Positions 1-64,000 of a stretch of DNA of 64,000 nucleotides are shown piece after piece; positions within the stretch are counted from its first letter, which is position 1; each line of letters starts with the position of its first letter. Position numbers and translations under genes: made by a program. The stretch is taken from positions 9,215,306-9,279,305 of the forward strand of contig NC_057755.1 of assembly GCF_004010195.1 (NCBI RefSeq), in the 5' to 3' direction. Source of the stretch: Chiloscyllium plagiosum. Lineage: Eukaryota. Under the pieces are notes generated by a model that worked only from the letters and a program-made list of their open reading frames with translations, made no database searches and had not been told where the DNA came from.

Positions 1-1134
1 TAATTTAGGATATCTGGTCGACATGAAAGCGTTGGACTGGAGGGCTTGTTTCCATGCTGGACGTCTGCGTGACTTCGAGTCCAGTCAACCAGACAAAGGA
101 CATAATGAGTGACCAAGGAAACTTCACTCTGGAAAAGATCACATTACTATTGGAATAACTTTTTACTTTGAAAAGAAGAAGCAGTATGCGGTTTGCATTG
201 CTTTACACGTTAGTAATGCTGACTGTGGGTGGAAGACAAAATGACCCTTAAAGTAACAATTAGAAGTAAACTTGAAATGGATAACACCACAGCTTAAAAA
301 TGGGATGTCTTCAACACACCTTTGTTTAATCAACGCTAGTTATATCTCCAGGTATTATTTTATAGACTTAAATATCAAAGCAATCGTGCACCAGAAAATG
401 ATTAAAGGTCACATTAAGAAGGAAGAAATGTCAAAGAAGTATGTTAACACTAATGATGTCCTGAAGGATAACGCGAGTTTTAAACGACAAAACTCAAATA
501 CACTTTTGAAATCATCAGGCAAGTTGTTTCAGTCGAGTGGCGTGCATCATTTACAGATGGAGAAATATGCGCTTTCATTTCACTTTCCATCAGTAAGCAG
601 TGCATATTGTCGACTGAATGATCAATGAATTTTCAGTTTTGTAATTTTCAGTTTTTCAGTTTTAATTCAGCAAAATTGAATTAAGTGCTTGCTTTGAAAA
701 GGAGAGGCAGGACACAGCTTTAAATTTTGCTGAACGTATGAGGGAAGGAACTGATTCATAAGACAGCAATCTAAACCAAAGTGTATGTGGTTAAAAGAAT
801 AGATTTGAAACAGGATATTTTCACCCAGACATTTCTTAAAAACGGCACTGATTATACATCATAAATATTTCTTTACCCACTGACGGATACAAGCAACTGT
901 TCACCACAAAACAATGGTGATTAATACGAAGTAGTGAGAATCAGAACAAAAACACGTTAGGAGGATTACAGACCTAAGGAGAGGAGGATGGTTGAAATAG
1001 TATAACAGTCTGAATTTTTTTTTAATCATAGGAGAAAGATGTTAGATGATTACATTGATTTATCTATTATGAACAGAAAGAGAAACATGTGATTTGATTC
1101 AGTTCCCTTTCGTAGCAGTGGATATTGCCTAAAA

Positions 1135-1475
1135 GATGCACGCCAAAGTTCACCAAGGCTCCTTCATCAGCACTTTCAAAACTGACAACTGCTTCTGTCT
1201 ATAAGGACAAGGACAGCAGATACTGGGGAACACTGTCATCTTCAAGTTCCCTACCGAGCAACTCACAATCCTAACTTGCAAATACGTCATTGTTATTTCG
1301 CTGTTCCAGGTAAAAATCCTGGAATTCCCTCTCTAAGGGCAGTGCAGGTGTACCTACAAACCATGGACTGCAGCAGTTCGAAAAGGCAGCTCACAACCAC
1401 CTCCTCAAGGGGCAACTAGAGATGGGCAATGCATGTTGGTGCAGCCAGTGCGGCAGATGTCCGCCAAGTGATTAA
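1135..1475 (+). mobile_element. 3' end of the CR1/L2-group LINE family also seen at 30820-34115 (second fragment about 2070-2310)
   Basis: Matches 33790-34110 (GGACTGCAG..TTC.A.AAG.CAGCTCAC.ACCAC...CAAGGG). Confidence 0.75.
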
Positions 1476-1848
1476 TATGCAGAATAATTTTGTTTGTCTG
1501 ATCTTCTGAAAGTAAAGCAAACTGAAAATGGAGAGGTACAAGTCTCATTGATCGAAACATGCATTTCAGCATTAGTGATACGAAATATAGAGAAAGGAAC
1601 ACAGTTAAGCCTGATTCTGGTTCGTACTCAGGAATTGGATTTGAAATATATTGAATTTGTCTACGGATTTCCTGATACCAGTTCTGAAGTGACCAAATGA
1701 ATTAAGAAAATAAACAGAACATTGGATGATATACGTGTTTGAAATAAGTTGTCTTACATTCCATGATAAATTGCGTGCAGAAACAGTCCATTTTTTCTTT
1801 TATTTAATGATGAAATTCCAGGCAAATGTCTGAAGCAATATGTTCTGA

Positions 1849-1867
1849 AGCCACCAGAGGGCAGACC
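1849..1867 (+). promoter_or_regulatory. Candidate CTCF binding motif
   Basis: AGCCACCAGAGGGCAGACC matches the CTCF core CCACCAGRGGGCAG. Confidence 0.5.
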
Positions 1868-2892
1868 TATGTGAGCTTGACACAGATCAGTCAACCAAAC
1901 TTACTTCATGAGGAAGGAGGCTTCTGGCAGAGATCATAGTAACACAGGACTAATTATTGCTTTGTAAAAAAAGTACACGGTTACTACAATTTTATATTTT
2001 GGTAAACCTGACTGTAGAGGGAAGAGAATATCCCACCAGCAGGGGAAAGATATTTACAAGATGCACTGTATAAATTCACCAAGTTTACTTAAATGGCACC
2101 TTCCAAATCTACAAGCGATTACATATGGAAGGACAAGGGCAGCAGATACACGAGAACACCTCACCCTATGAATGCACCTCAAATCACTCACCATTCTGAT
2201 TTGGAAAGATGTCATTGTTTCTTTGTTGTCACTTTGTCAAAAGTCTGGAACTCTCTCCCAAAGTATATTGTGAATCTACCTACAGCACAAAAGAAAATAA
2301 AAATCAAATAAATAACGCAATGATGAATTCTATTTTCCTCATGAATTCATTTGGGCACTTCAATACTACTACTAGGAAGTCTGTGACGTTTTATTAACTT
2401 ATGTTTATGCCGATTCCCTTATATTTATTACTGCTGAAGGATCGTTTTAAGGGGTGTGATTTGCTTGACGTTGAAAGTGGATCAACTTGTGTATATATAA
2501 AGAATGCTGAATTAAACTAACGTTCAGCTGAACATATCCTCATTCAAACCTGTAATTATATCCAAATGGCGTTTGGTTTAAATTGCTACTTATGGCTCCT
2601 ATTTCCTTCTCATTACAGTGCTCTTCACCAAGATGTGAAATTTTGGGAACTGTATATTACTTGTTATGTTCAGTGCAAACATTAAAAGCAATTTTATTCA
2701 GATCACTGTCGAACTGCAATCCCCTTGATCTTTCATCATGAAGCAAGTACTATTCGAGTTTAAAATAACCGGTCCTTTAGTAGTGCCAGAATTTTCGCTG
2801 GAATTTAATTACAATTATATTGAAAGAAGATTATTTCTGCTTGCAATTTATCATGGAAGTAAAGCACCAATTTCAGCAACTTACCTAATTTT

Positions 2893-3170
2893 AGATTAGA
2901 TTCCCTGCAGTGTGGAAACAGGCCCTTCGGCCCAACAAGTCTATACCAACCCTCCGAAGAGTAACCCATCCAGACCCATTTTCCTCTGATTAATGCACCT
3001 AACACTACGGGCAATGTAGCGTTGCCCATTCATCTGACCTGCGGGAAGAAACCGACACAGACACGTGGAGAATGTGCAAACTTCACACAGACAGTCACCC
3101 AAGGCTGGAATTGAACCTGGGATCCTGGTGCTGAGAGGCAGCAGTGCTAACCACTGGACCACTATGCCGC
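2893..3170 (-). mobile_element. HE1-like tRNA-derived SINE
   Basis: Minus-strand A box (TGGTCCAGTGG) and B box (GGTTCAATTCC); CR1-type tail GGGCCGAAGGGCCTGTTTCCACACTG + (TCTAA)n. Confidence 0.88.
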
Positions 3171-4214
3171 GCCAAAAGAAACAATCAGTTTCATTTTCTT
3201 GAATAACTCATTTCCAAATTTCATTACTACAACAGGAAGTGTGTACACCAATCCATTATATTTGAAATTGCTTTCCTTGGTGGAACCAGGGTCAGAATTA
3301 TTTGTGTTCCCTTAAAATTACCCTCGCTTACAGTGGCAATATTCAGAGCTGCCTCATTGAGAAAGTGGCAAAAAACGTTTAGCTCGAATCTCTCTGTCTT
3401 TCCCCAGAGTCTGTTTATCTTCCACCAGTTTTTCTCTCAATTTTCTCCTTTGACTTTGCCTCCCCAACATCTCCCTGTCTTCAGCCCCACACCGCATCTC
3501 TCTCATCACCTGTATCTCTTTCCTTTTCTCCGTGTGTCTCTCTCTTTTCCTCTGCATCTGCAGATGCATTAATTCATTTTATTTGTGGACAGCTCACAAT
3601 TTGACCACACAGCAGATTAGTGTGGGATTTGATAAACACTCGATCTTGGGATGGGGCCAAGCCACATAGACTTCACACGCTGCGACATATCTGTCCAAGC
3701 TGCACGTCTACGAGTCTGTGGCTGATCTAATTCAGATTTTGTGTATTTGAATCTCTCAGATATTCGGATCTCAGAAAGTAAGAAAACTGACATTGTCTCA
3801 GGCATTCACTATAAACAGGCTCTGGAATTTGCATTTTAATTCACGTTCAAAAGTTGTGGCAATATCATACCTTTGCAAGGATCTTAGAAAAATGGCTTTT
3901 GACACCTTTCCCCTTCCTCCTTGCAGACAGAATTCCAGATTCAACTGAATCTGTTAAATATTAAATGTTTGTAAAAGGCAGCCATTTTATTAGCACAGCA
4001 TTTACAATGACTTTATAAATTGGGAAAAGCAAAAGAGAATAGCGACATTAATCGCACACTAACATCAAAGGTTGTCTGACCCTAAACTCCTGACACAGAG
4101 GATGGGGCAAATCATGCGAATAATTGCTGAGGTTCTGTTCCAGAATGCTCTGCTCTCCATGTGATTTCCAGGTATAGCTCTGTCTCTGTCTGTCTCATGT
4201 TTCCATTTTTGCAA

Positions 4215-4375
4215 CACGTGTGTCGATATTTCTGTGTGTGTGTGCATGTATGTGTGTGCATGTGTGTGTGTGTACATGTGTGTTGTGAGTGTCAGTGGGT
4301 GTGTGTATTTGCACGCGTGCACGTGATTGTGTTTCTGTCTGTGAGCAGGAGAGACTGTGACGGTGTGTGTGTCTA
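4215..4375. repeat. Degenerate (TG)n-rich tract about 0.5 kb upstream of GPCR copy 1
   Basis: Interrupted alternating purine-pyrimidine sequence. Confidence 0.85.
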
Positions 4376-4781
4376 TCTGTCCTGAGATTGTCCAATAAAT
4401 GGAAATATCCTCTCAACATTTATTCTGCCAAGCTCCTGAAAAATCTTATGCGGATCAATTCCATCACTTTTGGATCCTTAGTCGTCTTGTGGGATTGTGA
4501 AATCAACAACTTTTATGAAATATACTTTAAAATTGAACATAATCCTTAAAAATGAAAGAAAGCCAACAAATAACTGAGTACAATAGTATGTTGCGGTTCC
4601 TCTAGGTATGTACCAATCATCTCCATTTGTTAGCTTTAGTGAAACGTCCATCTGTTACTCAGCTGTGAAATCTCCTCATGAACAAGGTGAGTGAAATGGC
4701 GCATCTAACATCTCTTCAGCAAACATGACGATGATATATTGCGAGACGTTTACCTTGTCCTCAACCATTGACACGATGTTT

Positions 4782-4789
4782 TATAAATA
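4782..4789 (+). promoter_or_regulatory. Candidate TATA box of GPCR copy 1
   Basis: TATAAATA 83 nt upstream of the ATG. Copy 3 has TTAAATAG at the equivalent distance (35527, 84 nt). Confidence 0.5.
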
Positions 4790-4864
4790 GGGAACATTCA
4801 CTGCGCTCAAACACATTCAATGTATCAGAATCAATCTGTGTATATTCCAGACGTTCTTCTGCGA

Positions 4865-4934
4865 ATGGTGCAACCGATAATTCTACGGATTAAGATATTT
4901 TTTTACCCGATTCTTGCAGCCTTTGGCATTCCTG
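4865..4934 (+). CDS. GPR139-like GPCR, copy 1, coding exon 1: MVQPIILRIKIFFYPILAAFGIP
   Basis: ATG at 4865, 70 nt open, ends CCTG|GTATGT donor. Phase 1, joins in frame to the acceptor at 6915/6916. Confidence 0.85.
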
Positions 4935-5104
4935 GTATGTCAGCAACATGGAGATTGCGGTTGAGATAGTTATTTGGACTGGAGACCTTTGACTTGTGCC
5001 GTGCCACAAGGATCACTTTTGGCGACATTTCGGTTTGTACATTTATTTCAACAATTTGCATGATAATATTTGCAGTATGATCAGTAAATTTGCGCATGAC
5101 ACTT

Positions 5105-5990
5105 AAACTGATAGTACTGAGGAGAATGAAGAAATTTATCTAAATTTCAAGAGGCCTTGAACTTGGCCACTGAGAAGTGAAGTGACAAATCAAGCTTAAT
5201 TAAGATAAATGAAAGGTGTTGCATATTGGTAAGGCAAACCAGGACAGAACTTACATAGTTAGTGGTAGGGCTGTAGGGAGTATTATTGGACAGCAGGACG
5301 GAGGGATGCAGTTACATAGTTCATTGAAAGGGGCGTTGCACTTGGACAGTATGGTGACCAAAGGTGTTTGGCACATTTGCCTTCACTGGTCAGAGCACTA
5401 TGTATAGAAGTTGGGGTGTCATGTTTCAAATGTACAAAATATTGTTGATGCTGCTTCTAAAATAGTGTGCATATTTTTTCCTCGCTCTTGTTTAGGAAGG
5501 ATGCGGTAAATTAGAAAGAGTGCATAGAAAAATTCAAGGACCTTGCTGAAACTGTAGGATTGAGTTAAAGATGATTTTGATACGCTGGGTCTTTTTTCTC
5601 TTTTTGGTATGAGGCAGAAAGATCACGTTATAGATCTACATAATGTCATTAGGATATTGGTAATGTAAATAGCAAAGGCCTATTTCCTCATGGTAGTTGA
5701 GTACAAAACTCGAGGACGTAGGTTTAACGTGAGAGTGGAAATACTTAAAAGGAACCTGAGGGGCAACATTTTCACGAAGAGAGTGGTGCACGTATGGAAT
5801 GAGCTGCCAGAGGAAGTGGTGGAGCAGGGTAAAATTATAACATTGAAAATCTATTTGAACATGAAAATAAGCAGGGAAGATTTAGAATGGAACCGAACAA
5901 ATGCAGTCAAATGGGATCGGTTAAGTGTTTATTACCTCGTTGCACGGATTTGTTGGACCAACGTTTAAGTTTCCCTGTTGTGTGAATCGA
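5105..5990 (+). mobile_element. 5'-truncated CR1 LINE in the intron of GPCR copy 1
   Basis: VLHIGKAN; RGNIFTKRVVHVWNELPEEVVE (CR1 ORF2 C-terminus). Confidence 0.85.
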
Positions 5991-6915
5991 GTGTGTGGCT
6001 GTAATCACTGTTTATCTGCAGAGCAGAATGGGATGCCTGAGACATCTTCTGTCAATGTACTCAGTGAACAGGTACGCACCTAGTAGAAGTATAGAAAACA
6101 GGAGCAATGTGAAGCTTTTCGGCCCTTCATTTCGAATAGAGAATCTCAGTTATCAGAATTGTACTGGCATTCACTGGCGCTTATTGGAAGCTGTCTGTAT
6201 TCGTTAATATAATCAGAATTAAATAAAGGGACAATCCGATGCAGCCGTGATGTTACAGCTTGTGGAAAACCCTGATTTAAACTGGCCATTTATATCACAT
6301 TTTTTTAAACTTTGGTTTATCCATTTAATCTGTCGATTTGCTTGATTGACTTTGTGTGAATGTTGGGGCGAGAATCAAAGTGAAATAAATTTAAATATGA
6401 ACCACTATTTTGATAACCATGCCTTTAATTTTAATTTTGCCCTGCCATAGTTGCTGCCCACTTAATAACTTGTTCGGTCCTGTTTTTGAATGGAAGATTT
6501 CTCATGTCAATTAATTTAAATCCTTCACTGCTGATTAAACGTTTACTGCAGAACGATTGTGGTCATGTTTAATGGTGATTGAATCACTTCATTTTACTGT
6601 GTTGTGAATGTATAAAAAACAGGGAGGTGGATTAGATTTACGTTTTAGTCTGCATTAATCTCACGGATGACCTATATGAAGGATAAATGCCACAGTATAC
6701 TTTGATCTACTTAATAGTTGGAGCACTAAACTAGAAGATGCTGAAATCGAGCCAAACTTTCACTCTCTCTATTCTGAGTGTCCCATGTGCTATTAGAGCA
6801 TCATGAAATTTCGAAACTCATGTGCATTTAAGGAGCACCATTGGGTATATTTCCAAACAGTTCCAGATCTTTGAGTGATTCTGTTTTTAAACCTTTTGTT
6901 AAATTTCACAACCAG

Positions 6916-7809
6916 CAAACCAGCTGACAATAATAATTCTCTCCAGGGGAAAGTGCTGCATTTCCGATTCTGCCTCTGCCTACATGGTCGCCATGGCAAC
7001 AACTCCTCTTCTGCTGATGATCTTCAATGTGCATCACATTTTCCGTTTTCATTTTATACATGCCTTCTTCTCCTACACTGGATTTTGTAAGTTTGTTATC
7101 TACATGAGCGCTGCCAACCTGTACATGGCAGTGTGGTTCACTGTCTTGTTCACATTTGATCGATATATAGCTATATGCTGTGGGAGGCTGAAAACCAAAT
7201 ATTGCAGATGGAGGAGAGCAACTGCAACTATATTGAGCAACACTCCCGTGGTTTACCTTGTGAATATACCCTATTGGTTTGCACATGAACCTGAACAAGT
7301 AATTGATCATATACAGCGAGGTTGTCGCCACAATCTGAAATTCTTCTCTTCTCCAGCAGGTGCGACATTCTCCTGGTTTCAAAGTACCTTAACTGTTTGT
7401 CTTCCCTTTTCTTTGTTCAATTCCTTAGCTGTCAGACTCATTGTAGTCGCAAACAGAGCGCGCAGGGTCATCCGGGGATGCAAAATTGACAGTCAAGAAG
7501 ACCCAGAGGTGATGAGTCGAAGGAAGTCCATCATTTTACTCTTCACGAGATCGGCCAGCTTCATTTTTCTGTGGTTGACAATAGCGGTGAGCTTTTTTAT
7601 CTGCAAGGATAACAGACACTGCACGTTATCAAGGTGATTATGCAGTTCCCACCTACATTGCCACTGAAATCGGGCTCATGCTTACGTATTTGAATTCATA
7701 TACAAACGTGTGCATTTATGCAGCCACGCAAAGTAAATTCAGACAGGAGGTGAAGAAAGTGTTGGCCTCTCCTTGGCCACGTATTCTCAAACTAGCCAAT
7801 CGAAATTAG
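6916..7809 (+). pseudogene. GPR139-like GPCR, copy 1, exon 2; one +1 frameshift in the T6 run at 7593-7598 (young pseudogene or assembly error)
   Basis: ACCAG|CAAAC acceptor, then ANQLTIIIL...FTFDRYIAICC...SFIFLW in ORF 6984-7637. Removing one T restores ...VSFLSARITDTARYQGDYAVPTYIATEIGLMLTYLNSYTNVCIYAATQSKFRQEVKKVLASPWPRILKLANRN* ending at TAG 7807-7809. Confidence 0.85.
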
Positions 7810-7912
7810 AAAGGACAGGTGTCCTATTCTCTGTCTGCTTGCGTTGCTCTGTCTCATGCAGATAACTAAATCTCTTAGTTTTCAATTTCCTCAATTCAAA
7901 TCTAAATGTTTG

Positions 7913-7918
7913 AATAAA
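7913..7918 (+). other. Candidate polyadenylation signal of GPCR copy 1
   Basis: AATAAA about 100 nt after the stop, followed by GT/T-rich sequence. Confidence 0.4.
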
Positions 7919-8169
7919 AAATGATGAAAACTGTGTGTGATTGTATACCATTTTTCGGAAATTATGTTGTTTGTTTTAGTTTTGTCAAGTTAAAATGGTG
8001 GATTATTTTCTTATTGTTTGGGAACCATCCAAAAAGCAGTTGGAATTCTGCTCCAACAAAGACAGTCCTTTTGGTGGTCAGATGGGGAATGAACGCATTT
8101 TATTACATGCCTCTACCACGCCTCGGCTTAGGGATCTCTTATAGCTCGAAAGTGACTGATTGATTGACT

Positions 8170-8810
8170 TATTTCCATGTGTACCTAAGTACAGTGAAAT
8201 GCATGGTTTAGTAGCAGTGCAGGCAGATCAGAGTATGAAAAAATGCTTGGACAGAGGCATGGAATGGAGTGTGGTAGGCAAGATCAATGTTTTCAAGTTC
8301 AGCCTTATTTGAATTTATTGAGTGCATTCATCTGTCTAATAATATGTTCTTACAACTGCCGGCGCCTCTGTTCAGACTTCTGTATATTCTGCCGGATGTA
8401 ATAGATAGTGTAAGGAAGTTATTGGGGTGGGATGTATCTTTGATGATATTGGCAACCTTTCTCTGGCAAAGAGAAGTGTAATAGTGTACGTTACTGAAAA
8501 TTTGGCTTTGGTGATTCTGAGCTGTGCACTCAACCTTCTGTAGGTTCTTACGTTCCAGAGCAGATCAGTTGACATACCAAGCTGTTATGCACCCGGACAG
8601 TATGCTTTGAATGATGGATCTCTCGAAGTTAGTGAGAGTCCTCATGGACTACCAAATTTCGTGAGCCAACTGAGGAAGAAGTGGCGTTGTTTTGCCTTCT
8701 TGACCGTCACATCTGCGAGGAACTCCAGACACAGACGTGATCTCCAACCTTCTTTCTGAAGTCAGTGATTAGTTTTTTTTTCAATGTTGAGAGAGATATT
8801 ATTCTAATCG
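8170..8810 (-). mobile_element. Non-LTR retrotransposon fragment, Rex1/Babar-like RT C-terminus
   Basis: Minus strand reads QRHFFLSWLTKFG and QSILSGCITAWY, typical of Rex1-like ORFs. Confidence 0.6.
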
Positions 8811-8851
8811 TAGCACATAAACGCATCTCGATATGCACTATGAAAGAGATA

Positions 8852-9767
8852 TGTGATGCTGCTGTCACTTTAAGAGATTAGTTTTTCGATTCTTTTTGAA
8901 GATAAGTTGCAGGGCCAAAGTGAAGTATTAGCTTCTGAAGACGAATTGTGCATTCGACGTGTGAGGCCTTTTTCTTTAATGTCTGTGGCAAGCTCTCTCA
9001 GATCCAGGTATCTGTGGTTTTTTTCTCAGTAACATCAGAAGCTCTTGGGGTGTCAAAAGTGATTGAATCTGCAGTAGATTTCTCCTTCCTGCGAAACCCC
9101 TGAAATTTTCTTGATGATTTTTCTCCTAGAATTAACTGCATGTGCGAATCTATGTTTATATTTACCGTTCTGCCAAGGGACGTGTTTATAGGATGTTACA
9201 AAATTGGAACAGTTCATTAATAATAGCTACAGTATCTGTTGTTTTGTTAAGTTTCCCAAGAGTTAAGTTATTCTGAGGTCCTATTTGTCTTTTGTTTCTG
9301 GGTGTTAACTTTAGTGTTTAAATGTGTTGTGTTTTGATTAATGTGGAGAAGTTTGAGCAGTAAGATTGCAGCTGGAACACGGCACTTCACATCTTAAATT
9401 AAAATAAGAAAATGTCATGGTGCAGTCTTGCTTCTTGAATCACATTTTTATTCACGGGATGGCGATGTCGCTGGCTGGGCATCATTGAAGATTTATCTCT
9501 AATATTTCAGAGGATCGTTAATAGTCAAAGACATTGTTGAGAGTCTGGATTCACATGTAGGCCTGATCATGTGACGAAGGTAGATTCCCTCCCGAAAGGA
9601 CATTAGTGAAACAGATGGGTCTTCTTGTAAACAAATTCTGTTTTCTACAAAATTGCATGGTTTGATCAACTGGAATATCCACGTTCCACCTGCTTAAAAT
9701 CGCGAAAAAATTAGAGGCTGGACGACTTTCTTGAAATGTCTTGAGGGGGTCTGGTCTTGTTCTTCAC
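8852..9767 (+). mobile_element. Probable solo LTR related to the Gypsy LTRs in this window, with an internal SINE fragment (about 9445-9620, minus)
   Basis: Begins TGTGATGCTGCTG and ends CTTGAAATGTCTTGAGGGGGTCTGGTCTTGTTCTTCACA, like the LTR ends at 23550-23586 and 54965-55004. Confidence 0.55.
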
Positions 9768-10539
9768 AAAGCAAAGCACACTTTATTTTTACATTACATA
9801 TACAATACAGATACGTTAAATGTAAAAACATTGCCTTCACTAACACTCGGGTAAAATCCTAAGCAAAATAATTGCTGCTAATGAATAGTTACATTATAGC
9901 AACATTCCACGATGCACCCATTGCAAAGACAACTTCACTAAAATAGACTGTCTTAAATGCAATTTTAGCAAAGGGAAGAGAGCTGCAGTTTTTGGTTGAA
10001 ACCGAGTCAGGAAAACAAACGTCTGCATTTCAGTTCAAGATCCCAGCATCTGCCGATGGCCAAAACTAAAACTGCTGGCTCTGTATGAGTTTGGTTCTAT
10101 TGGTCCATTCTTTCTTTTTTAAAAAAATAACGAGCCCTTACAGGTTGTTTTTGGCTTTGAGCGAACCACCCACACGTCTAGCTGAACATCTCTTCACTGA
10201 AAGATAATCCAGGACAGCATGCAATCCGCACACATCTCCATGTTAAACAAATGAATGACAAATGTACAGATGCCTTCATTTAAAAAAAAAGCTTTATGCT
10301 ACCAGCATACTACAATAGATATGCATTACATTGACTCTAAGCAATCAAATATTCACGACTACAATCGATTACAACTCCATTTATTCCTCATCATCGAACA
10401 CTTCTGTCTTCCTTCATCAAAGTCATAACAACACGTCTGCCATTAGATTCTCCAGTCCGCTACGTGTATAATCTTCAAATTGAATGGCCGCAATAATAAT
10501 CTCCATTTATATAGAACTGTAGCTGGATGACATGCAGGG

Positions 10540-11220
10540 TACGGAGGAATTTATTGAGAAGTGTTCCAGGACACTAGTAACCTACAGCAACGAGAAGAAG
10601 GCAGATGGGCTATCGCCAGGAGTAAGAATGGGAACCAGAAACATCGTAGGGATCTCCTGTGGTGGTTCCCCTCAACAACAAAGATAATGTTCTGTATTCT
10701 GTTGGGGGGACGACTTATCAGAGGTAAGCAATGGAGCACCGGTGTCTGCCTGCTGCTCAGAAGGGAAGGGGTTCGAGGAGCAGAGCTTTAGTCATTGGGG
10801 ACTCCATAGTTATGGGGACAGATTGGAAATTTTGTGGGAACGAGAGAGACTCAGAATTTTCTTAACCTCCCAGTTACTAGGGTTCATGATATCTCAATTC
10901 GTATTTTCAGGATCCTTGCAGGGAAAGGGGAGCAGCCCCAGGTAGTAGTCCACATAGACATCAATGGCACAGGTAGGAAGAAAGGTGGGGATCCAAGGCA
11001 GAAATTCAGGGAGCTCGTTTGGAAGCTTAGAGCTGGAACAAAAAGAGTTGTTGTCTTCAGTGTGTTGCCCGAGCTACGTGCATTTAAAGAGAGGAACAGG
11101 GAGAGAGCGGAACTGAAAATTTTGCTGCAGGGGTGGGCTGGTGGGAGCGTTTCAGTTTCATGGATAATTGGAGCACTTTCTAGGGCAGGTGGGAGCTCAC
11201 CAACAGGACGATCTTCACTT

Positions 11221-11274
<54 letters not shown>

Positions 11275-14265
11275 TAGTGGTGGTGGGGTGGGCGGGAAAT
11301 TTGCTAATGCTCATCTAATGATTTTAAACGAATGCAGTGAGGATGGGTACCTGAATTGTAGTTCCATTGTACAGGAGTTTGAGACTTGTGTTGTCAGAAA
11401 TAGTTTACAAGATTGCGAGGGTGTACCACCAACCAGGTTGTTGGTTTGAAATGTGTGTAATTCAAAGTCAGGAATATTTGGAAAAAAGATGGCTGAACTT
11501 GCAGCATGGTTGCGACTTGGGATTTTGATGTTGTGGCCATTTCAGAGAAATGGCTAGAGGAGGGAAAGGAATGGTTTTTGCAGATTCTGGGATTTGGATG
11601 TTCCAACAAGAACAGTAAAGATGATAAAATGAGGGCGTCTGGCAATGTTAATCAAGGGATGCATTACAGCTGCTGAGATAACGCTTGAGGACTCATTCAA
11701 TGAGGTAGATTGGGCTGACGTTAGAAACAAGAAAGGAGAAGTCACACTGTTGGGAGTTTTCTAATGGCCGCTGAATTTTTCCAGTGATGTAGAAAAAAGA
11801 ATAGCAAAGATAATTCTCGATAGGATCGAGAATAACAGGGTAGTTATTAGGAGGGCATTTAACTTCCCCAATACTAACTGCAAATAATATAGATCAAATT
11901 GTTTAGATGGGTCAGTCTTTGCTCAATATGTGCAGGAGAGTTTTCTGACACAGTATGTAAAAAGGACAACAAAGGGCGATACCATACTGGATTTGGCACA
12001 GGGGAATGAACCCAGTCAGTTGTTAGATTTGGAGGTAGGTGAGCACTTTGGCAATAGTGACCATACTTCGGTTATGTTTACAATAGTAATGGACAGGGAT
12101 AGTGTCCATACGTCAGGGAAAGTGGTATAACTGGTTGAAAGGCAATAGTGATGCGATTAGGCAGGATTTATGATGCATAGGATGTTGAAGAAAACTGCAG
12201 GAGATGGACACATGAAATGTGGAGCTCGTTCAAGAAACAGCTATTGCAGGTCATTGATAAACACGTACCTCTCAGGCAGGGAGGTGGTTGTCGAGAGAGG
12301 GAGCCATGGGTTAAAGAAGAAGTTGAAACTTTCGTCAAGGGGAAGAAGAAGGCTCATGTGAGGATGAGGCGCAAAGGCTCAAATGGGAGATTGAGAATTA
12401 TACGTTAGCCGCAAACGATCTAAAGAGAAGGCCAGTAAGAATCAAGTGGGACGTGAGCAGCTGTTGGTGGATAGAATCAAGGAAAACCCGAAGACCTTCC
12501 ATTGGTATGTCAGGAATAAAAGAAAGACGAGAGTAAGATTGGGGCAATCAAAAATAGTAGTTTAAAGTTGTATGTGGAATCTGAGAACATAGGGAAAGAG
12601 CTTAATTAATACTTTTCGTCAGTATTCCGATTGGAAAAGGGGAGTATTAATAAGAATACGGAGATACAGGTTACAAAATTATGTGGGATTGTGGTTGATA
12701 AAGACAAGATGTTTCCAATTTTGTAAGATCTGAAAATAGATAAGAGCCCTCGGCAGGATGTGATTTATCCTCGGATTCTCTGGGAAGCCAGGGATGAGAT
12801 TGCAGAGCCTTTGGTTTCGATCTTTATGTCATCATTGTCGACAGGAGTAGTGACAGAAGATTGGAGGATAGAAAATGTTGTTCCCTTGTTTAAGAAGTTG
12901 ATTCGGGACAACCCCGGCAATAATAGGCCAGTGAGCCTTCCTTCAGTTGTGGTAAGGTGTTGGAAAAGTTTATTTGAGATAGGATTTACAATCATCTGGA
13001 AAGGAATAATTTTATTAGGGATACGCAACACGGTTTTATGAAGGGTATATCGTGCCTGACTGAACTTATACAATTCTTCGAGAGAGTGACAAATCAGGTG
13101 GACGAAGTTTAAGTGTTTGAAGCGGTTTATATGGACTTCAGCAAGGCGTTTGATAAGGTTCCATATGGTAAGCTGTTGGACAAATTTGGAGTTTTGGTGT
13201 TGAAGATGATAGCGGTTTGTATCAGAAATTGGCTCGGTGAAAGACGACAGATGGTGGTGGTTGATGGGAAATATTCATCCTGGAGCTCAGTTCCAAGTGG
13301 CGTGGTGCAAGGATAGGTATTGGGGCCACTGCAGTTTGTCATTTTTATAAATGATCTGGATGTTGGTGTAGAACGATGGTTTAATAAATTTGCGGATAAC
13401 ATTAAGGGAGGCACAGTTGTAGATCGTGCCAACGGATGTTGTGGGTTACAGAGAGACATAGATAAGATGCAGAGCTGGGCTGAGAAGTTGCAAATGAAGG
13501 TTAATGCGGGAAAGTGTGAGGTAGTTCACTTCGGAAGAAGTAATAGCAATGCACAGTACTGGGTTAATGGCAGAAGTCTTGGCAGTGCAGGTGAACAGAG
13601 CCACCTCGGTGTCCAAGTGTATACATCCCTGGAAGCTGTCACCCAGGTTGATGGGATTGTTTGGAAGGCAAATGTTGTGTTGGCATTCATTAGTTGGGGG
13701 ATTGGCTTTCTGCATCACGAGGTCATGCTTAAGCTGTAAAAGACACTGGTAAGGCCGCACCTGGAGTATTATGTGCAGTTATGGGCACTGCATTACGGGA
13801 AGAATGCGAACGGTTTGGAAAGGGTCCAAATTAGATACACAAGAATGTTGTCTGGTACGGAAGGTAGGTCTTATGAGGAAAGGCTGAGGCAACTGATTCT
13901 GTTTTCATCGGAAAGAAGACGGTTGAGAGTTGACTTAATCAAGATGTATAAGATAAACAGAGGCTAAGATCAGGTGGACAGTGAGAGCCTTTTTCCTCTG
14001 ATGGCGAGGGCTAATGCGCAGAGACATAGCTTTAGGACAGATTTTAGGGGTAGCATCTTCACTCAGAGAATAGTAGGGGTGTTGAACGGTTTGCCTGCAA
14101 CAGTAGTAGACACGTCGATGTTAAGTGCATTTAAGTGGGCATTGACCATACATATAAATAATAATGGAATGGCAGAGGTTAGATGTGCATCATATTATTT
14201 TCGCAGGTCGGTTCAGCATCGAGGGCCGAAGGGAGTGTACTGCGTTGTAATATTCTATGTTCTAA
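10540..14265 (+). mobile_element. Near full-length decayed CR1 LINE (ORF1 SGNH esterase, ORF2 APE-RT)
   Basis: LVIGDSIV (about 10788) and VVVHIDING in ORF1. APE remnants (VAISE, GHFNFP, SDH). RT motifs DWRIENVVPLFKK, YMDFSKAFDKVP, IFINDLD, KFADN. TTCTATGTTCTA 3' tail. Many stops. Confidence 0.93.
11223..11273. repeat. (GT)25 microsatellite inside the CR1
   Basis: Perfect dinucleotide run. Confidence 0.97.
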
Positions 14266-14559
14266 ATACTCTTAATTTTTAGCCCCAAAAAAGCATCAGG
14301 ATATGCATTTTTGTTCAGACACATTATTGTCAATATAAATGTTAAATTATTTCAGTGCAAACACCAATTCAAGATCCCCTTCTCAATTGTTGATTTTTTG
14401 ATGATTACTCAATTTTTGTGAAAAATATTTAGTAGGTCTTTCAATCGTCTCAACGTTTATCAGATCATCTGCACTGTCTGACGTTTCCCATACTCATTCC
14501 TCAACCCTTTTTCTGCACTGTCCTTATCTCACTGAACTGGAAGTCTTGCAGAAGTCGTC

Positions 14560-15990
14560 ATAACTTTTGAGTTACCCAAAATGCTAAATACGATTGACAT
14601 TGTGGATGTAAAGAGAGCATGTTTCCTCATGTTGTTCAATGTCCCCAGAAGGTGCTGGAAATCGGAACCAAACTGACTCAATATAATTGGGAGATAAACG
14701 ATTTTGTGTTAGTAATGGGCCAAAGGGTTATGAAAAGCAGGCAGGAAAATAAGGTTGAGGCCAAGATGAGATCACTTATGATCGTATTGTTTGGAAGAAC
14801 AGGGCTGAAGGACTGATTGACCAATTCCTGCTCCTACTTTTGTGTTCTTATAAAGATTCACTCAGGACTATTTATATCCCTTACTCAGCAAACATCTCTT
14901 TAGAGTAGTTGAACAAGATTTCATTTTTTATGGCTTAAAATACGACAAGCTTATGGTTAGAATTAAGGTTGGCATTAGCCTTAGCCCTATCACTCGAATC
15001 TGAACAGTACCAAATTTGATCCAATTCGCTGAAAGTGAATCTAACCTGATGGAACTTCTGCCCGTGGCCTCACAGTCTTAATGAGTCGCCTCAACCTTAA
15101 GGCGTCTCCTCAAGCTTTCTTGCATCAAAAAGAATGATCCCATTTGTTCCAACTTTATGCGGTGAATAAATATCTTCATATCGGGTGCCAAATCTTTTCT
15201 TGTTCCCTGCACAAAACTGACACAGCTTGACAAATTTGTGGAGGACGGATCATTACAATGGGGCTACAGCACGGATTTTTACATTTGTCCAATTCGTGCT
15301 GACTTATGATTTCCCCTTCATTGTTTCATTTAAATTACGAATTCAGAACAATGAAGTCCACCTAAATTGTCGTACGATGTTGTGTTTTGTTCTAATCGAT
15401 TGATCATTAGAAATAACAAACAGAGAACATCAGTATTGAGGAAGGACGCTCTTTTGGAGGAATTTTCATGGCACTAAAACAAACCAGTGAACGAAATGTA
15501 CAAACCACCCATTGATATTGTGTAGCATGTGCAGCTCTAGAATCTACATAATACGTGGAATTTCATTCTGTAGGATAAGTTCCAGAACAATTTTACTGGA
15601 ATGTTCCCTGGGCTCCAGGGAGATGCTCACGAAAAGAGATTCGTTAAACTGGTATCGCTAGCATTGGAACAGAAAAAAAAAACTTGATTGGGAGAATATT
15701 TGGAAAGTATGAAAATAATAGGGATTCAAGCATGTTGATCAGAGAAAACTTTCGCATTTTTAGAAAGATTAATAATCAAGGGACATTGATGTATGTTAAC
15801 GGCAGAAGACTTGGAGGAAATGAGAATAAAAAAAACTCAAAAAGTTGATGGGAATTCTGAACTCAACACCTAAAGACTGTCACAAGCAGAGCTCCTCATA
15901 ACAATAAAAATATGTGATTTTGTAATGCCAATACACACAAGCATTTTTGACCAAGAGCTGGAAAGTAGTAGGAGAATAGCTAGGTGGTTC
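14560..15990 (+). mobile_element. Old CR1 3' fragments in the intron of GPCR copy 2, shared with 40690-42250
   Basis: Degenerate CR1 C-terminal sequence; colinear with the region after pseudo-exon 40474. Confidence 0.6.
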
Positions 15991-16300
15991 GTTTTGATCA
16001 GTGAAGACTTGATATGCTGATGGTACTTCCCCTGTGCTCTAATCCTCTTTGATTCGACGATGTTCACTAAAACAAATTCATGATGACAACATGAAATTAG
16101 GTTCATCAATGTGTCTGAGATTTGGAGCAGACTCTGATTACTTATTACTGAGCCATTTAAGAAAGTCAGGAACTCTCAATTTTTTTCTTTTTACCCCATA
16201 TAATCATTTTCTTACAACTGATGTTACATTTCTGTGTTGTGTTATTCCAGAATCCAAAAAAAAATTGAGTCAATGCTTTTCTCCTGTGTCTTGTTTACAG

Positions 16301-17097
16301 CGAACATGATAACGATTGTCATTCTTATACGAGGAAACTGTGGCCTCTCGGAGTACATCTATACCTATACGCTTGCAATGGCAACAACAGACATAATAGT
16401 CATAATCATTAATGTCATCTTTAATATCATTCATATTATCACTTTCCATTGTCTTTTCTGTCTCTTGTGCCCATCTGTAAATTTAGTTCCCATATAGTTT
16501 GTCTTGTGCTTGATTTAGCAATGTGGTTTAAAGTCGCCTTCACTTTTGACCGCTTTGTCATTATCTGCTGTCCATTGTTTAAGACACATTATTGTACCGT
16601 GCAAATTGCATCGACGGTTATAACTGTGAGCTGCAACGTCATGCTTAATATAGATATCACCATTTCATTTCAATTATGGTATTTAATGCGTGGATCGTCA
16701 GATATATACTAGTGAGCAGCAAATCCAGAAGACTGCTTTGGAGTCACACAATTGACAATCCATTGTGATGCCCAAAATGAAGAATCGAATAATATACATT
16801 ATTTTGTAGTTTGCCAAATCGGGAAATTTCATTTTATTGTGGATTACAACTGCGATACTCTTTTCAATGACCATACTCACAAATATTAGCGAGGATGCCT
16901 TGGAAATCCAATACACATTGCAGCCGAAACTGGAGGCATGCTGTGACATTCGAGATCCTGTTCAAAAACTTGCGTTGAAAAACACTGCCACAGAAGAAAT
17001 TCAGTGAAAACTTGGTGGGTCTTCTCAAATCATCCCGTGCATTCTTTGCAAAGTTGTTAAATATGAAAGGAAGATGATTGAAAATACCTCTTGGTAG
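16301..17097 (+). pseudogene. GPR139-like GPCR, copy 2, exon 2 pseudogene
   Basis: TTTACAG|CGAAC acceptor, then ANMITIVILIRGNCGLS. After a frameshift, ICKF...FTFDRFVIICCP. TM4-ECL2 deleted near 16635, with several stops and frameshifts. 3' end and 3' flank match copy 3. Confidence 0.88.
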
Positions 17098-19239
17098 ATA
17101 AAACTCGAATTTCACACGTGTTGTGTATACCAGAAGTCTCTGTCTAATCTGCATCAAGATGACTAATGGAGACAAAATAAATTCAATGTTATTCATACTT
17201 GATTGCCTTATCTTCAATGGTTATTTATTGAATCCCGATCCCACAATCTCTGTGGAAATCACAGTCGTAGTTTGACTATTCCACAATCTGTTTTCTTTCT
17301 TTAAACGTACAAATGGAGCTTCGTCCTCTCATGATATTTCTTTAACCACATTGATGAATCAAAAACTGTTTTAAATATTCAACAAAATTAAACTTGAAAT
17401 GTGCTATTCCTTGTACAGAATATTTCATTGTGCAAAGAATTGTTAATCACATGAATAAGGAAGACTACGCTAAATTAGAGAGGAAAACAACATTTTAAAA
17501 CTCGTGAAACGTCAAGAAAATGTGAGTGGTAACGATAATTCCTCAGTCCTAATAATGTTCATATGATATTTTCTGCGGTCAGGCATAAGTTATTTTGCAT
17601 TTCCCGATTGGATTGTGGTCATGTCTACAATTCAGAACAATAGGCTGAGAGATATATGACATCACTAAGGCCAACGTTAGGAAAAAGAAATCCTCCCAGC
17701 CCATGAAGTTTTAATGATAACAGGCAGCATTCAGTTCAGCCAATTTTGCTTGGATGAATCTTTTGGAGAATTTTATCATTCGTGATTTGAATTACATTTT
17801 GCACAGTTTCCACTTCAACTACTTTGCAGTTACACTGCAGAATCTGTCTAATTTCACTTCATAAGTAACACAGCAAGTCCTGTCTCAGACAGCAGTAAAT
17901 GCTGTCGGCATTCAGCAGCTCTGACAGAATCTGTGGAAAGAAAACAGAGTTCGCATTTTGAAATCAGTGACATTAAGAAGTATGCACTCTGAAAATTATA
18001 CATTCTCCACATTTTCATTGTTCAGTTCGTTCAAAATTCATTTCGAATGCCATGTATGTGTTTTATTTCATGTTTGGAGCCGCTTTGCATCGTGCTCTCT
18101 AGTCAGGAGCCAAATGCCTATAATTTCGTTATTGCATTGGTTTGCACCCAGAGGAAGAAGAACCCGAGCAGAATACATGCACATACAGCATAGGATATTG
18201 ACTGCAAAGTTCTACATATATATCATGTTGCTATGGTCTTGCACACGAATGAGACACATGGTGGTTTAACCTGAGTGTCACCACCTCAGGCAAAATGCAA
18301 GTTTAACCTTCATGTTAACTGTATCCAGAACATTAATTGAACCTATTCTGCTGACACGATTCAGCATTGCAGTCCAGCCATTCAGCCAATTCAGATAAAA
18401 TTGCAACTTTCGTAAGCCCATTCATAATAAATTGGTAGTTGCATAGACATTGAACATAGTGCTAAGAAGGCGAATGCATGTTTGTTCACTTTAAAATAGA
18501 GTATTTGCTAAGTATTGAAATAAACTTGGAGTGAATGCTCAGCTGCCCAAATGAAAAGGCTGGAAGACTGGCTGTCCCAAAATAGATAAATTATCAATTG
18601 GAATTCATTAGATTCCTGAGTTTTGATTGCTGTTCTGACAATAATTCAAATCGAACTGATTACTTTAAATTCTGAACAGGACGCTAAGATCCAACCGATA
18701 TTGAATTTACTGTTTTAACAACATTGGAGCAATGACAGGGAACCACGTTGTGGGTGTACAAACCGCTGGCATTTTGAAAATCGCAGAGGAAATGCCACCA
18801 AACAGCAGTACAATTGTGCTAGAGCCAGAAAGCTAACTGCCCGTGTGAAATTTTGTTCTTAAAGGGGTTTGAAGGCACTCCATATCATAGTGTTTCTCTC
18901 CTGTAAAACATGCTTGCATCAAAAAGTAGGAAGAAGACCCGAGGGATATGCAGGCGGAGGACTGAAGATGGTGGAGAAGACACAGAGTGTGCAGATTTGT
19001 CAATAAGTTAAACAATTATGCTATCGGAAGAACATGTTGATAGGATTGTTGTGTTCAGATAGCGGAAAGATTGGTCTTTTTTTAAGACTCGTTTAGTGCT
19101 CTGTTTGGAAATAAATTATTATTTGCTTATTAGTGGAAGTTAGGAGTGCTCAGTAACTCACTCACATTTTAACAGATTATGAGGAGAGTCGAGCTTTTCT
19201 CGGTGTTTTATTTTAATTAAAAGAGAGATTAAACTTCCA

Positions 19240-19535
19240 TGTCATAATAGTATGACAGTACAGCATAGGAATGGCCCTTTAAGCCACGAGGTTGTGCCAA
19301 ACATGACACCATATTTAACAAATCCCTCTGTCCGCAGTGCATCCATATCCCTCCATTCATTGCATATTCATGTGCCTACCCAATATCCTTTCAACAGCAC
19401 TATCGTACGTGCATCCACCGCCATTCTTGGCAGCGCGTCCCAGAAACCCACCAATCTCTGTGCAAAACACTTGACTCCACATCTCGTTTGAACATCCCCC
19501 ACTATAAAATTAAGTGCATGCCCCTTCCCGGGTCT
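19240..19535 (-). mobile_element. CR1 3' fragment
   Basis: Minus strand FAQRLVGFWDALP plus CR1-type tail. Confidence 0.75.
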
Positions 19536-19539
19536 TTGA

Positions 19540-20345
19540 CAAGCTATAGATCGGTTACAGATATGTTCTGAGAAATGGGAGATGGAGTTTAATCTGAGGT
19601 GCTGAGCTTTGGGAGGACATAGGGTAAGGAGCATTATATAGTTAATTGCAGAACCCTGAACAGCTTTGATGTAAAGAGGGAATCTTGTGGTCCAGGTCCA
19701 CAGCTCCATGAAAGTGGCAAAGTAAGTAGAAAATGGATTAATGAAGGAATTTCGCATGCTTGCCTTTCTTGATCAGGGAATTGAGTAGAAAGGGCAAGAT
19801 CGCATGTTGCAGCTTTATAAAGCTTTGGTTAGGTGACACTTACAGAATTGCATTCAGTTGCGGCTCCAGCATTACTGGAAGGATGTGGAGACTTTGAAGA
19901 GGATGCAGAATAAGTTTGCGAGGATGCAACCTCGTTTCCAACGTTTGAGGTGTAAAGTGAATCGAGACAAACTCATGTTGTTTTCTCTGGAATGCCGAAG
20001 GCTGAAGAAAGACGTGATCAAGTCTATAAAATTACGTGTTGCATGGATGCAAGTTGACAGTTCAGAATTTTTCCCACAGTTGAATGCTTAATGCGAGGGT
20101 GCATACATTTAAGGTGAGGTTTTTGACACAGAGATGCTAAGAGTCTGGAACGTGCTACCAGAGATGACGTTCGAGGCAGATAGGACAAGAGTGTTAAGGG
20201 AACTTTAGTTAAGCACATGAATATGCAATGAATGGAGGGCTATGGATCAAGAGCATGCAGAAGGTTTTAGTGTAATTTGGTGTTATGTTCAGCACAACAT
20301 CGTAGGTTGAAATGCCCGTGGCTTCTTCTCTGTTCTATGTTCTTT
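19540..20345 (+). mobile_element. CR1 3' fragment
   Basis: KWEMEFN; KDVETLKRMQNKFARM; TTCTATGTTCT tail. Confidence 0.8.
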
Positions 20346-20631
20346 ACATTACATTACAGTGTGGAAACACGCCCTTCGGCCCAACAAGTCCACACTGGCC
20401 CGCCGAAGCGCAACCCACACATACCCCTACATTTACTCATTACCTAACATTAGGGGCAATTTAGCATGGCCAATTCACCTGACCTGCACATCTTTAGACT
20501 GTGGGAGGAAACCGGAGTGGACACGGGGAGAATGTGCAAACTCCACACAGTCAGTCGCCTGAGGCGGGAATTGAACCCGGGTCTCTGGCGCTGTGAGGCA
20601 GCAGTGCTAACCGTGTGTCACCGTGCCGCCC
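20346..20631 (-). mobile_element. HE1-like tRNA-derived SINE (young)
   Basis: Same head and tail; nearly identical to 39310-39565 and 46849-47040. Confidence 0.9.
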
Positions 20632-22930
20632 ACAACAATCACAGCAAAACAGAAAATCCAATCCAGAACCTTTTGGAACACTAGTTGTCAATGATTTGTA
20701 GCCTGGAAATAAAAAAAAAACCCTTCAACCACAATCCACTGTCGTCTACTGGCAAACCAAATTCTGAACTCAAGTGACAAAGTCACCATGAATTGCCCAC
20801 ATTGTAATCTTCTGGATGAACCTAGCATGAGGAGACTGGGAGAAGAACAAACCAGAGGAGTCGTGGAAGTCATACTTCCCTCCAAGTACTCTCCGACCAC
20901 TTGTGCATCTAGATTCAGAGATGCATCTTCCAAATGCAGGGAGCATACAGTGACTACTTTCCCCTATTCAGAGAACAAACAGTGATATCCTTTTTTATAT
21001 ATATAGTGAAGGCATAACGCTAACTTTGGATTTAATGCAAGTCAAAAATATAACATTCCCACAGTTCGAAAACTCACAACATTCTACATTCCCGCATTAC
21101 GTGTGTTGGTGTTATTATCACTGCAGAGTGAAGTGGTTCAGGTAAGAAAGGTTGTTTGGTGCTTTGTTATTCGGTGACAGGACTGATCTCAAGACACAAT
21201 CGGAAGAATATTATTAACAACAAATTTACTATTATCAGTTAAACTTGCAATATGGCCGAGTCTTCTTCCTCGAGGTAGTATAAACAAGGATATGTCCTTG
21301 GAAAGAAACATTGAAGATATCCACTCTTTGATTATTGTGGTAACACCAAAATACTGTGGTGCATTCGTTTCCATTTACATTGTCCATGCACATGCATAAA
21401 ACATGCAGACAGTCGAGTCAATTAGCAACACTTTCTCAAGTTCCAAGAGGGAAATGATGTTCCAGTGTTATTATGGCTGGATTATTATTTCAAATACCCA
21501 CGCAATGTTCTGATATACCTGTGTTCAAATTCCATCAAGGTCTGAGTTTTTCTTCATCCTTACTGGTAATGAAAGAGCAGTGAAATTTGAACAGAGAATG
21601 AATGGAATTAACAGGTGAGAGAGTTATCATTAAACTTTTGCCTATCTATCTCTAAAGTCATTTCGGGAAGCCACAGACGGATAAGACCAATCCTTATGAA
21701 CCTGTCTACTACCACCCTCTCCCTCAACGTCAGGAAAAAGTCATAAATCCTTTACTATATGAAACAAATCCACATCTCCATTCCCACATGACGAGTCGGC
21801 AACATTAGTGAACTCATAGGATTAAATCAAAACTCATAGGTATTCACGGTCCATCGATATATTCTGTGTCCGTGCTCCTCCGTCCACTTCACATGTTGAA
21901 GGAGCAGCACGTCTAAAGCTTGTGAATTGAAGCAGATCTTTTGGACTTTAATTTAATGTTGTATGAATTTGACCTTGTCCACCCTGGTGAAACAGTGAAA
22001 TTTCAACTTTATTTAGTACTCTGAATATATCACAATGACATCATAAAGCACAACACCATCTCAGTGGGATAAACCTCATCGACTCTTCCATTATCTAAAT
22101 TCTTTTCGCTAAATGTACTGTAGTGTCTCGTCTCCCAGTTTTCCTTGCTAAACAAATTTAAGTTCATTAATAACTCAGCGGAAAATTGCATGAATCACAA
22201 GAGAATTCGTCAAAATCAACTCCTTCTTCCCTGATCATCTTTTATTCCACAGCTTCCCCACTGCATATCTTTGCTGTTCTTCACAGTTCACAGGGAATCC
22301 ATAAATAATGAGGTCAGACAGAGTAGTATGATTGCTTTGTTATTTCACAGTTTAAAGTATTTAGCCTGGCAAGAGGCAAGGATGGATCTTCCTTGTTCTG
22401 ATGTTTCTTGCTATTGTAAGTTTTGATAATCGTGTTACAATACTTGATCCATCGAGATTGCAACGGAGAGGAGAGAAGAGGTGCTGGTGTATTGGCAATT
22501 CACTCGATTGGTAGTCCAACACACCAGGATAATACAGGTGGGAACAAATGTTGACATATTTTTGTCGCAGACTCTGTAGATTTATTTTGATGAAAATCAG
22601 ATATAAACACCTGACCGAGTTTTATACATAAATGGGCGTCACTGGCTGGGCCTCCATTTCATCCCTCATTTCCATTGAACTTGATGGTGAGCTGCCCTCT
22701 TGAACCTCTGCAGTGAACTTGCTCTTCCAGAATGCATTGAGGAAAGGAGTTCCTGGATTTTGGCCGAAATAGATGTCACCACTAGTCATTATTATAAAAT
22801 AAAACAACTGCCTTTTCAGGAAAGAAAAGAAAAGTCCCATCCTTCCCTGATTTGGTCACCGTGTAATTCCAGACACAGCAATATGATTGACAGATTGCTG
22901 CCTCTGGCAGTTAAGAATGGGAGAGGCAAT

Positions 22931-25900
22931 TGTGACGATGCTGACCCTTCAAAAAGGTTAACACGGTTATGCTGTTCTTGGCGTTTATTTTTTTCATAAA
23001 AGCAGCATTTCTGAAAGGTCCAGTTTGAATGGTTTTTAGTGCCAGCTTGATTACTGTTAATAGATACTGCCTAAGAAAAAAAAGCATTCAAGTTTTAAAA
23101 AAACTTGCAAAATAAAAGGGGAGTGGCCAGATCTGCCAGATTATATTTCCTCTGGAATGTTGTTGTTTAGCAAGCTTGTATATTTTGAGTTTGCTTGTCC
23201 AAGAAACAGACACGTGGAAGAAGCTGTTCCAAGATAAGTATGTCTGGCATTTCTCTGTCGCCGGCAACAACTTGTCTTTGATTTTCCATTTTTTGTCCCA
23301 GGAGTGTTTATTATGCAGAATGTTGAAGGAATTTGCAACAGCATCATTCAATTAGAATAACCTGTCTGGTTTTCGAATAGATAAACTTAATCTGTATTTT
23401 CTTCTTTTTTTGCGTGTTTCATTCCGAAATCTTGTAAATAAATTTAGCTTTATTTAAAACTAAGTGGTTGGGCCAACTGCATTAGTCCTGGAATATGCAT
23501 TTCATACCTGCTTAAAGCAGTTAGAAAGTTAGTGCCTGGGCTAGTTTCTTGAAATGTTTTGAGGAGCTCTGACCTGGTATATAACATTTTGGAGGCTGTT
23601 TGCGGGATTTGACCAATGATTCCAAATTGGGGTTATTATTGTTGGACTCAGAGGCTGTGAGTGGCATCTGTTGGTGTCATTTGTTCTCTGTGTTGATTTC
23701 AGTTGGATTAAACAGTGCTTGGGATAGCATTGGCTCTTTCAGTCACTGGCAGTTTTCTGGGTATTGAAAAAGTGACTTTCGACATTTAACAAAAGGTGAG
23801 TAAGGTCCAACTACTGGAATGAGCTGCGGTTGTGGCTGTCTCCTTCCAAAAAGAAAGGAGACAAAAAGAAATTACAATAATAGCTCAGGACTTAGGTTTG
23901 TTGATAATGCCACCAGCAATCTTGTGGATGCCTAAAATGTAATCGAAAATGATGCAGCTTGAGTTCGAGATAAACAAAATAAGGAATGGTCAACAGAAAT
24001 GAAACGGTTACACTGAAAACATCACTTCCTGTGGAAGAGCAGTGAGTTCAAACGGCAAGATTTGCAGCTGAAATGGCTGACGATTGTTAGTTGGTTCTTA
24101 CATCAAAGTTTAACTTCCAAAATCAATTTTAATTCGTGAGGGATAGAAATTGGAGAAAAAAAATCTCAGTCTGAAAGTGAAAGGTAGCTCTCGGTAAACG
24201 TCATCCCAGTAATTTACCACAGGGTGAAAAGGAAGCCCTTGAAGTGGAAAGAGAAGTGTTTTTAAAAGTTCCCGTTTTTTTCACTACAATAAAGTAGGCC
24301 AATTGAAATCGCAATGTTGTTGGGTGAGGAAACGCACTGTGAAGCCTAATTTAAGAAAATAGAATAAGCCAGAAACGTTTTGGAGTAGTTTTGTAAAGCA
24401 CAGTGAAGGTTAGAAAGCTGCAACAAAATGTACGAGCAGGTAGGACAATGGTTATTGAAGAAGTCCAAGATCTTCTTAAACCAGGAGCAGAATTAAGTAG
24501 GTTACAATATTAAGAGCACAGGATCCGTTCAATCTGTGATGTTAAAAGATGTTGAGATGCATACCTCTGAAGAACTATTGCCAGAAAGAGTACTATGAGA
24601 AATTGACAGAACTTCATCAAGCAGTGTTACCAGTGAATAAGAGAAAGAAGACTTTCAGGTTGTGCACCGGCCTCACTTAGGGCGCCACTTAGGAGTGAGA
24701 AAATCACAGGCTGAAATACAAACACATTTTGAATGGCCTGGGCAGCACAAGGATGTAGTTGAATTTGACCAAATATGTGATAAATGACAAGTAATTGGAT
24801 AACTACTGGCGGTTATAAAATCCGTAACTTCAAGACATATTCCTGCATTTTAGGAAATTTTAGCAAGAGCCGTAATTGATTGCGTGGGACCCTTACCTAA
24901 AGCAAAATGTCTGAATCAGTATTTGTTAACAATAATGATAGAGGGATTGTGGAAGAGCCAGCCACTTTCTTCACCAGATACACACTACTCTCAGAGATAC
25001 AAATACATCAAGGAACAATCATTACATCAAAATGATTCAAGGAAGTTATGGACAGTTTAGGAATAAAAGCATTCAAATCTCCCGCTTAACATCCAGAGTT
25101 ACAGGGTGCGTTAGAAAGGTGGCATCAGACTACAGACCAACTTAATGCTTATACTCAAAACTATCCACAGGATTGGAACATGAGCATTCCTTTTGTACAT
25201 TGTGCGATCATAGATGAATCAACCAAATTCAGTCCATTTGAATTCGCTTTTGGGCCATAACATTGATTAAGGAGAAATTTGTAAGTTATGGTTCAGAGAA
25301 AACATCGTTGGACTATGTGTCAAACTTTCATGAGCAATTGAATCAAGCGGGGCAACTCACTAGTCAGCATTTAGACATGTCACAGCTTACAATGAAACAG
25401 AAAGGAGACAAGAAATGAGAAACTCGCAATTTTGCTCTTGGAAGTAAGGTGTTAGTAGTTTTTCCAGTGATAGGTGAACTTGTAAAAGCAAAGTTCATTG
25501 AATCTCATCACGTCTAAAGGGAATACACTGAGGTAAACTAATTGATAAGGATTGCAGATTTTATTTCCAGATGGAAATAAATCTCACGGACTATGACTTG
25601 TGATAATGATCAAAAGTTATTTTGATAGCGATCGAAAGGTAAAGGCGACTTTATCATGTTTGCAACAAGGAGTAAAGAGCCAAGTTCATAGGACTCTGAC
25701 TTGGGCATTCCTCAAATTAAATTGGACAATGAGGAACTTGTCAAAAATGTGGATAAATTATGAGTTACCTTCCAGAGGAAAATTGAAATGACCTGAAAGA
25801 ATTATTATCACTCTATAGGGAGATATGTGGAAATAGGCTGGAGGCTACGAACCTAATTAAGCATAATGAACATACAGGAGACGCTGTACCGATTATGCTG

Positions 25901-27894
25901 CATCTTTATAGGTATGAGACCCTCTAAAATTGGCTCAGTTTCAAAAAAGGCGATTGAACACATGCTTCAAGACGACATACTTAAACTGAATTACAGTTAC
26001 TGGAGCGCACCCATAGTAATGGTGCCAAAACCAGATGAGCCCCATTGGTTATGTATCGGCTCTTGCAAAGTCAAAGCCATCTCAAACAGTGGTGGATATC
26101 CGATTCTGCGTTAGGAAGACTGTGTTGAAAAAGTGCTAAAACCAACTTGCATTCCTCGTTTGGACTTGCTGAGAGGGTACTGGCCCTTCCTTGGACCGAT
26201 ACAGCGAAGACATGTTCGGTTCTTGTGACACGGAATGGGCTGTATCAGCTTAGATTTATGTTGTTTCATATGAAAAATGCGCCAACCACATTTCAGGTAC
26301 TAACTGCTAAGTTCATTTCTGGATTACCCATTTTGTAATTTATGTTGATTCCCTGGTGAGTTTTAATCACAAATGGAAGCAACATTTAGAACATTTATTA
26401 GAATTGTTCCATCGACATTGGGAGGCAGGCTTGTTGATAAATCTGTCTCAAAGAGAATTTACTAAAGTTAAAGTCACCTTCCTGGGCAATGTCTTTGCGC
26501 ATGGGCAAATGGCCATGGATTACAAAAACAAAGGTAATTGGGGAGTTTCCCAAACTATAACAAAAATAGTAATATCATGATTTGTGGGATTGAATGGATT
26601 TTAAGAAAAGTTCGTCCCACATTTTAGCAGTGTCGCTGCTCCACTCAGTGAATTGCGAAATAAAGACAACAAGTTTCAGTTGACAGCGCACTGCCAGAAT
26701 GCATTTGACAGCCTGAAGGCCTTGTTAACCATTGCTTCAGTATGAGCCAGACCTAATTACAGAAAGCTATTCAAAGTGGCTATCAATATAAGAGATATGT
26801 GTGTCAGTGTCACTTTCTTGCAGGTATAAGGCAAGAAGGTAAAAAACTGATCCGGTAATTCTCAAAGAAATTGAACATTATTCGCAGGAAAAAAATCGAT
26901 AATTGAATAGACTTTGGCTTTGGTGTTACCTTTACAACATTTCAATATTTATATTACCAGTAATATGTCTGAGACTATCATATATACTGACTATTAGACA
27001 TTGAAGTTTGTGAAGAAACTGAAGGGCAGAAACGTCGGACTTTTTGGACAGAGATGTTGTTACGGCCATTCAATTTAACAACTGTGCATTTGCCAGAACG
27101 ATAAAATTTAATTGCCGACGCCTTGTTGAGACCTGAACGAGAAACAGAGTAAAACAGACTGGAGCAGAATGTCCTTAAATATCTTTGTGCGATAATTGTC
27201 AATGGAATGTGGATACTCATCATTGTGACAAAACAGTTAAAGGTTAAGTGGTTTTAAAACCAAGCCATCTTTGGATATTGATTTTTTTTTCCAAAGAGAT
27301 ATGTATGATGAAGCTGCTTTTGAAAACAATTTTATTTTGTCCTTGGCTTTTTACTCAGAGATGTCGTAAAAGCAGCAGGTCCTAAATGTCTGGGCTTGGA
27401 TGGGTTTTATTATAAGTAGCAGATACTTCCCCAGATAAAGGGCTTTAAAGTTTTAAAAGAAGCACTTGCGCAATGAAAGGCGAATGACCAGTTCTCCCAA
27501 CTGGTCCAAGGAACAATTAAGTGGAAGAAAGTGTTCCATTCTGGATCTCTGCCATCTCTCCCCCCCTCTCTCTCCTGCAAAACTCTGTGTTTGATTTTAC
27601 CTTTTTTTGCCAAGGGATGTTTATGGGAATGACTGTATGAATTTGGAGAAGTATCATTAAGTTGGGGTAATCAGTTGGGTTTCTGGACAGCATAGTTTAT
27701 TCTGTATTCTGTTCTCCATTGTGTTTCATTAGTTAATCTTGGAAAATAATGCTATTTTGTTTAAAACTAAGTAGTCGGGCCAACTGCACCTCTCCTGGAA
27801 TATCCAACTCACACCTGCTTACAACAATGAGCAAAGCTATGGTACTTTCTACATTCTTGACATATTTTGAGGCAGTCTGGAGTGGTCCATAACA
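22931..27894 (+). mobile_element. Decayed Ty3/Gypsy LTR retrotransposon, Gmr1-like (PR-IN-RT-RH); LTRs about 22931-23586 and 27302-27894
   Basis: TG...AACA LTR ends, with TGG just after the 5' LTR. Zinc-knuckle remnant about 24280. Integrase motifs (HLGV..WPG..C..; VIDCVGPLPK; HPELQGALERWHQT) at 24660-25250. RT (WSAPIVMVPKPD; MKNAPTTFQ; YVD) at 25950-26500. RNase H about 26750-27130. Confidence 0.88.
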
Positions 27895-29690
27895 TTATCA
27901 ATGTTGGCACAACTAACAATGCTCCCAACCTGTAATAAAGAAGGAACGACTTCAAAGTCAGCTTTAGTTTAAGCTCTCTGGATCTGTCTCTTGCATCAAT
28001 TGACGAAGAAATCGTCTTTAGAATTGTTCTCATTGTCATATATATTTGCAGGTGCTCTCACATTTGATTGTCGTGTGATTGACGTCTAGTCTTACACTTC
28101 ATTTCACCATTTCTCCGTTCACCATACACAATTATACAACACGCGAAAAATACTGTTGCAACTGTACTATCTATTTGGTGTCAACTAGAATTGTCAATAG
28201 CATAGTAAAATCCTGACTTCAAATCCTGCTTCATCATTCCTAGGAATAATTCAACTCCAGCCAAACATTGTTTCTTGAATGTCCTGACCTCCATCCGTCT
28301 AAACAATGAGAATGTCCGTTTGAAATTTACTGAATGATATCATTATATACTAACCATCGATCTCAAAGACTAGCACTATAGGTCCCTTTGACGTGTGTTG
28401 GAAAATGCATTATATCTCTAGGTGGCATGATAGCCCCAGGCCTGATTCGTGGACGTTATGAACGGCATGGTCAGTGTGGTTGACATGCTCCCTTTAAAGA
28501 GCGTCACTTGTAAGCGTACATAACTTGAAAATGTAAAGCAGGAGTTTTAGTGGGGATGTAAGGAAAAACCTTCTGAGCAGAAGCAGGTAGGTGTCAGTAA
28601 TGCATTTCCGTGAAGGGTATTTGAGGTGAGAAATCTCTCAACCTTTCCACAGTACTTGGAAATCAGACAAAGTGCAATAGCATGCAAGGCCAATGGTCTA
28701 TCACAGCAAATTTGTACGACAGTGTATTTTTCCTGGTATAGCATTGATGTACCAAGGAACCTCTTTTGTACTGTATCATTGCATAATTGTTGTGAAAATA
28801 CATTACCCTCAATTTAGGCAAACTCATTTATTGACTTCTTCAACACTCACAGCAGTTGTTTCTTTCAACCTCGCAGTTGTAGCTAAAAGTCTAATGTAAT
28901 CTGTATATCTTTCCTTCTCAGTTTTCTTTTCAGATGCTTTCTGACAAAGCCATTGTTTTCCACCACACATCTCAGTATTCTGATCAATATGCTCGGGTTT
29001 GTTACAGAAGAAACACTTTGATTTTCAATTTTCACTTCTCCATTTGTAGTTTCCTTCTTACATGTAAGAGATACAATTGGGCCTGTCTAATCTTTACGAT
29101 GGATGCTCACATCCCTTGCACTCCCATTTCCTATTCCCTTTGAATTTATGAAGATGACTGAAAATGCTTTCCCTTTCGGGAACAACTCATAATAATCATT
29201 TTTTTCGCTTCTTCTCCTGCACTTGCAACACTTTAGACTTCAAAATGGACCTCGGATTTTTGATGGGAAAAAAGAGAATGTTGCAACTTATGGAATTTTT
29301 TTTATTTAATTCACTCGTGGAACGTGAACACACGTGGCTGGTCAGCTTTCATTGTTCGTTATTAGTTGCCGTTGAGAGGTGACGGTGAGCTGCTTCTTAA
29401 AAACAGTATGGTGTGGACCATGGAGAGATGAACTCACTTCCTGTCTCCTTCAAAACCAACAGTACAAGACAAAGGTTTTGTGTTTACTTCTGCAGCGGCT
29501 AATACTGGTTTGCAATCAGTTATTGAAGCATTGAATCACCTATCGTCGACTCGAAAGTGAACAAGAGCTCCATCATGGCTGTGCAAATTTGGTAATCGCT
29601 GCATGTACTGCCATTCAAATTGCAATCATGTCAGCACATAATTACACAACAAACAGAGGTTACAGTCCCAGGTACATATCTAAATTCGTC

Positions 29691-29859
29691 GTCGATGGTA
29701 TGATGCTGGAAAAGCATGGCAGGTCAGCAAGCATTCGTGCAGCAGTGGAGTCGACGTTTACGGCCGACTCTCTTGCTCCTAGGATGCTACATGACCTGCT
29801 GTGCTTTTCCAGCACCACACTCTCGACTCTGATCTCCAGCATCTGTAGAACTCACTTTC
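29691..29859. mobile_element. Penelope-derived inverted pLTR remnant (duplicate at 62590-62758)
   Basis: GCTGGAAAAGCA..CAGGTCA arm inverted against TGACCTGCTGTGCTTTTCCAGC; tail CTCTGATCTCCAGCATCTG. Confidence 0.8.
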
Positions 29860-30819
29860 GGCTATATATTTGAATTTGCTCAATCCAACAGGTAACTCAT
29901 TATCCCTAGGCATCGTTCCTTCTTGTACAATAAGCTTCATTCCTAACCTGCTTCGTTCAGTTTATCTTGTTGCTCTTCTGTCTCGTACCTGTCACATCTT
30001 TCATGGGTCTCAAGGCCTTTCTGGGAGATCGCTGCTGTACCCAACCTTCGGAGTGTGCACAGACGTTGTGAGCAATTTTGCTCTTTTCGTTTTATTATGA
30101 ATATAGAAAATCACTTGGAAACCTTACTGTCCAATTCAATTTTACAAAGCCATCTGCCATTGGAGACAGATAAGATGAGTGTTTGTTTTCTCTCAGAGAA
30201 TTGTGAGAGCTACGTAAACCTAATCCCCAGATTGTAGTAGTGACTGGGAAACCAAATACATTCAAGGTTGAGATCAATGAATTTTTAATTCGTAAAAGAT
30301 TCCATAGACACGTCAGTGGTTCAGTTGTGTGTGTCGTTGTGAGAAATCCGAAAATAGTAAAAATTGAACTGTGCTCTTATCAGATCAGTAGTGATCTAAA
30401 GTCTCAAAGTGAGCTAGTGGCTCCGAAAATAGATCTGGGACTCACGGTTTATTGCTCATGTGTTCTCCTTTCACCTTTTCCATTCAATATTGCTCAATGT
30501 GTCAAGATACACAGGAATTCTTTCAGTGGATAGTGAGGAAGGAATGTTGGATAATATTCTCAATCAAAAGCCGAACAATGGCAATTATTGTTCCAGAGAG
30601 TCATAGGAATAATGCTACATTATGAAGAAAGAGGCAGAGAGACAATTATACGTTATGTAACCGCGTTGTGACCATACGTCAAGCAAGAGACAAGTATAAG
30701 GGGTTTGGAGCTTCGAACAGAAGTGCAGCCTGAACAAGAATTGCACTATCGTTTCTTCCATCACCACATATTGCAAAACAGCTTCTTAGTTAAAATGAGG
30801 CGATCGCCTCGTGATCTTT

Positions 30820-33800
30820 ATCACTCACCAAACCAGATTCCAGAGTAATGTTTTGCGGACGGGTTCGAATCTCGCATGGTAGATGGTGGAGTTTGAATTC
30901 AACAAAAATAAATCTGGAACTAACAGCCGGCTGATGACCATGAAACCACTGTTAACTCCATCTGGCTGACTAAAGTCCTTTTGCAAGGAGATCTGGCATC
31001 CTTACCTCTCCTGGCGCACATGTGACTCCAGAGCCACAGCAATGTGGTTAATTTACAACAGCCCTCTGAAATGGCCCAGCAAGGTACTCGGTTGTATTAA
31101 TCACTATAGAGTCAAAACAAAGAAATTAAAGCAGATGGACAACCTGGCATCGACCGTGGAACCGGAAAGGACAACGGCAATAACAGACATACGCCTGTCT
31201 ACCGTGCAAAGTCCTTCTTACCACAATCTGTGTGCTAGTGTCGAAATTGGTGGAGCTGTCTCTCAGATTCGTAAAGCAACAGCCTGACACAGACATTTTT
31301 ACAGTAACATACCTAATATATAACATTCCTTACACCAAAGACACCATCCCTGTATTTTTCTACATCACTGCTAGGACAGCCTCAGTAAAGTTGACGATAA
31401 GTGGTATACAGTCGGGCAGGAGTTGCCTTGGGAATCCTTTACATCGACTCTGGATCCCATGAAGTCTCGTGCCTTAAGGTTAAACACAGGCGAGGAACTG
31501 TTTTACTGGTCACCACGTAACGTCATTTTTCGGCTGATGAATAAGTATTCCTCTCTGCGCAATCAGATTTGTACGAAGGTCTGAGGATGTCAAGGGCGCA
31601 AGGTCGGGGATTTCAATGTCCACCACCAAAGGTTGATGGGCAACAGCATTAATGATCAAGGTGGTTGCATCCTAAAGGGTATAACTGCAAGACTGGGCCT
31701 GCAGCAGCTGGTGAAGGAACCAACAAAAGAAAAATCATCCATGACCTCATCCTAACTAATCTGCCAGTTGCAGACGTATTCTATCAATGAACAACGTAAC
31801 TACCACACTGTCCTTGTGGGACAAATTTCCACGTTCGCATGGAGAATACCGTGCTGAATAGGACATTCTTTGAACCGATCTAGCAACTCAAGACCAGTCA
31901 TCCATGTGGCGCTCTGGGCCATCAAAAACAGCAGAGCTACACTCCAGCGCAAGCAACACCATCATGGAATGGCATCTCCCCCACTCAACCGTTTCCAGCA
32001 AGGCTGCGGTTCAACCCTGGTTCAATTGAGTGTGCAGGAGGGCATGCCAGTAACAGCAGCATGCACACCTAAAAATGTGGTAATAACCTGGTGAAGCTAC
32101 CAAACAGGACTACGTATGTGAGAAACGGCATAAACAGCAAGTGATAGGCTAAATAACGTGATCCCACGACAAACGGATCAGGTCTAAGCTCTGAAGTCCT
32201 TCCACATCCAGTCGTGAATAGTGGTGGACAATTCAACAACTCACCAGAGGAGGAGTGCCCATAAATATGCTCTTCCTCAATGTGGTGCCCAACATCCGTG
32301 CATTCGATAAAGCTGATGCATTTGCAAAAGTCTTCAGTCAGACGTGCCGAGTGGATGATCCAACTTGGGTACCTGCCGTGGTCCCCAGCATCACAGGTAC
32401 AAGCTTCCAGTCAATTCGATTCACTTCACGTGGTATCAAAGGAAGTCTGCAGGCACTGGATGCTGATAAACCCAAGCAAAATTACTGAAGACGTGTGCTC
32501 CAGAACGTACTGCTCCTTAACCAAGCTCTTCCAGTATAACTGCAACACTGGCATTTACCTGGATGGGCGGGAAATTCACCAAGTAACGTTCTGAGCGCAA
32601 AAAACACAAATCCAAACCAGCCAATTACCGCCCAATCAGTTTAATCTCTATCATCGGCAAAGTCATGTGAGGAGGTTTTCAAAAGTGCTCTCAAGCAGCA
32701 CCTGTTCAGCAACAAGCTGCTCAGTGTGGATTCGCCAGGGTCAATCAGCTCCTGACTTCGTTACAGCCTTGGTTCAAAAATGGACAAAAAAGCTCATTTC
32801 CACAGGTGAGGTGAAGGTGACAGCCCTTGACATTAGGGCTGTGTTTGAACGAGTATGGCATCAATGAAAATATGGGTATCGGGGGAAAGTCTCTGCTGGT
32901 GAGAGTCATAACAGGCGCAAAGGAGGATGGTCGTCGTTGTACAGGATCAGTCATCTCAGTTCCAGGACATGTAAGCAGGAAACTCTCAGGGCGAAGTCCT
33001 AAGCCCAAAAATATTCAACTGCTTGCTTAAAGACTTTTGCGACTCCTCAGATACTGGCGCAATCCGTGCCCAAATGCAACATGACCTGGACAGCATCCAG
33101 ACTTGAGCTGACCTGTGGCAAGTAACATGCGTTTCAGACAAGCGACAAACAATGACCATGACCAGTGAGAGGCACTCCAACCACCGCCCCTTGACATTCA
33201 ACGTTATTACGACCAGTGAATCCCCCACTGTCAACATACTGACCAGAAACTCACCGGACTCACCACATAAACACAGTGTCTACTTTAGCAGATCAGAGAC
33301 TGTCCTGGAACTGAGATGACTGATCCTGTACAACCACGACCATCCTCCTTTGCGCCTGTTATGACTCTCACCAGCAGAGACTTTCCCCCGATACCCATAT
33401 TTTCCAGTTTTCGAAGGTCTCCTTGATGCCATACTCAGTCAAATACAGCCCTGATGTCAAGGGCTGTCACCTTCACCTCACCTGTGGAAATGAGCTTTTT
33501 TGCCCATTTTTGAACCAAGGCTGTAACGAAGTCAGGATTCTGCGGCGAGTAACTGACCTCATACCCAAAAATGTATGCACAAACTTCAAGGCAAAAATCA
33601 GGAGTGTGATAGAATACCCCCCACTAACCTGGATGGTTGCAACTCCAAAAACATGCAACAAGCTGAACACCATCCAAGACAAATCAACCCGCTTGATTGG
33701 CATCCTACCTACAAACATTAGGTCCCTCAACGACCGGCATTCAGTAGCAGTAGCGTGTACTATCGACAAATGCACAGCAGAAATTCTCCAAAAAATCCTT

Positions 33801-34115
33801 AGACAGCACCATTCAAACTTACGACTCCTTCCACCTGGAAGGACAACGGCTGCATGTACTTGAGAAAACCACCACTTACAAGTTCTCCTCCAAGCCACTC
33901 AGCATCCTGACTTGGAAATACAGCACCGTTCCTTCATCATCGTTATGTCAATTTCCTGGATTTCCCAACCTCCTAGCATTGTGAGTCAATCCACAGGAAG
34001 TGGACTGCAGGGATTCAAGAAGCCAGCTCACCACCACGTTCTTAAGGGCAAATAGGGATGACTTATCAATGCTGGATGGCCAGTGAAGCCCAAGTCCCAC
34101 AAACGAATAAAATAA
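30820..34115 (+). mobile_element. Decayed CR1/L2-group LINE (APE-RT) with a SINE-like 5' end and an internal inverted duplication
   Basis: GDFNVHH (about 31605), NYRPISLISIIGKV (about 32625), VTALDIRAVFERVWH, KIRSVIEY, A-rich tail at 34106-34118. Confidence 0.85.
32750..33537. repeat. Long inverted repeat (arms 32750-32969 and 33301-33537, 331-nt spacer)
   Basis: Right arm is the reverse complement of the left, with few substitutions and one indel of about 17 nt. Confidence 0.92.
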
Positions 34116-34289
34116 AATCAAGTTAGCTGACTAATGATGGACAAGTGAAGGGTTTTTCAGCATGACCACTCAAATCAAGGAATTGACTTGGAGGTATCAG
34201 TGTAATGTCCTGGCAACTTTTGTGCAATTCACAATTACACTCTTCCTCACCAAATAAAGTTATTCAATATCTGAATGGAGTCCGAGTAT

Positions 34290-34900
34290 CATAAATCTTT
34301 GAAATGAATGGTTAAAGACAATTGGCGCACACCAACTGTGTTCGTAAACATAACTCCTCCCATTTGCTTGCATTTTCTCCATGTCCCTTCAAACTATTCC
34401 TGATCACGTACTTACCCAATTATCTTTTTAAAATTCTGATTGTGCCTGCATTCATCATGTCTTTTGGCAGTTCATATCATCGACAAGGAAATTTCTGTGG
34501 AAAGAGTTGGCTCTCATGATTTTTTTAAAACAATATACTTTCAATTAAAAATATAGCCCTTAATCTGGGGAAACACTCCTCGCTTATGTATGCCTCTCAT
34601 GATTTGATAAACCTCTGTTGAGTCACCACTCAACCTGTTATGCTTACTGAGTCTCTTTTAATTACTTAAAAGTCTTTAATAATAGCAAGGTCCTTGTAAA
34701 TCATTTCTCAACCCCCTCCAAATTAATAATATTCTTCCTACAACAGTGCAATCAGAACTGCATGCAGTATGACAGAAGTGGATTTAACAATGTTCTCTGT
34801 AATGCCGGGATGACTTGCAACTCTTATGTTCAAAGATTGAAAGTGTAAATAATGACGGCAGGAGTGTTAAACGTTTCGTTCGCCACTTAATCCTATTATG
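34290..34900 (-). mobile_element. Decayed CR1 fragment
   Basis: Reverse complement of CR1 ORF2 C-terminal/3' region (CAGAACTGCATGCAGTA; TGATTTGATAAACCTCT). Confidence 0.65.
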
Positions 34901-34924
34901 CTACAAACCGCACAGAATTATACA

Positions 34925-35275
34925 CATGACGGCTCAGTGGTTAGCATTTTTGCCTCACACCACCACGGACTCAAGGCCGATTCCAGCCTCGAACGACTGC
35001 CTGTGCGGAGTCTTCACATGTTCCCAGTGTTCGGGTGGGTTTACTCTGGTTGATCCCTTTTCTCCCACAATCCAGAGACATGAGGCTCAGTGAATTGGCC
35101 ATGCTGATTTGCCCATTGTGTTCAGAGATATGTGTGTTAGATGCATTTGTCAGTGCAAAATGTCGAGGAACAGGGCAGGGGAATGGGTCTGTCGAGGTTA
35201 TTCTTGGCAGGATTGGTGTGGAATTCTTTGGCCAACTGGTCTGTTTCCACTCTGTGGGAATTCTATGATTTATAG
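34925..35275 (+). mobile_element. Older HE1-like SINE just upstream of GPCR copy 3
   Basis: GGCTCAGTGGTTAGCA head; CTGTTTCCACTCTGT..ATTCTATGAT tail. Confidence 0.75.
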
Positions 35276-35499
35276 ATTATTGCATCTGTTTAACGACACT
35301 ACTCAGGACAATGCAATTAATGATGTCAGTCTGAACTCCATCAGCCAGTCATCAGCCTATTTTTCAATTCATCAAAAACTCTTCACAAATCGATTCTACA
35401 ATAATTTCAATGCGCCTTCATATGAATCATCAAAAACAACTGCTGGTGAACTCAGTTGTGAGAAGCTTGCATCCAAATGTTTATTCATTAAAAACTTCA

Positions 35500-35610
35500 T
35501 TAATTCCTTTGAGAGATGACGTGTAGTTAAATAGAAGATGTCTCTTCAGTCACTGGTGAGCACTTGTCTGAGTGTTTCACATCGAACAAAACATATCACT
35601 CTTCAGAAAA
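35500..35610 (+). promoter_or_regulatory. Conserved proximal promoter/5'UTR of GPCR copy 3, paralogous to about 40365-40473
   Basis: Shared ATTCCTTTGAGAG ... CTGAGTGT(T/G)TCACATC ... TCTTCA..AAAATGG between copies 3 and 4. Confidence 0.55.
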
Positions 35611-35680
35611 ATGGAACGGTCGATGATTCTGCTGATAAAGGAGATTTATTATCCAATTCTTGTCACCATCGCTTTCCCTG
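35611..35680 (+). CDS. GPR139/GPR142-like orphan GPCR, copy 3 (intact), coding exon 1: MERSMILLIKEIYYPILVTIAFP + first base of the Ala codon
   Basis: ATG at 35611, 70 nt open, ends CCTG|GTGAGC (canonical donor). Same length, phase and YP-I-L motif as the exon at 4865-4934. Splices in frame to 36736. Confidence 0.88.
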
Positions 35681-36735
35681 GTGAGCGTGGTTTAAAATTT
35701 CTATTGTGAATCTGTGTGAATTGCCTCAGACTTCCAAGCCTACAATATTTTTCGGATCTCAGTGATACAAAGGCAAAGTTTTCCCTTATTGACTCATAAA
35801 TCATCTATTCACATTGTTCTTGTTGCACTGAACTGATAATTTTGTTGATCTCGCCATATGTTTAAGGGGTGAAACGTGCGAGAAATGACTGACAAAGTAA
35901 ATGTAATGTGGATGCTTCCTCATGCTGGGCAATCTAGAACTAGAGATCGTAGTTTTAGAATGGGGCCAAATTTCAGACGGCTATAGGGGAGATTTATGTG
36001 TCTTAAATGAAGGTCAATTCTGAAATTCAATACCCCATTGAATCGCAGAATAAACCTAAGGAATAGGCAGACAGATTTCACTTGCAAAGCAGGGCAGGAT
36101 ACCACTGCATGTGAAATTATGATGCATATGAATTCCTGTTCAGTCTGTATAGGTTTACTCCCCACATATCTTTTATCAGGACGTAACCATTCAGCGAAAT
36201 GATTCATGTCTTTGAGATTCACGAATCCCACGTGTATCTTTGCTGTTTGTCCTCCTCATTGATCTTTGCAAACTTGTAACCAACCACTATTTTATTACAT
36301 CTTTGCCATAATTCCAGTGTAGTTCTTAATCTGGAAACCATAATTTGCAATGTGTTAGTGCCAGAAATCTTCATTACGTTTCAGAAGTATTTTAGTGTGC
36401 TTTGCAATGCCAATGCATAAAGGTCAGTGGACAAAGTGATAGAACATGGGATTCGATTAGGAATGTTTTTTGAGCAGAGAAGATTTCGATGTTTCAAAGG
36501 GCCATTCTGTTGCAATCTGAGGAGAACAGAAATTCTGTGTAATCTCATCAAACGAACGTCATTTGGAGTGAGGAGGTTTCTTGTTAATTATAAAGCCATG
36601 ATACCCAGTTGATAACTTCTAGTTTCTGGAGTTAACATCTGCATAACCACGTAGTTTACAATTGATGATAACTTGTGTATTGAAGTTTCAAAAACAAAAT
36701 TGAGTAAGCATTTATTTCCTCTACCGTTCTTACAG

Positions 36736-37664
36736 CAAACGTGATGACTATTGTCGTTCTTGTACGAGGAAACTGCGGCCTTTCTAAATGCATATCTGTA
36801 TACTTGGTTTCCATGGCGGCAGCAGACCTATTGGTTGTAATCAATGATGTAGTAGTTTACAACATTCTTATGTATCACTTTCCATATTCTTTTCTGTCTC
36901 TGACCCATATTTGTAAGTTTAATTTTTACATGCGTTGTGTTATACTCAATTCCTCGTGCTGGTTCACAGTCACCTTCACGTTTGATCGCTTTGTCATCAT
37001 CTGTTGTCCAAAATTTCAGACAAGGTATTGTACTGTGCGAATTTCAGCCACAGTTATAACAGTGATCTCTGTCCTCATGTGCATCAAGGATATCCCAGTT
37101 TTCTTTGCATATGAACATGAACACGTTATCAAACACGTGAAATGGAATTGTCAGTCAAGTGTGACATTTTTTTCCTCAATTGCAGGAGTGGTGTACATCT
37201 GGTCTTTCAGCGTCTGTTTAGTTTGGTTTCCTTTCATTTTAATTGTCTTATTTAAGTCTTTGACGGGCAGACATATTCTCGTGAACAGTAAAGCCCGCAG
37301 AACGCTTCGGGGTCACACAGTTGACAATCAACGTGATACTGAGATGACGAATCGGATGAAATCAATTGTTTTACTCTTTGCCATCTCCGGAAGTTTCGTT
37401 CTGCTGTGGATGACAACTGTGCTAAACCTTGTAATTAACAGACTGACAAATCCTACTTATTATCGAGGAGATCTTGGAAATCCAGCATATATTGCTGTCG
37501 AAACTGGAGCCATGCTGAGGTATTTGAGTTGCTGTTCAAACACGTGCATCTACGCAGTGTCCCAGAGAAAATTCAGAGAAGAACTTGTCAATGTTTTGAA
37601 ATGGCCCTGTGCATTCATTTTAAAGTGGTTAGAAATGAAAGGAAGACAGTTAAAAATACTTTGA
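36736..37664 (+). CDS. GPR139/GPR142-like orphan GPCR, copy 3 (intact), coding exon 2; spliced product 332 aa, 7TM class A
   Basis: Pyrimidine tract + TACAG| acceptor, then ANVMTIVVL, MAAADLL (TM2), ICKF and ECL2 WNC (disulfide Cys), FTFDRF (TM3), WFPF (TM5), SGSFVLLW (TM6), SNTCIY (TM7), SQRKFREE (helix 8). Uninterrupted ORF 36741-37664. Confidence 0.92.
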
Positions 37665-37849
37665 ATGCAATTTTAGGCAAGTTTTGTATCATATTTGGAC
37701 TTTTTTGTCATGGCGGCATAAGGATGATTAATGGAGAAGAAAAAAAAAACATTTGTTCTACTTATCGCATTCAGCAAGATTGTGATGTTTGTGTTATTGC
37801 ACATTTCCGACCCTCAGTATTTCTTCATTTTAATGTATGTATGAATATA

Positions 37850-39780
37850 GGAGGTTGCGTTTCACATTCGGGCAAATTACTCAAGTGTAAGCAAAACACA
37901 CTTCAATTTCACATTACGTTAAAAATGCAGGCAAGAGATATGTAAAAGAATGGGCTTAACTGCCACTCTAGGGAAATACATAACTCCTGCTAATTAACTG
38001 GTCCAATATAATACCATCCCTTAAACACCCCCCCGGTAAAGGCAAATGAATTCAAACAGATTTTCTCGCAAGCGATTCTAGTAGCAGGAAGAGAACCACG
38101 GCTTTTATTTGAAACAGAGACAGGGTTAGGAGCTCCCAATTCCAGCTTCAAGGTCCCCAAAACTGAACAAAGTTGAAACTAAAAATCTTCCTTCAGTGTG
38201 AACTTCACCCCAGTCGTTTTGATTATTCGCATTGTACCACTTCTGTTTAATTAAAAAGAGGACCTCACATGTGTATTACTTGATTTACTTCTATCAAAAC
38301 ACTAGAAGCTCGATCTTAACTTCCTTCATAAAAGAAAACTGGACAACAAACACCTCTGAAAGCTTTAGTATCGTTACAACACACCACATATCTACCATAA
38401 CTCTACACAACAATATGTAGAGGGTTTTATTGTATAATACATCCAGCCTTATTCCATCAGTACACCCTATATATATAGTTGACTCCAAGCAGGCAAATAT
38501 TCACTACAGCAAACCATTTCAGTCAATTTCTCTCCTGCTACTGATCAATCTGCCTTCAGTCATCAAATTCACGACAACACATCGTCCATTGTGTTCTTAA
38601 TTCCTGCAATGATTATAATTTTCAAATTAAATAGATGCAATAATAACACCATCTAAACGCTGGTATTTGTACTTTCAATTTTTTTTCCAAACAGGCTTTG
38701 AGGGGGAATTATCAGGTTATGCAATTGTCTCAGGTATGATACTTGTAATATAACTGTTTAGCATGTACTAAAAGGTTTGTAGCTGAGTGTCTGGATGTTA
38801 TAAATGCTGAAATGTTGCCACGCAAACACCAAACCCAAGATCTGCTTCTCAATTGTGGAATACTTGTGTTAACGATTACACAGTTTTGTGGAAAAAGTCC
38901 TGAAAATCTTTCTATTATCTCATCATTCTCTTGCAAGTGTACAGCACTGACACCGACATTACTTGCTTCAATACTCAGCTTAAGTAACATTCCATAATTA
39001 AATGCGTCTAAGATTGGGTCATTGGTTAACACAGTTTTGAGGCAGTCAAATTCCTACTAACATTCCTCGATTAACTTAAGTGTTCTGCATTTCTTCAACA
39101 AGCTAGCAATAAAACAACAAATGCTAAAAATTGTAACAAGCTTCTGTTAAATAACATACCAACACAGGACTTCCAGTACGTCCCTTTTCATCAATGGTAC
39201 GCCAAAATATCCAATAACCGTTTTTTTTTCACATCAAATGGGACCAGCTGCCCATGTCCAAAAACATCGCCCAGGAATGGGCCCCGTGCTATTGTGAACT
39301 CATCTTCAGTGAGCGGCACGGTGGCACAGTGGTTAGCGCTGCTGCCTCACAGCGTCAGAAACCCGGGTTCAATTCCCACCTCAGGTGACTGACGGTGTGG
39401 AGTTTGCACGTTCTCCCCGTGGCCGCGTGGGTTTTCTCCGGGTGCTCCGATAGTGTTAGGTAAGGGGTAAATGTAGGGGTATGGGTGGGTTGCGCTTCGG
39501 CGGGTCGGTGTGGACTTGTTGGGCCGAAGGGCCTGTTTCCACACTGTAATGTAATCTAATCTAATTTTTCATCAAGCCTGCCTCCTTAAGTTGATTGAAT
39601 AATTTCCATCGATGTTTCAAATGTTCCTCTCTTGTGTGACTAAAATGAACAGATCATTGATGCACACGGAAAAAAGCAATCAATATTTCCGAAATGATTT
39701 TATTCTTTCGTCTTTGCAAAGTGGCTAGGACAATTTTCTTTTCAGTTAAACTGCATAACATTACTGTCGTACAGCCAAAT
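37850..39780 (-). mobile_element. Gypsy-type LTR element fragment (RT/RNase H plus probable LTR), interrupted by a SINE
   Basis: Minus-strand ORF 38730-39032 LTNDPILDAFNYGMLLKLSIEASNVGVSAVHLQE is a Gypsy RNase H start. RT remnants reach about 39760. Confidence 0.7.
39310..39565 (+). mobile_element. HE1-like tRNA-derived SINE (young, internal deletion)
   Basis: GCGGCACGGTGGCACAGTGGTTAGC...GGTTCAATTCC...CACACTGTAATGTAATCTAATCTAA. Confidence 0.9.
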
Positions 39781-40473
39781 TGGTTTAAGAGGTGATTTGA
39801 TAAGTATCGTGAAGAAAAATAAAGCTAAAGACAGGGTTTGTAAAATAGAACATTTCCAGTGATTGAGAATTCGGGAATGAGAGACATAGTCTGAGAATTA
39901 GGGGCAGAGGGCTGAATTACGAAGCAATTTTACACAATAACGAAAGTGATGGTTGGTTCAATTGATCATTTTACAATGGCGTTCAATATTCTTGTATTGC
40001 AATGATATCAAAAGAGATGAGCCAAAGTGAGTTCCCACATCGTCCATGATCTCAATAAATAGCTGAAGACGTTCGTTGGTCAAAATGGCCTCCTTTCGTA
40101 CTAGAGGTATTTTATTGCTTTTATAGTGGATATGTTGAAAGTCAGATCAGTGATGCTCTGATCAAGTGACGCAGGAGGCTCGAGGAGGCTACATAGGGCT
40201 ACTTGTGGTATTTTGCTCATAACCTCAACTACATTCTCATTTATGTCATGATTTGTTGGGGAAAAACTTAAATCACGCCTCTCACGTGATTGATCAAAAA
40301 TAGTCACATACACGCAAATTTGTGAAGCGTCTACAACAGATTTTCACTCATGACAGACCTCGCCCATTCCTTTGAGAGGCGATGTGCCATTACTACAGGA
40401 TGTGCCCTCTCATACTGATGTATAGTGTTGCTGAGTGTGTCACATCAAGCAGAACTTACATCTTCATAGGAAA

Positions 40474-40543
40474 ATGGAAAAGCCACTGACTGTACTGATT
40501 AAGGAGATATATTAACTAATTATTGCATTTGTAGTTTTCTCTG
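40474..40543 (+). pseudogene. Orphan pseudo-exon 1 of a GPR139-like GPCR (copy 4): MEKPLTVLIKEIY*LIIAFVVFS
   Basis: Exactly 70 nt, shares IKEIY with copy 3. In-frame TAA at 40513-40515 and donor changed to ATGAGC. About 110 nt upstream aligns with the copy 3 promoter/5'UTR. Confidence 0.8.
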
Positions 40544-42356
40544 ATGAGCCATGTGATCTTATATAATGTTTGTAAGATCTCGGCAATGCATTCTCTGGTG
40601 TTTTACCGATCAGTTTTCAACCAACTATCCACGTTGTCCCAGTCTCAGTGAAGTAGTAATCTTGCTGATGATGTCATAACTTTGAAGCATGCCAAATGCT
40701 AAATTGGATTGGCAGAGTAGACAGAGACAGGATGTTTACTCAATGGGCGAGTTATGTTTCGGGAGGTCATTGGAATGGGATCAGGTGGAGTAGATATGGA
40801 GCAGATTCATGGAGAAATTACCTCTCGCAAACGATTGTGAACGTGTGAATTTCAATGCTCCCAGAGTATGGTGGAATTCGGAAGCTAATTGAATCAACAG
40901 AAATAGGAGATGGACATGTATTATATTAGTAATGAATTAAATGGTTGTGAAGAGCAGGCAGAAAAATGTCTTTGAAAAAAAATGAGCTCAGTTATGTTCA
41001 TATTTCCTGGTGGAGCAGGTTCAAGGGACTGAATGACATAATACACCGCCCAATTCTTCTCTTCCTATAATGGCTAACTCTGGAAAATTTACATTTCCTA
41101 ATCATAAAACATCTCCTGAGATTAATTTAGCACGATTTCCTTTTGATTGCTTAAAAATATGACAGGATTGAGATTAGAGTTTCAGTTATCCCTATCCGTA
41201 TCACCCGAATCTTTACAGCATTAAATTTGTCATAACTCGCTGAATGTGAACTTAACCACATGATGGAAATTTCGCCCGTAGTAAGATGAATTAACATCTC
41301 AACAAAATTCCTTCTCAACATCCTTAACTTCACAAAGAATAGTCACATTTGTTCCAACTTTATACGGTGACTAAGTTTCTTTGTATCTCGTCCAAACTGT
41401 CTCTTATTCTCTGCACACAGTCTGGAACCACACAGCTTGGCAATGTTATGGAAAATGAATCAGTCCAATTGGAATACCGCAGACATTTGAAAATCTGTCC
41501 CTCCTTGGTAATTTATGAATTCTCCTTTATGAGTAATGTAAATCATGAACTGAATGTAATGAATTTGTAAATTGGGATGCATTTTTTAAAAAATCGAATA
41601 GTCATTTGAAATGCAAAAAAAAGAGAACCCTGTATTGTGGAGACATAATTTTATGTCACAAAACTCAACCGTTGAACAAAATGTACATCTCACCGCTGGA
41701 AATTTTGGATCGTGTGCAGTGCTAGAACGTTTTTAATTAGGAGAACGTGATTGCACTTGAGAGGATCCCGAGCTTATCTATCAGAATGTTGTCTGGGCTC
41801 GAGCGAATCATTCATGAAGAGAGATTGCTTAGATTGATATCACTAGCATTGCAGCAGAAGAGGTTGGGAATAGATGTGTATGAAACATTATTATTAGAAT
41901 CTAATGAACTATTAGAAGCATTGACAGGGAGGACGAACTAAACTTTTCCCTTTATTGCAAGTGTCAATAACCATGGGGCCTGGAAGTAAACTAAGGTCAG
42001 AAGGCTTGGACGAAATGAAACGAAAATTATTTTCATCCAGATGGTGATGGGAATCTGGAACGCAATACAGTTAAGACTGCCAGAGGCTAAGCCCCTCATA
42101 ACGTTAAAAAATATGGTTTGCAATACCAATGCATACACGGGTTTTGGGCCAAAGGCTGCAAAATGGGATTAGAACAGTTAGATGTTTTGTTTTAACTGTT
42201 GAAGATTTCATGTGCTGAAAGTGTGTTTTATTTGCGTTAATCCTTCGGAAATCTATGACTTTTAGTGAAATGTCATGGTCACCACATGAAATTCAGATTA
42301 TCAGTATGTTTGACATTTTGAGCAGATTGTGTTCACTAATCAGTAAGTCATGGCAG

Positions 42357-42497
42357 TCAAGAGTGTGATGCTGGAAAATCACAGCAGGTCAGGCAGCATT
42401 CGAGGAGCTGGAGAATCGACGTTTCAGGCATAAGCCATTCGTTCCAGGTCCACACTCTTGACTCTGATTTCCGGCATCTGCAGTCGTCACTTTCTAC
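42357..42497. mobile_element. Penelope-derived pLTR insertion with 13-bp direct repeat TAAGTCATGGCAG
   Basis: Repeat at 42344-42356 and 42498-42510; body matches 55735-55810. Confidence 0.8.
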
Positions 42498-44999
42498 TAA
42501 GTCATGGCAGGCAGTCAGCAATATCACTCGCTCGTTGCTCAGCTAAGAATCTTTTTCTCTCCCTCTCCTCTCTCTCTTTCTCTGTCCCTACCTCTTTCCT
42601 CCCTCTGTCTTCGTTTAATTTCAAAGAATTTAAGTTTTTCTGCCGGTACTGCACTTGTCTTTCGCTGTCAAACCTAAGTGTTTGAGTAACTCCCTTGAAA
42701 TTACAGCTATACGTTTGTCATGGTTGAACAAAAATCTAACTTCATTTCAGTTCTAAAACTTCTGATGTTTTTCTGTCCTTCTAAACGTTCTTTGCTAATT
42801 TGAGAATCATCTTCAAATCCAAAAACCTCTCGAACAATTTTAAGAGCCATGTCTCTAACTGCTAATTTAATCAACCACAGTTCATCAAAAGTAACCACGT
42901 GTTGTCACCTATGTTTTATTTCAAGATCTAGGGCACTAACCTGCAAGAGTTTAAATCTGCTGGGAATTTTCGCACCCTTAATGTATTCAAATCTGCGTAA
43001 ACCAGTTCAAATGCCTGACGAAAGCGAACAGAGTGTTTCGAGATGAGGGGAACCTCCCAACACCGCCCCCCGCCCCCGCGGCTAATCTACACCAGCAACA
43101 CGGAAGTGATTTAACCCGTGGTGTAATCTGTTAAATTTCGAGAGGCCAAGAACTGTCACAAAGGTTTTTGAATGTAACAATTAACAACTTCATTTTTTTT
43201 TGGTATCTAACAGAGAGTAAGTAACACCCGATCTATATACAACTCCTTTCTCTAACCTATCTTTTACTTTCCCTTCTCTCATACTGGTCTGATAAACCCC
43301 CGAATAAGATTTACCAAAATAGTTCAAAGTTTAAAACCAGCTGGATGTCGAAACTTCTCTTTGTATCTCCTGGTGTCTTCATTTTTTCTTCTGAAGTTTT
43401 CTGTTGACATGTCATTGCTAAATAAAGATACCTTTAAAAGAGCAATAATGGCGGCGGTCTGCACATGGTGATAGTTTGTCACTTCTCCCCCGAGTGTTCC
43501 TTTTTTCCCGATTTTATACCCCAAAGCATCGGATCATTTCATTCGTTTTTAATATTGTCAAAATACCAAATTCATACTTTATTGTCGTTTAGTAACTTGG
43601 GGCATAATGAAAACGGATTGGCCGAATTTGGATTTGATTTTTATATCGTAGCATCATAGGTTCTGTTTGCTGCTGGGCCAAAAATTACATTGCAAATTCG
43701 CCCGCACTGTGTGTGTGTGCTAATTTGCTCAACTGTATTAAAGGTGCAGTACACCTTACAGCCACATAACATAAACAAAGCACTCAAGTGTTCTGGAGAT
43801 CGGGAAGGAAAGTGGTGTTCAGGTCGTGTTGAGATCAGATGTGAATGTAACATCGAGGGGCTAAATGCCTTTCTTTCTTTCGTAGCTCTTATATTCTCTG
43901 TTCTAATCTATTCAGTAGCTTCACATTCTTCCGAGAGTATTGCACCTGTAACTAAGCACAATAATCCAACTGAGACAGAACTAGTGATTTTCACACATTG
44001 AACATAAACTGCTTTCTCTTGTACTCCGTGCCTAAAAGCAATTAACCAGGGATGAATGGCAATTTATTAATCAGCCTCTCAAACTATACTATACCAGCTG
44101 CAGTAATACATCCACACAACTCCCTCTTTGTCAGCAATCTAAGATGATACATTGTTTAAACATGTCTATCTTTGTGTCAAATCGATCAATGTCTTTTTTG
44201 AAGAAGTTTCATCACTGACTGTTTTAATATGATAATGCCACACATCAAATACATAAATATTTTATTTCATGCGTATGAAACGAAATGCTTTGTGATAAAT
44301 AAAATGGCAATGCAGTAGAATCAAAATCAGGTCGTCTTTCTGGAATGTAAAGGAAAGGGTGTCGGGAAGATATTTTCAAAAATGTTGATTGTACCAGGAT
44401 AAATTGAGGCCCTGATTAGGAAAGTTAATGTGAAACTTAGATTTGATAATGGGTATGAAGAAAAAAAAACTCATGATCACGATTCACCCTTCTCTCATTA
44501 AGCCTGGCTTGAGTGCTGCCAAAAGGTCTTTGCAGCCCAACTGGAAACCAATACCAAGGATATGTCAGTGAATGAGATGAAGCGAGTAACATGAGGTGTG
44601 TAAGATAAAATAAACGCATGAATGATAAACATGAGACGATTGGCACTTTGACAATGATGAAGAAGTAAGTATTTTTTGCTGACGTTTAGACCATTAAACA
44701 TAAAACATAAAATTATTGACTTAAAGTAAACAGAAAATAATTTGCAAAGAAGCAGCAAGGAACTGATAGTTTACACAACAGGGAGACCTGAGGTACTGTC
44801 CTTAATACAGAAGGATTCAAATTCCAAAGGAGTTTTCAATGTCAAAAAGGGAAGGTAACGTCGAAAAATAGCTTCGTCCTTGGCCATATCAAACCTTTCT
44901 TCCACCATTTCAAGTACCTCTTTTTTTTAGATTGATGGAACACCGATGTTTGTAGTACCGCAAGTGTGTTCTGAGAAAGATTTGTACCATTTCAAGGCA

Positions 45000-45630
45000 A
45001 TCTCCCTCCGTGAGTCCCTCGTCAGATCCACACCCCCCACCAACCCAACCTCCACTCCCGGCACCTTCCCCTGCAACCGCAGGAGGTGCAAGACTTGCGC
45101 CCACACCTCCCCCCTCACCTCCCTCCAAGGCCCCAAAGGAAACTCCCATATCCACCACAGATTCACCTGCACCCCCACACACATCATCTATTGCACCCTC
45201 TGCACNNNNNNNNNNNNNNNNNNNNNNNNNNNNNNNNNNNNNNNNNNNNNNNNNNNNNNNNNNNNNNNNNNNNNNNNNNNNNNNNNNNNNNNNNNNNNNN
45301 NNNNNNNNNNNTCAGTCAAATCCATCGAACTCAGCACCGCCTTCCTAACCTGCAATCTTCTTCCCGACCTCTCCGCCCCCACTCCCGTCTGACCTATCAC
45401 CCTCACCTTGACCTCTTTCCACCTATCACATTTCCGACGCCCCTCCCCCAAGTCCCTCCTCCCTACCTTTTATCTTAGCCTGCTGGACAAACTTTCCTCA
45501 TTCCTGAAGCAGGGCTTATGCCCGAAACGTCGATTCTCCTGTTCCCTGGATGCTGCCTGACCTGCTGCGCTTTTCCAACAACACATTTTCAGCTCTGATC
45601 TCCAGCATCTGCAAACCTCACTTTCTCCTC
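45000..45630 (+). mobile_element. Penelope-like element 3' part (Cys/His linker, start of GIY-YIG endonuclease, pLTR), spanning an assembly gap
   Basis: LRESLVRS..PGTFPCNRRRCKTCAH..FTCTPTHIIYCTLC; downstream pLTR with a hammerhead-like motif at 45504-45531. Confidence 0.85.
45206..45311. other. Assembly gap (106 N)
   Basis: Run of n. Confidence 0.99.
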
Positions 45631-45659
45631 AACTCTTCAAAATGAACCAGGGGGCACCA

Positions 45660-46260
45660 TAAGATTGTAAGGGGAAGAAGTAGAATTCGGCCATTGATGC
45701 CGTTGAGTCTATTCTGCAATTCCATCATGTTTAATATGTTTCTCAAGCTCATTCTCCTGCATTTTCATGTAAACTTTGATCCTTTAACTATTCAAGAATC
45801 TGTTTATCTCCGTCTTTAGTACGCCCAATGACTTGTAGTTCACAGTATTTTCTGGCAATGTATTCCATAGAGTCACCACCCTCTAGTTCAAGAAATTCCT
45901 TTGCATCTTATTTCGAACAGGTCTTCCTTTAAAATGAAGTTATGGTCACCAATCCTCGACTGTCTGACTGGTGGATCATCTTCTCTGTGTGCTGTGTCGC
46001 TCAGCCTCTCAGCATCCTGTAATTTTCAATTACATCCCCCTCATCGTTGTAAACACCGACAACGGTCATCACAAAATAATGTAACAGTCCTCGCACGCCA
46101 TCCCGTTCATTCTTGGGATTATTGTTATGCACTTCCTGTGGATCCCCAAGCCTAGGACCTCGGTCCTGAGGTACAGGGCCAAACTGCTCACAGTCTTCCA
46201 ATTCTGGTCTGATGAGAGCCTTATATATCCTCAGAAGTACGTCCCTGATCATATTGTGTA
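45660..46260 (-). mobile_element. CR1 3' fragment
   Basis: Minus ORF RDVLLRIYKALIRPELEDCEQF. Confidence 0.75.
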
Positions 46261-46848
46261 AACTAGACTTAGCTTTTTAACATGTCCTCTCGAATGAAAA
46301 GTTTGAAATGCCACCACTTGCAGCACGTCTTCGATGCCAGTAACCTAGGTGTACTCACTTAAACATTTGGCATGAAATGGAAAAATGAAAAAGATATCCA
46401 ACCTTAGACTCAAAAGCAAAACTTAAACGGAAGTATCCTCAGTTTAAAGAAAATCCTTAAAGCAGTTATGCTTTCTCCTTCACTGGGCCAAATCTCCAGA
46501 CCAAGCATGTCATCAAAATTTGAGGCCTGTCTTACTGTCCACAAAACACCTCAACCTCCCCCCACCAACCCCCACCGTGATGGCTTCCCGTCCTTGACTT
46601 GCTTCCCCACTCCAGTCTCCAGTCCATGTGTCACTTCTCCAGTTCAGTCTCCTGTGCGGGACTTGGCTCCAGGTTCCGAGGTCCGGTCTCATTTCCAGGA
46701 ATGACATCCCCACTCTGTTCTCCAGTCCAACAGTAACATCACCACTCCAGTCTCAAACCTGTGCTTCCCGTTCTCCCTGCAATATCCCGTCTGGGAGTCA
46801 TTTCGACACTGCAGTCATTAGTCCAGGACTCTGCACCCTGCTCTGGTC

Positions 46849-47040
46849 TAGATTAGATTAGATTAGATTACTTACAGTGTGGAAACAGGCCTTTCGGCCC
46901 AACAAGTCCACACCGCCCCGCCGAAGCGCAACCCACCCATACCCCTACATTTACCCTTTACCTAACACTACGGGCAATTTAGCATGGCCAATTCACCTGA
47001 CCTGCACATCTTTGGACTGTGGGAGGAAACCGGAGCACCC
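46849..47040 (-). mobile_element. 5'-truncated HE1-like SINE
   Basis: (TAGAT)n tail and 3' body matching 20346-20520. Confidence 0.88.
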
Positions 47041-47209
47041 ACATTCTGAAGCACAAAAAAGTCAGTAAACTGATGTTTGACATGAACGAGTTGTGGACTG
47101 GAATCCCCAACCCCACGTCAATTTGAATGCCTCCTATATTTTGGTGCAAATCGTTCTAAAGCAGAGATCATGATTCATCCAGATATAGCAACTGGTCTTG
47201 TGCAACATC

Positions 47210-47940
47210 GAACTCGAAAGGAAGTGCAGGAGCACAGGGATCTGGGTACACATGAGCACAGAATGTGGCAGGACAGGTCCCGAGATCAGATGAAAAGCAC
47301 GCAGAGTTCTCAGCTCAATTAAAAGGACACACAGTATAAAACTAAGGAGGCAACATCAAACTTTAAAAAGGAACTTGTTGAGTATTTTGCACAGTAATAT
47401 ATTTCCCACATAGAAGGAAAGATATGAAAGCAGTGTATGAGCACAGAAGCAATTGAAGAAATGGTGTCAGGCATGAGATATTTCATGAATGAGGATGGAT
47501 TGAAGACGCTGAGAGTGCTCTTCTTGGAGATAATACGAATGAGTGGATATCAAAATCGAGAGGGGGCGAGAACGTGTCGATGGGAAGAAATTGATTCTGA
47601 TGAAAAAAAGAACGAGAACGAGAACGAGAGTGTAGAGATTAAGTCATCTGTAAAATGAGGATGTTGAAATGAGTAACAAAACATCTGCCTCTGGGTTCTC
47701 ACAACATTTCCCCTGCTTGAAATTATATTGGAAGCAAATCCACTTCAGGCCTTATCTAAGACAACAGATACATTTTGCGGGTGTGTTGGGGGGGGGGGGG
47801 GGGGGAGGGTGAGAGAAAGTCGCAAGGATATGAGGCTATAGTCGATGATTGGCACTCGGTAATGTTTCTCATTTAATGGAACAGTGCTAACACGATGGCC
47901 AAAAAGCGGCCTTGCGTACTGGAAGATTTCAAAGATACTG
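47210..47940 (+). mobile_element. Highly decayed CR1 fragment
   Basis: CAGGGATCTGGGTACACATGAGCACAGA and following sequence resemble CR1 ORF2 C-terminus. Confidence 0.5.
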
Positions 47941-49798
47941 AAAATATCATGGTAACATTACTGTGAAGAGAATTTTGAAGTTAACAAACCTGCACTACAC
48001 TAATAGCACAGACCCGACGTTTGATATGAGAATTTGAGATCTAAGACAGAAATTAGAGGACATAAGAAATACTCTGAATTTGTTTAAATCAGTGTTGAGA
48101 CCTGAATGCAGTAAAGTGCCTCAGCAAAAAAAGAAACTCAACTGTATCCATAGCTTTGGTCCAGATTTACCAGAAAATGAGCTGTTCCTCAAACGTGCAA
48201 TGACCGCACATAGACATGCTATAGTGTCTAAAACAGCTCTCTTTCACAAAAAATGGAAGACATTTACGAATGAGGTGGTTATCATCCTTATATGGTACAA
48301 TTGATGACTGTCTGATTCCTATGCATAAATCCTGAAGGTGAATAGGTAGCATCTTTCATTTCACAATCAATATCGTTTCAGAATTAATCAATTTCTGATC
48401 TCTAAAATATTATGTTCTTCATAGAAACCTTGCGGATATTTAATTATTTTATTATATTGTTTTTATAATTTTGACCTGGAGCTATGAACTGCAAGCTGCG
48501 AGTTGAAAGATGAATTTGGGACAAGACTTGCAATACATTTATTTAAAAGAAGATGAAAATAATCAAGCTTCTGTTGAATGTGGTGACCAGATCTGGAAGT
48601 TAGGTGCACTTTGCCTCTTGATGGAAAGTGCCTTATCGATGTCTCGACTGCAGATGAAAGTTATGCACAAGCTGATTGCAGATGTTGAATGAAAACTGGC
48701 GCCTCGTGGAAAGACTGTCAGTCTGGCAGGGAGAGGTTGGAATTTTATCTGGTCTTTGGGTTCTGTTTAATGTGGAACGCTTCAACAGAGGTTTGGTGTC
48801 ATAGAATCATAGAGATGCGCACACTGGAAGAGACCTTTCGATCGCACTCGTCCATGTTGAACAGATCTCCAAAATTAAGCGAGTCCCATTTGCCAGCATT
48901 TGGTCTATATCCCATTGAAAATTTGCTTTTCATATGCCTGTTCAGATGTGTTTTAAACTTCGTAATTGTTTGAGCTGCCACCACTACCTACTTGCCCTCT
49001 TATCATGAAGATAATGAAAGTTCAGATAATACAATGCACAATTCTTTAGAATATTTTTCATATTTCTTGGAGGCTGTCTGCATGTATCAGTGTCATCAGA
49101 AACCAAGCTCAATGCAAGCCCATGTTGCTGTCATTCGTGTGGACCATAGAAACTGCTTATGGAAAGTGTCCAATCACATTCAATCTATTTTCTTCGCCTG
49201 ATGTATCGCTTAACTGCATTTAAGTGTCTGTCTACCTTCGCCTGAGTGATAGGGTGAGAGTTAAAGCGAGTTGAGTTAAATTTTAGGAATTACTTATTAT
49301 AACTTATTCGTTAATGTAGCCTTCATATGATTATTGTTCTGAGATAAAGTTACTGCGTGTTTTCTTGAGATTTAAAATCGTAATTGAATCTGGCGCAATG
49401 TATTTTAAGAGTCCAGTTAAGGAGTATTAGAATGCAGTGCAATGTGCATTGGATATTTTAATTCGATTGTGTTGCGGCTGCATGATTTGGCTATCAGTCT
49501 CCATTTCGTAATCTACTAAGAAGTTAACAGCTTTGATCACATTTTTCCATGGAATTGTTGAAAGCACTTCACGAGACGATTCAGGAAATAAATCAAATTT
49601 GAGTTACTCAGTACTGAGTATTCAGTGCTTTGTTGTTCAATAATGTAATTTCTAACACTTTAACATTTGTACAATTAAAAAAAATAGCACGGCACACGAG
49701 TTTCAATGGCAAAGCGTTTGAATGTTGCATCATAAAATTTTGCATATTTTTAGTATCTAAGCGATGCATTTTAAAACGATTGCCAATTTCACACGCAG

Positions 49799-50687
49799 CG
49801 AACCTGATGACAATAGTAATTCTCGCCATGGAAAACGGCGGCAGTTTTGAATGTTCTTCGAGCTATATCGTGGCCATGACAATAATAAATCCTATGATCA
49901 TGATCTTCGATGCAAATGTGCATCACGTTTTCGGTCAATACTTTACATATTCCTTCTTCTCTCACCCTGCTTTTGTCTGTTATTTAAGTCTATGAACTCA
50001 CTGCACATGTTTACCTTTGATCGATAGTAAGCTAGATGTTTTGAGAGGCTGAATACAAAGTATTGCAGAGTGAATACAACGGTTGCAGATGTAATGAGAA
50101 ATACTGCCTTGGTTTGACTGGAGAGCATATCCTTTTTGTGTGCATATGAACCTCAAATATTCACGGATCATTTACAGTGGGGTTGTTTCACCAAGTTGAA
50201 CGTTTTCACTTCAGCACTAGGTGTGCCTTGTTCCTGTTTACACAGAGCAGCATTTTAGTTCCTTGTTTTCCATTTCCTTTGGTACTCTTATATAATTGCT
50301 TGACTGTTAGACGTATTGTATTCACCAATAGATTTTCCAGGCCATCCGAGAACGTAATATTATGTGTCAAAGAGACTAAGAGATGTACAGTCATAAGATA
50401 CCTAAAATGCGAATCTTCACAATGTCAAACAGATTTATTGTTCTGTGGCTGACACAGCTGTAAACTTGTTATATATTAGGATAACAAACATCTCACATTT
50501 TCGAGTTGATTATGCAGCCCCAGGCCACATTGACACTGAGGTTAGCTACACACGCATGTATTTGAGCTCACATACACATGTGTGAATTGATGCAGCCAAA
50601 CAATGTAAATTCAGGAAAGAGGTGAAGAAAATATTGACGTCTCCTTGATCATACCTTCTGATGTTGTTTAATCGAAAGGAAAAGTGA
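49799..50687 (+). pseudogene. GPR139-like GPCR, copy 5, exon 2 pseudogene (copy-1 subtype)
   Basis: CGCAG|CGAAC acceptor, then ANLMTIVILAMENGG...YIVAM. TTTGATCGATAG is a DRY codon run with Y->stop. Also PCFPFPLVLLYNCLTVRRIV, DYAAP and KFRKEVKKIL. Multiple stops and frameshifts. Confidence 0.85.
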
Positions 50688-50789
50688 AAATAAAGGAATC
50701 TGTCACCTTATTTTCAGCTGCTTTAGAAAGTTAATGTTTGGAGAACTACCTCTGCAGCAATTTGCTTTCTTCATTTTCTTTTACTACAT

Positions 50790-51140
50790 GTGGAAGTAAC
50801 GGTCAAGTGGTATTAATGCTATAATGCGAATTCTTCGAATGTTCTGGGGATCCGGGTTCAAATCCACCCATAGAATACTGTGGAAATCATATTAAGTAAA
50901 TATGAGGAATCATACGTCTAAGCCAGAACACCATTTTCCATTGTCTGAAAACAAAAACTGAAGTCGTTCAATAACATCCTTAAGGAAATGAAACTAATCC
51001 ATTTCGTCGGTCTGGATTTTGTGTGAATGAAGAAACACAACAATGTGGTTGAAACTTAAATGCCACCTGGTCAATCTGGAATGACTAAGTATTGCTCACC
51101 TGACGAGTAATGCCCACACCCCTTCACTGAATAAAAGATT
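50790..51140 (+). mobile_element. SacSINE1/Deu-type tRNA-derived SINE (decayed)
   Basis: B box GGGTTCAAATCC; central CAATGTGGTTGA..CTTAAATGCC; tail GCCCACACCCC..GAATAAAA like the LINE tail at 34085-34115. Confidence 0.6.
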
Positions 51141-51999
51141 AAAATGCGACCACGCTTTAAAAGAATAATGGCAAATGTTCACTTGTGTCTTATGTTTCAT
51201 GAAAGATGTTATATGACGTACTTACATTAAATAGCATAAAATATTTATTTCATTGCGTGATCACAAGCAAATCATAGCTACCGACAGGTTAATGATTCTA
51301 CATAAATAGATCAACGCTGCCTGAATGCACTTTATTAGATCTCCCTGAAATATTACATGGTCTAGGGATCTCTGAGCAGATAAAAACGTGAGACATGCAC
51401 CTGAGGCAGTCTAGACGTTTAATGCAAAATTATGATGTCTGATAATCTGTAGAGATGAAAGTGAAATACAATTACGAGTTTAACATAACTACGACCGTTC
51501 TAATTTATATTTCATAGCTAAAGATCTGTGCTACTGAACAAAGCAGAATACTAATAATATATCGTTTCAAATCACTTTAAATACACTGGTACTGAGTAAT
51601 GTCAAAGGTTATTCATCATAAACAACATTTCATTATCATCAACTCTACCAAATCAATACGATTTGCAGGAAAGCAAGACTGAGTGACATCAAGTTGAAGG
51701 GACATACTTCCATGGCCAGTGATCCAGTTAGGTAAAGCCCCATCCGAAACTGAGTAATCAACTGTTGAAAGAGGGAAATGTACAGGAGAAGATGCAATCC
51801 TCAAACACCCGGAGCAGCAGTGCACACGAACCCTTGACGCAGCTCCACTGAAAGAGAGAATGGATTGCATGTGGTTCATGTGTGGATGGACTGATGTAGA
51901 TTCATTCTAGATTCCAAAAAAAAATTGAATGAGAAGAAACGTTTCGAGAGATGTGGGCCAAGTGCAGGCAAGTGCCAGGAATCCAAGTTTGATTCCAAG

Positions 52000-52275
52000 C
52001 TCGGCCGACCCTGTGTGTGGAATTTTCACATCCTCACTTGTCTGTGTGGTTTTCTTCAGGGTGCTCTGATTTCCTCTCACAATCCAAAGATGTGCAGATT
52101 AAATGAATTGGTCTTACTAAAACTGACCAAAATGTTCAGGATTCTGTAGGCTAGGCAAATTCCTTTGAGGAAATTTAGAGTAATGCAGTAGAGGAATCAG
52201 TCTGGGTGTGTTTTCTGCGGAGGGTCAGTGTTTGGCCAAATGGCCTCTTTCCACACTTTAGAGATTCTATGATTC
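52000..52275 (+). mobile_element. Older HE1-like SINE fragment
   Basis: CTGTGTGTGGAATTTTCACAT..; GGCCTCTTTCCACACT..ATTCTATGATTC. Confidence 0.65.
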
Positions 52276-55200
52276 GATGTGGACTAGTTTAACTTAGATA
52301 CATGGTGGCTAACGCATGTTTGGATCAAATGGCCTACTTCCTTTCTGTATGACTCCACAATGATTGTGCATCAGCTTTCAGAGAAAACCCAAATCCCAAA
52401 TGCAGAGAAAAAACAGTGATCAGGCTCCTGAGTTGAGGGAAAACAAAGCCGTGGTTACGTTTTATAAATAACTGCAGAAGGAAGTTTAAATATAAAGGGA
52501 GTTGATTCCTGTTGTGTGACTGAACGCCTCTACAAATCCAATCCCAAGAATTTTACTAATAATTCAAATCAGATTATTCACCGATATTTCAATGTTAACG
52601 ATTCTTCTTGTTGGAAACTGTGCAAATATAAACGTTGACTCGGCAAGAGAACTGAAGATGTCCAACAGTTAGCTTGTATTTTCATTCTCCACAGAAATGC
52701 ATGAACAATGCGGACACCACTGTTGGTCAGCAATGTTTTCTCAAGTTGTATTGTGAGGTGATGGCGAAGTGTTACTATTGTGGTATTATTATTCGAAACA
52801 TCCAAGTAGTGTTTTGGCGGACTGGAGTTCAAATCCCAACATGGTTTTACCTTTGTTCACAGATAAAGAGTAGCAATGGAAGCACAGAGAATAACAAAAA
52901 AAAAACATTGGAAATGATGGAAAAACTGAAGACATCCCTTCGTTGATTATTGTGGTGACACGTTAGTTTCCATTTACTTTGTCCATGCTCATGCATGAAC
53001 CATGCAGAGAGTCGAGTCAATTAGCAACATTTTCTCAAATTCCAAGAGGCAAATGGTGTTCCAGTGTTGTTTTGTCTGGATTATTCTTTCAAATACCCAG
53101 GCAATATTCTGCGTTCAAGTCCCATTAAGGCTTGAGCTGTTCTTCATCTTTATTGGTAGTCAAAGAGCAGTGATGGAAGCACAGAGCATGAACGGAATTA
53201 ACGGGTGAGACAATTATCATTAAAAATTTTCCTGTCCATCTCTAATGTCATTTCGCGTAATCACAGTCAGATATTAACCAAACCTTATGAATCTTTCTCT
53301 CCCAACATCAGAAAAAAAGAGCCTCAAATCCTTTGCTAAATTAAACAAATGCACATCTCCATCTCCACCTCTCGAGTCGGCAACATGGTAAAATTTAGGA
53401 ATAAGTCAAAACTCATAGGTGTTCACGCTCCATCGATATATTCTGTATCTGTGGCCTCCGTCCACTTAACATGATGAAAGAGCAGCACTCTGAATGCTTG
53501 TGATTTTAAGGAGATCTGTTGGGCTGTAACTTAGAGTTGTCTGAATTTTACTTTGCCCGCCCAGTGCAACAATGAAATCTCCACATTATTTAGGACTCTG
53601 AATATCTTACAATGCCATCACAAATTGCAACACCATCTCAGTAGGATTGTAGAACTGTGCTCCTGACTCACTTCATAGACTCTTCTATTATTTAAGTTCC
53701 TGTCTCTAAATGTACTGTAAATGGTTTGTCTCCAATTTTCCTTTCTAAACAAATTTAACTTCATTAATAACTCTGCAGAAAATTGCATGAATCACAAGAG
53801 ATTCCAGTTCAAATCAACTTCCTTTTTCCCGATAAACTTTTATTCCACAGCTTCTCCACTTCGTTCGTTTGCTGTTCTTCACAGTTCTCAGAGAGTATAG
53901 AGGAGGTGATGGTACACTGGCAATTTACTCGATTGGTAATCCAGCAGACCAGGATAATGCGTGTGGGGGCATATGTTGACATCCTTTTGTCGCAGATTCT
54001 GTAGTTGCATTTTGATGAAAATCAGGTATAAACACCTGGCCGATTATTAATCATAAATAGCCAACAGTGGCTGGGCTTCCATTTCATCCCTGGTTTCTCT
54101 TGAAGTTGATGGTGCGCTGCCCTCTTGAGTCTCTGCAGTGAACCTGCTTTCCCACAATGCATTGAGGAAGGGAGATCCTAGATTGTGGCCTAAATAAATA
54201 TCACCACTGGTGATTAAATTAATCTAATTACCTGACACCATTTCGGGAAAGCTAAGTGTCATCCTTCCCTGGTTTGGCCTCAAGGTAATTCCAGACACAG
54301 CAATGTGATTGACAGTTTGCTGCCACTTTGAGTTAGTAATGGGATAGGCAATAGCGAAGATGCTGATTCCTTAACAAGGTTAACAAAGTTATGCTGTCCT
54401 TGGTATTTTTTTAAACACAGTTCATAAAAGCAGCATGGCTGAGTGGTCTAGCTGGATGAGTTTTAGGGCCAGTTTGATTATTGTTAATAAAAACTGCCTT
54501 AGAAAAAAAAGTTAAAGTTAAAAAAAAATCTTGTAATAGAAAAGGCAAGTTGTCAGTTTTGCCAGATTACCATTCCTCTGGAATGTTGTTGTTTAGCAAG
54601 CTTCTATATTTTCAGTTTGCTTGTCGAAGAAACAGCCACATGGAAGAAGCTTTTCTATGCTGAGTATTTCTATAATTTCTCTCTCTGCTGTAACAACTTG
54701 TCTTTGATTTTACTTTTTTTTGTCTGTTAATGCAGACTATTGAAGGAATTTGCAACAGCATCATTAAATTGGAATAACAGTTTGAGTTTTGGGATAGATT
54801 AAGTTAATCTGTATTCTGTTCTTCTTTTATGTGTTTCATTTGGAAATCTTGAAAATAAATTCAGCTTTTTGTAAAACGAAGTGGTTGGGCCAGCTATATC
54901 ACTCCTGGAATATGCATTTCGTATCTGCTTAAAACAGTTAGCAAAGCTAGTTTCTGAGCTATCTTCTTGAAATATTTTGAGGGGCTCTGGCCTGATACAT
55001 AACAGATTGGTGGCTCTTTGCGGGAGTTGTTCAATAATTCCAAACTGGATTAGGAATGTTGGACTCAAAAGCTGCGAGTGGCATCTGTTGGTGTCTTTTG
55101 CTCTGTGTGTTGATTTCAGTCATTTTAAACAGTGCTTGAGATACCATTGGCTCTCTCAGTAACTGGCAGTTTTCTGGGAATGGAAAAAGTGATTTTGGAA

Positions 55201-55728
55201 ATTTAATAAATGGTGATTAAGGGACAGCTGCAGGAATGAACAGACAAGCTGGCAAACCTTCCATGAAGAAAGGAGACATAATTACAAGAATAGCTCAGTG
55301 ATTAAATTTGACAGAATGCCATCAGAAACCTTGTGCGCAAGTCTAAAATTCAATCAGAAATGATGCAGCCTGAGGTAGCGACAAAAATGAAGGAATGGTC
55401 AACAGAAACGAAACGCTACAAATAACGACTTATAAATAACAGTAGAAAGAGAAGGAGAAGGATACGTGAAATACCAGGCTAGTGAGGAAAGGAAGAGAGG
55501 GCGTCTGAACTTTTAAAAATTGGCAGTTTGACAGGGCAGTCAGCTTCGAAGAATGGAGATTAAAGCCGAAGGTAATCATCGTGAGGAAGCGATTGACGAT
55601 GAGCAAGCCCATGGTAGATAAGGGCCTGGTGAGAAACACTTTAAATATATACAAGCATTGCCTACATTTGTCTGGAGTGTTGTGGAAGTTTTCTTCATCT
55701 TATTTGTTAAGGTGGCTGAAAAGGATGT

Positions 55729-55993
55729 GCTTACAAATGTGTTGCTGGAAAAGCGCAGCAGGTCAGGCAGCATCAAAGGAACAGAAGAATCGACGTTTCG
55801 GGCATAAGCCCTTCTTCAGGAATGCGGAGGAGGAGAGCTTCTTCCATGAAGGCACCCTTGCAAGAGGATTCGCAGTAGGTTATGCCCGAAGCGTCGATTC
55901 TCCTGTTCCTTTGATGCTGCCTGACCTGCTGCGCTTTTCCAGCAACACATTTTTAAGCTCTGATCTCCAGCATCTGCAGTCCTCACTTTCTCC
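55729..55993. mobile_element. Penelope-derived inverted pLTR insertion with target-site duplication CTGAAAAGGATGT
   Basis: About 80-nt inverted arms (55729-55808 and 55879-55958); direct repeat at 55716-55728 and 55993-56005. Confidence 0.85.
55792..55819 (-). ncRNA. Minimal hammerhead ribozyme motif (Penelope-associated)
   Basis: Reverse complement CTGAAGA-A-GGGC-TTAT-GCCC-GAAAC-GTC: CUGANGA core, stem II, GAAA, GUC triplet. Confidence 0.7.
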
Positions 55994-57652
55994 TGAAAAG
56001 GATGTACTGTCAAGTTACCATGTAGGTTTTGTTGATACAAGCAAAACCTTTAGGTAAAGTTAGTGACGTATTTTTATCACTATCAGAGAAAGTATCTGCA
56101 TCACTGTCAGATGAGGTCTGTGCAGAGTATGAGGTAGTGAAGAAATCCGTATGAGTGTGTGCCAGAAGTCTCCAGACAATGTGTCAGGAATCTGACGAGG
56201 GATCCTGGTCATACCTGGACATTGAAAGAATTAAACAAAGTAATTTTGATTAGTGGATAAGGGCATTTAACAATAGAGCAAATGTATGACGGTCAACAGA
56301 GACAATTAGCTTGAAGGAGTTCAAAAATCACTTCCCGTGGAAGCGCAGTGAGTTGAAACGGCAAGGTTAGCAGTTGAAAAGGCTAATTATTATGTATTGT
56401 TCCATACATCAAAGATTAATTTCCAAAACCGTTTTCACTCCGTGAGTGATGGAAATGCTGGAAAAAAGGAATTCTAATTCTGGAAGGGAAAGTTGGCTCT
56501 CGGTAAAGGTCATAAGGATAATTTACCACAGGGTAAAAAGGAACTCCTTGAAGTGGAAAGAGAAGTAAGAAAAAATACTCCACTGCAATGAAGTCGGCTA
56601 CGTGAAATCACAATTTTGCTATGTGAGAAAAAGCACCGTGAAGACAGATGTAAGAAAGTAATATAAACCAGGAAACATTTTGGACTAGTAATGTAAAGCT
56701 CAGTGAAGGTTAGACAGCTGCAAAAAATGCACAAGCAGGTTGAGCGTCGATTGAGGCGTAAGTCCCATATCTTCTTAAACCATATACGTGCGAAGGTAGA
56801 GTTTACTCACGTAGTTTGTAGAGGAGTTGGTATATTTGTTTCAGTTGGTACATACTAACCTCACAGACAGGAACACATCAAGGATCAACATTTACACCAA
56901 GATGATTCAAGGAACTTATGGACAGCTTAGAAATAAAAGCATCCAAATATCCTGCTTACCATCCAAAGTCACAGGGTGCGCTAGAAAGGTGGCATCGGAC
57001 AATGCAGACCAATTTAAGGATTATAGTCAAAATTATCCCAGGATTCGAATACGAAACTTCCTTCAGTACATTGTGCGATCGGAGATGCTACAATTGAATC
57101 GACGAAATTCAATCTGTTTGAATTCGTTTTGGGGCATGAAGTAAGAGGACCATTAAAATTGATTGATGAGAAATTGGTGAGTTATAATTCAGGGACCACA
57201 CATTTGGCCTACGTGTCAAAATTTCGTGAGCAGTTCAATCGAGCGGGGCAGCTGACTAGACAGCATTCAGAAGCGTCAGAGCATACAATGAAGCAGGAAA
57301 CAGACAAAAAGTGCAAAACTCGCAATTTTGATCTTGGAAGTATGGTATTAATATTATTTTCAGTCAAAGATGAACTTTTAAAAGCAACAGCTATTGAAGT
57401 TCATCAAGTCGGAAGGGAATTCAATGAGATAAACTATTTAATGAGGACTCCAGACCAAAAGAAATCTCACCGACTGTGCCATGTGATAATGATCAAAAAG
57501 TAATTTGATAGCGAATGAAAGCTAATTGTGACTTTATCATGTTTGCAACAAGAAGGAAAGAACCAAGTTGATAGGATTCTTAATTTGAAATTCCTCAAAT
57601 TAAATTGGACAATGAGGACGTTGTCGAAAATTGAGATAAATTATTCAGTTAC

Positions 57653-58803
57653 ATAGAACATAGAACAATACAGCGCAGAACAGGCGCTTCAGCCCTCGAT
57701 TTTGGGCCGACCCATGAACTATTCTCAGCTCGTCCCCTGACACTATCTCATCATCATCCATGTGCTTATTAAAGGATTGTTTAAATCTCCCTAATATGGC
57801 TGAGTTAACTACTTTAGCAGGCAAAGCATTCCATGCCCTTATAACTCTCTGAGTAATGAACCTGCCTCTGACATTTGTCATAAATCTATCGCACCTCAAT
57901 TTGTCGTTTTGCCCCCACGTGCTGGCTGACGTCATCATCGTAGGAAAAAGACTTTCACTGTCTACCCTATCCAATCCTCTGATCGTCTTGTATGCCTCTA
58001 TCAAATCCTCTCTTAACCTTCTTCTTTGCAATGAGAACATACACTACTCTCTCAGCCTTTCGTCCAAAGACCTTCCCTCCAGACCAGGCAACATCCTCGT
58101 AAATCTCCTCAGCAACTTTTCCACTGTTTACCCATCGTTACCGAAATATGGCGACCAGAACTGTTCATAATATTCCAAGTGTGGCCGGACTAGCGTTTGG
58201 TATAATTGCAGCATAATATTGCGACTCCGGAACGCATTCCCTCCGCAAATGAAACCTAACACACTGTATGCCCTCTTAACAGTGGTATCAACCTGAGTGG
58301 CAACTTTCAGGGATCTATGTCCATGAACTCCAAGATCTCTGCACATTCACGTCAACAAGAATCTTTCCATTGACCCAGTTCTCTGCCTTCCTGTTATTCT
58401 TCCCAAAGTGCATCTCCTCACATTTAGCTGCATTGATCTCCTTTTGCCACCTCTCAGCCAAATCCTGTAGATTAACTGAGCCCCCCTACAATCTGTAACA
58501 TTCTTGCAAACTGTCCACTACTCCACCGACTTTAGTGTCATCTGCAAATGTACTAATCCATCCACCTATACGTGCCTCTAAGTTATTTATAAAAATGACA
58601 AGTAGTGGTCCCAGAACAGATCCTTGTGCCATTCTACAGGTAACCGGAGTCCAGGCTTGATATTTTCCATCAACCACCACTCACTGCTTTCTTTCAGAAA
58701 AAACGCTTTCTAATCTAAACTGCAAAATTACTCTCAACACCATGCCTCTACATTTTCTCCAACAGCCTACCATGTGAAACCTTATCAAACGCTTTACTGA
58801 AAT
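57653..58803 (-). mobile_element. CR1 3' fragment inserted in the second Gmr1-like element
   Basis: Minus-strand QGSVLGPLL..STFADDTKVGG; LVRPHLEY; RGRFITQRVIRAWNALP; (ATAGAAC)n tail. Absent from unit 1 at about 25768. Confidence 0.9.
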
Positions 58804-61800
58804 GAAGCCTTACAAAGGGAATCGAAATGACCAGAAATAGTTTTTATTACTCGATGGGGAGATATGTAGAAATAGGCTCGTAGGTAGTAATCTAATTATG
58901 TATGATGAAAATATAGGAGATGCAGTGCTGATTAAGCAACATGTTTGTAGACGTTGGCACAGTTTCAGAAAGTGCTCCAAGACAACGTAATGAAAGCGAG
59001 TTACAGTTACTGGAGCGCACACATAGTAACGATGCCAAAACCAGATATTCCCCATTGATTATTTCTCAGCTATTGCAAAATCATTACCGTTATAAACACT
59101 GATGGCTATCCGGTTCTGCGTTTGGAATACTGCTGAAAAAGTGGTAAAAGAAACTTATATTCCCAGTTTGAACTTGCTCAGAGAGTCCTGGTCATAACTT
59201 TGTCCGAAAGAGGGAAGACAATTTCAGCTGCTCTGACACGAAATGGACTGTATCAGTTTCGATTTATGGTGTTTGGTATGAAAAATGCAGCAGACAAATT
59301 TCAGAGACTTACTGCTAAGTTCGTTTCCGGATTTCCCACATTGTAATTTATGTTGATGACCTGCTAAGCTTAAGTCACAAATGGAAGCAAAGTTTGGAAC
59401 AGTTATCAAAATTGTTCCATCGACTCTGGGAGGTAGGCTCTCTCAAAGAGAATTTACCAAAGTTCAAATCACCTTCCTGGGCAATGCTTTTGTTCATGGG
59501 CAAATGGACAAGGAATAAAAAAACAAAGATAATTGGGGACTTTCCGATACTATCAACAATAAGGGCACATCCGTGATTCGTGGGATTGCGTGGATTTTAT
59601 CGAAAGTTCGCTCCACTCACTGAAGTGCGAAAGATGGGCAAGAAGTTTCAGTGAAAGGCACAGTAGAAAAATGCATTTGGCAGCCTGAAGGCCATATTAA
59701 CCATTGTGCCAGTGTAAGGCAGACCTAATTACGAAAGGCCACTCAAGGTGGCTATCAATATGAGTGATATGTCTGCCGGTGTTATCCTCTTGCAGGAAGA
59801 ATGCAAGAAGACAGAAAAGACCCACTGGGTAATTCTCCAGAAAATTGAATATTAATCGCAGAAAAAAAAATGGACAGTTGTTTAAACTTTAGCCTTGGTG
59901 TTGGCTTTAAACATTTCTGTGATTATGTTATCAGTAATTTGTCTGAGTGTGTCATATATACTGTTTGTAAAGAAATGTAAGGGCATAAATGTCAGACTGT
60001 TTTGATGCAGCTTGCGGTCGCAATCATTGAATTTAACAAATGTGGCTTTGGCTTATGTGATAATTGTCAATAGAGTGTGTATTTGTATTATTGTGTACAA
60101 GCAATTTAAGATTAAGCAGTTTTAAAATTAAGCTATTTTGTGATTATGATTTCATTTTTGAAGAGATAGGTCTGATGAATTCGCTTTTTAAATCAATCTT
60201 ATTCTGTCGTTGGCTTTTTACTCAGAAATATTGGAAAAGCAGTGAGTCTGAAATGTCTGGGCTTCGTTGAGTTTTCTGGCATGTTTGATTATAGCTCAGA
60301 GATAATGCCTCAGGTTAAAAGATTTAAAGTTTTAAAAGAAACACTTGAATAATAAAATGAGAGTGACCAGTTCTCCCAGCTTTACTCTGGCATCGTTTCA
60401 TTTTAGCAAACAGCTTTGTTTTATCACTGCTGGTTTAAGGACCAGTTACATAGAATAGAGTGCTGAATTCTGAATCTCTGTCAAATCTCTCCTCCTCTCT
60501 TTCCTGTAAGACTCTTAGTTTTTTTTGTTTTGGTTTTTGAGAAAGGGCGTTTATGGGGTTTACTGCATCATTTAATTGGGGCTATCACTTGCATTTTTGG
60601 ACAGGTTAAGTAATTCTGTCCTCTGTTCTCCTTTGTGTTGGGTAATTTGAAAAAAAAATGTTATATTTAAAACTAAGTGGACGGGCCAGCTGTATCGCTC
60701 CTGGAATATTCACCTCAGCAAAGCTCTGGTCCGTGCTACTTTCTTGACATATTCTGTGGAAGTCTAGGCTGGTCCACAACATAATTAATGTTAGCACAAC
60801 CAACGATGCTCCCAAACGATAATAAAGAGTGAACACCTTCAACCCCACCTTTAGTTTAATCTCTATGTTTGCTTCTTGCATTAAATTGGCAAATATAACT
60901 TCTGTAGAACTATCCACAATGTAATATATATTTGCAGGTACTCTCACATTTAATTGTTGTGTGAGGACGTCTGGTTTTAGACTTCATTTTACCATTTCTC
61001 CACTCACTGAACATGACTGCAAAACAGCCAAAAAATATTGTTGCATCTGTACTGTCTATTTGGAGTCAACTGAACTTGTCTTAAAAGTATGAAAATCCTG
61101 ACTTCGACTCCTGCTTCGTCATTCCTACTGATAAATCAACTCCAGCCAAACATGATTTCTTCAATATCCCGACCACCACTCGTCTAAACAATTAATACCT
61201 GCTATTGGAATCTACACCATGAGACGAGAATATGCTATCCATCTATCTCAGAGACCGACACATTTGATCGCTTTGAAATCTATAGAGCGAACATTAACTG
61301 TTCTACGGCAAATTCATTTGATCTCCCAGTGACCAGGCAGCCCCAGACCTGAGTGGTAGAGGTTATGAAGGCATGGGCGTTGTGAGTTGACATGTCCACC
61401 TTTGTAGAACGGTCAGTTACAACAGTACATAGTTTGGAAGTGGAAGGCAGGAGTTGTAGTGTAAGGAAAATCCTTCTTACCCAGAGGCAGGTAGGGCTCT
61501 CTAATGCACTTCCTCGAAGCGTATGTGAGGTGAGAAAACTCACAACCTTTACAACATACTTGGATGGGCAGGCGAAATGCCAGAGAAGGCAAGGGTAATG
61601 GTATATTGCAGCTTAGTACGAGTGTAACTAGCAGTTTAGTTTTAATGAAACAGCATTAGTGTCCCAAACAGCATCTTTTGTAATAAATTGTTGTGAAAAC
61701 ATATTATCCTCAATTGAGACAAAATCATGTATTTACTCCTTCAGCACTCATAGTCGTTTCTTCCAGTCTCCCAGTTGTTGATAAAAGTAGAATGTCATCT

Positions 61801-62589
61801 GTATACGTTACCTTTTCAGTTTTCTTTTCAGATGCTTTCTTACAAAGTCTAAGTAAAGCCACTCTTTTCCATCACACATTTGAAAATTCTGAACAAAATG
61901 GTCGAGTTTCTTAGCGAAGAAAAGCTTTCGTTTTCAATTTTCACTTTATCATTTGTAGTTTCCATCCTAAATATAAGAGACAAAATTGTACCTGTCCAAT
62001 CCTTACCATGGGATTCTTACACCCCTTGGACTCCCATTTCATATTCTCGTTGAATTTATGAAGGTGACTGACAAACCTTCCCTTTCGGGAAGAACTCACA
62101 CTTATCAGTCTTTTTCGCTGCTTCTCCTGCACTTGCAACACTTTGGACTTTAGCATGGATCTTTGACAGTCGATGGAAGAAAAAAAAGATGTTGCAACCT
62201 GTGGAACGTTTTTTAATTATTCGTGGAACGTGGGCACACTTGGCTGTCCAGCATTCATTGCCCATTATTAGTTACCGTTAAGAAGGTGGGGGGTGAGCTG
62301 CTTCTTAAAAATAGTGTGTTGTGGACCATGAAGAAATTAACTCACCCCCTGTTTCCATCTAAACGCAGAGTACACAGCAAAGGCAATGTGGTTACTTCTT
62401 CAGGGGTGAATACCGGTTTCCAATCAATTATTCAAGCATTGAGACCACCTATCGCAGACTCTAATGAAAGCAAGAGCTCCATCATGGCTGTGTACATGTG
62501 GTCATGGCTGCATTTGCTATCGTTCAACTTGACATCATGTCAGCACATAATTCCACAATTCCAGTCTAAGGTACACATCTAAAGTCATG

Positions 62590-62758
62590 GTCGAGAGAAT
62601 GGCGCTGGAAAATCACAGCTGGTCAGGCAACATCCGAGGAACAGGATAGACGACGTTTTGGGCCGACTCTCTTGCTCCTCGGCTGCTGCCTGACCTTCTG
62701 TGGATTTCCAGCATCACACTCTCGACTGTAATGTCCAGCATCTGCGGTCTGCACTTTC
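62590..62758. mobile_element. Penelope-derived inverted pLTR remnant
   Basis: Paralog of 29691-29859 within the duplicated block. Confidence 0.8.
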
Positions 62759-64000
62759 GCTGAAATACCTCAATTCGCTCAATCCTGCAGATAACTAATT
62801 ATCCCCTAGCATCGTTCCTTATGATACAATAAGCTTCATTCCTTGCCAGTTTTGCTTAAGTTTATATTCTCCCTCTTCTGTCTCGTACCTACCACATCTT
62901 TCATGATTCTCAAGACGTTTATGGGATATTCCAGCTGTTCTCTGCCTCCGTGGTGTGCACAGACTTTGTGAGGAATTTTTCTGTTTTTGTTTTCTTACGA
63001 ATATCTAAATCCACTTGGAACCCTTACAGTCCAATTCAATTTTGCAAAGCCAACTGCCATTGGAGATAGACATGACGAGTACTTCTTTTCTCTGAGAGAC
63101 TTGAGGGAGCTGTGTAAATCTAACACCCAGATTGTAGTGATGCGTAGGAAAACAAATATATTCAAGTTTGTAATCAATGGATTTTTAATTCACAAGGGAT
63201 TCCATGGACGTGTCAGCAGTTCGAGGTGTGAGCCGTCGTGGGCAGTTCGGAAATAGTAAAATTGAACTGCACTCTTATCAAATCAGTGGTGATCTCAAAT
63301 TTCAATGTGAGGTAATATCTTCCAAAATGGATCTGGGACGCATGATTTTATTATTCATGTACTGTCTTTTCGCCTTCCCAAGCAACATAGCTCAATGTGA
63401 CAAGATACACAGGAATTCTTCCAGTGGATAGTGAAGAAGGAAATGTGTGGGTAATATTCTCAATCAAAATCTGAATTACCATGCTGAATGGTACAGACTT
63501 CGAAGGAATCGAGAAGCTCAAGAGTGGGCATCCATGAGGCACTGTGGACCAGACAAAGCAGCAAAACAGCACTCCAGTGCAATTTATAAGCTCATGACAT
63601 GGCATACCCCCCACTCAACTATTACCATCAAGGCTGGGGATCAACCATGGTTCAATTGAGTGTTCAGGACGGCATTCCAGGAACAGCATTAGGCATACTT
63701 AAAAATGAGTTCTTAACTTGGTGAAGACACCAAAAGTCATAAACAGCAAGTGACAGACAGAGCAAAGCGATCCCACAACCAATGGATCATATCTCGGCTC
63801 TGCAGTCGTTCCATATCCAGATGTGAATGGTCGTGGACAATTAATCAACTTACCAGACAATAAGTAACCACAAATATCCCCATCCTCAATGATAGATTTG
63901 CACGACACATCAGTGCAAAATATGAGCCTGATGCATTCACAACTATCTTCAGTCAGACGTGCAGAGTAGATGATCCATCTCGGGCTCTTGCATTAGTCCC

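Follow-up and report, generated by a model that had tools for sequence, protein, structure and literature searches.

A large GPR139-related receptor family in cartilaginous fish and its possible role as an olfactory repertoire

Results

Receptor gene copies in the window

The window, a 64,000-nucleotide stretch of Chiloscyllium plagiosum DNA (contig NC_057755.1, positions 9,215,306 to 9,279,305), is numbered along its forward strand. It contains five gene units, all on the + strand, from 4865 to about 50687, whose exon-2 matches were far beyond chance (tblastn E 0 to 2e-19). Pfam 7tm_1 was matched in both of the window frames scanned. Copy 3 is intact, whereas the other four units are broken members of a receptor family; their features are located as follows.

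4761..4789, + strand: copy 1, element resembling a core promoter; TATA box retained, palindrome half degraded compared with its paralogues (joint score 12.0, palindrome part 1.7)
4865..4934, + strand: copy 1 exon 1; 70 nt, reading frame open, GT donor
6916..7809, + strand: copy 1 exon 2, pseudogene; frameshift near 7600 and two in-frame deletions
16301..17087, + strand: copy 2 exon-2 remnant; 133 nt deleted, frame broken by several shifts and stops
35504..35535, + strand: copy 3 promoter region, a weak match to the family model; variant of the palindrome at -107, non-canonical TATA-like box (joint score 4.8 against a threshold of 12)
35611..35680, + strand: copy 3 exon 1; 70 nt, GT donor
36736..37664, + strand: copy 3 exon 2; joined to exon 1, encodes an intact class A GPCR
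40248..40554, + strand: copy 4, promoter and exon 1 only (exon 1 at 40474-40543)
49799..50687, + strand: copy 5 exon-2 remnant, heavily decayed

Copy 3 splices to 999 nt encoding 332 aa and its match in this genome (G000) had an E value of 7e-206. A common architecture had been proposed for all five units in the preliminary description. The phase-1 intron at P|A-N was confirmed in copy 3, but the 70-nt exon 1 was found in only three units (4865, 35611 and 40474); no exon 1 was detectable for copies 2 and 5. The range of decay held from intact copy 3 through decayed copies to copy 4, which consists of exon 1 alone. There, exon 1 carries an in-frame stop, AT replaces the GT donor, and a search for exon 2 found none. 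Copy 1, described earlier as disabled by a single base, does have a one-base insertion near 7600 inside a T run, and has in addition lost 6 nt and 9 nt in frame. Copies 1 and 3 are indeed strongly divergent, with a protein identity of 42-50%.

Family size and taxonomic range

The suggested count of genomic copies gave at least 403 distinct family places in this genome (from 482 search rows) rather than a few, and all 128 scored matches of the genome search belong to this evidence for family size. Sampling of 80 x 10 kb of the genome recovered 6 open copies and 16 remnants in total, which suggests several hundred open copies plus additional broken ones. Some of the family matches on small contigs may be haplotype duplicates. 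In the 464 kb around the window there were 40 exon-2 remnants (12 open, 28 broken), 19 of them on the + strand and 21 on the - strand; the common orientation, correct within the window, is accordingly only local.

Protein searches returned 1,041 related proteins at E<=1e-20, and the best 120 of the 1,041 were all from sharks and rays. Family members were found in sharks, rays and one chimaera, and the family is multi-copy in sharks and rays alike. Many copies, many of them broken, support the lineage-wide expansion and birth-and-death turnover proposed at the outset. An assembly artefact was ruled out by the divergence of the copies and their presence in other species, and a transposon origin by the 7tm_1 domain and splice sites. 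A literature search found no description of the family and no paper treating it as a family.

Ancestry

Phylogenetic analysis recovered a family node at 98/95 and, as its sister, an orphan gene that is single-copy in amphibians and sturgeon (100/99), with the long-branch sequence P0190 excluded. In an earlier tree that included P0190, this sequence branched outside the amphibian gene, weakly supported, so that strict monophyly of all chondrichthyan copies is tentative. GPR139 (L031/L032) formed a clade of its own (100/100) with L033, which we take to be a GPR142-like gene from 56% identity, and the family lay outside this clade. It was not placed inside any characterised receptor family. Duplicates of GPR139 or GPR142 were rejected by the tree and by 20-21% identity to copy 3. 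The phase-1 intron before A-N in TM1 has the same acceptor position in L031, L033, L037, L048 and the family loci, so that the initial assignment as GPR139/GPR142-like is borne out in intron position but not in descent by duplication. Distinctness from OR, TAAR, V1R and T2R receptors was upheld, and the family does not belong to V2R either: only Pfam 7tm_1 was matched and the nearest relatives are GPR139-like.

A search of solved structures with a single sequence missed GPR139, while the family profile gave human GPR139 as the best match (69.5 bits vs 48). A fold search with the AlphaFold model of P0001 (pLDDT 73) placed generic peptide GPCRs on top and GPR139 fourth, without discrimination.

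Ligand pocket and selection

The agonist pocket of GPR139 is formed by E3.32, F3.33, H5.43, W6.48, R6.51 and N7.38 (PMC7318219). Only W6.48 is kept in the family (85/90 members); entropy at positions 3.32, 3.33, 5.43, 6.51 and 7.38 was 2.9-3.6 bits, with R6.51 present in 7/90. Because the residues that bind Trp/Phe are not kept, the link to aromatic amino acids or nutrients made in the preliminary description is weak. It is very improbable that the family consists of aromatic amino-acid (nutrient) sensors of the GPR139/GPR142 type acting in gut or brain. The structure match of the family profile and the common intron position would fit such sensors, but E3.32, R6.51, N7.38 and H5.43 are not kept and true GPR139 and GPR142 persist separately as single genes.

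Entropy in the pocket was 2.60 bits compared to 1.25 bits in the cell-interior half (p=0.0001 vs random sites, 0.027 vs other outer sites). Overall dN/dS was 0.32 (0.27-0.37; 24 pairs), and open copies are under purifying selection. This selection is not uniform but uneven across sites, with dN/dS of 0.49 in the pocket, 0.40 at outer and 0.25 at inner sites. In none of the three classes did dN/dS exceed 1.

We also considered mostly passive amplification, in which one modest function was copied often on duplication-prone chromosomes. The 28 broken copies among 40 remnants in the 464-kb region, the dN/dS of 0.45-1.3 in the youngest pairs, old segmental duplications present in the window and possible haplotype duplicates on small contigs are all compatible with it. 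It is nevertheless improbable given the low overall dN/dS, a median protein identity of only 45% in a family whose activation motifs are intact, multiple copies in both sharks and rays, and a promoter footprint kept across unalignable flanks.

Promoter pattern

An O/E(EBF)-like palindrome together with a TATA box was found in 22 of 35 mutually non-alignable promoters by leave-one-out scoring at a joint threshold of 12, as opposed to 0/35 introns, 0/32 far-upstream segments and 2/35 reverse strands, with a genome background of 1.2%. The remaining 13 promoters were under the threshold. Copy 3 and its subfamily scored 2.4-8.8, meaning that the window's own intact copy matches weakly. The de novo motif had a log-likelihood of 86.9 vs 46-53 in controls; a second de novo motif was noisy alone and became usable once tied to the first by spacing. 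The palindrome is similar to the OMP Ebf probe. A homeodomain-type TAAT, which lies outside the fitted model, was found upstream in 12 of 28 promoters, in 10 at one fixed offset. Many promoters thus have the homeodomain-type site, the palindrome and the TATA box in a constant spacing. Promoters of mouse OR genes are driven by O/E and homeodomain sites (PMC12547500). By analogy, the pattern suggests a repertoire of sensory neurons.

EBF1 is a B-cell factor, and EBF factors act in B cells as well as in other neurons. The family could then serve immune surveillance, expressed in B cells or other leukocytes under EBF1 and sensing molecules that come from microbes or from damage, much as formyl-peptide receptors and mast-cell MRGPRs do. 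Immune receptors, too, would fit a pattern of birth-and-death turnover and variable pockets, and contig C44 carries Ig C1-set exons and C2H2 zinc-finger genes along with family copies. A common duplication-prone contig is however not equal to co-function, no class-wide positive selection was observed, and the adjacent homeodomain-type site at fixed spacing is similar to the olfactory arrangement. We regard an immune role as unlikely.

Rather less probable still is a non-olfactory sensory repertoire, MRGPR-like, in trigeminal, dorsal-root, skin, taste or lateral-line associated neurons. EBF acts with homeodomain factors in several neuron types. MRGPR-like repertoires are, on the other hand, not known to reach the several hundred genes estimated here, and the set of TATA, O/E and homeodomain sites is best documented for olfactory receptors. 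In favour of such a role, cartilaginous fish are reported to lack MAS1 and related receptors (PMC8455134), which leaves a MAS1-type role open.

Expression

No RNA data set was listed as containing copy 3. No reads fell on the copy 3 exons in the first 2% examined of a single usable run, the single-cell RNA run X5, whose tissue is not stated. RNA on L029 gave only a trace of related copies, namely a handful of reads and one partial contig (tissue not given). The catshark top-50 list for "brain and olfactory epithelium" contains no GPCR (PMC11979771).

Discussion

On the sequence evidence, we consider it somewhat better than an even bet (roughly 0.55) that the family is an olfactory or chemosensory receptor repertoire, about ten times the approximately 44 known shark olfactory receptor genes (mean 43.8 genes; PMC10869828). 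Slightly short of even odds is the fuller proposal that the main olfactory repertoire of cartilaginous fish, comprising between several hundred and about a thousand receptors, arose independently from an orphan gene related to GPR139 and uses the EBF and homeodomain promoter logic of mammalian odorant receptors.

One ancestral GPR139-related orphan gene, single-copy in the amphibians and sturgeon searched, has multiplied in cartilaginous fish into a family in which copies are continually duplicated and lost. One or few copies per neuron may be switched on by EBF together with a homeodomain factor (Lhx2/Emx2-like). Every receptor would then recognise its own waterborne molecule, with signalling by one common G-protein route; in the catshark, Go and TRPC2 are markers of every olfactory neuron (PMC10116579).

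The mismatch between the large olfactory organs of sharks and their about 10-50 recognised olfactory receptor genes has been explained by a sensitivity trade-off (PMC10116579, PMC10869828). With a family some ten times larger that has olfactory-type promoter sites and is hidden under a best-hit label, this question becomes directly testable on existing nose RNA data. If the fuller proposal is true, vertebrates would have one more major family of olfactory receptors, and the idea that sharks smell with only 10-50 receptors would have to be given up. Even with an immune or somatosensory role, the family would be among GPCR families a very large one, in a group that is reported to be poor in GPCRs (PMC8455134).

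Comparison with known systems

Automatic RefSeq and UniRef models named "probable G-protein coupled receptor 139" in sharks and rays are the family itself, the name being the best-hit label. GPR139 and GPR142 resemble the family in D2.50, the DR motif and W6.48 but are single copy and lack the C3.25 cysteine, which is present in 89/90 family members. Three GPR210-type subtypes near GPR139/GPR142 have been described in non-mammalian vertebrates (Rinne et al. 2019, PMC6504862), where the word "shark" is absent from the main text. Three conserved GPR139-like lineages were found here too, and the family clades with them (97/99 and 100/97 in two trees), its sister among them being the amphibian/sturgeon lineage. 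Unlike the family, they are small subtypes in PMC6504862, and in the matches obtained here their pockets are invariant and each species has a single copy.

Among non-chordate clusters, invertebrate FMRFamide-receptor-like or Srw-type expansions come closest in features and in predicted structure; they are outgroups in the trees and any chemosensory use would be independent.

The likeness to OR, TAAR, V1R/ORA and V2R/OlfC receptors lies in clusters, pseudogenes, a very short N-terminus and a variable pocket with a conserved interior, whereas ancestry differs, the family has a coding intron, and it matched 7tm_1 only. The mouse Lhx2/Ebf composite motif differs in having its sites 1 bp apart, as opposed to 2 bp in the shark sites, and in marking enhancers, not promoters. 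Mouse OR genes carry O/E and homeodomain sites in their promoters and, at the level of motifs, so do many family members.

Receptor gene copies in the window

A search of the window for units of the two-exon receptor family located exon 2 four times and the 70-nt exon 1 three times, all on the + strand:

Window: G000:C46:9215306-9279305 (G000, the Chiloscyllium plagiosum genome)
Copy 3: 35611-35680 and 36736-37664, + strand, open 332-aa class A GPCR
Copy 4: 40474, + strand, promoter and broken exon 1

The preliminary description of five units sharing one architecture thus held for their number and strand, but a 70-nt exon 1 was detected in three only. The copy 3 protein has about 8 residues ahead of TM1. 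Copy 1 carries one frameshift and two in-frame deletions. All that survives of copies 2 and 5 is a decayed exon 2, a search of the window having detected no exon 1 for either. LINE-like frames occur near 12.7-14.0 kb, at the expected place of copy 2 exon 1. Because 14635-16156, before copy 2 exon 2, is 66% identical to 40851-42351, after the exon-1-only unit at 40474, the alignment suggests that these two copies derive from one unit type, each having lost the opposite half. Between the gene copies, some 11 kb of sequence was duplicated long ago (21305-32385 vs 52920-64000, 72-79% identity in blocks); this segmental duplication includes no receptor exon. The array also contains an assembly gap of 106 N (45210-45315).

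Family size in the genome

The window and its surroundings, 464 kb in all, hold 40 exon-2 remnants of at least 300 bp, and in 12 of these the reading frame stays open for 309 aa or more. They occupy both strands, so that the same-strand arrangement described earlier applies within the window but not across the surrounding region. Four protein searches of the genome were then pooled, each scoring the best 117-128 of 3,575-7,858 loose candidates, and 7 rows that belonged to single-copy or unrelated genes were removed. The 482 rows, 410 of them with no stop within the match, collapsed to at least 403 distinct places. Of these, 34 large contigs carry 297; the other 106 are on small contigs, where haplotype duplicates may be included. 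Overlap of the searches gave lower bounds of about 720-1,240 places. In an independent sample, 80 stretches of 10 kb spaced as a grid over five contigs held 16 remnants, 6 open, of which 2 were already in the union of searches. Scaled up, those contigs would carry about 550 open copies and about 1,340 in total, with a wide Poisson range of about 200-1,200 for the open ones. The 90 retrieved loci with a long frame, which were the family places entered in the tree, form a single clade. The proposal of a lineage-expanded multigene family is supported by these counts. Contig C44, which carries at least 64 family copies, also has C1-set immunoglobulin exons and frames for C2H2 zinc fingers (L145:5115-7179, near 1.2 Mb; L151, L157 and other samples).

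Range and ancestry

With the copy 3 protein as query, 1,041 of 1,960 candidates matched at E<=1e-20. The best 120 of these were from sharks and rays throughout, with 'probable G-protein coupled receptor 139' as the label in nearly every case. A set of 20 high-scoring cluster representatives comprised 19 elasmobranch proteins and one from a chimaera. The gene models are already in databases, under a best-hit name. No prior description of the family was found in the literature searched, which excluded most subscription journals, and GPR139 is unmentioned in the available main text of the shark-genome and chemoreceptor papers examined.

GPR139 proper (C21) and a GPR142-like gene (C24) were separate single matches, sharing 21% and 20% identity with copy 3. 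In non-mammalian jawed vertebrates the searches found three more conserved lineages of GPR139-like genes, equal in number to the three subtypes named GPR210 in PMC6504862. Two have one orthologue each in this genome (L048/L062, G000:C26:36600769; L037/L063, G000:C98156:21305). Both are single-copy orphans whose orthologues are conserved in bony fish; L048 orthologues also occur in coelacanth, amphibians and reptiles, with no mammalian match among the best 120 listed. The third, from amphibians and sturgeon, has no single orthologue in the shark, where 119 matches among those scored were 29-37% identical. It grouped with the family at 100/100 (LG+F+G4, 46 rows) and 100/99 (mixture model, 27 rows), the family itself receiving 98/95. 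Duplication from GPR139 or GPR142 was rejected as the origin of the family, as both fall outside it in the 27-row tree. The intron position is identical in the family, GPR139, the GPR142-like gene and the GPR139-like orphans. A chimaera protein nests within the family with moderate support (84/93, 85/88), which suggests from tree position that expansion began early. The 304-aa protein P0248 branches at the base of the entire GPR210-like group (93/99, 96/91) which suggests a pre-vertebrate origin. The amphibian/sturgeon proteins (P0211, P0399, P0401, P0415) have S at N1.50 and N at D2.50, an apparently reciprocal change at two core GPCR positions.

Protein conservation and selection

Median pairwise identity among 98 copies from this shark genome was 45%. 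N1.50, D2.50, C3.25, the DRF motif and W6.48 are each kept in 83-90 of 90 members. GPR139 agonist residues, taken from PMC7318219 and PMC12775434, are not kept: entropy at positions 3.32, 3.33, 5.43, 6.51 and 7.38 is 2.9-3.6 bits, whereas each single-copy GPR139-like lineage keeps them almost unchanged. Aromatic amino-acid sensing, as by GPR139 and GPR142, is accordingly given very little probability. In 24 of 29 sister pairs (5 with dS above 0.7 left out) dN/dS was 0.32 across the whole protein. It was lowest in the inner half (0.25), higher in the outer half (0.40) and highest, at 0.49 (0.34-0.73), in a set of 13 pocket sites picked from the same papers; positive selection was not seen in these values. 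Motif retention, pocket entropy and dN/dS together establish that the open copies are selected for function, with a constrained signalling face and a pocket free to vary. Passive amplification by duplication, to which the many decayed copies might be ascribed, is improbable.

Promoter pattern and proposed role

Of 67 exon-1 candidates, 8 were discarded as doubtful or broken and the remaining 59 reduced to 35 promoters that resemble one another no more closely than unrelated DNA does, with a median similarity of 0.38 in either case. The de novo motif, with a log-likelihood of 86.9 vs 50.8 for introns, 47.0 far upstream and 46-53 for four shuffles, is a 10-bp near-palindrome, TCYC-TG-GRGA (correlation with its own reverse complement 0.83), followed after 19-24 bp by a TATA box (spacing 21 in 13/27), the element lying 75-142 bp upstream of the ATG. 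Leave-one-out scores reached 12 in 22/35 promoters, vs 0/35 introns, 0/32 far-upstream stretches and 2/35 reverse strands; the background rate of the joint motif was 1.2% per window. TAAT, outside the fitted model, lies a short way before the palindrome in 12/28 sites, 10 at a single offset (background 8.7%; p=1.4e-6, best 4-mer chosen post hoc). Pairwise identity peaks at the TAAT site, palindrome and TATA box vs about 0.27 in flanks. In broken copy 1 (window 4761-4772) the purine half of the palindrome, kept in its three closest paralogues, is lost, a single case.

PMC5608512 gives an Ebf probe from the mouse OMP promoter whose core is TCCC-TG-GGGA, and a mouse composite probe in which TAATTG adjoins a similar palindrome; mouse OR promoters require O/E and homeodomain sites (PMC12547500, PMC7804114). 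Against the olfactory reading, the threshold was missed by 13/35 promoters, and the window's own subfamily, copy 3 included, scored 2.4-8.8. Copy 3 had 0 reads and another subfamily a trace (2% of one single-cell RNA run, tissue unstated). EBF serves B cells and other neurons too; that the members are immune receptors is a lesser possibility, and action in non-olfactory sensory neurons is unlikely.

Most likely, at a probability of roughly 0.55, the family is a receptor repertoire of olfactory neurons. A promoter code common to its members would then turn on one or few genes per neuron, and many ligands could be read across the receptors through a single G-protein route. In the catshark every olfactory neuron is Go/TRPC2-positive, vs only moderate-frequency labelling by a V2R co-receptor orthologue (PMC10116579); in our reading, and not that of its authors, this may leave room for a further receptor family. 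Spacing also tells against the likeness to the mouse sites: TAAT and palindrome are 2 bp apart in the shark family, whereas the two sites of the mouse composite motif are separated by 1 bp (PMC11643329).
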